Assembly (NCBI GenBank): GCA_965224705.1
Contig: OZ245056.1
Location: 832,001 to 896,000, forward strand
Reading direction: 5' to 3'
Origin: Spirochaetaceae bacterium
GTDB lineage: Bacteria > Spirochaetota > Spirochaetia > DSM-2461
Length of the DNA: 64,000 bases
The number at the start of each line of letters is the position of its first letter. Within the stretch, counting starts at the first letter, position 1. Positions 1 through 64,000 of this stretch are shown here, one piece after another. The notes under the pieces were generated by a model, which ran no database searches, was not told where the DNA came from, and was given only the letters and a program-made list of their open reading frames with translations. The position numbers were made by a program, and so were the translations under genes.

Positions 1-865
1 CCGCGGCATAGCAGAGGTGAGTTTAACTGCTGGCGGCAAGGGTCGTGTAGAGAGCGTCTTTGCAGCCGAAGGTGACTCCGTCGCAAAGGGGCAGTCCCTG
101 GCTGAAATTGATCCTGAGCAGGCAAGGGTGATGCACCAGACGGCCATTCTTAACGAAAACCTCGCCGAAAATACCTATGAGCGGGAGAAGAGTTTCCTCG
201 AACAGGGAAACTCATTCCAGATTAAGGTCGATCAGGCCCATATCGCATGGATGCAGGCACGTACGGCATTACTGGATGCTGAACGTTTCCGGGAGGCATC
301 GTTCGCAATAACACCAATTTCCGGAATTGTTGTACGCCGCTACATTGAACCCCATATCGAACTTGAAAGTGGCGACCCGACATTTGATGTTGCAGATCTC
401 AGCCGTATCAGGATTACGGTCAATGTTCCTGAAACGGATATCACAGGAGTTCGGAAACTTGAAAAAGCCGAAGTTGTATTTCTGTCCTTCCCGGATCAGG
501 TCTTTTCCGGCACTCCCACCGGATTTGCCCGCGCACGTTCTGATCAATCGCTGAGCTACGAAGTGCATGTGGTACTCAATAATCCTGATAATATGATTCT
601 GTCGGGACAGACAGCACAGGTACGCCTGGCACTTCGCCAACTGCAGAATTCAATTACTGTGCCATCCCGGGTTTTGATAATACGGGAGAATGCTACTTAT
701 GTCTTCGTTGTCCGTGATGGAACTGCCCATGAGGTTCAGGTATACACCGGAGTTACCAGCAATACCGAAACGGTTATTACAGCGGGGCTTTCTGACGGTG
801 ATCAGATCGTAACCGAGGGATTAAACCGCCTTGCCGATGGTGCGTCGGTTGTGGTCAGCAATTAA
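1..865 (+). CDS. RND efflux membrane fusion protein (periplasmic adaptor), 5'-truncated by window edge
   Basis: Biotinyl/hairpin/beta-barrel MFP motifs (G.V..V...EGD.V.KGQ.LA, TPISGIV, GL..GDQIV.EG); directly upstream of an AcrB-like gene. Confidence 0.9.
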   Translation, partial: RGIAEVSLTAGGKGRVESVFAAEGDSVAKGQSLAEIDPEQARVMHQTAILNENLAENTYEREKSFLEQGNSFQIKVDQAHIAWMQARTALLDAERFREASFAITPISGIVVRRYIEPHIELESGDPTFDVADLSRIRITVNVPETDITGVRKLEKAEVVFLSFPDQVFSGTPTGFARARSDQSLSYEVHVVLNNPDNMILSGQTAQVRLALRQLQNSITVPSRVLIIRENATYVFVVRDGTAHEVQVYTGVTSNTETVITAGLSDGDQIVTEGLNRLADGASVVVSN

Positions 866-878
866 AAAGGATTTTTGT

Positions 879-3800
879 ATGGAACGTATGATACGGCTTT
901 TTATTAATAAGCATATGGCGATATTTTCACTTTCAGTATTAATTGTAATTCTCGGAGTTATTTCCTATGTCACTCTTCCCCGGGAATCAACACCGGATAT
1001 TAAAATCCCCTACATCTATATTTCTACGGTTTACACAGGAGTGTCGGCAAGTGATATTGAATCACTCATCACAGAACCCATTGAAAACGAACTGGATGGT
1101 ATTGATGGACTGACAGCACTGACCAGCGAAAGTCGTCAGAATTTCTCATTCATCACAGCAGAGTTTTCTTCCGAAGTGAGCACGGAGGAGGCACTTCGCC
1201 GCACCAAGGACAGGGTGGATATTGCAAAGGCATCTCTTCCGAGTGATGCCGAAGAACCCAATGTCAGGGAAGTCAGTATTTCCGACTGGCCAGTGCTCAC
1301 GGTGGTTATTTCCCACTCCAGCGATGTTGGGGTGATCAGTTCAGCCGCAGAGCATATCAAAGATGAGCTCAAACATTTACCCGGTGTTCTTGAAGTGACC
1401 ATAGCCGGTAAACCTGACCGGGAACTGGCCATCGAACTCGATCCGTACAAGATGGCCTCGTATGGAATTTCTATTGATAACGTAAGAAATGCTGTCAGGA
1501 ATGAACATGTCACCATCCCCGGCGGAGTTCTCGATAATCAGGAAAGAAACTATTCGATAGCAGTAACAGGAGAAATAACCGAAGCATATCGATTTGGCGA
1601 CATCATGGTGGAGGGCAGAAATGGGGTCAGTGTTCCATTGAACAAAATTGCCCAGGTTACATTCCAGGAGGCCAAACGAAAGACCCGCTCACGTCTAAAC
1701 GGTGAAGCTGCAATCACCCTGGGAGTGAAGAAACGTATTGGCTCCAACATCCTTGACCTGGTGGATACTGCACGGACAAAACTTGCAGAAATGGAACCGA
1801 CATTACCAGTTGGGACAAAGGTTATTGTTACGTATGATGCCAGTCAATCCATCCGTGAAATGCTCGCTGATCTTGAGAATAATATGTTCTCAGGGTTTCT
1901 CTTTGTACTTATCGTCACTATTTTCTTCCTGGGATTTCGTAACAGTCTTTTTGTATCCATGGCAATTCCATTTTCAATGCTTCTTTCATTTTTCGTCCTT
2001 CAGATAATGGGGATCACCCTGAACATGATTGTCCTGTTCAGTCTGATCCTGGCCCTTGGGATGCTGGTTGACAATGGAATAGTGATCGTCGAGAACATCT
2101 ATCGTCACCAGACAATGGGCAAAACCCGCATTCAAGCTGCAATAGATGGAACTGGAGAGGTTGCCGCCCCCATTGCTGCAAGTACCCTTACAACACTTCT
2201 CGCCTTTTTTCCGATAAGTTTCATGCCGGGGATAATGGGCGAGTTTATGAGTTATCTCCCAAAAACAGTCATTGTTGTGCTGGCATCATCCCTCCTTGTT
2301 GCGCTGACCATCAACCCAACCTACTGTGCAAGTTTTTTGAAGGTCAGTAAGAAAGGTATAGAGGGAGGGGCCGTCTTTGCCCGTATTGAGAACTGGTATA
2401 CCCGGGTACTCACACGGGCAACCGCCCATGGCGGAAGGACTGTTTTGATTATTACCGGTATTGTAATAGCAGGTTTTGTAACATATGGGATGTTTTCCGC
2501 TGAGGTTATTTTCTTCCCTGAAATTGACCCGGAACGTGTACGCATTGATCTGGAGACGCCTCAGGGTACTCCTGTTGAAAGAACAAATAGGATTGTTCGC
2601 CAGGTGGAGGAGGCTATACCTGAAATCGAAATGTCGCTGGAGAATTTCACGGGAACGGCAGGTCAATCGGGTAGTGGTGATGTTGAAAGTCATCAGGGTG
2701 AAGTCACTATCAATTTCACCCCATTCGCAGAGCGTGAAATTCCTGGAGCAACAGCATTGAAGCGTATTCAGACATCAATGAACAAATTGGTGACCGGAGC
2801 CGTTTTCCAGGTCAGGTCAAGCGATTCAGGGCCATCCTCGGGAGATGATGTCTCGTACGAAATTCAAGGCGATGATTATAAGACTATAGGTGATATTACT
2901 GGTCGGATGATGGATGTCCTTCTGCCCCATGAAGCAGCATTCAAGATCATCGAGAATGACTACGAGGCAAATCTCCCCGAAATCCTTGTGAATATAGACC
3001 GGCAGCTGGCAGCACATTACGGGTTGAGTACCGCATCGGTTGCCAGTACTGTAAGGACAGCGATTACCGGTTCAAAGATAGGTGTGTTCCGATACGACGA
3101 TGAGGAATATGATATATCACTCAGGTACAGGGACAAAACAAGGGATTCGCTTCAAATGCTCCGCAACATAAAAATTGCTGCACCCGATGGACGGCTTGTT
3201 CCCCTCAGTCTTATTGCAGAAATCAATCCTCAATCAAGCGTCAGTGTTATTAAACGGCGTAATCTCAATAGAGCAGTCAGTGTTTCGGCTAATTTTCATC
3301 CCGGGAACAAAGAACGAAGCAATATCCTGGCAGCAATTGATGCGGAAGTAACAGCCCTGAAATCGGAGCTTCCCCCTGGGTACTCCATTGGCTCAGGAGC
3401 GGGATCCGATGTCCGCAGCGAATCCACTACATTTCTAATCCAGGCATTTGTTGTGGCTGTTTTTTTGATTTTTATCGTTTTAATCGCACAGTTTAACTCC
3501 CTGGCGGATGCATTCATTGTTATCTACGCTGTTTTTCTGAGTCTTGGCGGAGTCATGTGGGGTTTCGCTTTCGGGGGTGTCATTTCAAATCAGAATTTCA
3601 CCATCATCATGTCCGGGATCGGCTCCATTGCACTTGCAGGAGTGGCGGTCAATAACTGTATAGTCCTGGTCGATTACACCCATAAGCTTATACGCAGAGA
3701 AACATCATGGCGTGAAGCCGTGGTTCTTGCTGGCAAAACACGTCTCCGTCCGGTCATACTGACGGCTCTTACAACTATTCTGGCCCTGGTTCCAATGGCG

Positions 3801-3998
3801 GTGGGCGTGAGCTTTGATGTCCGTTCATTCAAAATCGTTGTCGGAAGCGAATCCTCCGAATTCTGGAAGTCATTTGCGTGGACAATGCTCTATGGACTGG
3901 CATTTGCAACGGTGACGACACTTATAGTTGTGCCTTCAATGCTGAGCATCAAGTATAGATTTCTGGAACGCAGGAAGGGTGTTGCGGCGGTTCACTAA
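879..3998 (+). CDS. RND efflux permease, AcrB/AcrD/AcrF family
   Basis: ~1040 aa; GMLVDNGIVIVENI and RLRPVILTALTT motifs; AAGGA RBS before ATG at 879. Confidence 0.95.
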   Translation: MERMIRLFINKHMAIFSLSVLIVILGVISYVTLPRESTPDIKIPYIYISTVYTGVSASDIESLITEPIENELDGIDGLTALTSESRQNFSFITAEFSSEVSTEEALRRTKDRVDIAKASLPSDAEEPNVREVSISDWPVLTVVISHSSDVGVISSAAEHIKDELKHLPGVLEVTIAGKPDRELAIELDPYKMASYGISIDNVRNAVRNEHVTIPGGVLDNQERNYSIAVTGEITEAYRFGDIMVEGRNGVSVPLNKIAQVTFQEAKRKTRSRLNGEAAITLGVKKRIGSNILDLVDTARTKLAEMEPTLPVGTKVIVTYDASQSIREMLADLENNMFSGFLFVLIVTIFFLGFRNSLFVSMAIPFSMLLSFFVLQIMGITLNMIVLFSLILALGMLVDNGIVIVENIYRHQTMGKTRIQAAIDGTGEVAAPIAASTLTTLLAFFPISFMPGIMGEFMSYLPKTVIVVLASSLLVALTINPTYCASFLKVSKKGIEGGAVFARIENWYTRVLTRATAHGGRTVLIITGIVIAGFVTYGMFSAEVIFFPEIDPERVRIDLETPQGTPVERTNRIVRQVEEAIPEIEMSLENFTGTAGQSGSGDVESHQGEVTINFTPFAEREIPGATALKRIQTSMNKLVTGAVFQVRSSDSGPSSGDDVSYEIQGDDYKTIGDITGRMMDVLLPHEAAFKIIENDYEANLPEILVNIDRQLAAHYGLSTASVASTVRTAITGSKIGVFRYDDEEYDISLRYRDKTRDSLQMLRNIKIAAPDGRLVPLSLIAEINPQSSVSVIKRRNLNRAVSVSANFHPGNKERSNILAAIDAEVTALKSELPPGYSIGSGAGSDVRSESTTFLIQAFVVAVFLIFIVLIAQFNSLADAFIVIYAVFLSLGGVMWGFAFGGVISNQNFTIIMSGIGSIALAGVAVNNCIVLVDYTHKLIRRETSWREAVVLAGKTRLRPVILTALTTILALVPMAVGVSFDVRSFKIVVGSESSEFWKSFAWTMLYGLAFATVTTLIVVPSMLSIKYRFLERRKGVAAVH

Positions 3999-4002
3999 CC
4001 AG

Positions 4003-4163
4003 GAGTCTGTCGGACTTTGAGACTTCGAGGCGATTTCTGATGATTTTTTTCCGATACAAGGCGGCAAAAGCGGAGCGTAGCTGGGCTACGTGAGCATTTT
4101 GACAACGCAGTAGCGGGAAAAAAGGGCAGAAATCGAGCCGTGAGGCGTAAGTCCGACAGGCTC
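4003..4163 (-). mobile_element. 161-bp palindromic MITE-like element, copy 1
   Basis: TIR GAGTCTGTCGGACTT...AAGTCCGACAGGCTC; flanks CCAG/CTAG; homologous to four other copies. Confidence 0.9.
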
Positions 4164-5489
4164 CTAGGGAGTCTGGCGTAGAAGCTCAATTGCTTTCCCG
4201 GCAGCATCCATCAAACTCAGTCCATTGAAACTCACCCTATTATGCAGATCCTTGAGGTTCATAGTGTTCCCTTCTGCTTCATCAGGGCCTGCAATTATGG
4301 CAAGGGGGATGCCTTTGGCTTCGGCATATTTGAACTGAGCGGTGATTTTCTTAGCTTCGGGATAAACTTCAGCAGAAAGACCGGCCGCTCTGAAATCTCG
4401 TGCATAGCTCTGATACCTGGCAAGAAGGGATTCATCCAGCATTAGAATCAGAACATCCGTAACAGAGGTGCGTTTTTTTAGTTTTCCCAATTCATCCATC
4501 CCGGCCATAAGCCTGTCCAGACCAATGGAAGCCCCAACTCCACCAAGAGGTTCTTTCATGAAGAGTCCTGTGAGATTGTTGTACCGACCACCAGAACAGA
4601 CCGAACCAAGGCCGGGTAATTCGTTGAGGAAGGTTTCAAATACGATGCCGGTGTAGTAATCAAGGCCCCGGGTGATGGATGGGTCCAGGGTAAGGATGTG
4701 CTGCATTTGAAGCTCATCCACTGCGTTTAATATGGTGAGCATTCTACTATGGTCCTGATCGTTTTCAGTACTGGATAAAGCAGCCATTTTCTCAAGAGTT
4801 TCCCGGTTGCTTCCTGTCGGTGTGATGAAGTCCAGAAGGATATCAATATCCCTGGAGTTCATGAGATCTGTCAGCAGAATTCTCACTTCATTCCGCCCGA
4901 TTTTTGCCATCTTGTCAACGATGCGGAGTATTTCAGTACATTCGTTCTTTAAGCCCAGTCTGACTAAAAGTTTATTGAACAGTCCCCTGTGGCTGAACCG
5001 GATATGGGCAGTTCCAGCACCTGCGGCATGAATTCCATCGGCCATCATCAACATAATTTCCAGGTCTGCTGATGGGCTGTCTGTTCCCACGATGTCGAAG
5101 TCGCATTGGATGAATTCCCTGTATCGGCCCCGTTGTGTGTTTTCTCCCCGCCAGACCTTACCTATGTGATAGCGCTTGAAGGGCATGACCAGATCGGATC
5201 TATGGCTGGCAACATAGCGGGCGAAGGGAACTGTCAAATCAAAACGGAGGGCGACATCCCTGCCTCCATGGTCCGTGAACCGATAAGTCTGTTTGTCTGT
5301 TTCGCCGCCGCTCTTGGAGAGCAAAATCTCAGTATATTCCAGTGCGGGAGTATCGATTGGAGTATAACCGAAGGAAGTGAAATGCTTCTGCAGGAGTCCT
5401 ATAAGCTCCTGCCTGGGGATCTCAGCATCAGGCAGAAAATCTCTAAATCCCTTGAGAACTCTGGGTTGTATTATATCAGACATTTTCAT
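4164..5489 (-). CDS. hisS: Histidyl-tRNA synthetase
   Basis: KGFRDFLP, LRFDLTVPFAR, GRYREFIQCDFD, RGLDYYTG and GGRY motifs. Confidence 0.97.
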   Translation of the reverse strand: MKMSDIIQPRVLKGFRDFLPDAEIPRQELIGLLQKHFTSFGYTPIDTPALEYTEILLSKSGGETDKQTYRFTDHGGRDVALRFDLTVPFARYVASHRSDLVMPFKRYHIGKVWRGENTQRGRYREFIQCDFDIVGTDSPSADLEIMLMMADGIHAAGAGTAHIRFSHRGLFNKLLVRLGLKNECTEILRIVDKMAKIGRNEVRILLTDLMNSRDIDILLDFITPTGSNRETLEKMAALSSTENDQDHSRMLTILNAVDELQMQHILTLDPSITRGLDYYTGIVFETFLNELPGLGSVCSGGRYNNLTGLFMKEPLGGVGASIGLDRLMAGMDELGKLKKRTSVTDVLILMLDESLLARYQSYARDFRAAGLSAEVYPEAKKITAQFKYAEAKGIPLAIIAGPDEAEGNTMNLKDLHNRVSFNGLSLMDAAGKAIELLRQTP

Positions 5490-5506
5490 TCCATATTATG
5501 GATCGA

Positions 5507-8359
5507 TCAGTAAAGAGGCAATCCCTGAAGTGTTATATCAAATGCCAGAGACCGGGTTTGCCACAGCCAGTTGAGGTCCAATCCAAGACTTGTTCCTGAA
5601 AAGCTGTTGAATGACGATAAGTCAATGTTCAGAGCAATGCCCGTTGACCACTGAGGGACGAGCGGACCGTTGGTTACAAGTGCATTGGAGTCTCCAGTCC
5701 ACTTAAAATCCGAATGTAGGCCAAGGCGCAAACGCTGAATGTAGACCAGAGCACCAAGCGGCTGGTCGAGATTGATGAGAGAGAACTCATAATCAACGCT
5801 GCCAAGAAGAGTTAGGCCTGCATATTGGCTGGCATATCCTCGTGCCCCACCCAATCGTGACGTGAAATTGGCTGTCATACGTTCTAAACCAAAGCGTAAT
5901 TGCAGGAAGGTATTGCGAAAACCGCCAGGGAGGTGGAGTATCAGTTCTCCTGTCAGAGATTCTGCCTTGTAAGAATGCAGTGGAATATGGGAATAAGTGC
6001 CTTTCACCTTCCATCCAAAATCAGGCTTAAAGGCCTGCTTTGATCCGGTTAAATAGCGGAACCACTCCGTTGTGTAAGTGAGTAGAGGATATACTGGGTC
6101 TTGTCCAAACCATATGAAGCCCCCGGAAACATTGAATATGAGAATATGTTCCCAGAGTCCATTTCTGGCGAGATTAGCAGCATAGAAGGCCCCGATCCTT
6201 GAGGAGATATAGTGACTTGGATTACTGGTGTTTATATTGCGGTATTTCCAGGTATTGAAGAGGTAAAAAACAGGCCTGATTCCTGTGTAAAGCAGTGACA
6301 GGTAGGCTCCCGGAGAAATCTCAGCGGTATCGTATGATGCACCGAGTTCCCATTCAAAGGTTTTAAGAATGTCACTGGACTTCACACCGAGCAGGAGATT
6401 TGAGGGATTATTTTTATCAACGGAGATACCCCATGAATGGATATTGAAAGCATGGGAGGTCAATCTATAGGGGGTTTCTGGATGCTCTGTATTGCCTCTG
6501 GCAATCACTTCGGCACTATTCTCAGGACTGCGAAGGGCCAGGTCCGGGACTGTTGGGGCTGGATCCTCAGAGATGTCATTGGGTGGACGTATGGATGAAC
6601 TCCGTCTTGAGTATTGAACTCTTGCAATGCGTTCTCCCTTACTGGATGAGTATTCAACAAAGTAAATCCACTGTCCATTGGAAGATGGTACTGGTAATGA
6701 TGCAGAATACCATCGCTGAGCAACATGATAGACTTCCTGAGTTTCGATGGAGACCGACCACAGGGATTCAATTCCGCCGGCATTACTCGAATAGATAACC
6801 TCCCGGCCATCAGCCGAATACACTGGATTTTTAACGGTTTCCCAGGACAGGGGTGTGAGCCAGTGCAGTTGAGGTGTATCAATCTCCCACTCGGCAATAC
6901 GCCTGCCGGAGTTACTGCGGACGGTGAAGACAATCCTATCTCCAGAAGGTGACCATGATGGGAAGGCCGCACTTGACTGCTCAAGGGAAAGTTCTTTTAG
7001 AATGGTTCCACTTCCCGCATCCAGAATGACGAGTCGATTTTTATTTCCACGGCCTGTTTCCGCTGCTGCAATTAATTGACCATCAGGAGAAAGTCCAGGG
7101 TAGAGATATCGGGAACCGGTAACCGGATAAGTTCGTTTGAGGATTCGGCCCTTTTTGCTCAAATCAACAACGGTGATATCACTGACACTGATGTCTGAAT
7201 TGCGGGGATTGAATCTGAGAGAGTTCCATGCCAGCCGGTAGCCGGACCGGTATGGTATCATGCTTATCCGTCCCTTTGAAGGAAAACGCATCCACTCGTC
7301 TTCAGTGCCGTCGGAGGACAGGCGAACCAGTTTCGGAGGATCCTTCAATGTTATGCGGCGGGCAAAGACGACATCACCCTCAGGACTTCCCGGGTCAACA
7401 AGAAGAGTATCGTAACGGGTGAAGCCTGTGTTTGGCTGACTGACTGTTTCGGCTGGTGTAAAAGAAGTTGATTCTTTAAGCTTACGGGTTTCAGCGGCGA
7501 GGCTCTGGAACATTTCCTTGAAGATTTCCCTGGGATGCTTGCCTGTCGCCTTTACCATCCCTATGTCAATAGCCAGGGCTGGGAGTCCAATTCTGGCTGA
7601 ATACCTGTAGATCGTGCTGATTGCTTCATCTCCGTATTTCTGACGAATCCACGCAGAGAGTTCATAGCCAAGGTGGTAGGCACTGGGATGATGCTCCTTG
7701 AAGGATTTATTGGCTATTTTGTGATAGCTGATCTCAGGATCGTCGGCAGCAATGAGGGCCATCTCCTGGGTGAACAGGGGATCCCGCCCCCGGCCTTCAC
7801 GGGACAGTTCTGTCTCCATGTAGGTGGAATCCCCCTCAAGCAGCCAATGGGGATGCCCCAGAACAATACCGGCTCCCCAGCCAAGGTCACCAAACAGAAC
7901 CCGCAAAAATCTGGTAAAGCCCTGGTCGGCAGCATCAAAGTGAGCAAGGTGGAGGCCTTCATGCCGTGCCAGGAGCATCCACCAGTCTGAAACGGCTGTA
8001 AATTCTTCTCCGGGAGTGGAATACCAGACACTTCTCCGCGGCATCAGGCTGACATAACCGTTGGCTGCTGCACTGAGATCTGTAAGAACAAGAGGCCATT
8101 TCTTCTTGCGGTGCTTTGGGGGTATATCACTGGAGACGGACTTGAGGACTTCATCCAGAACCATTGACAGGGCAGCGGCATCATCGGAAAGCGTGTCCGG
8201 GTAAATAATGTGAAAATGCTCCGTTTCTCTTTGCTTCCATTGGGATCCCGGGATGTATTGTGCGGAGAGGTCTATCAAGCATGTTGATGTGGTTAATATG
8301 CTCAAAAGGACCAGCAGTCGAAGTCTGGTTCGTAAGCAATGGTGCGAAGCTGGCAACAT
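5507..8359 (-). CDS. Exported protein with HExxH metallopeptidase-like N-domain, TolB/PD40 beta-propeller and probable C-terminal beta-barrel
   Basis: Signal-like N-terminus; RHEGLH followed by WLLEG; PGLSPDG, PSWSPSG and PVYSADG repeats; amphipathic aromatic C-terminus. Confidence 0.65.
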   Translation of the reverse strand: MLPASHHCLRTRLRLLVLLSILTTSTCLIDLSAQYIPGSQWKQRETEHFHIIYPDTLSDDAAALSMVLDEVLKSVSSDIPPKHRKKKWPLVLTDLSAAANGYVSLMPRRSVWYSTPGEEFTAVSDWWMLLARHEGLHLAHFDAADQGFTRFLRVLFGDLGWGAGIVLGHPHWLLEGDSTYMETELSREGRGRDPLFTQEMALIAADDPEISYHKIANKSFKEHHPSAYHLGYELSAWIRQKYGDEAISTIYRYSARIGLPALAIDIGMVKATGKHPREIFKEMFQSLAAETRKLKESTSFTPAETVSQPNTGFTRYDTLLVDPGSPEGDVVFARRITLKDPPKLVRLSSDGTEDEWMRFPSKGRISMIPYRSGYRLAWNSLRFNPRNSDISVSDITVVDLSKKGRILKRTYPVTGSRYLYPGLSPDGQLIAAAETGRGNKNRLVILDAGSGTILKELSLEQSSAAFPSWSPSGDRIVFTVRSNSGRRIAEWEIDTPQLHWLTPLSWETVKNPVYSADGREVIYSSNAGGIESLWSVSIETQEVYHVAQRWYSASLPVPSSNGQWIYFVEYSSSKGERIARVQYSRRSSSIRPPNDISEDPAPTVPDLALRSPENSAEVIARGNTEHPETPYRLTSHAFNIHSWGISVDKNNPSNLLLGVKSSDILKTFEWELGASYDTAEISPGAYLSLLYTGIRPVFYLFNTWKYRNINTSNPSHYISSRIGAFYAANLARNGLWEHILIFNVSGGFIWFGQDPVYPLLTYTTEWFRYLTGSKQAFKPDFGWKVKGTYSHIPLHSYKAESLTGELILHLPGGFRNTFLQLRFGLERMTANFTSRLGGARGYASQYAGLTLLGSVDYEFSLINLDQPLGALVYIQRLRLGLHSDFKWTGDSNALVTNGPLVPQWSTGIALNIDLSSFNSFSGTSLGLDLNWLWQTRSLAFDITLQGLPLY

Positions 8360-8927
8360 ATAACCAGAAGTATATCATTCAAATCCGGTTTTGTCATTGA
8401 TTTTTTATTTCTCCTTCTCAGGAGATCATGTGTGAAGGATGACATTGCGAGTTTTCCGGCTGTTGAAATTGCTGTTTCACAGGGCAATCCTTATCTTTCT
8501 CAGGACAAACGACTGGAACTGTTGAATGCAACTGAAAATAAATTATGGGCCATCCAGAAAGCCGCAAGAAGGGAAAAAAGCTTTACGGAACAAAGTGAAA
8601 ATTGCCGAACGATATGGGCGAATTATTGAAAAGTATATAGTGGACAAACACTTCAAGTAGAGATTAGGGACGATGACTTTTTGTTTCCCGTAACGAAGAA
8701 TCCATCGGACAGGAAGAGGCAAAGTTCACCTGTCAGGAAGGCCTTGCGTTCACCTCATGGCAATCACAAAACAACCTGAAGAGCTAAAAATACAGTACAA
8801 TCCCATGTAAACAGTAAATAACATAGAATTTACTTGTAAATCTTTTTTTGATAGCGAATTACTAGCTTTTTTAGCTAAAAAATTCGGCTTAAAATGGGTG
8901 TTGTTCTTAGAATGAACAATTCAACAC

Positions 8928-8986
8928 TTGTATTTTTTTCCATGATATATTATCATATCAATCAGCTTACAAATCAAACGAGGAGA
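8928..8986 (+). promoter_or_regulatory. Putative sigma70 promoter and RBS of the BCCT operon
   Basis: TTGTAT followed by an AT-rich TATATTAT -10 candidate, and GAGGAG ahead of ATG 8992. Confidence 0.4.
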
Positions 8987-8991
8987 AATGT

Positions 8992-10518
8992 ATGGACACA
9001 GGCAATGATACGCATGAATCTACAAATACCGATAAGTTGTCTTTGATTATCAGCGTCGGTTTTATGTTGTTATTTGTCATTTTTTATTTCATTAACAGTG
9101 AAGCATTAGGAAATGCAGTAAACACAGGTTTTGCGTGGTCGATTAAGTACTTCGGCGCATATTGGCAGGTGCTGCTTTTAGCAACATTTCTCATAGGCCT
9201 GGGGATCGCAATCAGCAGAAACGGAAGTTCAAAGCTGGGAGGATTAGAGAAGCCTGAGTTTATCACTCCTTCATGGATAGCGATTATAATGTGTACCTTG
9301 CTTGCGGGCGGAGGCGTTTTTTGGGCTGCTGCAGAACCCATTGCTCATTTTGTGAGTCCACCTCCAACATTTGCTGCGAGTGACAATCCATTTCAAATAG
9401 GAATCAATGCCCTCTCTCAGTCTTTTATGCATTGGGGTTTTTTGGCGTGGGCAATTTTAGGATCCCTTACGACGATAGTACTTTCCTATTTGCATTATGA
9501 CAAAGGCCTCCCATTGAAACCGAGAACATTGCTTTATCCACTCTTCAAAGAAAAAATTCACGGACCTATTGGTTCAGTCATCGATGCTTGTTGTCTCATT
9601 GCAGTTGCAGCAGGAACCATTGGACCCATTGGATTTTTAGGGCTTCAAGTGAGCTACATTTTGAATGACCTCTTCAATGTCCCAGATGCATTTATTACTC
9701 AACTCCTTGTCATCGCCGTTGCCACTTCCGTATATGTCACATCAGCTTTAACGGGTATCTATAAAGGCATACGAATTTTGAGTAAATACAATGTCAGCCT
9801 GGCAGTGCTCCTGATGCTCTATATTTTGATATTTGGGAGAACAGGATTTATCGTCGATGCTTATTTGCAAGGTGTCGGCAACCTTATTTCTAACTTTTTT
9901 GAAATGGCTGCCTTTCGGAGCGATACGGGTTGGCTTGGTTGGTGGACGGTATTTTTCTGGGGCTGGTTTCTGGGCTATGGTCCTGTCATGGCGATCTTCA
10001 TCGCTCGCATTTCACGAGGCAGAAGTATTCGTCAGATGATATTGACTATTAGCATCATCGCTCCTCTGGTAACGATGTTTTGGTTCACCATTGTTGGCGG
10101 AAGCGGCATTGCCCATGAAATTACAAGCGCAGGAGCGGTAAGCAAGGGGTTTGAAGGGTTCAATCTTCCGGGTGCCCTGTTGGCAATTACCAGTACCCTG
10201 CCATTGTCGACCTTGATATCGGTGTTGTTCCTGATTCTTACGATTACATTCATTGTCACAACAGGCGATTCTATTACATACACGATGAGCGTCATTAGCT
10301 CTTCATCGACGAAGCCTCCTCCAATGATGCGTGCCGTATGGGGTGTTGCAATGGGAATCGTAGCCATCATACTCATTTCAATTGGTTCAAGCGGTATTTC
10401 GGCATTGCAATCCTTCATTGTCATCACGGCAGTTCCAGTATCCTTGATATTGCTGCCGTCATTGTGGGATGCGCCGAAGATCGCAAAAAAGATGTCCGAA
10501 GAACAAGAAATAAAATAA
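8992..10518 (+). CDS. BCCT family (betaine/carnitine/choline) transporter
   Basis: 12-TM profile; GVFWAAAEP, HWGFLAW and WTVFFWGWFLGYGP..AIFIARISRGRSIR motifs. Confidence 0.93.
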   Translation: MDTGNDTHESTNTDKLSLIISVGFMLLFVIFYFINSEALGNAVNTGFAWSIKYFGAYWQVLLLATFLIGLGIAISRNGSSKLGGLEKPEFITPSWIAIIMCTLLAGGGVFWAAAEPIAHFVSPPPTFAASDNPFQIGINALSQSFMHWGFLAWAILGSLTTIVLSYLHYDKGLPLKPRTLLYPLFKEKIHGPIGSVIDACCLIAVAAGTIGPIGFLGLQVSYILNDLFNVPDAFITQLLVIAVATSVYVTSALTGIYKGIRILSKYNVSLAVLLMLYILIFGRTGFIVDAYLQGVGNLISNFFEMAAFRSDTGWLGWWTVFFWGWFLGYGPVMAIFIARISRGRSIRQMILTISIIAPLVTMFWFTIVGGSGIAHEITSAGAVSKGFEGFNLPGALLAITSTLPLSTLISVLFLILTITFIVTTGDSITYTMSVISSSSTKPPPMMRAVWGVAMGIVAIILISIGSSGISALQSFIVITAVPVSLILLPSLWDAPKIAKKMSEEQEIK

Positions 10519-10521
10519 ATT

Positions 10522-12888
10522 ATGAAGTCCCTATTACGCTCGCCAAATGATGTCATGAAAATCGAGCGCATAGGTGCAATGCACCAGAGCAGATTTAGTT
10601 TTGCAAGAATATTTATCAAAAACGCAAATAAGAATTCCTGGAAAATCTCTCTGGAAAAATGGGATTTAGACGAAAAGGGCTTCGGCAATGTTATATATTC
10701 TGTTAACACACCGAAGCGGCTTTATCATCTAGTCATATTTAGCAATGAACTTGAAGATAGTGAGCGTAATGACAGGGTTATCGCCGATAAATGGGATGTC
10801 GCCTGTGCGCTGGTGCAAGGAAAAGTTTCAGACGAACTATTAATTGACCTATGGCAGAATGTACCTTTACAAGAGAAAGGAAGATACAACGAAAAAGTAT
10901 TAACAATTAGCAGGGCAAATAAGAGCGTTCGCCTCTTTGATCATATCATAGAAGCCCTCTCATCGGGCAGACAGCCGAATATCGCCATGTTGGAAAAGGT
11001 GGGTTATATAATACGAACGACTGCTGTCTATGGAAATGGGAAGTTTGGAATGCTTGACTATGATGGACTTCAGGATAACGAAGATTTCAATATTCCATTT
11101 CTCACACAAATGTGTGTCGTATACATCTTGCGCTCATTTAGTATTGATTGGATTAACTTTTTGGCGAAGCAAAAAAATCCCGAAAAAGCCGTGAAGTTCA
11201 ATGATACCCTTTCAAGATTTTTGGGTGTCGGAAATGCCACAGGTCTTGGAATGACACTTTTCTTATTGAGACATCCAAAAATTGTTGATAATTGGTTGTA
11301 TCAAAGAGAATGCGCATTGAATGAAATCATGGCGGAAGTTCCATCGTCGAAGCATATCGCAAAGATGCTTACCCTACTCGATAGAGCAAGCAAGCATCTA
11401 AAAACTGTAGTGACAATAGATGAAAAGCAGAAAAAGCTAAATCGAATCGCATCGAAAGAAATTCAAGATGTTATTCAGCATATTCAAAGCATTGTGAAGG
11501 ACGACAATATATGGAAGAACATCATTCGCTCAAATAAAAAGTTGAGCTATGAGGCGCAAGAAACCTTTTTATCCTGTTTGCTTGAAATATATCCAGAAAT
11601 TGTGGAACCATACGAACGAAAGATGAACAGCGATGAAAACGAGCTTACTCTCGATAATGTAACGATCGCCGATTTATTGCACATCATCAAAGCAAAGTAC
11701 CAATGGGCAATTAATATTGATTTTGAGAAACCAGATGCGAATTTTTATTTCTGGTATATCTCCGAAGAGAAAGAAGAACCGAGGCTTGGTTTAAGAAACG
11801 AAGACGACGGTGCTGAAAAGGAGTTGCCTCTTGATGTGGCTCGGCAGGCACGCTATCTATATTCGGCTATCAAGGGTTTGGATCCTTGTATGCTGTTGAG
11901 CGAGTTTTTACTCATGCATCCTCAGTTTTCAAGTATTGCGAGACGCATTTATACTATGTCTGCCTGTCCGCTTGGGGAGATACAGACCAATATATTGGAT
12001 AAAAACTTCTTCCCGATGTATCTCCTCAGAGGAAAACTATCTTTTCTTGGAGCGACGAAGTTTGACCCACGATCTGACAAATGGGTGCAGGTTACTTTTT
12101 TTCAGAATGCTCCATTGATAGATGAATTGGATAAGGATGATTGGCTCTTTCCCCTCCTGGATAAAGAGGAGGTTACCACGCAGCCAATCAATAGAAAAAG
12201 AATATCCCTCAATGAGATTTACACAATATCATCGAAAGCCTTTTTGGCTTTGAAGAGTGAAGTTGGAGAGGCTGAAAATACTGCGAAGTGTTTAATGAAT
12301 ATGCATAAAATTGATTTTGACGGAATCTCTCTATTTGTTGAGGCATCAAAGAATCTGCCGAAGAGACTAAGATCAAGGCAGGTAGAGTTTCAAGAAGACA
12401 GGGTTGTTGTTGACTTGCAAAATCAAAGCCTCCTGTACTTCGCTCCGATGGTAATTGATTACGCTCTCAGTCAGGTGACTTTGAATAAGGAGTTCAAAAT
12501 CATTTTCAAGCACTGCACTCATGAATGGTCCATCATAGGTTTTTTAATGTCAATGTCTCTTGAAAATGTGCACACGATGACCAGGTGGAATGAAGGTAAT
12601 AAGTGTGTATGCGCTATTTTTTCCCCCGACAATCCATGGGCGAATATCACCACGTGTGCGCCCTCCAATTCAAATAATGAATTGACAATGCTGCTGAGTT
12701 CAAAGAGTTTATCGCATAAGAAAAGACATCACGCATTATACTCTTCAAGGGAGCTTCAAAATCGCGCGTTGCGCTCTATGAAAAAGGGAGTGATGGTTGA
12801 AGGTGATACACTGAAAGAATTTACCTCCCTTTATAAGGGTTTGCTCGTAGAAGCAACAATAGATTCAAGAAAGGGCGCAGGGGCATAA
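10522..12888 (+). CDS. Uncharacterised 788-aa protein; ~550-aa unknown domain fused to a DUF3726-like C-terminal domain
   Basis: Long ORF coupled to the BCCT gene; C-terminal part (ISLNEI..SKAFL...GEA to LLVEAT..SRKGAG) resembles DUF3726 as recalled. Confidence 0.7.
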   Translation: MKSLLRSPNDVMKIERIGAMHQSRFSFARIFIKNANKNSWKISLEKWDLDEKGFGNVIYSVNTPKRLYHLVIFSNELEDSERNDRVIADKWDVACALVQGKVSDELLIDLWQNVPLQEKGRYNEKVLTISRANKSVRLFDHIIEALSSGRQPNIAMLEKVGYIIRTTAVYGNGKFGMLDYDGLQDNEDFNIPFLTQMCVVYILRSFSIDWINFLAKQKNPEKAVKFNDTLSRFLGVGNATGLGMTLFLLRHPKIVDNWLYQRECALNEIMAEVPSSKHIAKMLTLLDRASKHLKTVVTIDEKQKKLNRIASKEIQDVIQHIQSIVKDDNIWKNIIRSNKKLSYEAQETFLSCLLEIYPEIVEPYERKMNSDENELTLDNVTIADLLHIIKAKYQWAINIDFEKPDANFYFWYISEEKEEPRLGLRNEDDGAEKELPLDVARQARYLYSAIKGLDPCMLLSEFLLMHPQFSSIARRIYTMSACPLGEIQTNILDKNFFPMYLLRGKLSFLGATKFDPRSDKWVQVTFFQNAPLIDELDKDDWLFPLLDKEEVTTQPINRKRISLNEIYTISSKAFLALKSEVGEAENTAKCLMNMHKIDFDGISLFVEASKNLPKRLRSRQVEFQEDRVVVDLQNQSLLYFAPMVIDYALSQVTLNKEFKIIFKHCTHEWSIIGFLMSMSLENVHTMTRWNEGNKCVCAIFSPDNPWANITTCAPSNSNNELTMLLSSKSLSHKKRHHALYSSRELQNRALRSMKKGVMVEGDTLKEFTSLYKGLLVEATIDSRKGAGA

Positions 12889-13049
12889 GAGTCTGTCGGA
12901 CTTACGCCTCACGGCTCGATTTTTGCCCTTTTTTCCCGCTACCGCGTTGCCAAAATGCTCACGTAGCCCAGCTACGCTCCGCTTTTGCCGCCTTGTATCG
13001 GAAAAAAATCATCAAAAATCGCCTCGAAGCCTTAAAGTCCGACAGACTC
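12889..13049 (+). mobile_element. 161-bp palindromic MITE-like element, copy 2
   Basis: Perfect TIR GAGTCTGTCGGACTT/AAGTCCGACAGACTC; flanks ATAA/ATAG; starts right after the TAA of the upstream CDS. Confidence 0.9.
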
Positions 13050-13153
13050 ATAGAGCCTCGCAAAAATGATATATAATCTTTTTTGTGCGGGAAAAACATT
13101 GAAACCGGCAATCTCTTTATGTAACATAACATTCAAGTGAGGGCAAAATAAAC

Positions 13154-13531
13154 GTGAAAAAGGCTATTAAGACAAATCTATTTCAATCGAAAGCACCATT
13201 GGAATGGGCGATTGTTTCTGAAAACACGCTCTACACAGCGCAAATACCTATTGATGCCAACGGTGACTTAATAAATGGTGGTATTGACGAGCAGACGACA
13301 CAGTGCTTTGAGAATTTGAAGCACACCCTTGAGTGTGCAAATACCACATTGGATAATGTTTTGCAAGTGCTTATATATGTCACAGACAGATCATACTTGC
13401 AGCGGGTGAATGCAATCTATGCAACCTATTTCAACCCTCCCTATCCCAACAGGGCAGCCTTTGTTGTGAGTTCTTTGGCAAGAGAAGGGATGCTTGTTGA
13501 GTTTGTTGTGTATGCACATACCGAAGCATAA
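13154..13531 (+). CDS. RidA/YjgF/UK114 family protein
   Basis: 125 aa; QT.QCFENLK..LE, VN.IY..YF..PYPNRA and LVEF motifs. Confidence 0.9.
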   Translation: MKKAIKTNLFQSKAPLEWAIVSENTLYTAQIPIDANGDLINGGIDEQTTQCFENLKHTLECANTTLDNVLQVLIYVTDRSYLQRVNAIYATYFNPPYPNRAAFVVSSLAREGMLVEFVVYAHTEA

Positions 13532-13566
13532 ATGTATCAGGACAAAATCAAAATTATGGGGGTTTT

Positions 13567-15006
13567 ATGAGAATACAACATAGTTATATCAATGGGAAAT
13601 GGAAGCAGGGCGATCAGTCTATTTCCAACATCAACCCCTCTGATATTTCAGATAAGTTAGATGAGTTTTCACAAGCGAATGCAGCGCAGGTGAATGAGGC
13701 AATTTCGTCAGCCAAAGAAGCGCACAAAAATTGGTCAAAAACTCCACTAGAGCAGAGACAAAACATTTTGAAGAATATTGGTAGAGAGCTGATGAATCGA
13801 TCTGAAGAACTTGGGAAAATACTGAGTTTGGAAGAGGGAAAGAGCTTCGCCGAAGGCAAGGGAGAGGTGTTTCGTTCGGGACAGTTTTTCGACTATTTTG
13901 CAGGCGAAGTGTTACGGCAAATGGGCGAGACTGCCCAATCTGTACGACCCGATATTGATGTTGAGATAACGAGAGAAGCACTTGGAGTAGTGGGGATCAT
14001 TTCACCATGGAATTTTCCTATGGCAACAGCTGCATGGAAAATTGCGCCCGCTTTAGCATTCGGGAATTGCGTCGTTTGGAAACCCGCAAATCTTACTCCT
14101 GCAAGCGCAGTCGCATTGACCGAAATCATAGACAGGCAAAACCTCTCTGCAGGAGTGTTCAATCTCGTTTTGGGAAAAGGATCGGTTGCAGGTGATGCCT
14201 TGATAAATAATGAAGATATCGATGGTGTCACGTTTACGGGGTCAGTTTCGACTGGAAGAAGAATTGCCCAGGCAACATCGAAAAACTTCATCAAATGTCA
14301 ATTGGAAATGGGAAGCAAGAATGCTCTCGTCATTGCGGACGATGCAGATATGGAAACAGCCGTATCATCGGCAATTACCGGAGCATTTTCCGGCACAGGG
14401 CAGAAATGCACAGCATCTTCGAGAATCATCGTTGTAAAAAAGATATATGATGAATTCGTAGAAAAAATGATAGAGGCTGTAAAAACACTCAAAGTAGGAC
14501 ATGCACTACAAGAGGGTATTTTTATGGGACCTGTGGCAAGCCATGAACAATTGGAATCGAATATGAATTGGGTGAAAAAGATCAAAGATCACGGCGGAGT
14601 TTTAGCATGCGGCGGCAGCCTGCTTTCGCTCGAACATGAAGGTTACTATATGGCACCGACTCTCTTCATCGACACGAAAAATGAGTGGGAGGCAAATCAA
14701 GAAGAGATTTTTGCTCCTCTCGCCTGTGTGATAAAGGCGAATGACTTCGAGCATGCCGTTTCACTCGCAAACGATACACGATTTGGTCTCACCTCTGGTA
14801 TCGTTACACAGAGCCTAAAAAAGGCTACATTGTTTAAAAAACAGGCGCAATCGGGATGTGTAATGGTCAACCTTCCAACAGCCGGCACCGATTATCACGT
14901 GCCCTTCGGAGGTAGAAAAGAATCAAGTTATGGCCCAAGAGAGCAGGGGCAATATGCGAAAGAGTTTTATACAATTGTGAAAACTACGTATCAGAAACCT
15001 TCATGA
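13567..15006 (+). CDS. NAD(P)-dependent aldehyde dehydrogenase, alpha-ketoglutarate semialdehyde dehydrogenase-like
   Basis: PWNFP, FTGS, LEMGSKN, GQKCTA, EEIFAP and VPFGGRKESSYGPREQG motifs. Confidence 0.9.
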   Translation: MRIQHSYINGKWKQGDQSISNINPSDISDKLDEFSQANAAQVNEAISSAKEAHKNWSKTPLEQRQNILKNIGRELMNRSEELGKILSLEEGKSFAEGKGEVFRSGQFFDYFAGEVLRQMGETAQSVRPDIDVEITREALGVVGIISPWNFPMATAAWKIAPALAFGNCVVWKPANLTPASAVALTEIIDRQNLSAGVFNLVLGKGSVAGDALINNEDIDGVTFTGSVSTGRRIAQATSKNFIKCQLEMGSKNALVIADDADMETAVSSAITGAFSGTGQKCTASSRIIVVKKIYDEFVEKMIEAVKTLKVGHALQEGIFMGPVASHEQLESNMNWVKKIKDHGGVLACGGSLLSLEHEGYYMAPTLFIDTKNEWEANQEEIFAPLACVIKANDFEHAVSLANDTRFGLTSGIVTQSLKKATLFKKQAQSGCVMVNLPTAGTDYHVPFGGRKESSYGPREQGQYAKEFYTIVKTTYQKPS

Positions 15007-16001
15007 CGTATCACGAATCTATTGTTATTGATGGTTTACAATACTGCAAATGGGATGAAGAGTACTTCAGGTACTTAACAGAAAGCGGCATTACCGCAGT
15101 ACATGTGACACTTGTCTATCATGAGTTGGCGAAAGACACAATAAGGAATTTCATTCGATGGAACCGCTTCTTCGAGGAATATGCCCATTCGATTATCCAC
15201 ATCAAAAGTGCCAACGATATTTTGAATGCCAAAAAGGAAAAAAAAGTAGGTGTTTTTTTCGGTGCTCAAAACTGTTCCAGCATAGAAGATGATATTGGGC
15301 TCATTAAAGTATTCAGGCAATTAGGACTTCTCATCATGCAACTCACTTACAACAATCAAAGTTTGCTCGCAACTGGTTGTTTTGAAGAGAACGATACAGG
15401 CATTACCAGATTTGGGAGGCAGGTCATCAAGGAGATGAATCGAGCAGGAATGATTGTCGATATGTCTCATAGTGCCCAGCAGTCAACCCTGCAAGCCATT
15501 GATATTTCTTCAAGACCTATTTGCATCAGCCATGCGAACCCGTTGTTCGTACATACTTCGAAACGAAATAAATCCAGGGAAGTCATTCAGGCGCTCATCA
15601 GTAGAAAAGGGATTCTTGGGTTTAGCCTCTATCCATTTCACCTGCCAGATGGAGAGTCATGCACGATTGAACAATTCTGCGGCATGATTGCCAAAACTGC
15701 CGAATTGATAGGCGGGGTGGATGGACTCGCAATAGGCAGCGATCTATGTGCCAATCAACCGCAAGAGGTGCTTGATTGGATGCGTCGCGGCAGATGGTCA
15801 AATGAATTGGAATATGGCGAAGGCTCTTCTGCGAACATAGGATGGCCCAAACCACTTCCATGGTTTTGCGATGAGAAAGGAATGGAGAACATTTTTCAAG
15901 CACTTCTTAAACATGGGTTCCGTGATGATGATGTAAAAAAAATCATCGGAGAGAACTGGCTGAACTTCCTGGATGAATCTCTTGTGCCAATTTCGGGTTG
16001 A
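15003..16001 (+). CDS. Membrane dipeptidase (peptidase M19, amidohydrolase fold)
   Basis: IDGLQY, MQLTYN, VDMSH, SHAN, KRNK, IGSD and IIGENW motifs; ATGA overlap with the ALDH gene. Confidence 0.88.
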   Translation: MTYHESIVIDGLQYCKWDEEYFRYLTESGITAVHVTLVYHELAKDTIRNFIRWNRFFEEYAHSIIHIKSANDILNAKKEKKVGVFFGAQNCSSIEDDIGLIKVFRQLGLLIMQLTYNNQSLLATGCFEENDTGITRFGRQVIKEMNRAGMIVDMSHSAQQSTLQAIDISSRPICISHANPLFVHTSKRNKSREVIQALISRKGILGFSLYPFHLPDGESCTIEQFCGMIAKTAELIGGVDGLAIGSDLCANQPQEVLDWMRRGRWSNELEYGEGSSANIGWPKPLPWFCDEKGMENIFQALLKHGFRDDDVKKIIGENWLNFLDESLVPISG

Positions 16002-16155
16002 AATGACTATCCTCTGAAAGAAGACGGGACCATGAACCCGGAATGCCGCCAGGAAAGAAAATTCTGGGCAAAGTAATACGATTGCCCTGCGTTTTTTCAG
16101 GCATTGAGTGTATTACTCTTTGCTTATATGATAACTTAAGAGATCTCAATTCATC

Positions 16156-17310
16156 ATGCGTACCAGATACTTCCATCTAAACGGCGATAACACCAGTATC
16201 AAGGCTCTTATATATGAACAGCCCGATCATGGAATCTCAAAAAACGCCATAGAAATTGATGCCAGGAAGATATGCAATCGCCTGAAATCCCAGGGTCATG
16301 AAGCCTACATCGTGGGCGGAGCCATTAGAGATCTACTGTTGAAACATGAACCCAAGGATTTTGATATTGCAACTGATGCTCCCCCCGATCGAGTGAGGCG
16401 GCTATTCAGAAATTCCCGAATTATCGGTAAACGATTCCGTCTGATTCATGTTTATTATCCAGGTGGTAAAGTCCATGAAGTGGCTACTTTCCGATCTCTG
16501 GAATCAGCCAGTCACAGCCATATCTATGGAACACTCAATGAAGATGTCATGCGGCGAGATTTCACTCTGAATGCTCTTTATTTCGATACAGAAGAGGAGA
16601 CTGTGATAGATTTCGTAGGAGGAGTCAAGGATATCCGAAACAAAGTGGTGAAAAGCGTCCTTCCCTTAGAAACATCTTTTACTGATGATCCAGTACGCAT
16701 GCTCAGAGCCGTAAAGTATGCTGCCATGTCCGGATTTCGAATTGCGCCCTCAGTGGGCAGGAGAATAAAGCAGCAGTCTTCACTTTTATCAATGGCTTCA
16801 AACTCACGGCTTTCTGAAGAACTGTATAAAATTATAAAAAGTAGAAATGCTGAAATTATCTTCAGGCTGATGGATCGATATAAACTGATCCAGTACATGC
16901 TTCCTCATTTTGACATGGCATTTCGCCGCAATACAGGACGATCCAGATTACTGAAGGAAAACTTCTTCCTCAGCCTTGCAAAACTGGATCAGAAACTGAT
17001 ACAGAATGAAATCAGCCGGGGGACCATGATCCGATTCTTAACAGAAGAGATCCTGGTGTCTGCCGATGCTTTTGTAGAAAATGATAATTCACCGCCTCAG
17101 TTTTCTGAAGTTGTTCAGGCCCTCAAGATGCTGCTTCGACCTGTAATTCAGCCAAACAGGGATGTGGAGGAAGCCGTTCGTCTGATGTTTACCGAGCGAA
17201 ATCTGAAGCTGCCCAGGAAACGTCCCCGGCATTCCGACTCCCGTGCTGGAGGGCGGCAGCGTTACAGGGGGCGTCATCGGAAGGGATATCCTGCCGACAA
17301 ACCCAATTAA
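16156..17310 (+). CDS. pcnB: Poly(A) polymerase I
   Basis: VGGAIRDLL..PKDFDIAT; PAP signature IIGKRFRLIHV; RRDFTLNAL; DDPVRMLRA; basic C-terminal tail. Confidence 0.9.
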   Translation: MRTRYFHLNGDNTSIKALIYEQPDHGISKNAIEIDARKICNRLKSQGHEAYIVGGAIRDLLLKHEPKDFDIATDAPPDRVRRLFRNSRIIGKRFRLIHVYYPGGKVHEVATFRSLESASHSHIYGTLNEDVMRRDFTLNALYFDTEEETVIDFVGGVKDIRNKVVKSVLPLETSFTDDPVRMLRAVKYAAMSGFRIAPSVGRRIKQQSSLLSMASNSRLSEELYKIIKSRNAEIIFRLMDRYKLIQYMLPHFDMAFRRNTGRSRLLKENFFLSLAKLDQKLIQNEISRGTMIRFLTEEILVSADAFVENDNSPPQFSEVVQALKMLLRPVIQPNRDVEEAVRLMFTERNLKLPRKRPRHSDSRAGGRQRYRGRHRKGYPADKPN

Positions 17311-17312
17311 TT

Positions 17313-18356
17313 CTAATTCTGGATCTCGGGGTTTTCATGCTCGTCTGACACCCATTCCTTACCTCGCCTGGTAACCCCCGCAACAACCAGATCCAATTCC
17401 CCAATCATTATACCTGTAAACTTTTCAATCCGGTTTACGGTGTATTTTTGCAGTGCGTGGAGGCTGCCAGTCAGTTCATTGTCATAAGGTATTTCGATCT
17501 CAGCACGCACATTGTAAACACCTTTATGAGGACGAATCCTTATCTTTTTGACTGTGAGTTCTTCATTGAATTCATCCGCACAGTGAGCGATCAACTGCCC
17601 TATTGCCTGCTCACTTATAGAGATTTTTCCTCTTGACTCATTATGAAAGGACGGTTGCACAACTGCCTTTTCATAGATCTTTTGAGAGGTTTTCCTGTGA
17701 CTGCCGAATCCTCTGCCCATCTTGAAGAGTATTCTGATGGATTTTGAAAGGAGCTGTGGATAATCTCTTTCCACCTGTATCAAGGGTACAGGGATTACAT
17801 GTTTGCCTTCTTCATTTCGTGAACGCAGGGCCTTTTCAATGTCTTCTGTCGTGGATATTTCTTCAATTTGGATGACTCTTACTGGAGGTGGAAGTTGAAG
17901 GCGTTCCGCTGTTCGGGCAATCATGCGCTCTGATGTACCAAGCAGGAGAATTTTTTTTATCTTCCTTGATTGAATAGCTTTAATCATTTCATGTCTGTGC
18001 AGGGGATCATCAAAGAGAGCTGTTCGAATCGCACTCATATATACTTTTTCACGTTTTGCCGACTTGCCTGCGACAATATTGTTCTCGTGAATCATCAATC
18101 CATCGTCAATGATGTAGTCAATTTTGAATTTCTCAGCGATGAGCTTGGCCCGAAAACTCTTGCCTGTACCGCTCTTACCAACTAAGGCATAGACACGAAT
18201 TCCTCCCATAAGGGTTTTCAGTCTGTCCCAAAGGTGTGCTCGACGGCGAATCCTTATGTCATTGCCCATTTCTGACCTCTCCATATTCTGACGCATTGCT
18301 TGACAAGGTTCCATCCCCTGGTAAGAATACCGATGTGCCAGCAGTGAGATTCCCAA
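17313..18356 (-). CDS. P-loop domain fused to an Asp23/Gls24 envelope-stress domain (true start probably downstream of the ORF start)
   Basis: ALVGKSGTGKSFRA Walker A; IIDDGL; GKHVIPVP; C-terminal Asp23-like LQ......IEKFTG. Confidence 0.7.
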   Translation of the reverse strand: MGISLLAHRYSYQGMEPCQAMRQNMERSEMGNDIRIRRRAHLWDRLKTLMGGIRVYALVGKSGTGKSFRAKLIAEKFKIDYIIDDGLMIHENNIVAGKSAKREKVYMSAIRTALFDDPLHRHEMIKAIQSRKIKKILLLGTSERMIARTAERLQLPPPVRVIQIEEISTTEDIEKALRSRNEEGKHVIPVPLIQVERDYPQLLSKSIRILFKMGRGFGSHRKTSQKIYEKAVVQPSFHNESRGKISISEQAIGQLIAHCADEFNEELTVKKIRIRPHKGVYNVRAEIEIPYDNELTGSLHALQKYTVNRIEKFTGIMIGELDLVVAGVTRRGKEWVSDEHENPEIQN

Positions 18357-18376
18357 CTATCAAGCACAAAAAAAGC

Positions 18377-19876
18377 ATGATCAGGCTTTCATTACTCTCT
18401 ATTGTTATAATCATAACAGTGTGTACAGGAGTGGTACTCCACAGTCATTCCCAAAGATCCCAGTATTGGCCGGGATGGTATATCTTGCGTGTGCCATCAG
18501 AAGTCGATGAAAAAAAGGTTATTGAAACACTGGAAATGCATGACATCGACAATTTCAAAGCCCCTTCCACAACGACTATCCAATACATGGCCATTCCCGA
18601 TATGCAATCCATAACAGTTAATCAGATTGACAATGTACTGGTTAAGGGGGATCCCCGCCGGGATCCCTTTCTGCAAAATGTTGAGAATCTTTTCCTTTCC
18701 GGTGATTCCTACATCATCTATCTCCCGGCCTCCCGAAGCATTACCACGTATCGGAAGATCATCAGAGAATCACCCATACTTGAAAACACAGTTCTGCTGG
18801 ATGATGTAAGACGCCGCAATTTCCTTGTTTTGTGGTTATTTCTATTCCTCATTGGGGGGCTTGGCTGCATGCTGCCATGCAATCCCGCAGCCTTTCTCAC
18901 TTCATCTCTTCCCATGGGTTTAATCGTCCTTGTCAGTGGTTTAACCTCCGTTTTCATCTGCCTTTCTTTATGCAGTTTCGCAGTGTGTCGATATGTTTTT
19001 GGCCGATTATCGGCTGTCATTTCTGTGACTGGCAGCCTGATTGTGATTTATACAGCCTGGGTTCAGTTCCCTCTGTGGGTTTTTTTGGTTTTGATCATTG
19101 CCGCATCCGGCACTGAAATCCTGTCATTTGGATTACACAGATCTCAGGACGCCGTGCCAGATCATGAAAAATCGACTCCCGGAATCACTCAGCGCTATAA
19201 AAGAAGAGATCACCAACTGTTTGAACCAGTATTTTTGACACAGCGGCCAGACCCTCCCCGCTTACCAAAAAGGTGGAGAACCACGATTATAAACAATCTC
19301 TCAGTTGTGTTGATTCTTCCATTTACAATAATGGTGTATCAATCCAGAAGTCATGAACCTGTGCCTGCTGCCTACAATCCTTCCGGTAACTATGAATCCA
19401 TATCGGCCCTTCATGCCCTGAATACCGGAACCAAACCTGACAACCTGCCTGATATCTCAGATCTTATTTCATCCATTGCCTATCAGGAGGGATTGATGAA
19501 TGGCGCACAATTCAAATTGCCCATTCCGGGAACCAGACTCCAGAAGAATCAATACCGCCAGGAAGGCAGGAAAATCATCTCCCAGCCAATTTCGGTCGTG
19601 AATTATGATGCCCGGTGGTATCGCCAGACAATACTCCAGGCTTTTTCTCAGGGCATTGGAACTCTATATTCTACCCATAGTGGTCCATCCCGGATAATTC
19701 ATGCTGTTCAGCCAATGGATGCAATCACGATGCCTCCATTCCTTCTCCAGGTACTGATCGTGCTGATGCTGCTTTGCACTTTGAATTTCTCCAGTTTCCG
19801 GTATGAGGGGCTGCTGAAACTTGGAAACAGATTTCTCCTGATTAGAAATATCAATAAGAAAGCTGAGGCAGCATGA
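18377..19876 (+). CDS. Hypothetical membrane protein, coupled to rnfC
   Basis: Long ORF with several hydrophobic segments; ATGA overlap with rnfC; start uncertain. Confidence 0.65.
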   Translation: MIRLSLLSIVIIITVCTGVVLHSHSQRSQYWPGWYILRVPSEVDEKKVIETLEMHDIDNFKAPSTTTIQYMAIPDMQSITVNQIDNVLVKGDPRRDPFLQNVENLFLSGDSYIIYLPASRSITTYRKIIRESPILENTVLLDDVRRRNFLVLWLFLFLIGGLGCMLPCNPAAFLTSSLPMGLIVLVSGLTSVFICLSLCSFAVCRYVFGRLSAVISVTGSLIVIYTAWVQFPLWVFLVLIIAASGTEILSFGLHRSQDAVPDHEKSTPGITQRYKRRDHQLFEPVFLTQRPDPPRLPKRWRTTIINNLSVVLILPFTIMVYQSRSHEPVPAAYNPSGNYESISALHALNTGTKPDNLPDISDLISSIAYQEGLMNGAQFKLPIPGTRLQKNQYRQEGRKIISQPISVVNYDARWYRQTILQAFSQGIGTLYSTHSGPSRIIHAVQPMDAITMPPFLLQVLIVLMLLCTLNFSSFRYEGLLKLGNRFLLIRNINKKAEAA

Positions 19877-21204
19877 GTAAATTGCGATCATTCAGTCGTG
19901 GTGGTATACATCCTTCCGTATCGAGAAATATCACTGCTGGTAAAGCAATTAAAAATGCACCCTTCCCGGCAACAGCCATCGTTCCCCTCTCCCAGCATGT
20001 AGGAAGCCCATCCAGGCTTCTTGTTTCCGTTGGTGACAGAGTACAGGAAACCCAGATCATTGGTGAGCCGACAGGATTCATGTCTGCGGCAATTCATTCT
20101 CCTATCCCGGGAGAAGTTAAAGAAATCCGAACAATTTACCTGCCCAGCGGTGTGAAAACTCAGGCCGTTGTAATTGAACTTGGCGGTGAGTTCTCATTAT
20201 TCAACGGAGATAATGTAACGAGGAATTGGGCGAGTCTTGCCCGTAATGAAATCCTGGAGATTCTCAAAAATAAAGGTGTCGTAGGACAGGGAGGTGCAAC
20301 CTTTCCTGCTCATGTTAAATTTACCATCCCCAAAAGTCGCAAAGTGGAAGCTTTTCTTGTGAATGCTTCTGAATGCGAGCCCTATCTTACAGCTGATTAC
20401 AGAGTGATGCTTGAGCATATGGACGATCTTATTGAAGGCCTTGGTATTGCTCGTAAAATTCTGGATCCAGGCCGCATTGTGGTGGGAATAGAAGCCGATA
20501 AAATGGATGCTCTGAAAGTTTTCACGGATGCAAGCAGGGATCATGATATCGAAGTTGTTCCTCTCAAGACAAAGTATCCACAAGGAGCCGAGAAGAATCT
20601 AATCGAATCCCTGCTTGGAATTGAGGTACCTTCAGGAAAATTGCCCATTGAAGTGGGCGTTATAAATGCCAATGTAGGCACTCTGATTTCAATTTGCAGA
20701 GCTGTTCGGAATGATGAACCTGTAATCAGCAGGGTGTTGACCGTTGCGGGAGGGGGGATCAAAAACCCGGGGAACTTCTTTACCCGTATTGGAACTCCTG
20801 TCAAAGATCTCATCGATGAATGCGGTGGACTTGTCAATAACCCAATCAAGCTCATCTGCGGTGGACCCATGATGGGGTTTGCGTTCACCGATCTCAATAC
20901 TCCGGTTACCAAGGGAACAAACGGTATACTGGCTCTCACGGCTGAAGAAGTGAAGTACTATGCTCAAACAGCCTGTTTATCCTGTGGGAAATGCATTGAG
21001 GCCTGTCCCATGGGGCTTTCTCCAACGTTTCTGTATAAGAATACTGACAGCCAGCGACTTGAGGAAGCCGCGAATTTCGGTCTTGCCGATTGTATTTTAT
21101 GCGGTGCATGTGCCTATGTCTGTCCAGCCCATATACCTCTTGTTTCTGCTTTTCGGGCAGCACGCGGACGGCAGCGGCGATTAAGTACCAGGAAGAAGAG
21201 ATAG
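19873..21204 (+). CDS. rnfC: Rnf electron transport complex subunit C
   Basis: GGIHP, PLSQHVG, GGATFP, ECEPYLTAD, KYPQGAEK, GGPMMG and two CxxCxxCxxxCP motifs. Confidence 0.95.
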   Translation: MSKLRSFSRGGIHPSVSRNITAGKAIKNAPFPATAIVPLSQHVGSPSRLLVSVGDRVQETQIIGEPTGFMSAAIHSPIPGEVKEIRTIYLPSGVKTQAVVIELGGEFSLFNGDNVTRNWASLARNEILEILKNKGVVGQGGATFPAHVKFTIPKSRKVEAFLVNASECEPYLTADYRVMLEHMDDLIEGLGIARKILDPGRIVVGIEADKMDALKVFTDASRDHDIEVVPLKTKYPQGAEKNLIESLLGIEVPSGKLPIEVGVINANVGTLISICRAVRNDEPVISRVLTVAGGGIKNPGNFFTRIGTPVKDLIDECGGLVNNPIKLICGGPMMGFAFTDLNTPVTKGTNGILALTAEEVKYYAQTACLSCGKCIEACPMGLSPTFLYKNTDSQRLEEAANFGLADCILCGACAYVCPAHIPLVSAFRAARGRQRRLSTRKKR

Positions 21205-21205
21205 A

Positions 21206-22219
21206 ATGGATTCCAGACTCATAGTATCAAGTTCACCGCAGATTCATTCTCGGGGATCAACGACTGCGATAATGGCCTGGGTACTGATAGCCCTTGTCCC
21301 GGCTGGTGTCTGGAGCATTGTTCTGTTTGGATTGCGGTCTGTCATTGTGATACTTGTTTCTTCTGGTGCGGCTGTGCTTACTGAGTACTTGATGAACCGT
21401 TTTTTCAAGAGGGAGAATACACTGAGAGACTTGAGTGCACTTGTGACCGGGGTTCTGGTTGGCTTCAACATGCCTCCTCATGTGCCATTATTCATGCCGA
21501 TCATTGCCTCCATGTTTGCCATAGCCGTAGTAAAGTGGAGTTTTGGCGGTTTGGGGGCCAATTGGATGAATCCTGCTCTTGCAGGAAGGGTTTTTGTTTT
21601 TTTCTCATGGGATTCATCCATGACTCAGTGGACATTGCCTGGACGAGCCGGTGGTCTGGATGCCTTGAGTGGGGCCACTCCGCTGGGAAGTGTCAAAGTG
21701 GCTCTTAACGAATTGACAACTGGTATCAGCGGCCCCCTGGATGTTTTGAAATCAATTGGAACTCCAATAACTTATCTTGACCTTTTCCTTGGCCATATTC
21801 CCGGCTCTCTGGGAGAGATGTCAGCATTGCTTCTGATTCTTGGAGGGACTCTCCTCATAATGCTCCGTATTGTCAATTGGGAAATACCTCTGGTCTATCT
21901 CACTACTTTTGCACTGCTCATATGGATGTTTGACGGTACTCAGTACGGGAGTGGGCTTTTTACCGGGGATGCCTTATTTCATCTCCTCAGCGGAGGGGTG
22001 ATGCTTGGTGCCTTTTTTATGGCGAGCGATCTTGTAACCTCCCCATTGATTTTCAAGGGCAGGGTAATATTCGCTGCAGGGTGCGGTCTCCTCACGTTTC
22101 TTATTCGGAGTTATGGGAGTTTGCCAGAGGGAGCGAGTCTTGCCATCATTTTTATGAATATCCTTACGCCCCTCATCGATAAGTATGTTGTTCCCAATCG
22201 ATACGGGGTGGACTCATGA
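21206..22219 (+). CDS. rnfD: Rnf subunit D
   Basis: SSSPQIH, FGGLG.N..NPALAGR, DALSGATPL (FMN site), FFMASD.VTSP. Confidence 0.95.
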   Translation: MDSRLIVSSSPQIHSRGSTTAIMAWVLIALVPAGVWSIVLFGLRSVIVILVSSGAAVLTEYLMNRFFKRENTLRDLSALVTGVLVGFNMPPHVPLFMPIIASMFAIAVVKWSFGGLGANWMNPALAGRVFVFFSWDSSMTQWTLPGRAGGLDALSGATPLGSVKVALNELTTGISGPLDVLKSIGTPITYLDLFLGHIPGSLGEMSALLLILGGTLLIMLRIVNWEIPLVYLTTFALLIWMFDGTQYGSGLFTGDALFHLLSGGVMLGAFFMASDLVTSPLIFKGRVIFAAGCGLLTFLIRSYGSLPEGASLAIIFMNILTPLIDKYVVPNRYGVDS

Positions 22220-22755
22220 GTCCTCTGGTCAGTAAATCTATTAAACTTGGAATTATAGGCGGTATTGCAGCCTTATTGCTTTCCGTTGCCAATTACTTTA
22301 CCGAACCGGCCATTGCCAGTTTACGGCAGATGGAAATCCAGACGATGCTCAATCTTTTATCTGGTGATTACACTCCAGGGGACAGGGAAGATATTCAGGT
22401 TAAAAATGTGATCAGCAGATGGCCTGTTAATCCCGATAAGGGTTGGATATTGGAACTTACAGGTATAGGCTATGGGGGGGAGATGACGATTATGACCGCT
22501 TATGACAGAGATGGAAGTGTAAAAGCCGCAAGACTCCTGAACAATAATGAAACAGTCGGGATTGGGAAAAAGGCCGAGACGGCAGACTATATGAATATAT
22601 TCATCGGTAAAGGGGGTGCAATTCCCATCCCGCGAACCAAGAACCAGCTGGAAGAACATGTTGATATGGTATCCGGAGCAACTATCACTTTTTCAGGAAT
22701 TGCCCGGACCATAGCTCAGGGATCGGATCTGGTTAAAGAATGGGGGGCTCAATGA
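22216..22755 (+). CDS. rnfG: Rnf subunit G (FMN-binding)
   Basis: GYGG, NET.GIG, DMVSGATIT motif; operon position. Confidence 0.9.
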   Translation: MSPLVSKSIKLGIIGGIAALLLSVANYFTEPAIASLRQMEIQTMLNLLSGDYTPGDREDIQVKNVISRWPVNPDKGWILELTGIGYGGEMTIMTAYDRDGSVKAARLLNNNETVGIGKKAETADYMNIFIGKGGAIPIPRTKNQLEEHVDMVSGATITFSGIARTIAQGSDLVKEWGAQ

Positions 22756-23396
22756 AGAAACTATCTGGTGGTCTTATACTTGAAAATCCCATATTGATGA
22801 TGGGATTGGGACTGTGTCCATCGCTGGCGGTGTCAACAACAGTGAGCAATGCACTGGGCATGAGTATTGCAACATTTTTAGTACTGCTGGGTTCAAATAC
22901 GGTCATAAGCAGTCTGAGAAAGCATATTCCTGATGACATTCATATTCCTGCTTATATTGTTATAATTGCAACCTTCGTTTCACTGATTGATATGCTTCTG
23001 CAGGCCTATCAGCCGGAGCTTTCAAAATCTCTTGGGATTTTCATTCCCCTCATTGTGGTAAACTGTATTATTCTGGGAAGAGCAGAAGCCTTTGCACGAA
23101 AAAACACCATCAAATCCTCTATTATTGATGCGGTTATCATGGGTTCGGGATTTGCGTTCGGTTTAACACTGATCGCACTGATCCGGGAGATTCTGGGGGC
23201 TGGAACGATTACAATCCTTCCTGACGGAAAATCGTTTCACATTCCCGGTTTGTCCAACTTTCCTGCCCGTGTTTTTGGCTATCCGGCTGGAGCGCTTATA
23301 GTTGTCGGATTTCTACAAGCATTCTTTCGATGGTTGGGGAGAAATCCTTCCCCGTCAAAGGGTAATGACAGACAGGGTGAGGAAAGACAGGGATGA
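22752..23396 (+). CDS. rnfE: Rnf subunit E
   Basis: ENP...LGLCPSLAVST, LGIFIPLIVVNCIILGRAEAFA. Confidence 0.95.
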   Translation: MKKLSGGLILENPILMMGLGLCPSLAVSTTVSNALGMSIATFLVLLGSNTVISSLRKHIPDDIHIPAYIVIIATFVSLIDMLLQAYQPELSKSLGIFIPLIVVNCIILGRAEAFARKNTIKSSIIDAVIMGSGFAFGLTLIALIREILGAGTITILPDGKSFHIPGLSNFPARVFGYPAGALIVVGFLQAFFRWLGRNPSPSKGNDRQGEERQG

Positions 23397-23986
23397 CATA
23401 CATTGGAATCATTTTTACTTATGTCTTTGTCAGCAACCTTGTGCTGACTCAGTTCCTTGGATTATGTCCATTTATAGGAGTCTCCAATAAAACAGAAAAT
23501 GCTGCAGGCATGGGCTTTGCTGTAATATTCGTCATGTCCACTGCCACACTGATTACATGGGCCTTCCATAATTTTGTTTTAAAGCCTTTGAGCATTGAAT
23601 ATCTACAGACTGTAATTTTTATTCTTGTCATTGCATCGCTGGTTCAACTTGTTGAAATCGTTGTACGAAAGACTTCTCCGCCACTATACCAGGCCCTGGG
23701 GATTTACTTACCTCTAATCACCACAAACTGTGGTGTGTTGGGTATTGCACTGATCAGTGTCCGGGAAGAATACAATGCCATTGAGAGTCTCTCCGCCGGA
23801 TTTTCAGCTGGTGTAGGATTTTTTCTTGCTCTTTTTCTCATGTCCGCTATTCGTGAACGACTGGATACGGAGAAAGTTCCCCAATATCTTAGAGGCACTC
23901 CCATAGCTTTTATCTCCGGCGGTTTGATGGCACTGGCTTTTATGGCTTTCGACCGTGCTCTGTTGGTCAATATGATTGGAGGTTAG
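23393..23986 (+). CDS. rnfA: Rnf subunit A
   Basis: NLVLTQFLGLCPFIGVS, LGIYLPLITTNCGVLG. Confidence 0.95.
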   Translation: MTYIGIIFTYVFVSNLVLTQFLGLCPFIGVSNKTENAAGMGFAVIFVMSTATLITWAFHNFVLKPLSIEYLQTVIFILVIASLVQLVEIVVRKTSPPLYQALGIYLPLITTNCGVLGIALISVREEYNAIESLSAGFSAGVGFFLALFLMSAIRERLDTEKVPQYLRGTPIAFISGGLMALAFMAFDRALLVNMIGG

Positions 23987-23987
23987 G

Positions 23988-24806
23988 GTGGATAGTCTTC
24001 TCCGGATATTGAGCGCAATCCTCTCTACATCAATTTTTGCGTCTTTACTTGGAGTCGGGCTTGCAGTTGCTTCCAGAAAATTCAGTGTCAGTAGAAGTCC
24101 TGTCCTGGAAAAACTTATCTCTGTTTTACCGGGATTAAACTGCGGGGGCTGCGGATATTCAGGCTGTGAGGCATATGCGGCAGCTCTGGCAGAAGAGAGA
24201 GATACGGAACCCGGGAGATGCTGCCCTGGTGGTCCCGAAGTTTCAAATGCACTTTCTCAAATACTGGGAATTGAATCAGTGGAGAATTCAAAACGCATGG
24301 TGGCACATCTGGCCTGTCAGGGGGGGGATGGCATCGCTGTTCGAGATTTTCTCTATCATGGATATGCTGATTGCGAAGCTGTCAAGGTCCATTTTGAAGG
24401 GGATAAGGGATGTAAGTATGGTTGTCTTGGTCTGGGCAGTTGTGTAAAATCCTGTCCCGCCGATGCCATATCATACCTGGATAATGGGTTGGTCGATGTT
24501 GATCAATCTCGTTGCATAGCCTGTAGAAATTGTGTTACAATATGTCCATCAGGGGTTATGAAGATGATCCCGGCAGATGCGCAGTGGTTTGTTGCCTGTA
24601 ATTCATTGGATACGGCAAAGACAACCAGATCTCTGTGTCGTCTTGGATGCATCGGTTGTCGTATCTGTGAGCGAAAAGCCCCTGATGCAGGCTTCTCCTT
24701 TACAGACAATCTTGCAAGCCTGACTTATGAAAAAAACGGTACGGCCGGGAGTGATGAAGCTGCGGAAGCCTGTCCGTCAAAATGTATAATTAGAATCAAT
24801 AACTGA
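23988..24806 (+). CDS. rnfB: Rnf subunit B (polyferredoxin)
   Basis: LPGLNCGGCGYSGC, CKYGCLGLGSC and further 4Fe-4S motifs; GGAGG RBS before GTG. Confidence 0.93.
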   Translation: MDSLLRILSAILSTSIFASLLGVGLAVASRKFSVSRSPVLEKLISVLPGLNCGGCGYSGCEAYAAALAEERDTEPGRCCPGGPEVSNALSQILGIESVENSKRMVAHLACQGGDGIAVRDFLYHGYADCEAVKVHFEGDKGCKYGCLGLGSCVKSCPADAISYLDNGLVDVDQSRCIACRNCVTICPSGVMKMIPADAQWFVACNSLDTAKTTRSLCRLGCIGCRICERKAPDAGFSFTDNLASLTYEKNGTAGSDEAAEACPSKCIIRINN

Positions 24807-24867
24807 GGGGATGAGTTGCAGTTTATTGCCATGGGGGGGGAATGGCGATGAATCATGGAATACTTGG

Positions 24868-26844
24868 ATGAGTAAGGTGAAACTAATTTTCGGTACACAA
24901 AATGCAGTCCCTGCTGCTGAACCCCATGACTTTTATGAGAAGACCTATGCCAGGGCTTTGAAGCCATTCCTTACAACAATATACAATCATTCAGATATCT
25001 GTACTACACTTTTTTACTCCGGGTCATTGCTGGAATGGATCAATAAACATCATCCGGAATTCATAGATGTTCTTGCAGAATTAATGAGCAATAAGTCAAT
25101 TGAAATCCTCAGCGGAGCGTATTGGGAGCCAATGCTTTCATTAATCCCATCATCCGATCGAACCAGTCAAATTGAGTTGATGACTACTTATTTAAGGCAG
25201 AAATTCAGTAAACGCTCAATGGGAAGCTGGGTCTCCGGTCAGGTGTGGGAGTCATATCTTGCTTCATCCCTGCGCTCAACCGGTATGGATTATGCCTTTC
25301 TTACCGAACGAGCTTTTCCATGGTGTCAGAGAAAGATTCAACCACCGGTTATTGCGGAAGATCAGGGAAAAACAATTGTACTTTTTCCCGTCATGGATAG
25401 GCTGACAGATGAATTCCTGAAAGTACCGCCAGAACGAATAATTGAATCTCTATATGAGCTCAATTCAGTAGATGAGAAGGAATCTGTTGTTACACTGATT
25501 CTTGATGGTCAGAGATTTGGAAGTGGAAGCAGTTTCGGGATTTGTTATGATAATAAATGGCTTGAACGGTTTTTCAAGGCTATTGCCGATTCTCATTCAT
25601 GGCTTGAATGTATTCATCCCAGACAGTATCTCCGTGATTCCAGCAGAATCATGGAAAGAGTTTACATGTCCGGCCCATCATACAACTCATTGATGACCTG
25701 GTCCTCAACAGATGCGGAAGGTTCATTGAGCAAGCCTCAGAATCAAACATCAACAGATTATCGAGTACTTGAGTCCTATCGAAAGTTTTTTACAAAGTAT
25801 CGTGAAAGCAATCTCCTCTACGCCAAGATGATCCACATTGTCGCTCTCTCCAACCAGATACGGGGGGATAAGGAACGCAAAAAAAACGCAAAAGAGGCAT
25901 TATGGCGAGGTCAGGAGCATTATGCGTATTGGCATGGTCCTTCAGGTGGCATTTACAGGAGTCATTTACGGTATCATGCATACAGTGCATTAATTGAAGC
26001 TGAGAAAATCACCCGGGAAAGAGGGGTCTTCAAAGCCGCACTGACTTCGATGGATTTCGATATGGATGGCGAATTGGAATTCCTGTACCATGGCAGTAAT
26101 TTAAATGCCTATGTTCATAAGACAGGTGGTGTTTTATTTGAATTGGACTACCTGCCCATGGCTCATAATTACCTGGCAACTTTTTCAAGATACAGGGAGA
26201 ACTATCATTCGCCGATAATTGTCAGCAAAGGTTATGATACCTACCCTCGCCATGCCTTTATTGATCATATTTATTCATCTGGAGATGAATTCATTCGGCA
26301 GGAAAGCCCCTTCCCCTATATACAATATACAAAGGAAGAATTAGTCAGGGATCAATCAAGAATAATGCTTCGTGCTATAGGACCGGCGAATAATATCGGT
26401 AATGCATTACAGCTTGACAAAACATATCTCTTCCACCGAAATTCAATGGAAGTTGAATACAGATTTACCAACTTAACTCATAAGACGCTGAAGTTTTCAT
26501 GGGGTTCCGAAATAAACCTGGCTCTTGCAAGCGATCCCGATTTACGGAAAGTTTTTCTTAACATGGATTATCCTGGTCAGGAAGCCTCTGAAGACAGTGG
26601 TTTGGATTCCGATGTAAAAAGCTGGATCATTCTGGATGAAGAAAGAACTGTATTATTACAATTCAATCTTTCCGAGCCATCCAGGTTATTAAGAAAGCCG
26701 GTGTTTGCCGATTTTCGTGATGACGGAGAGTTCTACCACGGTTATCAGGGGAGTTTTTTCATGCCAATAAAAGAATTTGAGCTTTCGCCCGTCACTCCGC
26801 AGATATTCAAGATCTCTCTGCAGATAATACGGTCTAAGAAGTGA
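24868..26844 (+). CDS. GH57 family alpha-amylase/4-alpha-glucanotransferase-like protein (DUF1925/DUF1926)
   Basis: YEKTY.RALKPFL, SGSLLEW, GAYWEP, KYRESN.LYAKM, YWHG..GGIY and DFDMDG motifs. Confidence 0.8.
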   Translation: MSKVKLIFGTQNAVPAAEPHDFYEKTYARALKPFLTTIYNHSDICTTLFYSGSLLEWINKHHPEFIDVLAELMSNKSIEILSGAYWEPMLSLIPSSDRTSQIELMTTYLRQKFSKRSMGSWVSGQVWESYLASSLRSTGMDYAFLTERAFPWCQRKIQPPVIAEDQGKTIVLFPVMDRLTDEFLKVPPERIIESLYELNSVDEKESVVTLILDGQRFGSGSSFGICYDNKWLERFFKAIADSHSWLECIHPRQYLRDSSRIMERVYMSGPSYNSLMTWSSTDAEGSLSKPQNQTSTDYRVLESYRKFFTKYRESNLLYAKMIHIVALSNQIRGDKERKKNAKEALWRGQEHYAYWHGPSGGIYRSHLRYHAYSALIEAEKITRERGVFKAALTSMDFDMDGELEFLYHGSNLNAYVHKTGGVLFELDYLPMAHNYLATFSRYRENYHSPIIVSKGYDTYPRHAFIDHIYSSGDEFIRQESPFPYIQYTKEELVRDQSRIMLRAIGPANNIGNALQLDKTYLFHRNSMEVEYRFTNLTHKTLKFSWGSEINLALASDPDLRKVFLNMDYPGQEASEDSGLDSDVKSWIILDEERTVLLQFNLSEPSRLLRKPVFADFRDDGEFYHGYQGSFFMPIKEFELSPVTPQIFKISLQIIRSKK

Positions 26845-28060
26845 AGTTCATTCTTTCGTAGATTGATATTATCCATCTCCGGGATTCGTTATAGTAATCT
26901 GCTGATGCCAGGGAAAAAGAGGATATGGCTTTGCGGAAATCTTTCCTGTAATAGTATGTCTGTCCCAGATAGTAATGAATTCTACTTCTCATCTTCATAT
27001 CTATCCCATTGGAAGATGAGAGTGAGAACAACTCTTCTGATGACTTTTCCCAATCCTTCTGAGCAAATGAGCCTTCTAAAACAATTTTTCGCAATGCTTC
27101 CTGTCTCCTGTTTTGAGAGGAACCATGATCGACAGGCAACACATGAGGAATCAATAACTCTGGCGCATCCATCTTGATTGATTTGATAATTGACTGGATG
27201 ATGTACTCTGTTTCAGTACTGACTGGCTGGTGCGGCGGCATGGATACACTGACTTCAGGTATGAATGATCCATCCGGCATTTTTCCTGAAAGCCTGAGCT
27301 GCGGCAGAGGAGTTGAACGAAGTGCCGGGGGGTTCCCGTCTTCATCATAGGTAGTAACGATGGCTGGAGATAATGCGGCATAGTCCAGCATTTGTGCATA
27401 GGCGTAATCAAAGAGTTCCGCATCAACTGCCGCATAGTAGAATGGAACTCCCGGAACTGGCTTGTCGATGTAAGTAACAGATGTATCCGTTGATCGGCCA
27501 ATGATTCCTGCATGATCAAGGATTTCCGGTTTGCTGATGAACCGAAGACTGCGAAAGACAATAATCTCCCGATCCTCTTTATCGACTGTATATTTTATTT
27601 CAACACCTGAATCCTTCTGTTTTACTTCAAAATTCAGAAATTCGGCGATGTCAGTATTCATATCACTTCTTGATTGAACAACGACTGGAAGAGGGAAGTA
27701 ATTTCGCCATTCCTGAAATGTGTTGAAGGGCTTGCTGTCAATCACAGAGATTACAGCATACCACCACTCCCTTCCACCTGGAGGATTATCAGTATAGGTC
27801 TCTATACCGGGTGAAATCACTTTGAGAACTCTGGCTTTTGATTGATTACTCTGCGATATTCTATCATGATGACGAATAATTTTATATTTGACTCCTGAAC
27901 TCTCAGAATGATCACGCCAGGTGAGTATTACTTCCGATCCATTGCTTTTTACATCGATATCAGAAACTGAATAAGAGTTTTGACCGAACAATGCCGCTGT
28001 AAGGAACAAAAACAAGGCGCATGAGATTCCTGTATGTTTCATCTTTCTTATTATCGGCAA
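26834..28060 (-). CDS. Hypothetical exported protein (Fn3-like N-terminal part, C-terminal TPR-like helix pair)
   Basis: Signal peptide; YTD.PP...YYAV repeats; HYYLGQTYY. Confidence 0.65.
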   Translation of the reverse strand: MPIIRKMKHTGISCALFLFLTAALFGQNSYSVSDIDVKSNGSEVILTWRDHSESSGVKYKIIRHHDRISQSNQSKARVLKVISPGIETYTDNPPGGREWWYAVISVIDSKPFNTFQEWRNYFPLPVVVQSRSDMNTDIAEFLNFEVKQKDSGVEIKYTVDKEDREIIVFRSLRFISKPEILDHAGIIGRSTDTSVTYIDKPVPGVPFYYAAVDAELFDYAYAQMLDYAALSPAIVTTYDEDGNPPALRSTPLPQLRLSGKMPDGSFIPEVSVSMPPHQPVSTETEYIIQSIIKSIKMDAPELLIPHVLPVDHGSSQNRRQEALRKIVLEGSFAQKDWEKSSEELFSLSSSNGIDMKMRSRIHYYLGQTYYYRKDFRKAISSFSLASADYYNESRRWIISIYERMNFTS

Positions 28061-28097
28061 AGTTTACTGATCCTGCAATTTCATGTTAAATTAGGAT

Positions 28098-29189
28098 ATG
28101 AGTGCGATTAAAAGTTCCATGGATCTCTACAAACTTGCTTCCAGTCTCCAGAAAAATACCGAACCGGGGACTGAAAATCTTATCAAAGTTACAAGAGAAG
28201 AAATCAGCAATAAAGCAGCCAAGTTCCTGATACTGTCAGGCGCAGATGAAGCTGCAAAAATCATTGCCAGACTGAAACCGGAAGAAATTGAAGAGATTAC
28301 CAGTCAAATAATCAAGATTCGCCGAGTCGATACCAGCGAGGCGAAAACCATCATCAATGAAGTCGGTCAGTATTTTGGTGATATTGAGGTTAAAAAGGTT
28401 ACAGGGGGTGTTGATGCTGCCAGGAGTATACTGTCGAGAGCTTTCGGGGATGCCAGAGCTGAGAAACTTCTTGAAAAATCGCTGCCCGACGACCAGAAAA
28501 AACCATTCTACTTCCTGAACGATCTTACTGCTTCTCAGCTGATTGGTTTGCTTCAGAAGGAAAACCCGAGAACTCTGGCTCTGGTATCTGCCTATATCGA
28601 GCCACTGATGGCATCCCGCTTACTCAGATCTTTGCCGGATAAAGAACGAGTTGAAATCATTCTTCGAATGGCACGGACAGAACAGGTATCCCGGGAAGTT
28701 GTTTTAACGGTAGAAGAGACTCTCAGAGAAAAGCTGAGGGTGATTGGAACTGACGATAGTGAAGCTGTTGATGGTCAATCAGTATTGGTCGACATTCTTC
28801 GATGTATGAATAAAGATGATGAGAAACGTCTCTTAGAGGAACTCAATCAGGCTGATTGTAAACTTGCTGAACAGATCAAGAGTAAATTGTATACAATGGA
28901 TCTGATTCTGGACATGCGGGATACAGATCTCCAGGATCTGGTACGGGAATTTACAGACAGAGACATTGCCAGAATGCTCAAAGGACAAACTCAGGATATC
29001 AAAGACAGAATGATGGGTGCCCTCAGTGTGAGACGCCGCTTATTGGTGGACGATGAAACCGATCTGTCCGGCCCTGTTCCTGAAAAGGAAGTCGATGGAA
29101 TCAGTCAGGAATTTCTTAAAAAAATGCGTCAGGGAGAGGAAGAGGGAAAATACTTGATTGATAGGGGTGACGAAGAATTCATTGATTGA
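28098..29189 (+). CDS. fliG: FliG-like flagellar motor switch protein
   Basis: KAAK.LI..G.D.AA.I, GGVDAAR.IL.RAFG, ENP.TLALV and C-terminal FliG domain. Confidence 0.8.
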   Translation: MSAIKSSMDLYKLASSLQKNTEPGTENLIKVTREEISNKAAKFLILSGADEAAKIIARLKPEEIEEITSQIIKIRRVDTSEAKTIINEVGQYFGDIEVKKVTGGVDAARSILSRAFGDARAEKLLEKSLPDDQKKPFYFLNDLTASQLIGLLQKENPRTLALVSAYIEPLMASRLLRSLPDKERVEIILRMARTEQVSREVVLTVEETLREKLRVIGTDDSEAVDGQSVLVDILRCMNKDDEKRLLEELNQADCKLAEQIKSKLYTMDLILDMRDTDLQDLVREFTDRDIARMLKGQTQDIKDRMMGALSVRRRLLVDDETDLSGPVPEKEVDGISQEFLKKMRQGEEEGKYLIDRGDEEFID

Positions 29190-29220
29190 CAAATCTGAAA
29201 ATTCTCAAATAATAGACAGA

Positions 29221-31035
29221 ATGACTGCTCACGAATTACGCCGTAAGTACATAGATTTCTTCATTTCCAAGAATCATGTGGAAATTTCAGGTAAGTCGCT
29301 CATACCTGAAAACGATCCAACTGTACTTTTTACAACGGCTGGCATGCATCCCCTGGTTCCCTATCTTCTCGGCCAGGAACATCCGGCCGGTAACAGACTG
29401 GTCGATGTGCAGAAGTGTATTCGCACCGGCGATATTGAATCCGTAGGAGATGCCTCTCATCTGACATTTTTCGAAATGCTGGGCAATTGGTCCTTACGTG
29501 ACTATTTCAAAAAGGAAGCCCTCACCTGGAGCCTTGAATTTCTCACATCACCAGAGTATCTGGGTCTGGATGTGAACAGAATCTCCGTTACTGTTTTCGA
29601 GGGCGACGAAAATGCACCATTCGACCAGGAATGCTATGATACCTGGATCAATCTTGGAATTCCTGCTGAACGAATCCATGCCCTGCCCAAAGAGGATAAC
29701 TGGTGGGGGCCGGCAGGACAGACTGGCCCATGCGGACCTGATTCAGAAATGTTTTACGATACCTGCATTGAAGCCTGTGGTCCTGATTGCCGCCCCGGTT
29801 GTTCCTGTGGGAAATACTTTGAGGTATGGAACGATGTGTTCATTCAATATGACAAACAGGCAGATGGCAGCTATAAACTTCTGCCCAAGCCCTGTGTTGA
29901 TACTGGAATGGGTGTCGAACGGACACTGACCATGCTTCTTGGGCAGAAGAATGTCTACGAAACCGAGATTTTCATATCTTTACTTGATGCTATTGCCGAT
30001 GTCAGTGGACGGTCGTATCAGGAAAATAATGATACAATCACCTCCTTCCGCATAATTGCTGATCATATAAAAACGTCTGTCATGATACTTGGAGATGACA
30101 ATGGTGTTAAACCATCCAACCTGGGACAGGGCTACATACTTCGGCGTTTGATCCGCCGGGCCGTTCGCCATGGGCTGAAGCTTGGTATACAGGATAATTT
30201 TCTTGGCATCCTTGCCGATTCTGTTCTGGAGATTTACGCAGAGATTTACGATGAACTCACGGACAGACGGGACATCATTATCAGTGAATTAGCCCTGGAG
30301 GAAACACAGTTCCGCAAAACACTGGAGCATGGACACAGGGAGTTTGATAAACTTCTCCCGGAACTGCAGAATAATCCCGACAGGATTATTCCCGGACAGG
30401 CCGCCTTCCATCTCTATGATACGTACGGTTTCCCCATAGAACTCACCGAGGAACTGGCCGCTGAACACGGTATGACAGTGGACAGGGATGGATTTGAGAG
30501 AGCCTTCAAAATGCACCAGAAAACATCCAGAAAAGGGGCAGATAAAACATTTAAGGGTGGTCTGGCTGACAATTCAGTTATGTCTACCCGGTATCATACG
30601 GCCACCCATCTGCTCCATGAAGCTCTGAGAGCCACCCTGGGTGACCATGTGGCTCAAAAAGGATCAAACATCACGACAGAACGCCTTCGTTTCGACTTTG
30701 TCCATCCCCAGCCCATGACTTCTGAAGAAAAGGCCAGAGTAGAAACGCTGGTCAATAAAAAAATTTCCGAGAACCTCAGTGTGACAATGGATACCATGAC
30801 TCTGCAGGAAGCTCGTGATTTGAATGCTCGAGCACTCTTTGAAGGGAAATACGATGAACAGGTGAAGGTTTATCGTATCGGAGATTTCTCAATGGAAGTC
30901 TGTGGGGGGCCTCATGTTAAATCAATTGGTGAATTGGGAGTTTTCAAAATTGTCAAGGAGCAATCCATCTCACGGGGAGTCAGACGAATCCGGGGAATTC
31001 TCACTGAGCAGCAGGAGATTTCGAAAAGCGGCTGA
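29221..31035 (+). CDS. alaS: Alanyl-tRNA synthetase (short form lacking C-Ala domain)
   Basis: DPTVLFTTAGM, HLTFFEMLGNWS, DTGMGVER, HTATHLLH, EVCGGPHV; likely start at ATG 29221. Confidence 0.97.
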   Translation: MTAHELRRKYIDFFISKNHVEISGKSLIPENDPTVLFTTAGMHPLVPYLLGQEHPAGNRLVDVQKCIRTGDIESVGDASHLTFFEMLGNWSLRDYFKKEALTWSLEFLTSPEYLGLDVNRISVTVFEGDENAPFDQECYDTWINLGIPAERIHALPKEDNWWGPAGQTGPCGPDSEMFYDTCIEACGPDCRPGCSCGKYFEVWNDVFIQYDKQADGSYKLLPKPCVDTGMGVERTLTMLLGQKNVYETEIFISLLDAIADVSGRSYQENNDTITSFRIIADHIKTSVMILGDDNGVKPSNLGQGYILRRLIRRAVRHGLKLGIQDNFLGILADSVLEIYAEIYDELTDRRDIIISELALEETQFRKTLEHGHREFDKLLPELQNNPDRIIPGQAAFHLYDTYGFPIELTEELAAEHGMTVDRDGFERAFKMHQKTSRKGADKTFKGGLADNSVMSTRYHTATHLLHEALRATLGDHVAQKGSNITTERLRFDFVHPQPMTSEEKARVETLVNKKISENLSVTMDTMTLQEARDLNARALFEGKYDEQVKVYRIGDFSMEVCGGPHVKSIGELGVFKIVKEQSISRGVRRIRGILTEQQEISKSG

Positions 31036-31168
31036 GAGAGCTCCTCTGAAAATCCCTTCGTCAATTTCTTGAGGACTTTTTGGACCCCCCTGGGAATAAC
31101 AGATGGGAATCATATAAACTGTCAGGAACTCCATCTTTGCAGATGGACTGGAGTCCTCAGAGCCTCAA

Positions 31169-33769
31169 TCAATCCAGAAGACTGGATATCAACTCTTCGG
31201 ACTCAATATCGGATGATGATTCCCTGCCAGACTCACCCAAATCATTGCTGAGATACAGGGGATCAATACCAAGTTCTTCCAGGAGATCCTGAGTGGTTTT
31301 CTCGGACAAGTGCTGATCTTCCAGATTCAGACTGGACGAATCAACGGCCACTCTGATGGCCTGTAACTCTTCCCTTTCCTGTTCAAATGTCATTCTTGCG
31401 CTGGTTGACCTTGGTTGAGTTCCCGCAATGAAAACCTCATGCAGAAAGAACTCCTCAGGTGTATCTTCTGTTGGAAGCATTCCTGTTCGTCTATCAATTC
31501 TAACATCCACAATACCGGACTCAGGCCTTGGGAAGTCAATTCGGGGCAATCCTTCATGAATGGTTTTCATATACCTTGCCCACACTGGCCCTGTTGATGT
31601 GGCTCCTGTCTGGTTCTGGCCCAGCGAATTACCACGCTTATCAAAACCTATCCATACAGCCGTTGTGTAATAGGGACTGTAGCCTATTGTCCAGGCATCG
31701 GTCCAATTCTGGGTTGTACCGGTTTTACCGGCAATGGGCATGTTGTCGAATCCATCAACACTCCTCCTGGCATAGGAGAGAGTCCCGTTTCTAACAGTCG
31801 ACTGGAGCAGATTCGTCATCAGCCAGGCGGCCTGTGGCGAAAGAACCTGAAGGTTTTCATGTTCCTGATCCTGCCGAAGATCGCGTTCTGGATTGATGAT
31901 AACATTGCCGTCACGATCTTCAATGTAGCGAATTGCAAAAGGAGTGACCGCACGCCCGCGATTAGCCATGGTGGCATAGGCTCTTGCCAGGCTCACAGGG
32001 GTAACACTCAGAGTGCCAAGTCCCAATGGATAAACTCGGTCAAAAGTTCTTCCAATCTCCTGGGGATCTGTTATGCCCAGCAAGTCAGCAGAACGTTTGA
32101 TTGCAGAATCAAATCCAATAGATTCCAGAACTTTCAGTGCCGGGATATTGAGGGACTTTGCCAGAGCATCCCGAAGCCGTACATGTCCATGCCATCGGCC
32201 AAAATAATTACTTGGTTCATAAGGGGTTCCATCAGGACTGATAAAACGCTCAGGACCATCATATATCAGGGTGGCCGGGGTAAATTTTCCAGAACTCACT
32301 GCCGCAGAGTAGTACAGGGGCTTAAACGCCGAACCAGGCATGACTTTGGCATTCATGGCCCTGTTGAATTGATTTTTACGATTGAACTCACTGCCGCCTA
32401 TCATAGCCAGAATATGTCCGCTTCTGTTATCCAATGTGATAAGGGCTGTTTCAACGTTGTTCATCTGCGAATGGGTTCTGGCGTTGTTATACGTTATGTT
32501 GACCAGGGATTTCAGGTTGCTGACTCCAAAGGTCATGGACATGATATCCATAAGCGGGTTCAACTCGTTTTCCAGGTATTTTTTTGCCTGCCTGTTGGAC
32601 TGCTTGCTTGCTACACGGATACTGGGAATATTGAAGGTCAGAGAAAGCATATCAATGATTCCAACCAGATTCCTCATCGCATAAGCGGTTTTAGCACTCC
32701 TGTCATTTCTATAGATGGTATTCCATTGATTAAGCCCTTCTGATATCTCTTTCTCAGCGGCTTTTTGTATGTCGAGATTCAATGTAGTATGAATGACATA
32801 CCCATCTCTATATATATCCTGCTGGCCAAAGAGGTACTTCTCAATTTCAGATCGGATGAATTCACTGAAATACGGTGCCTTATCACTGGCTAAACGGCTG
32901 AAGTAGGGTGAATCAGTAGAAGATCGGGACCAGTCGAAATTTGCCCAGTAGGTCTGAAATGATTCATCGGCTTCTTCAGCGGTCGTATAACCTGAATCCA
33001 CCATCTGATTGAGGATTTCCCTCTGACGGGATCGAGCTGCTTCTGGCTTGATTATTGGAGAATACAGCCCTGAACCAGCAAGTTGTATGACCAGCATAAC
33101 AGATTCCGCCGGTGTGTTTTCATTTGCAGAATGACCGAAGAAGAATTGGCTGGCCGCCTCAACTCCGTAAGTATTATGACCAAAGTATACGGTATTGAGA
33201 TACTGTTCAAGTATCTCCTGCTTTGTAAATCGACGTTCCATCTGGTAAGCCCACCAGAGTTCTTTGAGTTTTCTTTTCAAGGAAATCTCCGTTCTGTCGG
33301 CATGGCGCGTACCGGCCAGCTGCATGGTGATGGTACTGGCTCCCTGGAGGGAGCCTTTTCCGGTCAATAAGTATCGGGATGTTTGGTAAACAGCTCGCAG
33401 CAAACCCACAACGGAGAAGCCTGTGTGCTTAAAAAACAGGGCATCCTCTCTGGTAAGCAGGGCATATAATTGATTTTCCGGCAGTGATGTGAGAGGTATA
33501 ATATCCCTTTTCTCATCAGAAAAAAACTCAGTAATCAGTTCACCATTGATATCAAGAACACGAGACGGGATGGCGGATCGGGATGCAATCAGCTCTTCAA
33601 GGTGCATTGTGTTTTTGTTAATGGCCAGCATCAAACCAAGGGAAGTTCCCAGTACGGCGGCAATTATAAAAAGGATTGCAGTAAGAACCAAAAGGCTGAC
33701 CCGCCTCTTTACAGCTTTTTGCATGGTATGACGATATATATGGATATCATCCATGTCAATACTTTTCAC
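31169..33769 (-). CDS. Class A penicillin-binding protein (PBP1A family)
   Basis: Transglycosylase motifs ED..F..H.G, GASTITMQL, RKLKE; transpeptidase motifs PGSAFKP, SLN, KTGT. Confidence 0.93.
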   Translation of the reverse strand: MKSIDMDDIHIYRHTMQKAVKRRVSLLVLTAILFIIAAVLGTSLGLMLAINKNTMHLEELIASRSAIPSRVLDINGELITEFFSDEKRDIIPLTSLPENQLYALLTREDALFFKHTGFSVVGLLRAVYQTSRYLLTGKGSLQGASTITMQLAGTRHADRTEISLKRKLKELWWAYQMERRFTKQEILEQYLNTVYFGHNTYGVEAASQFFFGHSANENTPAESVMLVIQLAGSGLYSPIIKPEAARSRQREILNQMVDSGYTTAEEADESFQTYWANFDWSRSSTDSPYFSRLASDKAPYFSEFIRSEIEKYLFGQQDIYRDGYVIHTTLNLDIQKAAEKEISEGLNQWNTIYRNDRSAKTAYAMRNLVGIIDMLSLTFNIPSIRVASKQSNRQAKKYLENELNPLMDIMSMTFGVSNLKSLVNITYNNARTHSQMNNVETALITLDNRSGHILAMIGGSEFNRKNQFNRAMNAKVMPGSAFKPLYYSAAVSSGKFTPATLIYDGPERFISPDGTPYEPSNYFGRWHGHVRLRDALAKSLNIPALKVLESIGFDSAIKRSADLLGITDPQEIGRTFDRVYPLGLGTLSVTPVSLARAYATMANRGRAVTPFAIRYIEDRDGNVIINPERDLRQDQEHENLQVLSPQAAWLMTNLLQSTVRNGTLSYARRSVDGFDNMPIAGKTGTTQNWTDAWTIGYSPYYTTAVWIGFDKRGNSLGQNQTGATSTGPVWARYMKTIHEGLPRIDFPRPESGIVDVRIDRRTGMLPTEDTPEEFFLHEVFIAGTQPRSTSARMTFEQEREELQAIRVAVDSSSLNLEDQHLSEKTTQDLLEELGIDPLYLSNDLGESGRESSSDIESEELISSLLD

Positions 33770-33896
33770 AGCACACAGATTCTCTGTTCTACATGTTCCA
33801 GCACCCCTGCCCCGCAGACCAGATACTTCTTTTTGTCGGGTTTCGATGTGTCGATGATCACTTATGAAGTACAGCGGAGCATGAAGCGGTCAGACG

Positions 33897-34604
33897 ATGG
33901 AAATTAGAATTCTGAGTTTGGAAGACGGCGCTGAACTGGCTCGGGGAACCGTTATCATTATTGATGTTTTTCGAGCCTTTACGACAGAAGCTATCGCTTT
34001 TCAACATGGTGTAGAAAAAATATTCCTGACAGAAGATGTTCAGCAAGCGGTTAAATGGCGTACGATGGGTGTTGCGGAATACATTATGGGTGAGGTCGAT
34101 GGTATAATGCCCGGGGAATTTGATTATGACAATTCGCCCCGTCACTTCATCGAGAATCCTTCAAAATTCTCCGGGAAGCCATGTATACATCGATCCAGTT
34201 CGGGAACTCAGGGTATTGTACTGTCCTCTGTTCATGCCGAACAGATATACGCTGGTTCGTTTCTGACAGCCGAAGCGACGATTCAGGAGGTTTTACGGCA
34301 AAAATCCGGTATCGTGTCCATTGTTGCGATGGGAGTTGCGGGAAAGTACCGGGCTGATGAGGATGAACTGTGTGCTTACTACCTGCGAAGCCGTCTGGAA
34401 GGACGCAGTCCTGATACGAAAGCTATAAAAACATTGATTCGTCAGGGCAATACGTATCAGTCCTACAGGCGTTTTGCTGACGGGAACTATCCCGGGGATG
34501 CCGAAATAGCCCTGGAGATAGATCGATGTGACTTTGCGATTAGAATTGAAAGGGAAGAGGACAAACTTGTTTCAAGGCCTGTCACTCACGCCGATCTCCC
34601 TTAA
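33897..34604 (+). CDS. 2-phosphosulfolactate phosphatase (ComB)-like protein
   Basis: IIDVFRAFTT, GEVDG, FDYDNSP, SSSGT and EDELCA motifs. Confidence 0.85.
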   Translation: MEIRILSLEDGAELARGTVIIIDVFRAFTTEAIAFQHGVEKIFLTEDVQQAVKWRTMGVAEYIMGEVDGIMPGEFDYDNSPRHFIENPSKFSGKPCIHRSSSGTQGIVLSSVHAEQIYAGSFLTAEATIQEVLRQKSGIVSIVAMGVAGKYRADEDELCAYYLRSRLEGRSPDTKAIKTLIRQGNTYQSYRRFADGNYPGDAEIALEIDRCDFAIRIEREEDKLVSRPVTHADLP

Positions 34605-35239
34605 TGGTCATTTACAAGCCTGCCGATGTTCAGTATATGAGAAGCTTTTTATCTCCTCTATTGATTGTTTTTACATTGATTTCTGTTGATATTCCGCTCA
34701 TTGCATCGACATGGGAGGAAACCGGTATTGCATCCTGGTACGGAGGTATTTTTCAAGGTCGGCTGACTGCCAGTGGAGAACCATACGATACCTATGGGTA
34801 TACCTGTGCCCATAAAACTCTGCCGTTTGGAACAATCCTCGATGTTAAAAATCTCAAGAATCAGAAAATCGTCAGGGTGAGGGTTAATGATCGAGGACCC
34901 TTTGTTGAGGATAGAATAATTGATTTGACATACAGTGCCGCCAGGGAACTTGACATGATCCGGGATGGAACCGCCCGAGTACTCATTACAACGACAGAAG
35001 CAGGTTTCCCGGAAATCCGGTATAATGTTCAGATCGGAGCCTGGGGGAACCTGGATAATGCCAGACGTCACCGGCAGCATCTGGAAGAAGCCGGTTTGAA
35101 ACCAACCGCTGTTCTCAACAACAGAGGTATCACTCGTTTGTTGATGGAGAATATAGAAGAAGATGACCTGGAAGTACTTTCAGCTCGATTAGAATCCCTG
35201 GGTTATACCAACCTCCTTGTTTCCAGGGTCCGTCAATAA
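34604..35239 (+). CDS. rlpA: Septal ring lytic transglycosylase RlpA with SPOR domain
   Basis: GIASWYG, TASGE, AHKTLPFGT, VRVNDRGPF..RIIDL; C-terminal VQIGA. Confidence 0.9.
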   Translation: MVIYKPADVQYMRSFLSPLLIVFTLISVDIPLIASTWEETGIASWYGGIFQGRLTASGEPYDTYGYTCAHKTLPFGTILDVKNLKNQKIVRVRVNDRGPFVEDRIIDLTYSAARELDMIRDGTARVLITTTEAGFPEIRYNVQIGAWGNLDNARRHRQHLEEAGLKPTAVLNNRGITRLLMENIEEDDLEVLSARLESLGYTNLLVSRVRQ

Positions 35240-36057
35240 ACAAAGAGCTGCAGCGCTTCCTGAACAGCCGATGCGAATCCATTATCCTCAGCTGGGGGTA
35301 GAGTCGTATACATGGCTCTCATCTCAGCCGGAGCACTGGCCACAACATACCCATATCCTGCCCAGGCCAGCATTGATTCATCATTGTGGTCATTGCCCAG
35401 GGCCAGCACACGATGATCGGGAATGTCATTCTCCCTGCAATACCGGGCAAGGGCCTGACCCTTATTGATACCCGCTGGAAATATTTCTATCCAGGTTGAC
35501 CTGTGATCCAGTGGAGACGAACCATGAAATACCGACCATTTCGAAAGTCGTTCGAGAAGCTGTACAGGAATCCGCTGATTCACCGGCCGTATAACCAATA
35601 TCTGTGAAGCATCTCCTTCCATATCGGGTCTCAACCATTGCCTGTAAATTGTCATTCTGGTATCAAAATCCGGGTTTTTTGCTGGAGATCTATGCCGTGT
35701 ATACCGAAAATAATGATTCTTCGGTATGGGATTAAGGATGCAGTAATCCTCTTTGCAGGCATCAAGTATACTGCAAATCTCATTCACCTCTTCGGCGGAA
35801 AGCCTCCCCTTTTCTATAGGAATGGAATCCTTGTGTTCCCAGAGTCCAGCCCCCGAAGAAAACAGAACGGTATCGGCAATGTCCCACAAGCCCTCAACCC
35901 GGCCGAGAGATTCAAAGTTTCGCCCGGTAACTACCAGGATTGGAATACCCAGTGACTTGAGTTGTTCGGCAGCTTTACGATTATGTTGACCGATCCGACC
36001 ATTGACAGCCAGTGTACCATCCAGGTCGGTGGCAAGAAGAGCCGATGCAGGAGTCAT
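35233..36057 (-). CDS. Cof-like HAD hydrolase
   Basis: DLDGTL, TGR, INKG, GNDHND.SML. Confidence 0.9.
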   Translation of the reverse strand: MTPASALLATDLDGTLAVNGRIGQHNRKAAEQLKSLGIPILVVTGRNFESLGRVEGLWDIADTVLFSSGAGLWEHKDSIPIEKGRLSAEEVNEICSILDACKEDYCILNPIPKNHYFRYTRHRSPAKNPDFDTRMTIYRQWLRPDMEGDASQILVIRPVNQRIPVQLLERLSKWSVFHGSSPLDHRSTWIEIFPAGINKGQALARYCRENDIPDHRVLALGNDHNDESMLAWAGYGYVVASAPAEMRAMYTTLPPAEDNGFASAVQEALQLFVY

Positions 36058-36424
36058 GTTTTCAGTATAGCAGAACAGAAGGCCGTCCTGGAATTCTATT
36101 GTTCAATGATCTTCAAAGTATAGAATGGATACGGAGGGATTCATTCCACAGCCGATCTTACCCACTGGATTTTTTCCCATCGACTACTATGAAAATAAGA
36201 AGAAAATCAAAAAAACAGCGAGCAAATACTGGCTGAAAATGCCCTTTTTAAGCAGAATCAATCAAGTACCCCTTCAAGGCTTAAACAGCGGATAGAGGGG
36301 TTTTAATTTCATCCGAGCATCATCAGCAGCGAGATATAATCAAAAGTTGTGGAAAGGACGAAAAAAAGGGCAAATCCTTCTGTAGAATAAATGCTAATCA
36401 ACCAATACAAGAAGGAGATGCCCT

Positions 36425-37841
36425 ATGGGTAAAGAGACTACCACGGAAATGACTTTCCAGGAAGAGTGTGAAAACTGGTCCATACTGGAAAAGGTTCTAC
36501 GGGAAGGTGCACGGAGAATGTTGAAACAGGCGCTGGGAGCCTGTCGGACTTACGCCTCACGGCTCGATTTTTGCCCTTTTTTCCCGCTACGGCGTTGCCA
36601 AAATGCTCACGTAGCCCAGCTACGCTCCGCTTTTGCCGCCTTGTATCGAAAAAAAATCATCAAAAATCGCCTCGAAGTCTCAAAGTCCGACAGACTCCTA
36701 GAGAATGAAATCGAAGAATACCTCATGAAACATTCTCAGACCGATGAAAACGGCCATCGTCTGGTTGTACGGAATGGCTATCATCCCCAGCGTAATATTG
36801 TCACGGGAATCGGCCCCATGACAATCAAAGCACCGAGAGTTGATGATCGGAAAATCGATCCGGAGAGGAAAAACCCATTTACCAGTGCGATTCTTCCCCG
36901 GTATTTGAGAAAGATTCCCAGTATCGATAACCTGCTCCCTGTATTGTACTTGAAAGGAGTCTCGACAAGCGGTTTTCAGGATGTCCTGGCATCCATACCT
37001 GGGGAAGGAGCAAAAGGGCTCTCCGCTGCCAATATCATCCGTCTGAAGAAAAGCTGGGAAGATGAGTTTAACACCTGGAGCCACCGGGGTTTGAGCGGCA
37101 AGAAATATGCCTACATCTGGGTGGATGGTATTCATTTCAATGCCCGTCTGGAAGATGACCGATGCTGTATTTTGGTCATCGTCGGGGCGGATGAGAACGA
37201 AAACAAGGAGCTTATTGCCGTTGAATCGGGTTATAGAGAGTCGGCACTTAGCTGGAAGGAGATGCTGCTTTCAATTTGTCATAGGGGTTTGCACGAGGCC
37301 CCCAAGCTGGCGATTGGCGATGGGGCTCCTGGATTCTGGAAGGCTTTGACTGAGGTTTTCCCACAGACAAAGCGACAGCGATGCTGGGTCCACAAGATGG
37401 CCAATATTCTGGATAAGATGCCTAAATCTGTGCAGCCTGGAGCCAAGTCACTGATCCATGATATGTATATGGCTGATACGGAAGAAAACGCCCGGAAGGC
37501 CTATAAACATTTTATCTCTGTGTATGGGGCCAAGTACCCCAAAGCGACCGAATGCCTTAAGGAAGGATCAGGATGATCTGTTTCGATTTTATTCTTTTCC
37601 TGGTATTCACTGGATTCATATCCGCACGACAAATCCGATTGAATCAACATTCGCGACGGTCCGACTCAGGACAAAGCGAACCAAAGGTTGCGGGAGTAGA
37701 ATTGCGACTCTCACGATGGTTTGGAAGCCAAGTTGTGAGGCGGAGAAGACCTGGAAGAAGATGAAGGATTATAAACTGATCCCAAAAGTTATTCAGGAAG
37801 TTGTTTGTAAAGATGGAAATTTCATTGAGGAAGTTGCATAA
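36425..37841 (+). pseudogene. IS256 transposase with in-frame 55-codon MITE insert and a frameshift near 37565
   Basis: RNGY, LYLKGVST, WVDGIH, IGDG, QRCWVHK, then HIRTTNPIES in a second frame. Confidence 0.9.
36537..36697 (+). mobile_element. 161-bp palindromic MITE-like element, copy 3 (inside IS256 transposase)
   Basis: TIR GAGCCTGTCGGACTT/AAGTCCGACAGACTC; flanks CTGG/CTAG; splits KQAL|ENEIEE. Confidence 0.92.
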
Positions 37842-37889
37842 ATTGGAGGATTTCGCACTTTTTTCATCCACAACATTTGACAATATCTC

Positions 37890-38126
37890 GTTAAAAAAAT
37901 ATTCGAATCATCATTTTTTGAAAAGACAGCTTCTTCTTTAGTGATACCATTTACGAATTCAGATGAGATAGGTAAAGGAGATATTAAATGGCTATTGGCT
38001 ATTGACTCAACGTGGCCTCAACTTTATCTGGATAAAGAGATGCAATATCGAACCTTGGGTTTTGCAATATATGGAAGTGTTAAGCATACTATTGATAAAA
38101 TTGATGCTTCAGAGAAAAAGGATTAG
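37890..38126 (+). pseudogene. 3' remnant of an AT-rich cassette ORF truncated by IS256
   Basis: ORF-track reading frame (37941-38126) next to the IS256 end, stopping at TAG 38126 and followed by an attC. Confidence 0.45.
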
Positions 38127-38144
38127 GTGTGTTACAAAAACATC

Positions 38145-38330
38145 GCCTAACAGCATTTACACTTCCGCTCCCGTTGGTCGCTCCACCTCTTCGGGAGAGA
38201 TTTTCTTTTGTCACGGACTTTGCATACGCAAATTCCGCGCCAATCCGCCGGGAACCTGTCACGCCTTTTGCAAAGCAAAAGCCGCGCCAGAGCGGAGCAG
38301 AAAACCTCGTGTAAATGCAGAACGTTAGAC
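38145..38330 (+). other. Integron attC recombination site (long, 186 bp)
   Basis: R'' GCCTAAC ... R' GTTAGAC; inner arms GCATTTACAC/GTGTAAATGC and TCCGCTC/GAGCGGA. Confidence 0.8.
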
Positions 38331-38366
38331 GAAATTCTTTGAATTAGTATCATTCTCAATTTGTAG

Positions 38367-38395
38367 TGGACAAAGAATCCATAAAAGTTGATAAT
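38367..38395 (+). promoter_or_regulatory. Cassette-internal promoter for the TA pair
   Basis: TGGACA-17 bp-GATAAT, 6 nt before ATG 38402. Confidence 0.55.
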
Positions 38396-38401
38396 GGACT
38401 T

Positions 38402-38668
38402 ATGCCAACGTTATCAATGTTTTTTGGAATTGTAATTAGAATGTATTTGGGAAAATCAGAGCATAATCCTCCTCATTTTCATGCTTATTATCAGGGGACA
38501 AAAGCATCATTTGATATTAACAGTTGTGAAATGACAGAGGGTGATATTCCAAGCAGACAAGTAAAACTAATTGTTGCTTGGGCAGAACTTCATAAAGAAG
38601 AGTTGTTAGCTGACTGGGAGTTAGCTCAGGATGGTGAAAAACCATTTAAAATAGATCCTTTGAGGTAG
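38402..38668 (+). CDS. DUF4160 family protein (putative TA component)
   Basis: MPTLSMFFGIVIRMY...EHNPPHFHAYY...WAELHKEELLADW...KIDPL. Confidence 0.88.
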   Translation: MPTLSMFFGIVIRMYLGKSEHNPPHFHAYYQGTKASFDINSCEMTEGDIPSRQVKLIVAWAELHKEELLADWELAQDGEKPFKIDPLR

Positions 38669-38673
38669 TTTTT

Positions 38674-38928
38674 ATGTATTTAGGTGTAATTGATGTTAAA
38701 CCTTTAGATGATTATCAGCTTGAATTAGTATTTGAAAATAATGAGAATAGAATATTTGATACTACTCCATATTTAGATACTGGTATCTTTTCAGAATTAA
38801 TAGATAATTCAATGTTTAAAACAGTTCATGTAAGTTTTGATACTATAGAGTGGGCAAATGGAGCAGATTTAGATCCTGAAGTATTGTATGAGAAAAGTCA
38901 GCCTGTTCATTCAAAGAAAATCGTCTAA
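38674..38928 (+). CDS. DUF2442 family protein (putative TA partner)
   Basis: VKPLDDYQL.L.FEN.E...FD, TIEWANGADLDPE.LYE; stop codon lies in the attC R'' box. Confidence 0.88.
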   Translation: MYLGVIDVKPLDDYQLELVFENNENRIFDTTPYLDTGIFSELIDNSMFKTVHVSFDTIEWANGADLDPEVLYEKSQPVHSKKIV

Positions 38929-38965
38929 CAGACAATATATGCTCCGCTTCGCTGCGGTCGCGCTG
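38923..38965 (+). other. 5' half of a second attC, cut by IS3
   Basis: TCGTCTAAC is the exact complement of the cassette start GTTAGACGA; GC-rich arm interrupted by the IS3 end. Confidence 0.7.
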
Positions 38966-39013
38966 TGCCAGAGTAGTTGTCACACAAGTTAAGTCAACGT
39001 AGGAGGTGACAAC

Positions 39014-39502
39014 ATGCAGCGCTACAGTGTTCAATTCAGGAATACTATCTTGCAAAAGATGATCGGCCCGGAGAAACGGAAGGCAGCTGATCTCTCAGAG
39101 GAATTCGGGGTTTCTGCCGCCACAATCTATGGGTGGAAATCAAAGCTAAAAGACGGTACCCTTTCAGTTATGGAAAATGAATCAACCAGTCATGAGAGAA
39201 TACCGTCGGAGAAGCTAATGCTTCTACTCGAGTCAAAGAATATTTGTGAAGCAGAAATGGGTGAATGGCTTCGCCGAAATGGTCTGCATTCTGAGCATCT
39301 TGGGCTATGGGAACAAGAGCTCCGGGTCCTTGTTGATCAGAAAGGTGGGGATAAGTCCCGGGAGATGAAGGAGATTCGCAAGGAGCTGAAAAAGAGGGAT
39401 AAAGAGCTTAACCGTAAGGACAAGGCTCTTGCGGAGATGTCAACAATTATAGCACTTCAAAAAAAAACATCTCTTCTGTTTCAGGAGGCCGAGGACGAGT
39501 GA
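39014..39502 (+). CDS. IS3 transposase OrfA (HTH plus coiled coil)
   Basis: RYS.QFR, GVSAATIYGW; A9 run near its 3' end (possible -1 frameshift site). Confidence 0.88.
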   Translation: MQRYSVQFRNTILQKMIGPEKRKAADLSEEFGVSAATIYGWKSKLKDGTLSVMENESTSHERIPSEKLMLLLESKNICEAEMGEWLRRNGLHSEHLGLWEQELRVLVDQKGGDKSREMKEIRKELKKRDKELNRKDKALAEMSTIIALQKKTSLLFQEAEDE

Positions 39503-40542
39503 CCCATCGTCGTGTGGAAAAGCAGATTGTTTCTGATATCAAGGAGGCTGTGGCTTTAGGGGCTCCAATCTACAAATGCTGTGATGCTCTGGGAATTCAA
39601 ACAAGAACGTACTACCGGTGGACTCAATGCACCGATGATAAGCGCGCAGGGAAGGCAAGGGTGAATCCAAAGGCCCTAAGCGAACAGAAAAAGGATGCGA
39701 TCATTGCTGTTTGCTGCTCGGAAAGGTTTGTGGATACCAATCCTTATGAAATTGTTGCAATTCTTGCTGAAGAAGACACTTACCTTGCAAGTCCCAGAAC
39801 ATTCTATCGAGTGTTGAAACAGCGGGGACTCCTCTCTCACAGGCGAAGTTCAAAGCCGCCGAGAAAGTCCTACAGACCGCCGGAACTTAAAGCGACCGGC
39901 CCGGATCAAGTGTATTTCTGGGATATTACATGGATGCCCTCTCAGGTGAATGGTCTATTCTGGTATGCCTATGCTGTCATTGACGTTTGGAGCCGTGAGA
40001 TTGTTGGCTGGACCATTCATGATTCTGAGTCGGAAAAATATGCCAGGGAGTTATTCCTTAGAATTAAAGCGAAACGAGATCTCAAGGGAACCTGGCTCCA
40101 TGCGGACAATGGAAATCCCATGCGGGGAGCAACCTTTGCTGTTACTCTGGCAAACATGGGTATGTTCCTTTCGCACTCCCGGCCCTTGGTGAAGAATGAC
40201 AATCCATTCATAGAGTCATTCTTCAGGACTCTGAAATACCATGCTGGTTACCCACGGCGCTTTGCCACTATTGATGAGGCCAGGAGTTGGACGGCAGATT
40301 TCATCAACTGGTATAACACAATTCATAGGCATTCGGGAATCGGTTATGTCACACCGGTACAGCGGCGAACAGGTGCATCATCCAATCTATTCGCCAGAAG
40401 AAACCGGACACTTCAGGAGGCATGGAAGAAGCACCCTGAACGTTTTCCGAAAAGGGGTCCCCGGATGTGGAGGGAGCGTATGGTTGTCTACCTGAATCCT
40501 TCACGGGAAACCAGAAAGTTTTTATATAAAAAAGTAGGATGA
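39499..40542 (+). CDS. IS3 transposase OrfB (DDE integrase core)
   Basis: WDITW, HADNG and NPFIESFFRTLKY catalytic motifs intact. Confidence 0.92.
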   Translation: MTHRRVEKQIVSDIKEAVALGAPIYKCCDALGIQTRTYYRWTQCTDDKRAGKARVNPKALSEQKKDAIIAVCCSERFVDTNPYEIVAILAEEDTYLASPRTFYRVLKQRGLLSHRRSSKPPRKSYRPPELKATGPDQVYFWDITWMPSQVNGLFWYAYAVIDVWSREIVGWTIHDSESEKYARELFLRIKAKRDLKGTWLHADNGNPMRGATFAVTLANMGMFLSHSRPLVKNDNPFIESFFRTLKYHAGYPRRFATIDEARSWTADFINWYNTIHRHSGIGYVTPVQRRTGASSNLFARRNRTLQEAWKKHPERFPKRGPRMWRERMVVYLNPSRETRKFLYKKVG

Positions 40543-40562
40543 TCGTGACAACTTGCTTGACA

Positions 40563-40889
40563 CTAAGCGGATGGGTATAAACTCATAACGGCGTATTTGC
40601 AGCTTGTCATAACCGGGCATCTTTTGATGACATAGGGACACACTGGCTTGCTATTCTTCCTCGGGACAACTTCAACAAGCAGTGTACCAGAGGCTCCATC
40701 CACAAACCGTACTTTTTCGTACACGAACCCCTTGAAGTGATAGACTTTGTTCAGTAATGTTTTGATTAGCACCGAATTCCCTCTGTTAGCTTTGTTTTGC
40801 GAGATTTAGTTTAACAGATTTCGGTGCTTTTTGTTTTCTCTTATTTTGTCTCGGAGCTTTAGAGCACCCACACATTCTGACAGGGAGCC
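40563..40889 (-). mobile_element. ISL3-family left-end remnant with N-terminal transposase fragment
   Basis: End GGCTCCCTGTCAGAATGTGTGGG; ORF MLIKTLLNKVYHFKGFVY...PRKNSKPVC; truncated at the IS3 end. Confidence 0.75.
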
Positions 40890-40904
40890 GAATTATATAA
40901 CTTT

Positions 40905-41465
40905 TTACCAATGAGCACGAGGTATTTCACCCGGATTATCTGCTATTTCTGAATATTTAGCCTTATATACGCTTAACTCATCTAGTCCACTCGCATATGC
41001 TCCATAATGACTTTCAGGAATTAACCCCGGATTACGTTCAATCTCATCATATATATTTTTAAAAGTGGTTAAATCATGTGGGCCAGCGGCATATAGGCCA
41101 AATTGAGTACGAGGTATGTTACCTGGATCTTCCATTATTTCTATGTACCTGGTTTTAAATTCGCTCAAGCTATAATATGCACATCCTGCAAAGACACCAA
41201 ACATGTAACTCGGAATTTCTCCAGGAGAGTTTGATATTTCTTCATGCCTAGCTTTAAAAAGTTCTAAATCTTCAAGTCCTGCAGCATAATTCCCGAATTG
41301 CTCAATTGGAATACTACCTGGATTACTTTTTATCTCTGAATATCTCATTTTAAATACTTCCAAGTCATGTTGAGAGTCAGAGTAACCCATTACTCCACTT
41401 GCATATACAAGACTATAACTCGTTGTCAGGAGAATTATAACTAATATATATTTGATATTCCTCAT
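40905..41465 (-). CDS. Secreted hypothetical protein with about five ~33-aa tandem repeats
   Basis: Signal peptide; repeat DL..FK.RY.EI..NPG.IP...FG.YAAG; GAGGAG RBS. Confidence 0.8.
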   Translation of the reverse strand: MRNIKYILVIILLTTSYSLVYASGVMGYSDSQHDLEVFKMRYSEIKSNPGSIPIEQFGNYAAGLEDLELFKARHEEISNSPGEIPSYMFGVFAGCAYYSLSEFKTRYIEIMEDPGNIPRTQFGLYAAGPHDLTTFKNIYDEIERNPGLIPESHYGAYASGLDELSVYKAKYSEIADNPGEIPRAHW

Positions 41466-41651
41466 GAGTTCTCCTCATACTAACTCAACCAAATCCTCAT
41501 TGAAAATGAAACTTTTGTCAAGCTCTTTACATGGGAAAACCATTTCTCTATGTTCTACCTGAATCCGTATAAAAAAGGTTCAAACTCTTGTGATATAATG
41601 GTTTATGACTGAAAAACCAATTAACCCAGGAGGTGAGCCTTATGAAAATAG

Positions 41652-41801
41652 GACTACCTGTCAGAATGTGTGGGCAGGGGGAGGAATCGGAAGCTTAGCT
41701 AAGTCATGAAACAAAGCGATTTGCAGAACATTGAAGGTTCTAAAACCATAAGATTTTTTGTCTCGGAGCTTTAGAGCACCCACACATTCTGACAGGGAGC
41801 C
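41652..41801 (-). mobile_element. Mini-ISL3 (internally deleted, ~150 bp)
   Basis: 41756-41801 identical to 40844-40889; joined to the transposase tail (YGFRTF...ALFH.L.KLP.P...HTF*) and inverted end CCTGTCAGAATGTGTGGG. Confidence 0.75.
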
Positions 41802-42197
41802 ATTTTCTTTTCTGAACGTACAGATCGTATCATGGTCGGGATGCAGGTTTCCGCCGCAGATATATCGAGCTTCCACATTGTTCCAGGTAGACTGCTCAAT
41901 CTTTCGGGAAGAAAACACGCCTGTCGCGTAACTGTAGATCAATAGGCAGAGCATCATTGTGGAGGAATACTGAGCTTTGCCGCTGCCTCGGGTATTGGTT
42001 TTGAAACCATTAAATTCAATGTATCCACTGCATCAATTATAAAATGAACAATACTGTCTTCTGACACCCAATCCTTCAGATCCGGCGGAAACAACATGGG
42101 TGTCTGGCGATCAAAATGAATAAATCTTGCTGACATATCCTCTCCTCCTAATGGGATTATATTAGAATTCTTATCAACCTTAAAACCCGACAGACTC
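41802..42197 (-). mobile_element. IS1182-family left-end remnant with frameshifted N-terminal (DUF772-like) transposase fragment
   Basis: MSARF..FDRQTPMLFPPDLKDWV.EDS.VHFIIDAV, then MML.LLIYSYATGVFSSRKIE...HPDHDTICTFR; end GAGTCTGTCGGGTTTTAAGG. Confidence 0.8.
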
Positions 42198-43271
42198 CTG
42201 GTCGGCCAGGGATTGCAGGGCCTCTGCAAAAGGAGCTTTCAATATCCCTTTTTCACAAATTATGCCGGTAACCAGTTCTCCCGGTGTTACATCAAAGGCC
42301 GGATTCCATACCCTGACTCCGGCAGGCCCGGTTCTTTTTGCTCCAAAATTGCTGACTTCATCGGCATCTCTTTCTTCTATGGGAATGGCGGCACCGGAAG
42401 GAGTCGCCAAATCAACGGTGGAAAAAGGGCAGGCCACATAAAACGGAATATCGAAATGCTTTGCCAACAGGGCCAGTCCGTATGTACCAATTTTATTCGC
42501 GACATCGCCGTTGGCGGCAATTCTGTCCGTACCCACGAGAACAAGATCCACCTTTCCGGATGCCATCAAACTTGCCGCCATACTGTCGCAGATCAATGTT
42601 ACATCCATCCCGGCCCGCTGGAGTTCCCAACTGGTAAGCCTTGCCCCCTGCAGCAATGGCCGGGTTTCACCGGCATAGACTCTAAACGACAGGCCCTCCT
42701 GATGAGCAAGGTACAGGGGGGCGGTTGCGGTACCAAGAATGGATGTGGCAAGGCTGCCAGCGTTGCAATGAGTTTGAATACCCATGCCGTCTTTTACAAG
42801 AGGTCTGCCGGCCTCTCCTATGGCTCGGCAAAGATCCCTGTCCTGGCGGTGGATGGCCTCGGCCTCATTCTTGAGTAAATTGACTATCCCTACCGTATTC
42901 GCCCCACTTTCAAAGGCGGATATGGCCGTTCTCACCATGCGATTCAAAGCCCATGACAAATTGACCGCCGTAGGCCGCGAACTGCCCAGATAGGCCGCCA
43001 GTTGTTTCAGCCTTTTTAGAAACTGGCCAGCGGGAAGATTCCCGAATTTAAGGGCACCGATGTAAAGGCCATAGGCTCCGGCTATTCCAATGGCCGGAGC
43101 ACCCCGAACCTTCAGCCGTTTGATGGAATTCCAGACATCCTCAACCGATGTCTGTTCCTCCCGCACCACCTCAAGGGGCAGCAGCGTTTGATCCAGGAAG
43201 AAGAGATTTTCATTCTCCCAATACACCGACAGGACTTCCATTTTCTCATCTAGTTTCTGTTTCTTTGCCAT
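42180..43271 (-). CDS. mtnA: Methylthioribose-1-phosphate isomerase
   Basis: LDQTLLP, VRGAPAIG, SRPTAVNL, THCNAGSLAT, ETRPLLQGARLT, NGDVANKIGT, NPAFDVTP; start uncertain. Confidence 0.95.
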   Translation of the reverse strand: MAKKQKLDEKMEVLSVYWENENLFFLDQTLLPLEVVREEQTSVEDVWNSIKRLKVRGAPAIGIAGAYGLYIGALKFGNLPAGQFLKRLKQLAAYLGSSRPTAVNLSWALNRMVRTAISAFESGANTVGIVNLLKNEAEAIHRQDRDLCRAIGEAGRPLVKDGMGIQTHCNAGSLATSILGTATAPLYLAHQEGLSFRVYAGETRPLLQGARLTSWELQRAGMDVTLICDSMAASLMASGKVDLVLVGTDRIAANGDVANKIGTYGLALLAKHFDIPFYVACPFSTVDLATPSGAAIPIEERDADEVSNFGAKRTGPAGVRVWNPAFDVTPGELVTGIICEKGILKAPFAEALQSLADQESVGF

Positions 43272-43276
43272 ATACT

Positions 43277-44548
43277 TTATGAAATATCGTGCTTCTCCCT
43301 GAGCCTCTGCTGAAGTTTTACACACTGACCGCGGATTTCGTCAAAACCGGGTATCTTTTTATTTTCCATCAATACTTTGCCTGATACCAGCAATGTTTTG
43401 ACATCCCCAGCCGCCGCCGAGTAGACAAGAGATGAGCTGAGGTTCCAGAGAGGCGTCATCTGGGCTTCGCCTGTATCGACAAGCATGATGTCGGCTTCCA
43501 TACCGGGACGAATAAAACCGCCTCCGGTGCCGAAACGCTCCGCCCCTGCCTCAGTGGCAATTTTCAAAATTTCATGGGCAGGAAGGATGGAAGGATCACC
43601 TGTTGCCGACTTCTGCAGCAATGCCGCGAATTTCATCTCTTCCAGCATATCAAGATTGTTGTTGGAACCTGCACCATCGGTGCCAAGGAGTATTCGCACA
43701 TTTTTTTCTTTCAATCTTTGATAGGGAAATACTCCGTTTCCAAGCTTCATGTTGGATATGGGGTTATGGATAACCGTTACACCATGGTCGGCCAGAATAT
43801 CTACATCATCATCGTCGAGATGAACGGTATGGGCGGCCAGGAGTCTATCACTCAGCAGACCCAGGTCTCTTAAATACTGTACCGGCGATCTCCCCTCATT
43901 CTGTATACGGCAATCTTCAACTTCCTTCCGGCTTTCCGACAAATGAATGTGGACATCAAGATTTAAATCCCTGCTGAAGTCGCGTGTCCATTCGATGGAC
44001 TCCCTGCTATCAGCATACACCGAATGCAATGCCACACCGAGCTGGACACCAGCAGGCGGGCGGGATTCCTTGAAAAAGACCTCACAGTCCTTCCACATCT
44101 TTCTCCCATCATCGGGATTTATTCCATCAATAATCGGATAATGAATCATGCTTTTCAGGGGAATATCTTCCAGGGCCTTCAAGGCGATTCGGGGCTTGAA
44201 ATACATCTCGTTGAAAAAGCCCGTACCGCCGCGGATCATCTCGGCGATGGCCAGCCGATTCCCCCAGTAAAAATCTTCTTCCGTAAAGCTGTTTTCAAGG
44301 GGCCACATACGCTTCGTCAGCCAGTCCATCAAAGGCATATCATCACCGGCCCCCCGAAGAAGTACCATGGGAGAATGGGTATGGGCGTTCACCAGAGATG
44401 GGAGGGCGGCCGTTTCCCGTCCATCTATTATCTTGAGATCCTCTTCGTCCGGGGTGAGTTTATGCCCCACACTGTGAATCCTTGAACCTTCAATCAGGAT
44501 GTCTTGAATTTGACCATCCAGCAGAGTATCACGAATGAGTGTTTTCAA
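43277..44548 (-). CDS. mtaD: MTA/SAH/5'-deoxyadenosine deaminase-like amidohydrolase
   Basis: NAHTH, HIHLSE, AH.VHL, HNPISNMKLG, GTDGAGSNNNLDM. Confidence 0.8.
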   Translation of the reverse strand: MKTLIRDTLLDGQIQDILIEGSRIHSVGHKLTPDEEDLKIIDGRETAALPSLVNAHTHSPMVLLRGAGDDMPLMDWLTKRMWPLENSFTEEDFYWGNRLAIAEMIRGGTGFFNEMYFKPRIALKALEDIPLKSMIHYPIIDGINPDDGRKMWKDCEVFFKESRPPAGVQLGVALHSVYADSRESIEWTRDFSRDLNLDVHIHLSESRKEVEDCRIQNEGRSPVQYLRDLGLLSDRLLAAHTVHLDDDDVDILADHGVTVIHNPISNMKLGNGVFPYQRLKEKNVRILLGTDGAGSNNNLDMLEEMKFAALLQKSATGDPSILPAHEILKIATEAGAERFGTGGGFIRPGMEADIMLVDTGEAQMTPLWNLSSSLVYSAAAGDVKTLLVSGKVLMENKKIPGFDEIRGQCVKLQQRLREKHDIS

Positions 44549-45396
44549 GAGCCGAATCCTTTGCCGGAGGGGTCAACTGGAAGTATCCTGAGGAATTCGC
44601 GGATGAGCGCGGCAAATTTGGGCGTCACCTTTTTTCCTGTCTCAATCACCTCTTCTGAAGTAATCGGCTGATCCAGGATTCCGGCCGCTAAATTGCTGAT
44701 ACAGGAGATGCCTGCCGTCTGGATTCCGCAATGGGCCGCCGCGATGGCCTCGGGTACGGTCGACATGCCTGCCGTGTCTCCCCCCATTATCGCGGCCATG
44801 CGAATTTCGGCGGGGGTTTCAAAGGACGGACCTGTAAACCATGTGTACACACCTTCCTTGATTTCAACATCCTTGTTTGCCGCCGCGGTTCTGATCATCT
44901 GACGCAGATCCTCCGACCAGCAATAACTCATATCGGGAAATCTTGGGCCAAATCGTTCATCATTTTCGCCTATCAGGGGATTTTGTCCGGTCAGATTGAT
45001 ATGATCGGTGATCAGCATGAGATCGCCGGGGGAAAAAGACCTGTTGATGCCTCCCGATGCGTTGGTTAGAAGAAGCCGCGGACAGCCCAGAATTTTGAGC
45101 AACCGTATTGAATAGACAATATCGGCCATATCATATCCTTCGTAGTAATGGAACCGGCCCATCATAACCATCACACGGTGTCCTCCAAGCCTGCCAATCA
45201 ACAGACGGGAAACATGACCCGGCGCTGTAGAGACGGGGAATCCAGGCAGTTCTTCGTAGGGTATGGTGATGGAATCTTCCAGTTCTTCGGCCAGGGAACT
45301 CAAGCCGGAACCCAATACCAACGCGATATCCGGGCTTTGACCGCAGCGGTCTGTGATTAAATTACTTGCATTTTCCAAATTACGGTACATTTTCAT
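44545..45396 (-). CDS. punA: Purine nucleoside phosphorylase (trimeric type)
   Basis: LGSGL, GRFHYYEG, TNASGG, GPSFETPAE, GMSTVPE, SNLAAG. Confidence 0.9.
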   Translation of the reverse strand: MKMYRNLENASNLITDRCGQSPDIALVLGSGLSSLAEELEDSITIPYEELPGFPVSTAPGHVSRLLIGRLGGHRVMVMMGRFHYYEGYDMADIVYSIRLLKILGCPRLLLTNASGGINRSFSPGDLMLITDHINLTGQNPLIGENDERFGPRFPDMSYCWSEDLRQMIRTAAANKDVEIKEGVYTWFTGPSFETPAEIRMAAIMGGDTAGMSTVPEAIAAAHCGIQTAGISCISNLAAGILDQPITSEEVIETGKKVTPKFAALIREFLRILPVDPSGKGFGS

Positions 45397-45409
45397 TAAA
45401 AACCTAAGC

Positions 45410-45436
45410 GTCCGCCGCCGGAGAAGGCGGCGGGAC
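45410..45436 (-). terminator. GC-rich intercistronic hairpin after the BMP gene
   Basis: GTCCGCCGCC-GGAGAA-GGCGGCGGGAC; U-tract weak. Confidence 0.5.
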
Positions 45437-45444
45437 TATCTTGA

Positions 45445-46497
45445 TTACATGTTGGCTTCAGATCTGCTTTGAGGAACAATAACCTCGCCCGAAAGAATGT
45501 CTTTCTTTGCTTTTTTGACGGCATCCTTTACGGTGCTGGGTACGACTGAATCAAATTTATGGAAGGGAGCAATATCAACGGCATCTTCAGCAAGACCAAA
45601 AACGCTGTTGGTGCCGCCCTGAAAACTGCCATCGATAAAACTCTTGATGGTCAGGTACGCGGCCTGTTGTGTTCCCTTCAATGCCGAAGTAATAACGTAA
45701 TCGGGAGCCACCGAATTCTGGTCGATGTCCGCACCAATCGCCAGAATATTCTTTTCCTGTGCTGCCGTGAAGATACCCATGCCGGTCAAGCCGGCGATTT
45801 GTATCACAATGTCAGCATCCTGTTCAGCAAGCGCGATGGCGGCTTCCTTCCCCTTCGCCTGATCGGTAAAGGTTCCAGTAACCGCGGAGAGCACTTCAAC
45901 ATCGGGATTTACCGACCTGGCCCCTTCGGCGAATCCAACAAAATACCGTTCTACAGGCGGAATATCCATGCCAAGAACGGCACCAATGACGTTTTCGTCG
46001 TTGAGCTTGTCCGAACTATCGGCGTAGTCCTTCGTCATCAACCCGGCGACAATACCGGCCAGATAGCCGGATTCATGCTCTTTCCAGTTGATTCCAAGGA
46101 CGTTGGAAGGAACTGTAGCCGGATCGTAGAAAAGGTCAATTCCCGCGAACATCGCTTCAGGATAGTTTGGCGCTACCTCAAGAAGAGCATCGTGGAACAA
46201 AAAGCCTACGGCAAAAATGAGTTTTGCTCCATCATCAGCCAGCCCTGACAGATTCGGAACAAAATCGGTCATCGCGGCCGGTTCAATCAATCGGATCTCA
46301 ATCAATCCTTCATCCTCAGCCTTCTTCAGTCCGGCATAGACACCGTCGTTGAAGGAACCATCTCCAAGCCCATTGGCGTCCGTGGCCATACCGACGATGA
46401 GTTTCCCCCCTCCAGGTTCTGTCTCACCTGCTGCAAATACCATTGCTGCGGAAGCAGCAAGAAGTATAACCGTAAAAACTGTATGTATTTTTTTCAT
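45445..46497 (-). CDS. BMP-family nucleoside ABC substrate-binding protein
   Basis: GLGDGSFND, VGF, EHESGYLAG, AGLTG.G, GADIDQ, TSALK. Confidence 0.92.
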   Translation of the reverse strand: MKKIHTVFTVILLAASAAMVFAAGETEPGGGKLIVGMATDANGLGDGSFNDGVYAGLKKAEDEGLIEIRLIEPAAMTDFVPNLSGLADDGAKLIFAVGFLFHDALLEVAPNYPEAMFAGIDLFYDPATVPSNVLGINWKEHESGYLAGIVAGLMTKDYADSSDKLNDENVIGAVLGMDIPPVERYFVGFAEGARSVNPDVEVLSAVTGTFTDQAKGKEAAIALAEQDADIVIQIAGLTGMGIFTAAQEKNILAIGADIDQNSVAPDYVITSALKGTQQAAYLTIKSFIDGSFQGGTNSVFGLAEDAVDIAPFHKFDSVVPSTVKDAVKKAKKDILSGEVIVPQSRSEANM

Positions 46498-46525
46498 ACA
46501 CCCCCCTTACCGGACAACGCCGGAT

Positions 46526-47497
46526 TTAATTCTTGTCAAAGATCGGATCAGATTTCTCGATTTGGAAATCATTTCCAAGTGCTTTTGGTGCCCTGGATTT
46601 ATGAACCAGCCCGGCAACTGCCAGCAGTGCGGCAACATACGGGAATATAAGGAATATTTCTGTTGGTACCCTGAATATTCCCAGTACCTGTATCCGTAAG
46701 GCCAGGGCATCCACCAATCCGAAAAAATACGAGGCCACAAGGCTGCCGATGATGGTCCAGCCGCCAGCAATGTTCGCGCCAAGAGCAATGAAACCTCTCC
46801 CTCCTGTCATGCCTTCGGTGAAGCTGTAGCTGTTTTCAATAGAAAGATAGGCTCCGGCCAGACCGCAAAGGATTCCGCTCAGAACCACGGCATAGTACCG
46901 AACCTTTTTTACCGAAATACCAAGGGTTTCCAGAGCTATGGGATGTTCACCGGCCGCGTTGATATGTAAGCCTAACCGTGTTTTTTTCATAACCCATATG
47001 AATAACAGCACAACTGCATACATCATGTATACAATGGGCGTTTGATTGAACAGCACTTGTCCCAATAGAGGAATCTTGCTCAGCAGAGGCAGGGCAAACC
47101 TGTATTCTGATAGTGAATGCGGTATAACTTCCGATGTGCCGGGATGACCATAGAACAGTACCATCAGGTATCGGGTTATGCCGAATCCCAGGATATTGAT
47201 AACCGCGCCGGAAACCACATGGTTAAGATGCAGGGAAATTGTTGCCCATGCATGGAACATGGCAAGCAATCCGCCAGCCGCCATGCCGGCCAGGACTCCT
47301 ATCCAGGGGTCGGCGGTTATCCATGCGGCCCAGGCGGCAAAGAACGCGCCCATCAGCATCATCCCCTCCATGGCTATGTTGATGATTCCGGACCGCTCGC
47401 AGATGGCGGCACCTATTGAGGCCAGAATAATCGGGGTGGACAGCCGGGTAGCCGCATGGAGGAAATCCGCATTAAACAGATCAAAGAAGCCTGTCAT
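46526..47497 (-). CDS. Nucleoside ABC permease (NupC/YufQ-like)
   Basis: ERSGIINIAMEGMML, GEHP, GRGFIAL; GGAAGGG RBS before ATG 47497. Confidence 0.9.
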   Translation of the reverse strand: MTGFFDLFNADFLHAATRLSTPIILASIGAAICERSGIINIAMEGMMLMGAFFAAWAAWITADPWIGVLAGMAAGGLLAMFHAWATISLHLNHVVSGAVINILGFGITRYLMVLFYGHPGTSEVIPHSLSEYRFALPLLSKIPLLGQVLFNQTPIVYMMYAVVLLFIWVMKKTRLGLHINAAGEHPIALETLGISVKKVRYYAVVLSGILCGLAGAYLSIENSYSFTEGMTGGRGFIALGANIAGGWTIIGSLVASYFFGLVDALALRIQVLGIFRVPTEIFLIFPYVAALLAVAGLVHKSRAPKALGNDFQIEKSDPIFDKN

Positions 47498-48702
47498 CCC
47501 TTCCTCCTGAAACAGGAGAAGACATGCCGGGCAAGAATCAGGAAGAGTATCAAACCTTTGATAATCTCGATAATGGATGTGGGTGTTTGAATGGTTCTTG
47601 CCATGTACTGTCCACCGGCATCGATGGCACCCCAAAGAAGGGCGCAGAAAACAACCCCGATGGCCGATGTTCCGGCGAGCAGGGCAACGGCAATTCCGTT
47701 CCATCCGTATCCGGCATTCAGATTCTCGAACATCTTGTGATCCAGACCCAGAACCTGGGTGGTGCCCGCAAAGGCGGCAAGTCCGCCGGATATCAGCAGG
47801 GTGATCATGATGATATACCCTACACGTATTCCCTGTGTCCGGGCAGCATCGGGATTCAAACCGACCGCCCGGATTTCAAAACCAAGACGCGTTCGGTAGA
47901 GTATGTGCTGTACCAGGACTGCCGTGACAATGGCGATGAGAATTCCGATGTGCAGGCGGTAGTTGGTTTCCGGCATGAATGTTTTGAATTTCATCAGCCA
48001 GGTTGATTCCCGCACGGGATCGGTAATGTACGCGTGAGTAGAAAGTGCCGGATCGCCGCCGTTGAACCGGATAAACATGGAAGAAAGTGTGCGTGCCACG
48101 TAGGCCAGCATCATGGTTGTTACCACCTCATGGGCACCTGTTTTCACTTTGAGGATCGCGGGGACGGCGTTGTACGCGGCACCGGCCATAGCGGCAAGAA
48201 AATAGATTAAAGGAATAACAGCAAGCGGGGGCCAATTCAGCCTGATACCAAGCCATGTGGTGGCCATTGCGCCGATGTAATATTGACCCTCAGCACCTAT
48301 GTTGAACAAACCGCATTTGAACGCGAACGATATGGAGAGGCCCGTGAATATCAAGGGCGTCGCGTTGAGTATGGAAACATGCCAGTTCTTAACGAGCCCG
48401 CCGTATATCATGGCTCCGAAGGATGCCAGCGGACGGTAGCCAGTGATGAGCAGGAGTATCCCGCCGACAAAAAAAGCAAGCAGAACCCCGGCCAATGGGT
48501 AGCGGACAGCCGTGACTCCTCTTGAAAACGAGCCAGCAAGAGCGGTCCGGCCATGTTCCAGATATTGGTTAAAAAGCCACAGGCAAACCGCGGCAGCAAG
48601 GAAAACCAGACCGATATGCCTGCTCCCCATGTACAGCACAGTACCGATGACGGCAAGGAGACTCGCCGTAATTCTCAACGCCTTAGGCATAAACCGCTTC
48701 AC
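47494..48702 (-). CDS. Nucleoside ABC permease (NupB/YufP-like)
   Basis: GLFNIGAEGQ, HEVVTTMML, GFEIRAVGLNP.AA, GYGWNGIAVALL. Confidence 0.9.
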   Translation of the reverse strand: MKRFMPKALRITASLLAVIGTVLYMGSRHIGLVFLAAAVCLWLFNQYLEHGRTALAGSFSRGVTAVRYPLAGVLLAFFVGGILLLITGYRPLASFGAMIYGGLVKNWHVSILNATPLIFTGLSISFAFKCGLFNIGAEGQYYIGAMATTWLGIRLNWPPLAVIPLIYFLAAMAGAAYNAVPAILKVKTGAHEVVTTMMLAYVARTLSSMFIRFNGGDPALSTHAYITDPVRESTWLMKFKTFMPETNYRLHIGILIAIVTAVLVQHILYRTRLGFEIRAVGLNPDAARTQGIRVGYIIMITLLISGGLAAFAGTTQVLGLDHKMFENLNAGYGWNGIAVALLAGTSAIGVVFCALLWGAIDAGGQYMARTIQTPTSIIEIIKGLILFLILARHVFSCFRRKG

Positions 48703-50224
48703 TTCCCTCCCCGCCGGTCATATAATAACCCACCTCTTTTCGGCTTGCTTCTTCCCTTTTGAATTCCTTGTGGATTCGGCCCTCAAACATCACCAGAATA
48801 CGATCCGACAGGTTGAAGATTTCCTCAAGCTCAAGTGATAGAAGAAGAATGCCGATGTCACGATCCCGCATGGCGATCAGCTGTCCATGAATATACTCTA
48901 TCGCGCCGACATCAAGTCCCCTTGTCGGCTGGGAAATGAGGAGGAACTTCGGTTCCCTGTCGAATTCCCTTGCCAGTATAACTTTTTGCTGATTTCCGCC
49001 GGAGAGGCTTTCTGCCCTCAGCCGGGGGCCGCTTGTAACGATATCGAACCGCTCAATAAGATCGACCGCCTTGTCTTGAACAGCCTGCCGATTGATATGG
49101 CCATGCTTGACCAGGGATTCCCTGTATTGATTGCCGAGAAGAACATTCTCCGATATGGAAAACGGCAGAATCAGGCCGTCCTTCTGCCGGTTGGCCGGAA
49201 CGTAACCTATGCCTCTGTTTATACGGCTCATAACACTCCATTTGTTGATGGGTTCTCCATTCAAACAAACGGTACCAGATCGAATTCGGCGGGTTCCTAC
49301 CACAGACTCGGCCAGTTCTTCCTGTCCATTCCCGGCCACCCCGGCAATGCCGACAATTTCACCCGGCCTGACATGGAGCGACACGCCGCTGACCGCGGGA
49401 AGTCCGCGGTTATCCATAACCTCAAGGCCGTTTATTTCAAAACACCGCTTATCAAGAACCTCGTGTGTCGTTCTTTCAAATTGAAGCAGGACTTCCCGGC
49501 CAACCATGTGCCTGGCCAGTTCCGCGGAACTGATTTCCGCAGTGGGGAACTCACCGGTAATACGGCCCTTCCTCAGAATATAAACCCGCTCTGAAATGGC
49601 CCTGATTTCTTCCAGTTTATGCGTTATGACGATGATGGAGACTCCCTGATCGCGGAGGTTTCTGACAACATTGAAAAAACCTTCTATCTCCTGGGGCGTG
49701 AGCACAGCAGTCGGTTCATCAAGGATGAGGATGCGGGCCTTTCTGTACAGGGCCTTCAATACTTCAACCCTTTGCTGCAGGCCCACGGTCAGGTCTCCAA
49801 CCAGACTATCGGGATCAATGTCCAGATGATAGCGCCGGGACAATTCCCTGATTTCCTGACGGGCTTTTTTATAATCGATGCCTATTCGTGTTAAGGGCTC
49901 AGCTCCCAGGATAATGTTCTGGGTTGTTGTGAGCGTTTCCACAAGCATAAAATGCTGATGAACCATGCTCAGGCCATTGGAAATGGCTTCCCGGGGAGAA
50001 GTGAACTTCGCCTCCTTGCCGTATAGCAGCACACGGCCCTGATCGGGGTGGTATAATCCGTAAAGAATGTTCATCAACGTGGATTTTCCGGCACCGTTCT
50101 CACCCAGGATGCTGATGATTTCTCCCTCAAAGAGTTTGATGCTGATATTCTGATTGGCCTGAACAGTCCCGAAACGCTTTGAAACACCTTGAGTTTCCAG
50201 AATGGCCTTTCCAATCGTATTCAT
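48683..50224 (-). CDS. Nucleoside/sugar ABC ATP-binding protein (two NBDs)
   Basis: GENGAGKSTLM, LILDEPTAVL, LSGGNQQK, QPTRGLDVGA. Confidence 0.95.
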   Translation of the reverse strand: MNTIGKAILETQGVSKRFGTVQANQNISIKLFEGEIISILGENGAGKSTLMNILYGLYHPDQGRVLLYGKEAKFTSPREAISNGLSMVHQHFMLVETLTTTQNIILGAEPLTRIGIDYKKARQEIRELSRRYHLDIDPDSLVGDLTVGLQQRVEVLKALYRKARILILDEPTAVLTPQEIEGFFNVVRNLRDQGVSIIVITHKLEEIRAISERVYILRKGRITGEFPTAEISSAELARHMVGREVLLQFERTTHEVLDKRCFEINGLEVMDNRGLPAVSGVSLHVRPGEIVGIAGVAGNGQEELAESVVGTRRIRSGTVCLNGEPINKWSVMSRINRGIGYVPANRQKDGLILPFSISENVLLGNQYRESLVKHGHINRQAVQDKAVDLIERFDIVTSGPRLRAESLSGGNQQKVILAREFDREPKFLLISQPTRGLDVGAIEYIHGQLIAMRDRDIGILLLSLELEEIFNLSDRILVMFEGRIHKEFKREEASRKEVGYYMTGGEGSEAVYA

Positions 50225-50338
50225 CCTGGTACTAATACTATCCCCCGATGCCTCAAACTGTCAAATAAATTAAACACGGTAAATTTCATACGTTGGCAAT
50301 AACTTGGCATGAGTGATTCATCTGTATATGATTGATTG

Positions 50339-50989
50339 ATGCTGTATGGAAGGGAGCGTAAAGATGCTGCTGCGGCAATGCGGCGGCTCTATTATCAAAA
50401 TCTAACCACCTGCTCAGGCGGAAACATCAGCCTGCGGGTCGACAAGAATAGGTTCATCATCACCCCTTCAGGCCTGGATAAGGCGTTGATAACGGCCCGA
50501 AATGTCGCCGTAATGGTCTTTTCCGGCGAAAATCTTACCCCAAAACTCAAACCAAGTATTGAAACGTCGATGCATGAAATAATCCTTTCATCCCGCGCGG
50601 ACATCAATGCCGTTGTTCACGCCCACCCAAAACATGCCACTTTCTTTACGGCAGCCCAATCCCATCATATCCGCACAGACCTCATTGCCGAAGCCAGATA
50701 CCTGTTGGGAGAACCGGCCTTCGCAGCCTATGAATTGATGGGAACGACCGCTTTGGGAAACAGTGCTGCCGCCGCCCTTGCCCAAGGGGCTGTAGCGGTA
50801 TTATTGGAGAATCACGGCATCATCACCGTTGGTAAAACCCTTCTACAGGCTTTTGACCGAATGGAAGTGCTTGAATCTGCCGCGGAAATGACCTTGATGG
50901 CAGCACAGATTGGGGATATCTCCCCTTTGGGACCTTCACGGCTGAAGGAAATAGATGAAATGCATACGGGGGCTCAGGAGAAAGGATGA
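50339..50989 (+). CDS. Class II aldolase/adducin family protein
   Basis: GGNIS.R, ITPSG, KPSIE..MH, VVHAHP, LLENHG. Confidence 0.9.
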   Translation: MLYGRERKDAAAAMRRLYYQNLTTCSGGNISLRVDKNRFIITPSGLDKALITARNVAVMVFSGENLTPKLKPSIETSMHEIILSSRADINAVVHAHPKHATFFTAAQSHHIRTDLIAEARYLLGEPAFAAYELMGTTALGNSAAAALAQGAVAVLLENHGIITVGKTLLQAFDRMEVLESAAEMTLMAAQIGDISPLGPSRLKEIDEMHTGAQEKG

Positions 50990-51099
50990 CCGCGAATCAG
51001 GTGGTCCGTTTATTAAAAAACTAAAACGGAATGATGGGTGGTTCCAGACTACCATCCATCATGATCGTTTTTTAGTGCTCGCCGAAAAAGGAGTCGAAT

Positions 51100-52095
51100 A
51101 TGAAAATACTGGGCACCGGGATTTACGTCCCTGGACCACCGCTGAGCCATGATGATGTCATGCAAAAAGCCGGGATTGATTTTGATGGTAAAAAGATCTC
51201 AGACAAACTCGGGATAGTACACCGGCACATAGCTCATCTTTCCGGGATTGAGGAAACCACGGCCGATTTTGCTGAGAAAGCCGCCTGGGCCGCTCTGAAA
51301 GATGCCAATGTGGACGAGAAGAAAGTGGGACTCTTTGTAATAGCAACGGACACTCCGGAGTTCATCTCCCCATCCACGGCCATGATAGTTCAAGGACGAA
51401 TTCAAAAAGGGGGAACCCTTGCCGGATCCTTTGATGTGTCAGCCAGTTGCTCCAGTTTTGTTACATCCCTTCAGTCAGCTTCCAATGCACTTCTGGCAGA
51501 TCCGTCCATCGGTTACGCACTGGTTATTGGAGTATATAACATGCCTGCCTACTTCCGGCCGGGGGATGCGTTCGGCTATTCCATTTTTGCAGACGGGGCA
51601 GGTGCGTGGCTCATTGGTCCAGACGATGAAAACAGCCGCCTTACAGCCACACAGATGTATACTGACGGCACCCAATGGGACTATGTTGGAGTGTATTCTG
51701 GAGGCACTCGCCAGCCAGTGACTGTGGAGAGAATCAACGCCGGGGAATATGGCCTCCAACTCCTCCAACGCCTTCCCGGCAATCGAAACGTTGAGCTCTG
51801 GCCCATGGTAATGGAGTCCTTGATGACCAAAGCCGGGAAGAAACAAAATGAAGCAGACCATTACCTCTTCACTCAGATCAACCGTGAAGTCATAGTGAAG
51901 GTAATGGAAATCATTGACCAGCCCATGGAGAAAACGACCTGTGTAATGGATCGCTATGGTTACACTGGTTCGGCCTGCATTCCAATGGCCTTTCATGAGG
52001 CGGTAAAAAAGAAACGAATAAACCGGGGCGACGAAGTTCTGATCATGGCTTCCGGGGCCGGTCTGGCTGTGAGTTCTGCTCTATTCGTTTATTGA
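51100..52095 (+). CDS. KAS III (FabH)-like thiolase-fold protein with atypical active site
   Basis: ILGTG.YVP, ASCSSF, FADGAGA, GAGL; TQIN and GYTGSA in place of HQAN and GNTSAA. Confidence 0.85.
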   Translation: MKILGTGIYVPGPPLSHDDVMQKAGIDFDGKKISDKLGIVHRHIAHLSGIEETTADFAEKAAWAALKDANVDEKKVGLFVIATDTPEFISPSTAMIVQGRIQKGGTLAGSFDVSASCSSFVTSLQSASNALLADPSIGYALVIGVYNMPAYFRPGDAFGYSIFADGAGAWLIGPDDENSRLTATQMYTDGTQWDYVGVYSGGTRQPVTVERINAGEYGLQLLQRLPGNRNVELWPMVMESLMTKAGKKQNEADHYLFTQINREVIVKVMEIIDQPMEKTTCVMDRYGYTGSACIPMAFHEAVKKKRINRGDEVLIMASGAGLAVSSALFVY

Positions 52096-52152
52096 ATTTA
52101 CCGGAAAACTCGTACCTTGATCCATGATGGAGCATCAAGTATAATTGGTAGA

Positions 52153-52722
52153 ATGAGGGTTAAATACTTACATTGTGCTTTTTTACTTCTGGTTCCTGCG
52201 TATTGCTTCGGGAATGTTGGCATACCGGTTATAGCACTGACATATCCAGGTTTCGCAGTACTTCTGCTGCCAATAATAATCACAGAGTATTTTATAATCA
52301 AATCCATTATTAATATAGAAAAAAAACCAATACTTGTAAGTACAGTTGTTTCCAATCTGGCTTCGACTCTCATCGGTGTACCACTGGCCTGGGCTGTTTT
52401 ACTGATACTGGAGATGATTACGACTGGCGGTGCGGCCATTCAGTCAGAAGGACTGATGTATTTTGTCGGATCTATTGCCCTTCAGTCTGCCTGGATGCTC
52501 CCCCCGGATTACTACTGGATGCTTCCTGCAGCTATCATTGTGAACCTGATTCCCGCTTTCTTTCTCTCAAAGTATTCCGAATACATAATTACGAAGAAAA
52601 TGATAAAAACAGTAGAAAAAAATCAGATTAAAAAAGCAGTTTTCAAGGCAAACAATGTAACCTATGGCGGCCTGTTCGCTATCGCTGTCGGATACCTGAT
52701 AATAACTCTGGTTCTAACTTGA
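52153..52722 (+). CDS. Hypothetical membrane protein
   Basis: AT-rich ORF with about 5 hydrophobic segments; SNLASTLIGVPL motif; start uncertain. Confidence 0.65.
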   Translation: MRVKYLHCAFLLLVPAYCFGNVGIPVIALTYPGFAVLLLPIIITEYFIIKSIINIEKKPILVSTVVSNLASTLIGVPLAWAVLLILEMITTGGAAIQSEGLMYFVGSIALQSAWMLPPDYYWMLPAAIIVNLIPAFFLSKYSEYIITKKMIKTVEKNQIKKAVFKANNVTYGGLFAIAVGYLIITLVLT

Positions 52723-54002
52723 ATGCCCTGAATCCCGCCCAGGACATTGAAAATGGTCGTTATAATGAAATCTTTTCGACCTTATACCCCGGTGAAGATC
52801 TATCCTTTCATCGGGAACGCTGGCTCTCTTTGATTGAGATTCATCGTAATAATACCGGGCAACTATCGCCGAGATTTTTTTCAGCCCCTGGAAGGACTGA
52901 GCTTGCCGGCAACCACACCGACCACAACCGGGGACGAGTTCTCGCTGCCAGCATTCAATTGGATACCATAGCCGCAATAACTGAGACCAATGATGACAGG
53001 GTAAACATTCTCTCAGAAGGATATCCGCCCGTACATGTTGATCTGAACTGTCTCGATAAAGCTAAAACCGAAAGTGGAAAAACCGATTCCCTCATACGAG
53101 GAATTGCTGCTTCCATTGTTAAGAGAGGGGGGAAAGTTGGCGGTTTCACAGCGTCTACGACCTCGCGGGTTCTCAAAGGTTCAGGATTAAGCTCATCGGC
53201 CGCTCTTGAGATCCTGGTTGGATCCATATACAGCGAGGTTTACAATAAAGGACGATTCAGTCCTGTGGAACTGGCCATCATAGGGCAGGAAGCTGAAAAC
53301 AACTATTTTGACAAGCCCAGCGGCCTGATGGATCAAATTGCCTGTGCTGTTGGAGGTGTTGTCAGTATTGATTTCGTTGACGCACTTCATCCACTGGTGG
53401 AACCCCTGAATGCCTGTTTCACCGAAACAGGATACACCCTGGCTATAGTGGATTCAAAAGCTGACCATGCCAACCTTACGCCGGATTACGCCGCTGTTCC
53501 CATGGAAATGCAGGCTGTAGCAGCGGAACTCAATGCAGAGGTTCTTCGTGATACTGTCGAAGAAGAATTCTACAAAGCCATACCCCGCCTGCGAGAGAAT
53601 ACAGGGGACAGGGCAATCCTCCGGGCACTCCATTTCTATACTGAAAATAAAAGAGTCGATGCCATGGCAGATTCTTTGAAACAGAGGGATATTGACTCCT
53701 ACCTTGCAGGCGTTCAACTTTCTGGAGACTCATCTTTTCGATTCCTGCAAAACATTTATTCGTCCCGAAATCCTGAAAACCAGGCTCTCACTCTTGCCCT
53801 GGCCCTGACAGATCTTTTTCTGGATGGTCAGGGTGCATCCAGGGTTCATGGCGGCGGATTTGCGGGAACAATACAGGCCTTCATACCGACACCTCGATTC
53901 AACGATTATGTTCAATACATGGAGAACTTCTTTGGAACGGGCTGTGTGCTGAACCTTGAAGTTCGAACTTCTCCAGCAGGAGAGATCAAAGCTGATTTAT
54001 GA
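52719..54002 (+). CDS. galK: Galactokinase-family GHMP kinase
   Basis: APGRTELAGNHTDHN, GSGLSSSAA, KPSGLMDQ, RVHGGGFAG. Confidence 0.85.
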   Translation: MNALNPAQDIENGRYNEIFSTLYPGEDLSFHRERWLSLIEIHRNNTGQLSPRFFSAPGRTELAGNHTDHNRGRVLAASIQLDTIAAITETNDDRVNILSEGYPPVHVDLNCLDKAKTESGKTDSLIRGIAASIVKRGGKVGGFTASTTSRVLKGSGLSSSAALEILVGSIYSEVYNKGRFSPVELAIIGQEAENNYFDKPSGLMDQIACAVGGVVSIDFVDALHPLVEPLNACFTETGYTLAIVDSKADHANLTPDYAAVPMEMQAVAAELNAEVLRDTVEEEFYKAIPRLRENTGDRAILRALHFYTENKRVDAMADSLKQRDIDSYLAGVQLSGDSSFRFLQNIYSSRNPENQALTLALALTDLFLDGQGASRVHGGGFAGTIQAFIPTPRFNDYVQYMENFFGTGCVLNLEVRTSPAGEIKADL

Positions 54003-54957
54003 CGACATTTCCTTTTTTTCGTCCGGTTTCAACATACCTGTGAGCTTCGGCAGTTTCTTCCAGCGGATAGCATCGGTCTATAACCGATTGTATCTTTTTT
54101 TCTTCAATCATCTTCTTGAGGAAAACCAGATCCTTGATAATTTCTTTTGCCGGTCTCGCATATGTGGCCGCAAGAATAGCCTTTTTCCTACTGAACTTTG
54201 AAGTCCATAACATTGACAGAATAGTGGATAACCTGCCGGAATTAAGATAGACCCCCTCCTGCTTCAACGACCCTTTACAACGGGAAAACGGTTCTTTGCC
54301 TGTCGTGTCAAAAATAATATCATAGGTCTGGTTGTTTCTGGTGAAATCGGTTTCAGTGTAATCAATTACCATATTGGCTCCTAAGGATTTCACTAATTCT
54401 AAATTAGCCGTACTACATACACCGGTAACTTCTGTCCCGAAATACCTGGCAACCTGTATTGAAGCCGTACCGACTGATCCGGAAGCACCATTAATAAGAA
54501 CTCTTTGTTTACTTTTAATATTGGCCTTATTTCGAAGAAAATGCAGTGCTGTCAATCCACCTTCAACAACAGCGGCGGATTCCTCATGAGTCATGTTCTC
54601 AGGTTTCACGGCCAGTGCCCCATCTTCCGGCATACACTTGAATTCAGCATGGGCACCCATAGAACTTCCAGTCATTCCAAATACAAGGTCACCCTTGCTG
54701 AACAATCTCACATCTTTACCAACGGCTTCAATTTCTCCAGACAGCTCCTGCCCCAATATGTTTTTGATGGGTTTTGTGAGACCCATGAAGAATCTGACAA
54801 AAAAAGGCCTTCCTTTTCGACCGATGAGGCCCGCTGTTGTGGCGGCTGCCGCATGAATTCTGATGAGTACTTCATTATCCCTGGGAACAGGTTTTTCCAC
54901 CTCCTGGAGTTGAAGAACATCCGGTTTTCCGTATTTTGTGCATACAATCGCTTTCAT
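53986..54957 (-). CDS. MDR-family NAD(P)-dependent oxidoreductase
   Basis: YGKPDVLQL, INGASGSVG, LGA..VIDY, AH.YVE.GRKKGNVV. Confidence 0.9.
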   Translation of the reverse strand: MKAIVCTKYGKPDVLQLQEVEKPVPRDNEVLIRIHAAAATTAGLIGRKGRPFFVRFFMGLTKPIKNILGQELSGEIEAVGKDVRLFSKGDLVFGMTGSSMGAHAEFKCMPEDGALAVKPENMTHEESAAVVEGGLTALHFLRNKANIKSKQRVLINGASGSVGTASIQVARYFGTEVTGVCSTANLELVKSLGANMVIDYTETDFTRNNQTYDIIFDTTGKEPFSRCKGSLKQEGVYLNSGRLSTILSMLWTSKFSRKKAILAATYARPAKEIIKDLVFLKKMIEEKKIQSVIDRCYPLEETAEAHRYVETGRKKGNVVINQL

Positions 54958-55104
54958 GATTCTCCTCCTTACTCTGTGAAGTTATGAACCAATGTTCATT
55001 TTACTTGAACCTGTCATCTGAAGACTTCCCTGTATTGTAGCGATTTGCTTCATGTATCACAATCATTCGTTCATTTGCAAATTGCCAGCCATGTTCTCTT
55101 ATAC

Positions 55105-55166
55105 TTGACAAATCTCATAATCAATACTAAAATGCAGCCTTGAAAACTCAATTTCTTATAAGGAGG
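55105..55166 (+). promoter_or_regulatory. Sigma70 promoter and RBS of the TAXI operon
   Basis: TTGACA-17 bp-TAAAAT; AAGGAGG before ATG 55172. Confidence 0.7.
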
Positions 55167-55171
55167 AAATT

Positions 55172-56176
55172 ATGTCACAGCATTACAGAATCCAGGTTCT
55201 GATTATAGGATTGTTCCTTTTACCGGCATCGATTCTTCTGGCAGCAGGCCAACCCGAAGAAGCCGGAACTACCGAAGAAGCCGGAACTACCAAAGAAGAA
55301 TCCTGGCAGTTGATTATCGGTACCGGAGGGACATCCGGAACCTATTACCCCATAGGCGGAGCGCTCAAAACCGTGTTTGAGGAGAGCCAGCTCGTTGACT
55401 CGCTAACGGTTGAATCAACCGGAGCCTCGGTTATGAACATCAACAATATCGATTCCGGGTTAAACCAAATCGCAATAGTCATGAGCGATGTCGCCTACGA
55501 CGCATTCAATGGCCGGGGACGCTTTGAAAACAAACCCATCGATATTCGTGCCATAGCGGGTATGTACCCCAATGTTGTCCAGATTATTGCCACTGCTGCC
55601 AGCGGAATAACTTCTGTAGAGGATATGCGGGGCAAGAGGATAGGTGTCGGCAAGGTCGGTTCCGGAGTGGAGCAAAGTGCCAACAAGGTACTCGAAGCGA
55701 CCGGCCTCAGTTATGATGATCTTGGACAGGTAACCAACACGGGATATGCGGACAGTGTACAGGCCATGCAGAATGGAACACTGGATGCGGCATTCTTTAC
55801 ATCGGGTGTTCCCAATTCCAGTATTGTCAATGTCATGCAGAGCATGGATGTCGTCTTTGTTCCTGTTTCGGGTCAAATTGCCTCCAATCTCATTGCGTCC
55901 TATCCATTTTATGAGGAATACACAATCCCTGCCGGCGTTGCAGCCCAGTACAGTCTTGACAAACCGCTGGAGACAGTCGCCATACGGAATCTTCTTATTA
56001 CCAGTGCGGAACTTCCCGACGATCTCGTACAGGAACTGACCAGCCGTTTCTATGACTATCTTGGAAGTGATCTGGTTACCATCGGCGCACTGCGTCAATT
56101 TGATCGTGAAGAAATGGACAGCGGTCTCGTGGTGGATCTCCATTCGGGGGCACAGGAATTTTACACTTCCCGTTGA
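55172..56176 (+). CDS. TAXI-family TRAP solute-binding protein
   Basis: IGTGGTSGTYYPIG, STGASV.N, G..GSG, G.LDAAF. Confidence 0.92.
   Translation: MSQHYRIQVLIIGLFLLPASILLAAGQPEEAGTTEEAGTTKEESWQLIIGTGGTSGTYYPIGGALKTVFEESQLVDSLTVESTGASVMNINNIDSGLNQIAIVMSDVAYDAFNGRGRFENKPIDIRAIAGMYPNVVQIIATAASGITSVEDMRGKRIGVGKVGSGVEQSANKVLEATGLSYDDLGQVTNTGYADSVQAMQNGTLDAAFFTSGVPNSSIVNVMQSMDVVFVPVSGQIASNLIASYPFYEEYTIPAGVAAQYSLDKPLETVAIRNLLITSAELPDDLVQELTSRFYDYLGSDLVTIGALRQFDREEMDSGLVVDLHSGAQEFYTSR
55254..55289 (+). repeat. 18-bp tandem duplication (EEAGTT x2) in the post-signal linker
   Basis: CCGAAGAAGCCGGAACTA repeated twice. Confidence 0.85.
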
Positions 56177-56832
56177 TGGGAAACCGGGACTTAAGTAGGA
56201 GCCTGTCGGATTTACGTCTCACGGCTCGATTTTTGCCCTTTTTCCCTGCTGCTGCGTTGCCAAAATACTCACGTAGCCCAGCTACGCTCCGTTTTTGTCG
56301 CCTTGCATCAGGAAAAAATCATCAAAAATCGCCTCGAAGCCTTAAAATCCGACAGACTCCTAGATTCCTTTTTATCTTAAATGTACTGTATTTCGGAATA
56401 ACTCCCATCCTTAGCCCGGGCGGGATGGGAGAATCCGATACATGCCTTGCGCTAAGCCGGAATGATGAACTCTTTCTGACAATTACGGTTTCCTTACCAC
56501 AGGACTTTGAGATTTCCTGGCTGCATTCCGTAGAAAAGGAAGAATGGCGGGAACAGTTTGTCATTGGTATCGACAGGACTATTCACATTGAGTCAACTCG
56601 GTTTCGTACATTTGGAGCAGGCGTACCGGACAATGCCCCGGAGACAGCAACTCAGGATGGGTGGGTTACTATGAGCGGCCTAAACCGTCAGGTTGATCCC
56701 CTGGTCCTTCGCTCCAATAATGAGACCAATCACAGGCTGAGCATAGCAAATCAGACCTATGTACTACCCGAAGGACAGTATTGGTTCACCGTCACGGACA
56801 CATGTTCAAAAGGGAAGAGAAAAATGCGATGA
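56176..56832 (+). CDS. DUF1850 family protein (TAXI-associated) carrying an in-frame 55-codon MITE insert
   Basis: F.ISWLHSVEKEEW.E, F.TFGAGVP; lies between the TAXI SBP and the fused permease. Confidence 0.85.
   Translation: MGNRDLSRSLSDLRLTARFLPFFPAAALPKYSRSPATLRFCRLASGKNHQKSPRSLKIRQTPRFLFILNVLYFGITPILSPGGMGESDTCLALSRNDELFLTITVSLPQDFEISWLHSVEKEEWREQFVIGIDRTIHIESTRFRTFGAGVPDNAPETATQDGWVTMSGLNRQVDPLVLRSNNETNHRLSIANQTYVLPEGQYWFTVTDTCSKGKRKMR
56199..56359 (+). mobile_element. 161-bp palindromic MITE-like element, copy 4 (inside DUF1850 gene)
   Basis: TIR GAGCCTGTCGGATTT/AAATCCGACAGACTC; flanks GTAG/CTAG. Confidence 0.92.
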
Positions 56833-58976
56833 AGAATAAGGACGGTATAGTGGAAGATAAAAACCTATCGCCCCCATTCGACCCGGACATATCCGGCGAC
56901 AAACATGAACCGCAGAGACTGACTCGTTATATAGGCCTGGTGGTATCGACACTGGCAGTCCTGCTTGGTCTTTTCCATCTCTACACATCCTTCGCAGGAC
57001 CTCTTGTGGACTTTCGCCAACGCAGTCTCCATCTCTACAGCCTGCTGACCATTGCATTTCTTGTCTATCCGGGAAGGTTGAAGAAAAAAAACATCCCTTT
57101 TCCCGGCATAATTCTAGCTATTCTCTCGCTTGCTATCGGTGTCTACATGCTTATAGCCTATGACCGCATAGCCCGCACGGGGGGAATTATTCAACAATTG
57201 GATTTTTTTCTTGGCATAGCAGCTCTGCTGCTCGTCATTGAGGCAACACGCCGCGCCCTCGGATGGAGTCTGCCCCTGCTGGCCCTTGGATTTTTGACTT
57301 ATGGAATATGGGCCAAACTCAGGATATATCCCAACTTAACCCCTCCCATTATTCTGGCATCAACAAAATCCATCATCGTCCACCTTGTCTATGTGACGGA
57401 AGGTCTGCTTTCCACCGCCATCGGTGTTTCCGCAAGCTACATTATTCTTTTCATTCTTTTCGGCAGCTTCTTACTGAAAACCGGAACGGGGGTTTTATTT
57501 CAAGACTTTTCTATGGCCATAAGTGGTGCAAGCGATGGCGGACCGGCAAAAGTGGCCACCATTGCAAGCGGTCTGATGGGCAGTATAAACGGAGCTGCCG
57601 TAGCCAATGTTGTCACAACCGGCACATTCACCATCCCCCTGATGAAGAAGGTCGGTTATAACAAAGACTTCGCCGGGGCTGTTGAGGCCAGTGCCAGCGT
57701 TGGCGGTCAGATTCTGCCGCCCATAATGGGTGCCGCGGCATTCATTATGGCAGAAAATCTGGGTATACCTTATCTGCAAATTGTCCTTGCCGGCATAATT
57801 CCGGCTCTACTGTATTACTTCGGTGTTCTGATACAGGTTCATCTCCGTGCCAAACGCCGCGGGCTTTCCGGATTGTCCAGGGATCAACTTCCCGGACTGC
57901 GCGAGGTAATGCGTTTACGGGGTTATCTGCTGTTTCCCGTTTTGGTTCTTGTCTGGCTGCTCTTCAGTGGACGAACACCGATTTTTGCAGCCTTCTGGTC
58001 CATAGTCAGTATCGTTCTGATTACCGCTTCTTCCCGATTTTTGAAGTTTGTTAGCGCAGCCGTCACATTGCTTGTCTTTTTTCCCAGTATCGCCGCATTT
58101 CTCGATACCGGAAGCTTCCCACTGCCCTTTGCTTTTCCCACTTTGGCGGTGCTTATTGCTGTTTCGGTTCTGCTCAATATTCTGTTCAGGTACAACCGAA
58201 AAGAATCAACCAGCCTGACCACCGTTGTGTCCGCCATTAACGACGGTGTCAGAGCCACTACAGGAGTTGCCCTGGCCTGTGCCTGTGTCGGTATTGTGGT
58301 GGGGATCTCCACCCAGACGGGTATTGCGCTTAATCTGGCAAACTTTGTCATAAAAGCGGGACAGCGAATTACGATACCGGCCTTACAGTTGTTCATTACC
58401 CTGATCCTGACGATGCTGACTTCAATCGTTCTAGGAATGGGATTGCCCAGCATTCCCACCTATATAATAACAAGTACAATGGCAGCTCCCATTTTGCTTG
58501 GTACCAGTTTTTTCTCCCAGATAATGGGCAGCACGGAGAATGCCATTTTTGTCGCCCACATGTTTGTCTTCTATTTCGGTATCTTTGCCAACATTACCCC
58601 ACCCGTTGCTCTGGCCGCCTTTGCCGGTGCGGGAATTAGCGGAGGCAATCCCACACGTACCGGCTTCATTGCAATGAAACTGTCCCTGGCAGGGTTTATT
58701 GTCCCCTTCCTCTTTGCCTTTGCGCCGCAGCTGTTGTTGATCAATATAGACCTGTCCATAATCTGGACCATTATCGGTGCCTTTGTTGGTGTGTTTATGC
58801 TATCGACGGCTGTCGAAGGCTATTGGCGAAGAACACTGCCTGTCTGGCTGCGCATAATTGTGGGCATAGCGGCAGTATTGTTTATCTACCCCAACCTTGT
58901 AAGCGACATTTTTGGTCTGTCCGCATTCCTTCTTCTGCTGCGCTTTGTATGGTGGCCGGGTAAGAATAAATCCTGA
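56829..58976 (+). CDS. TRAP transporter fused 4TM/12TM permease
   Basis: GGPAKVA, ANVVTTGTFTIPLMK, GGQILPPIMGAAAF, LGMGLP, NITPPVALAAF. Confidence 0.93.
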   Translation: MKNKDGIVEDKNLSPPFDPDISGDKHEPQRLTRYIGLVVSTLAVLLGLFHLYTSFAGPLVDFRQRSLHLYSLLTIAFLVYPGRLKKKNIPFPGIILAILSLAIGVYMLIAYDRIARTGGIIQQLDFFLGIAALLLVIEATRRALGWSLPLLALGFLTYGIWAKLRIYPNLTPPIILASTKSIIVHLVYVTEGLLSTAIGVSASYIILFILFGSFLLKTGTGVLFQDFSMAISGASDGGPAKVATIASGLMGSINGAAVANVVTTGTFTIPLMKKVGYNKDFAGAVEASASVGGQILPPIMGAAAFIMAENLGIPYLQIVLAGIIPALLYYFGVLIQVHLRAKRRGLSGLSRDQLPGLREVMRLRGYLLFPVLVLVWLLFSGRTPIFAAFWSIVSIVLITASSRFLKFVSAAVTLLVFFPSIAAFLDTGSFPLPFAFPTLAVLIAVSVLLNILFRYNRKESTSLTTVVSAINDGVRATTGVALACACVGIVVGISTQTGIALNLANFVIKAGQRITIPALQLFITLILTMLTSIVLGMGLPSIPTYIITSTMAAPILLGTSFFSQIMGSTENAIFVAHMFVFYFGIFANITPPVALAAFAGAGISGGNPTRTGFIAMKLSLAGFIVPFLFAFAPQLLLINIDLSIIWTIIGAFVGVFMLSTAVEGYWRRTLPVWLRIIVGIAAVLFIYPNLVSDIFGLSAFLLLLRFVWWPGKNKS

Positions 58977-59128
58977 TGTCAGCACCGATAATAGATCTCC
59001 AAAAAACACCGAAATAAAATTTCCGGTTTTGAGCCAAAAAACGAGCAAGCATCTGAAAGATGGAGCAAAACCCAGCTTACATCAGAAGGATACTGCCCCC
59101 GAAACTCCAGTAGAAACGTATGCACCAG

Positions 59129-59285
59129 GAGTCCGTCGGAATTTAAAGCTGCAAGGCGATTTTTGATGATTTTTTCCTGATACAAGGCGCCAAAAGCGGA
59201 GCGTGGGCTACGGGAGTATTTTGACAACGCAGCAGCAGGAAAAAAGGGCAAAAATCGAGCCGTGAGGCGTAAGTCCGACAGACTC
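59129..59285 (-). mobile_element. Palindromic MITE-like element, copy 5 (157 bp, 4-bp deletion in the central hairpin)
   Basis: GAGTCCGTCGGAATT...AAGTCCGACAGACTC; flanks CCAG/ATAG. Confidence 0.85.
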
Positions 59286-59434
59286 ATAGAGCAGAGCGGG
59301 GATTATACTGTGTATAGCTACGATCTTTTGAACTGCCTGCCTGGTATAATATTTTCCAATCCATCTTGCATAACTCCTGTCGAATTTCCCTTATTGCTTC
59401 CATTCCTTATACCATTCCGCTATAATGCAAAATC

Positions 59435-61198
59435 ATGCAAACCTTGCAGCTGGGCATATCGGATTTCAAGGAATTCATCGACGAAGGCGGCTATTTTGTC
59501 GATAAGACCCATTTAATCGCCTATCTTATCAGCAATCCCGACAAGGTTCATTTAATCACCCGTCCCCGCCGCTTCGGTAAAACTCTGAACTTAAGCATGA
59601 TTCGCTATTTCCTGGAGGCTCCATCACCGCCAAAAGAACGAAAGGGGCCAAAATGGCTTTCCCGGCTTCGCTTGCGCCAGGCTGTTCCATCCAATGCCTA
59701 TTTGTTCAAAGACCGTTTCATCGCCTCCCATCCGCGCTGTGCCGAGTTCATGGGGCAGTACCCGGTTATTCATTTGAGCTTTAAGGATGCCAAGAGTACT
59801 TCATTCAATGAGTGCATGGAAATTATCAGGAAAATGCTTTCCGCAGAATACCAGCGGCATGGATATCTACAGGGTTGCGGAATGCTGCACGAAGCCGATA
59901 AAAAATTATTCTCCAGAATATTGAACAGAAACGGCACGGATCAGGACTGTGCCCAATCCATTGAATACCTCTCCGCCTGGCTCCACCGCGCCTACGGCAA
60001 ACCGCCATACATCCTTCTGGACGAATACGACACCCCCCTCCATTCGGCCCATGTGGATAAGTACTACGACCAGATGATCGCCTTCATCCGCAGCTTCATG
60101 GTGCAAACCTTCAAGGACAACCCCCACCTGAAGCAGGCTGTGCTTATCGGCATACTGAAAATTGCCCAGGAGAGCATATTCAGCGACTTCAACAATCCCA
60201 GAGTCTCCACCATCCTTTCCCCGGCCATGAAGGACTGCTTTGGATTTACCGAAGCGGAACTTGAAAAAATGACCTCATACTTCGGTCTGGAAGACAAAAT
60301 GGACGGAATCAAGAAATGGTACAACGGCTACATCTTCGGCGGAGAAACCGTCATCTACAATCCCTGGAGCATCGTCAATTACTTAAGCTCCCCCGATGAA
60401 GGATTGAAACCGCACTGGATAAGCACCAGCGACAACAGACTCGTCAAGGAAGTCATAAAACTAAAGCGCCGGGATGCGAAGATGACAACAGAAAAACTTC
60501 TGCGGAAAGAGGAGGTGCGCAAGCCGCTCTTAACCAACATTCCCTACACCCAGATAGAAAATGATCCGGATGTGGTATGGAGTTTTCTTCTCCACAGCGG
60601 CTATCTCAAGGCCTCCGAAATGCACCAGGAAGAACTGGGAACTAGCTGGAGACTCTCCATTCCCAACAAAGAATTGGAGACGGCCTGGGAGACCGTAGTG
60701 CGGAGCTGGCTGAAGGAGGATCTCTCTGTAAACGATGATTTTACGGACTTTGTCAGCGGCATCAGAGAAGCCAATCCCAGGCTGATTGAACGCGGCCTGA
60801 AGCGAATTCTCTTCGGCCTGGCCAGCTATTACGATAGCGCATGGGACGAGGAGGACAGACGGGAAAACTTCTACCATGGCCTGGTACTGGGTCTTCTGGC
60901 CTATCTTGGTTCGGCCTATGCCGTGGACAGCAACCGGGAGTATGGGAGGGGCCGCTCGGACATTGTGGTGGTCAGGAAGGGAAGCGATCCCGCTCAGGCC
61001 GAAGAGGCTTTTGTGCTCGAGTTCAAGCAGGGAAACACCTCTGCTGATACCTCACTGGAAGTGCTGGCCCAGACCGCTTATGCCCAGGCGGTGGAGGAAT
61101 ACCTTGACGGGGTTAGGGAGAAATGGCATCCGAAGGAATTGTTGGTTCTGGGGATTGGTTTCCGGGGGAAGGATTTATCTCTGTATTGCGAGGCATAA
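59435..61198 (+). CDS. AAA-ATPase-like protein with C-terminal PD-(D/E)XK nuclease domain, paralog 1
   Basis: YFVDKT, RPRRFGKTLNLSM, LLDEYDTP, WYNGY, YNPWS, ENFYHG, SNRE.G.GRSDI, EFK. Confidence 0.9.
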   Translation: MQTLQLGISDFKEFIDEGGYFVDKTHLIAYLISNPDKVHLITRPRRFGKTLNLSMIRYFLEAPSPPKERKGPKWLSRLRLRQAVPSNAYLFKDRFIASHPRCAEFMGQYPVIHLSFKDAKSTSFNECMEIIRKMLSAEYQRHGYLQGCGMLHEADKKLFSRILNRNGTDQDCAQSIEYLSAWLHRAYGKPPYILLDEYDTPLHSAHVDKYYDQMIAFIRSFMVQTFKDNPHLKQAVLIGILKIAQESIFSDFNNPRVSTILSPAMKDCFGFTEAELEKMTSYFGLEDKMDGIKKWYNGYIFGGETVIYNPWSIVNYLSSPDEGLKPHWISTSDNRLVKEVIKLKRRDAKMTTEKLLRKEEVRKPLLTNIPYTQIENDPDVVWSFLLHSGYLKASEMHQEELGTSWRLSIPNKELETAWETVVRSWLKEDLSVNDDFTDFVSGIREANPRLIERGLKRILFGLASYYDSAWDEEDRRENFYHGLVLGLLAYLGSAYAVDSNREYGRGRSDIVVVRKGSDPAQAEEAFVLEFKQGNTSADTSLEVLAQTAYAQAVEEYLDGVREKWHPKELLVLGIGFRGKDLSLYCEA

Positions 61199-61475
61199 TC
61201 TCTCACGGAACGAGTTCACGGAGATTACTCAAGGCTTCTATTTATTACCCCCCTAATACCATTTTTCAGCAATTCCTCACCAGAATTGATAAAAACCTCA
61301 ATTTCACACCAGAGAGTTGAGATGTGTTAATAACTGTTTTTCATTTGAGTTCCCCACCTCCGTGTTCTCCGTGCCTCCGTGAGAAACTCCCCTTCCAAAA
61401 GAATCCCATATCTCATTAATAATACAAAAAATCTCTCACGGAGGCACGGAGGTCACGGAGATTATTCAAGGCTTC
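61197..61475. repeat. CACGGAG-unit repeat cluster (two direct copies and one inverted copy)
   Basis: 61197-61238 resembles 61430-61475; 61358-61384 is inverted to 61434-61460. Confidence 0.75.
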
Positions 61476-61509
61476 CATCCCCCATAGCATTCCGCTATAA
61501 TGCAAAATT

Positions 61510-63312
61510 ATGCGAACCTTGCAACTGGGCATATCGGACTTCAAGGAGTTTATCGACGAAGGCTGCTATTTTGTCGATAAGACCCATTTAATCGGCTATC
61601 TTATCAACAATCCCGACAAGGTTCATTTAATTACCCGTCCCCGCCGCTTCGGCAAAACCTTGAACTTAAGCATGATCCGCTACTTCCTGGAAGCTCCCCT
61701 GCCATCCCATACCGGCAATCCCCTTTTTGCCCCCGAAAACACCGCTTCCCCGCCGCCTGAAACCTTGCGCTTCAACACTTTGCCCTCCGGCCAATTCAGC
61801 ACTCACCACGCCTACCTTTTTGAGGATCTTGCAATCGCCTCCCATCCGCGCTGTGCCGAGTTCATGGGACAGTACCCGGTTATTCATTTGAGCTTCAAGA
61901 ATGTGAAGAGTGCAAGCAAAGAAGAAAGCATGGATTTAATGAAGTCCGTCATCGCAGATGAATTCGAGAGACATGACTATCTTCTTGACAGGGAATTTTT
62001 CGATGAATTGAAGATAGAATACTATAGGAAAATCCAGAATAGAAAAGGGACGGACGGGGACTATACCCAGTCCATCAAATACCTCTCCGCCTGGCTCCAC
62101 CGCGCCTACGGCAAACCTCCATACATCCTTCTGGACGAATACGACACACCCCTGCATTCGGCCCATGTGGATAAGTACTACGATCAGATGATCGCCTTCA
62201 TCCGCAGCTTCATGGTGCAAACCTTCAAGGACAACCCCCACCTGAAGCAGGCTGTGCTTATCGGCATACTGAAAATTGCCCAGGAGAGCATATTCAGCGA
62301 CTTCAACAATCCCAGAGTCTCCACCATCCTTTCCCCGGCCATGAAGGACTGCTTTGGATTTACCGAGGCGGAAGTTGAAAAAATGGCTTCATACTTCGGT
62401 CTGGAAAGCAAAATGGACAGAATCAAGGAATGGTACAACGGATACATCTTCGGCGGGGAAACCGTCATCTACAATCCCTGGAGCATCGTCAATTACTTAA
62501 GCTCCCCCGATGAAGGATTGAAACCGCATTGGATAAGCACCAGCGACAACAGACTCGTCAAGGAAGTCATCAAATTGAAGCGCCGGGATGCGAAAATGAC
62601 AACCGAAAAACTCCTGCGGAAGGAGGAGGTGCGAAAGCCGCTCTTAACCAACATTCCCTACACCCAGATAGAAAACGATCCGGATGTGGTATGGAGTTTC
62701 CTTCTCCACAGCGGCTACCTCAAGGCCTCCGAAATGCACCAGGAAGAACTGGGAACCAGCTGGCGGCTTTCCATACCCAACAAAGAAGTGGAGACGGCCT
62801 GGAAAACTGTGGTGCTTAACTGGCTGAAGGAGGATCTCTCTGTAAACGAGGATTTTACGGACTTTGTCAGCGGCATCAGAGAAGCCAATCCCAGGCTGAT
62901 TGAACGCGGCCTGAAGCGAATTCTCTTCGGCCTGGCCAGCTATTACGATAGCGCATGGGACGTGGAGGACAGACGGGAAAACTTCTACCATGGCCTGGTA
63001 CTGGGGCTTCTGGCCTATCTTGGTTCGGCCTATGCCGTGGACAGCAACCGGGAGTACGGGAGAGGCCGCTCGGACATTGTGGTGGTCAGGAAGGGGAGCG
63101 ATCCTGCTCAGGCCGAAGAGGCTTTTGTGTTTGAATTCAAGCAGGGAAATACGGCCGCGGATACCGCACTGGAAGTGCTGGCCCAGGGCGCTTATGCCCA
63201 GGCGGTGGAGGGATACCTTGAGGGGGTCAGGGAAAAATGGCATCCGAAGGAATTGTTGGTTCTGGGGATTGGTTTTCGGGGGAAGGAATTGTCTCTGTAT
63301 AGCGAGGAATAA
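61510..63312 (+). CDS. AAA-ATPase-like protein with C-terminal PD-(D/E)XK nuclease domain, paralog 2
   Basis: Same motifs as paralog 1; near-identical over most of its length. Confidence 0.9.
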   Translation: MRTLQLGISDFKEFIDEGCYFVDKTHLIGYLINNPDKVHLITRPRRFGKTLNLSMIRYFLEAPLPSHTGNPLFAPENTASPPPETLRFNTLPSGQFSTHHAYLFEDLAIASHPRCAEFMGQYPVIHLSFKNVKSASKEESMDLMKSVIADEFERHDYLLDREFFDELKIEYYRKIQNRKGTDGDYTQSIKYLSAWLHRAYGKPPYILLDEYDTPLHSAHVDKYYDQMIAFIRSFMVQTFKDNPHLKQAVLIGILKIAQESIFSDFNNPRVSTILSPAMKDCFGFTEAEVEKMASYFGLESKMDRIKEWYNGYIFGGETVIYNPWSIVNYLSSPDEGLKPHWISTSDNRLVKEVIKLKRRDAKMTTEKLLRKEEVRKPLLTNIPYTQIENDPDVVWSFLLHSGYLKASEMHQEELGTSWRLSIPNKEVETAWKTVVLNWLKEDLSVNEDFTDFVSGIREANPRLIERGLKRILFGLASYYDSAWDVEDRRENFYHGLVLGLLAYLGSAYAVDSNREYGRGRSDIVVVRKGSDPAQAEEAFVFEFKQGNTAADTALEVLAQGAYAQAVEGYLEGVREKWHPKELLVLGIGFRGKELSLYSEE

Positions 63313-63485
63313 TTTGACTGATAGGCCGGGCAGCTTGTTTCCTAATTGAGCTCTTCCTCATCCCAGGATTCCGCTGTGTTTTGAAAATACAATATACGTT
63401 GAGGCACCCCAAAAAACTTAAAAACCGCCCCCCATGCGTCAGAAGCCGAATGCAGGAGGTGTGCCGCCAGTTTCACAGTCCACCA

Positions 63486-64000
63486 TTAACCTCTCAAGTA
63501 CCAATCATTTGTAGCTGCTGCTTTATCTCTGGGTATGTCATTTGTGTCCAGACGCGGCAAGGTGTACTTATTAACTTTTCCTAAATCAGCAATATCAACT
63601 TCTGTTGTCAGAGCAAGTTTACAGTTATATGCTTTTAACAGTTCAATTGTTGATTCGTTGTAATCACCATAAGGATAGCACATTGTCCAATTCTTTGTAT
63701 CACTTCCAATAAGGGTTAAAAACTCAAGTGCCTTTTCAATTTCTACTTTTTGTTTCTGGCGGTCTAAAGAACCCAACCAGTAATGGTCGTATCCATGACT
63801 GCCAATATGCATACCATTTCTTTTCATGCACTGTATTTGTTCAATGTCCATGTATAATTCTCTACTGAATGCATCCTCATCAATTCCAACTATTCTTTCA
63901 AACAGGTTATTCGTTATAATTTTTCTCAGGGATTTTTCAAGTTCATTCTGTAATAAACGCTTTATGAATATAACATCCGCTGAATCAAAACGATTGGATT
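63486..64000 (-). CDS. Polysaccharide deacetylase family protein, C-terminal part (start beyond window)
   Basis: GMHIGSHGYDHYWL, CYPYG.YN, LPRLDTND. Confidence 0.85.
   Translation of the reverse strand, partial: SNRFDSADVIFIKRLLQNELEKSLRKIITNNLFERIVGIDEDAFSRELYMDIEQIQCMKRNGMHIGSHGYDHYWLGSLDRQKQKVEIEKALEFLTLIGSDTKNWTMCYPYGDYNESTIELLKAYNCKLALTTEVDIADLGKVNKYTLPRLDTNDIPRDKAAATNDWYLRG

Follow-up and report, generated by a model that had tools for sequence, protein, structure and literature searches.

The interiors of MITEs are usually regarded as decayed or arbitrary filler, and REP/REPIN sequences with RAYT are not known to make a target duplication and have an HUH transposase as their partner. 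MITE clusters are treated as confined to a genus (PMC11602168) and Correia elements are described as Neisseria-only (PMC5039591, PMC2649163). RNase III reportedly binds Correia RNA and either cleaves or protects it (PMC2649163), an effect ascribed to the terminal repeats and not to the core (PMC2649163, PMC10969869), and promoters as well as an IHF site are reported for the elements (PMC2229807, PMC10969869). The literature describes bcr1 of the Bacillus cereus group as a mobile repeat of about 155 bp for which compensatory changes are reported (PMC3184786), the effect of ERIC/IRU on mRNA as dependent on orientation, and the Rickettsia palindromic elements (RPE) and YPAL/RU-2 as repeats with an open frame that can be inserted in frame (PMC2229807).

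The window, that is the whole stretch of 64,000 nucleotides that was analysed, has five repeats that the first-pass annotation had described as copies of one element, and all five are present at the positions given there, with a pairwise identity of 86-97%. They are copies of a type II non-autonomous MITE. The family is called a MITE because of its target duplication, its IS1182 partner, and its copy number, all three of which were absent from that annotation. The copies and their folded cores, the latter matched with model R1, are as follows.

4003..4163, + (core-sense strand), MITE copy 1, flanks CCAG/CTAG
4045..4123, +, folded core of copy 1, model R1 match, 52.6 bits
12889..13049, -, MITE copy 2, flanks ATAA/ATAG
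12889..12904, +, terminal repeat of copy 2, 16/16 bases as in the IS1182 right end
12929..13007, -, folded core of copy 2, model R1 match, 50.5 bits
13031..13049, -, terminal repeat of copy 2, 18/19 bases as in the IS1182 left end
36425..37576, +, IS256 transposase frame reading through copy 3 (host site, outside the element)
36537..36697, -, MITE copy 3, flanks CTGG/CTAG
36577..36655, -, folded core of copy 3, model R1 match, 50.6 bits
56199..56359, -, MITE copy 4, second subfamily haplotype, flanks GTAG/CTAG
56239..56317, -, folded core of copy 4, model R1 match, 55 bits
59129..59285, +, MITE copy 5, flanks CCAG/ATAG
59171..59245, +, folded core of copy 5, model R1 match, 40.1 bits

Copies 2-4 share one orientation and copies 1 and 5 have the opposite one; copy 5 is more decayed, its apical hairpin having a 4-nt deletion. 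A perfect 4-bp target duplication was found in none of the five. The stop codon of hisS, a gene on the minus strand, lies within the right flank of copy 1, and the left flank of copy 2 holds the stop codon of ORF 10522-12888. Copy 3 is an in-frame insertion in an IS256 transposase gene, and an unoccupied IS256 elsewhere in the genome has a single CTGG at the insertion point. In genome G009 no clean empty site was found for the window copies: copy 1 has a decayed orthologous remnant there, and for copies 2, 4, and 5 no close match to the flanking sequence turned up. A plasmid match to the window element was searched for and none was found.

In this genome the family amounts to 246 BLAST loci, copies and fragments taken together, and 156 two-ended elements whose terminal inverted repeats make 156 paired ends. 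The element is 161 bp long and has no transposase frame. Its target duplication is CTAG-like and 4 bp long, other lengths do not fit, and it is perfect in 70 of the 156 elements; these tend to be the younger copies, with a mean of 2.3 differences to the nearest copy compared to 5.8. Empty sites were seen in IS256, in other repeats, and in the alpha-amylase gene of a relative, head-to-tail dimers with a 4-bp spacer are present, and there are 16 copies of 53-bp forms lacking the core, which may derive from repeated deletion. The mismatched duplications follow a CTAG to CCAG/CTGG pattern that is compatible with Dcm/Vsr conversion; a Vsr gene was looked for in this connection and none was found, and the mismatches may be ordinary decay of the rarest tetramer of the genome (observed/expected 0.28). 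The 161 bp and the 4-bp duplication together make 55 codons, with two open frames on one strand, and two in-frame insertions were confirmed against empty sites. Frame preservation as the reason why 161 bp is kept was rejected as not general, since the second MITE family of this genome has 163+4 bp and 161 bp elsewhere goes with 3-bp duplications.

A partner for this MITE resides in the same genome, which has one intact IS1182 and fragments of others. The intact copy is 1605 bp long with CTAG on its flanks, and its transposase of 455 aa scores 324 bits against a cut-off of 270. The ends of the MITE and of IS1182 are identical at 18/19 and 16/16 positions, the CTAG target is common to both, and the core-sense strand is the sense strand of IS1182. 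The likeness is confined to the ends, as BLAST of IS1182 against the genome gave no match of its interior to the MITE and model R1 run on this IS1182 found no core. From this sequence comparison, the MITE is very probably mobilised in trans by the resident IS1182 transposase. Among the metagenome contigs no IS1182 relatives were confirmed. A different pairing, in which a family B end adjoins an IS1182 of 546-549 aa, was rejected, as that IS had inserted into a MITE. The copy number, ends, and target duplications of this MITE are ordinary; its interior core is not.

The first-pass annotation had called the element fully palindromic and folded into one rod. The single rod was recovered for copy 2 on both strands but the full palindrome was not, the rods being imperfect and their bulges conserved; the window copies have 51-57% ungapped identity to their own reverse complements, with 106-128 nt paired. 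The two strands of copy 2 fold at -61.3 kcal/mol (z -7.7) and -80.9 kcal/mol (z -10.0), none of 200 shuffles of either strand was as good, and the element has a 15-bp terminal stem. The core-sense strand had the more stable fold in 88 of 89 distinct full-length copies, and DNA energy rules favoured it too (15/15). Every paired difference between copies that had been named earlier was found. Under a consensus structure set by hand, the copies of this genome have 407 G-U cells compared to 132 A-C cells, and pair 73/89 is G-U in 81 of 86 copies. Repeated two-sided change within the genome was seen in five pairs only, and three of these (50/113, 54/109, and 68/93) sit on one subfamily haplotype block; therefore the within-genome covariation is weak when taken alone. 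The four-gamete test was failed by 245 of 630 site pairs, which indicates extensive recombination among copies, and template switching may add to some of the within-genome pairs, such as TIR pair 13/149.

The core is a stem-bulge structure of about 78 nt in which a GCG/CGC helix is set between two CAA bulges, and it also has a GNA/NA loop, G-A-rich internal loops, and an apical hairpin; in copy 2 the first CAA bulge begins at a distance of 54 nt from the end of the element. MITEs whose ends are of the IS5 or TA type have this core too, and the records in question carry the labels of six phyla. In the second MITE family of the same genome the core is 95% identical and the arms are 33-38% identical; the end of that family is matched by an IS5 transposase fragment that a relative carries. 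The bulge letters are 93-100% conserved whereas the stems and arms are rewritten (arm identity 26-52%). The halves of the motif are alike, and the spacing between them varies widely, the matches being 73-99 nt long. The core starts 51-55 nt from the element end in 30 of the 32 resolved elements, among which there are 21 distinct end 12-mers. Y-shaped forms of 261-269 bp have a second core on the opposite strand, and in one of them, L354, one core lies 53 nt from its end of the element and the other 54 nt from its own. Group II introns have their insertion point precisely at the GGA loop of the core. L277 is an element belonging to another Spirochaetota family, and its near-identity to the window family suggests horizontal transfer. 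The core model was positive in 27 of 120 sampled Gammaproteobacteria, where the repeat is unlabelled, and Acidovorax and Comamonas are among the cultured carriers. Of 29 transposase loci three were matched by model R1; the one of these three matches that was inspected is a MITE inserted into an IS5 gene, and no autonomous IS with the core as its own component was found. In a viral scan, 37 of 38 pattern matches looked like chance by eye and by fold, and one, L065, was real.

Two-sided cells numbered 218 compared to 73.6 on shuffling in an unfitted alignment, and 361 compared to 112 in 56 matches outside the training set. In both cases 0/500 shuffles, which ignore the relatedness of the sequences, reached the observed count, and slid controls were far lower. 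Counting pairs with two-sided change instead failed to reach significance in two of the three alignments (33/500 and 117/500 shuffles). Because the stems covary while the unpaired bulge letters are near invariant across phyla, we are fairly confident that the fold is under selection. Selection on the fold had been offered earlier beside homogenisation of the arms by template switching; it is the cross-phylum family and not the five window copies that bears it out, and template switching cannot account for bulges that are retained across phyla. An exact match to an already described family, which had also been envisaged, did not turn up in Rfam, where the window has no matches and 11 loci gave one at chance level (E 0.5). 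We found no description of the core in Rfam or in the literature searched; such sequences may already be among the MITEs listed by ISfinder and those of PMC11602168.

Neisseria Correia forms were fetched via the published terminal repeat (PMC5039591) and compared with a core model trained without TA-type elements. The 105-106-bp forms have both motif halves and score 24.6-25.5 bits (E about 2-3e-5, a rough value). Three of 12 Correia loci were matched at E < 1e-4 and one more at E 0.012, the five 156-bp forms gave no model match, and TA-ended relatives in other Neisseria species reached 38-42 bits with the core model.

When the host genes were examined with crude ORF calls, the anti-core strand was the commoner one in tandem contexts (48 compared to 23), and the stop codon lay inside the target duplication in 19 anti-core cases compared to two core cases. 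The host-gene strand bias says little about the core because the short coreless forms show it too (7:1 and 4:0). In the RNA data, which are contigs in which the strand is not resolvable, no discrete transcript or cut site is visible. Summed depth in the RNA runs was 550-1030 over the element and 0-8 in the flanks, a pattern similar to the pile-up of multiple copies seen in runs without an RNA label, and no joint skipping the whole element was seen in these contig-level, multi-copy data. RNase III is encoded in this genome.

Our preferred reading is an IS1182-mobilised MITE whose shared core works as a host-protein-binding structured RNA, and taken whole it comes close to, though short of, an even chance. 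The IS1182 transposase would act in trans on the MITE ends with a CTAG-like 4-bp duplication, and the arms would be exchanged around the core by recombination. The core-sense transcript would fold into a strand-specific structured RNA, the folded core would bind a conserved host double-stranded-RNA protein, RNase III being the predicted candidate, and this binding would decide between cutting and sparing of transcripts that carry the element. That the core acts as RNA rather than DNA, with that partner protein, is put forward tentatively. On the side of RNA are the fixed G-U pairs, which would be more typical of RNA, the G-A-rich internal loops, the Correia core match, and the RNase III gene; on the other side, DNA energy rules prefer the same strand and the RNase III effect in Correia is tied to the terminal repeats. 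The fixed distance from a DNA end fits a role in transposition at least as well as a role as RNA.

Such a role is assigned to the core by an alternative that we consider rather unlikely, namely that it is folded single-stranded DNA which, in replication or transposition, recruits a conserved host factor such as a protein for priming, restart, or bending. With this factor at a constant distance from the end that the transposase binds, the rate of copying would rise whichever transposase is used. The offset of 51-55 nt that is kept despite 21 distinct end 12-mers would be explained in this way, as would the opposite-strand second core of the Y-shaped forms with the two matching offsets of L354, the identity of the core-sense strand with the IS1182 sense strand and its preference in DNA folding, the head-to-tail dimers, and the entry of group II introns exactly at the GGA loop. 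However, coreless 53-bp forms are still present at 16 copies (these may be repeated deletions), the Correia-type offset is 25-26 nt, no replichore bias was detected (72:56, p 0.18, on scrambled skew), and the fixed G-U pairs seem more RNA-like. A good deal less probable is that the conserved letters serve as a binding site on double-stranded DNA or as an inward promoter, the two halves being taken as direct repeats on one strand and the rod as a by-product of the origin of the element. The halves are alike and keep a constant distance from the end, and Correia elements reportedly have promoters and an IHF site (PMC2229807, PMC10969869), but the stems between and around the motif covary, which duplex binding does not need, the spacing of the halves varies widely, and a search inside copy 2 found no promoter-like site and no terminator. 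Least probable, and highly so, is a neutral core, with the complementarity of the arms maintained by template switching or hairpin repair and the element spread by horizontal transfer, as the extensive recombination and the near-identity of L277 might suggest, since such processes erase bulges and the bulge letters are conserved while stems and arms are rewritten.

A core that covaries and keeps its distance from the end in MITEs of three end types and several phyla implies selection on the interior. It is conceivable, though somewhat less likely than not, that the heritable unit is the folded core, an old selfish module which swaps IS1182-, IS5-, and TA-type ends according to the available transposase and exploits a conserved host factor, uniting hundreds of unnamed repeats and Correia in one superfamily. 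If the core is the heritable unit, it is a motif held at a measured distance from the end. With exact positions for mutation, the role of the Correia core and the unequal amplification of MITEs become testable, and with the core model a label can be given to a common repeat that has had none and that gives rise to spurious or extended reading frames.

Among known systems, the family is like IS1182 and its MITEs in terminal repeats and CTAG target, and unlike them in that the MITE interior is unrelated to that of the IS. It is not REP/REPIN, as it has a target duplication and a DDE partner. Like ERIC/IRU (127 bp, enterobacteria) it is a rod-shaped MITE, and one copy of the E. coli repeat compared here, which we take to be ERIC although its record carries no such annotation, shows the lower motif halves of the core; membership was rejected, the best model match being 10.9 bits (E 0.46), and ERIC has a longer inner stem than the window core. 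By description and not by sequence, it is like RPE and YPAL/RU-2 a palindromic repeat with an open frame, whereas keeping of frame in the manner of RPE does not extend to the 163+4 bp of the second family or to the 3-bp duplications elsewhere. Also by description, covariation within a MITE-like element has a precedent in bcr1, which differs in its cruciform shape, its 5-bp direct repeats, and its confinement to one species group. Correia (CREE/NEMIS) is likewise a non-coding MITE with a long stem-loop and, in its short forms, the characteristic core. By the 26-bp terminal repeat and TA target the window family is not Correia, since it has G...C ends and a 4-bp duplication where Correia has TA ends, and its core lies 54 nt from the end compared to 25-26 nt in Correia-type elements.

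The first-pass annotation had reported five copies of one element in the window, and all five were present (4003-4163, 12889-13049, 36537-36697, 56199-56359 and 59129-59285; copies 1 to 5) with mutual identity of 86-97%, copies 1 and 5 being inverted compared to copies 2-4. When copy 2 was folded it gave the rod that had been described, and did so on either strand (z -7.7 and -10.0), and the paired differences named between copies were found to be real. The element is, however, no true palindrome as had been claimed, its ungapped self-complement identity being 51-57%. In 88 of 89 distinct full-length copies the fold was better on one strand, the core-sense strand, named for a core of about 78 nt with two CAA bulges, a GCG/CGC helix, a GNA/NA loop and an apical hairpin. 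This strand is stopped in all three frames, and two frames are open on the anti-core strand.

When the source genome (G000) was searched by BLAST, 246 loci of this family were found, and pairing of ends gave 156 two-ended elements, leaving 93 ends unpaired.

Lengths of the 156 paired elements in the source genome (further lengths also occur)
161 bp: 72 elements
162 bp: 13 elements
160 bp: 7 elements
53 bp: 16 elements
46 bp: 4 elements
285-287 bp: 18 elements

A 4-bp direct repeat surrounds 70 of the 156 elements, repeats of 2, 3 or 5-8 bp fit no more than 3, and the target is CTAG-like. Imperfect duplications are associated with older copies, and all five window copies lack a perfect duplication. 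Copy 3 lies in frame within an IS256 gene, the other copy of which has a single CTGG, the empty site, and an alpha-amylase-family gene (L344, G000:C1:1828367-1831693) has an in-frame insertion of 55 codons at a place that is empty in the orthologue of another genome, G009. A 1605-bp element flanked by CTAG has ends like those of the MITE (18/19 and 16/16) and encodes a 455-aa IS1182 transposase (324 bits against a cut-off of 270). The window element is a type II MITE, an ordinary kind of element, which the IS1182 transposase would likely move in trans. Within the genus, 9 of 13 genomes were found to carry the element, compared to none of 11 genomes sampled from the other genera of the taxonomic family, and records titled Spirochaetaceae (L136, L159) have near-identical counterparts of the elements in this genus. 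A near-identical copy in a different Spirochaetota family (L277, genome G121) suggests horizontal transfer.

CTAG is the rarest tetramer in the source genome (observed/expected 0.28; 675 sites, 51 adjoining elements), mismatched duplications there are mostly CTAG against CCAG or CTGG, and a Vsr gene was sought in this genome and none was found. The end of hisS (window 4164-4176) lies inside a target duplication, after the remnant of another terminal repeat; in G009 the orthologous gene differs at its 3' end, which adjoins a decayed element. The MITE also targets another repeat family (G000:C1:131656, 757565, 1588146 and others), which has more than 10 copies and a short hairpin at its terminus. 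Window 59435-63312 contains two large ORFs. The first has no NCBIfam match, and in G009 homologues of these ORFs are arranged in tandem arrays.

Relatives in many places match only positions 43-122 of the window element. These partial matches are a second MITE family of 160-164 bp (about 163 bp in this genome) with unrelated ends, in which the core is 95% identical to that of the window family whereas the arms are 33-38% identical. In genome G003 an IS5 transposase fragment (142 bits, cut-off 140) starts with a sequence that matches the end of this second family, and two Acidovorax IS5 elements start with ends that share 13 of 15 bases with MITE ends. When GTDB was scanned for an exact pattern, at least 119 core stretches were found; titles among the 80 matches listed were Pseudomonadota (most), Planctomycetota, Omnitrophota, Endomicrobia, Anaerolineae and Spirochaetaceae, where single bins may carry wrong labels. 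Of 76 scan loci given to R1, our covariance model of the core, 75 scored, many by construction. Model searches in which part of the candidates was scored found the core in at least 5 of 100 sampled Spirochaetota, 10 of 60 Planctomycetota and 27 of 120 Gammaproteobacteria. No Rfam family matches. A core variant whose middle stem is longer occurs, with other AT-rich ends, in another Spirochaetia family (L273, L275, L276, L279, L280), and in G009 a half-core tandem array follows an IS1182 end (L306).

The position of the core is nearly constant. Ends and duplication could be resolved in 32 of 80 loci examined. The distance from the element end to the start of the core was 51-55 nt in 30 of the 32 (exactly 54 in 20), with 21 distinct end 12-mers among them and lengths clustering at 160-162 and 261-269 bp. 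Among model-found loci 5 of 22 were resolved, with offsets of 53-55, and a further set (10 of 56 resolved) gave 53, 53, 54, 54 and 56, together with 18, 23 and 59, apparently from mis-paired ends, and with 25 and 26 for TA-ended Correia-type elements. The 261-269-bp forms are Y-shaped and carry another core on the opposite strand. The 285-287-bp form (18 elements, e.g. C1:1341554-1341839) has a 125-nt multi-hairpin insert, and in at least three deletion derivatives of about 160 bp a hairpin from this insert replaces the core as apex. Four of six group II intron 3' ends inspected lie inside MITEs, three of them precisely at the GGA loop of the core and the fourth in a 286-bp form (intron RT 341 bits on TIGR04416, cut-off 300).

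Group II introns inside MITEs, all in core-sense orientation
G000:C1:1652356-1654669 (L003)
G000:C1:1534281
G000:C1:1943448
G000:C1:2472349

Within this genome, 99 full-length copies were aligned, 3 with a different apex were removed and 86 distinct sequences were kept. Repeated two-sided change was found in 5 of 62 hand-set pairs (13/149, 35/127, 50/113, 54/109 and 68/93), in the inner and terminal stems, and a few two-sided cells also at 4/158 and 47/116. Paired polymorphic sites had a mean r2 of 0.34 compared to 0.06 for other site pairs, these sites not being independent; three of the five pairs lie in one haplotype block, and copies recombine. By itself this is weak evidence for selection on the fold. 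In the wide family, 53 cores, all from elements lacking TA ends, served to build R1, and their unfitted alignment had 218 two-sided cells compared to 73.6 in shuffles (0/500) and 60-85 in slid controls; the fitted alignment of 109 hits had 606 against 195, and the 56 hits outside the training set, just one of which matches the scan pattern exactly, had 361 against 112 (0/500), all by shuffles that ignore relatedness. A second measure, how many pairs have any two-sided change, did not reach significance in the unfitted alignment or the 56-hit set. In the latter both CAA bulges and adjoining letters are 93-100% conserved and one helix position 86%, part of which is built in as the model picked these hits, and the stems vary. 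The repeat bcr1 gives a precedent for covariation within a mobile repeat (PMC3184786).

Since it occurs with IS1182-, IS5- and TA-type ends, the core cannot be tied to a single transposase, and a conserved host factor is its likely partner. A close rival is that the core acts as single-stranded DNA in transposition, a putative role which explains the fixed offset better than an RNA role does. We favor the core as a predicted structured RNA that a double-stranded-RNA protein, for example RNase III, would bind; the gene for RNase III is present in the source genome. Host genes in tandem contexts lie on the anti-core strand in 48 cases versus 23 (p 0.004), and the stop codon lies within the duplication in 19 anti-core versus 2 core-sense cases (p 2e-4), both by crude ORF calls. 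Since core-less short forms show the same bias, it probably arises from the element ends. Metatranscriptome contigs contain the element and give no reading of strand, level or cleavage.

A literature search that covered few subscription papers found no account of a core common to several end types; the cross-phylum core, its fixed offset and the link to Correia, a short Neisseria MITE, appear to be undescribed. An E. coli repeat, which we take to be ERIC, gave no significant match to the core model in 13 loci or the whole chromosome. A Correia terminal repeat taken from PMC5039591 matched in 27 of 61 Neisseria genomes. Correia RNA is reported to be bound by RNase III with cutting or protection (PMC2649163), and substrates bound without cutting are known (PMC3867540). 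Among 12 Correia loci, the core model missed all five 156-bp forms and also three with a truncated or interrupted element; a 68-bp form scored 16 bits, and three of the 105-106-bp class reached 24.6-25.5 bits (rough E about 2-3e-5), with an extra match of 20.3 bits to a 101-bp form in one of these three.
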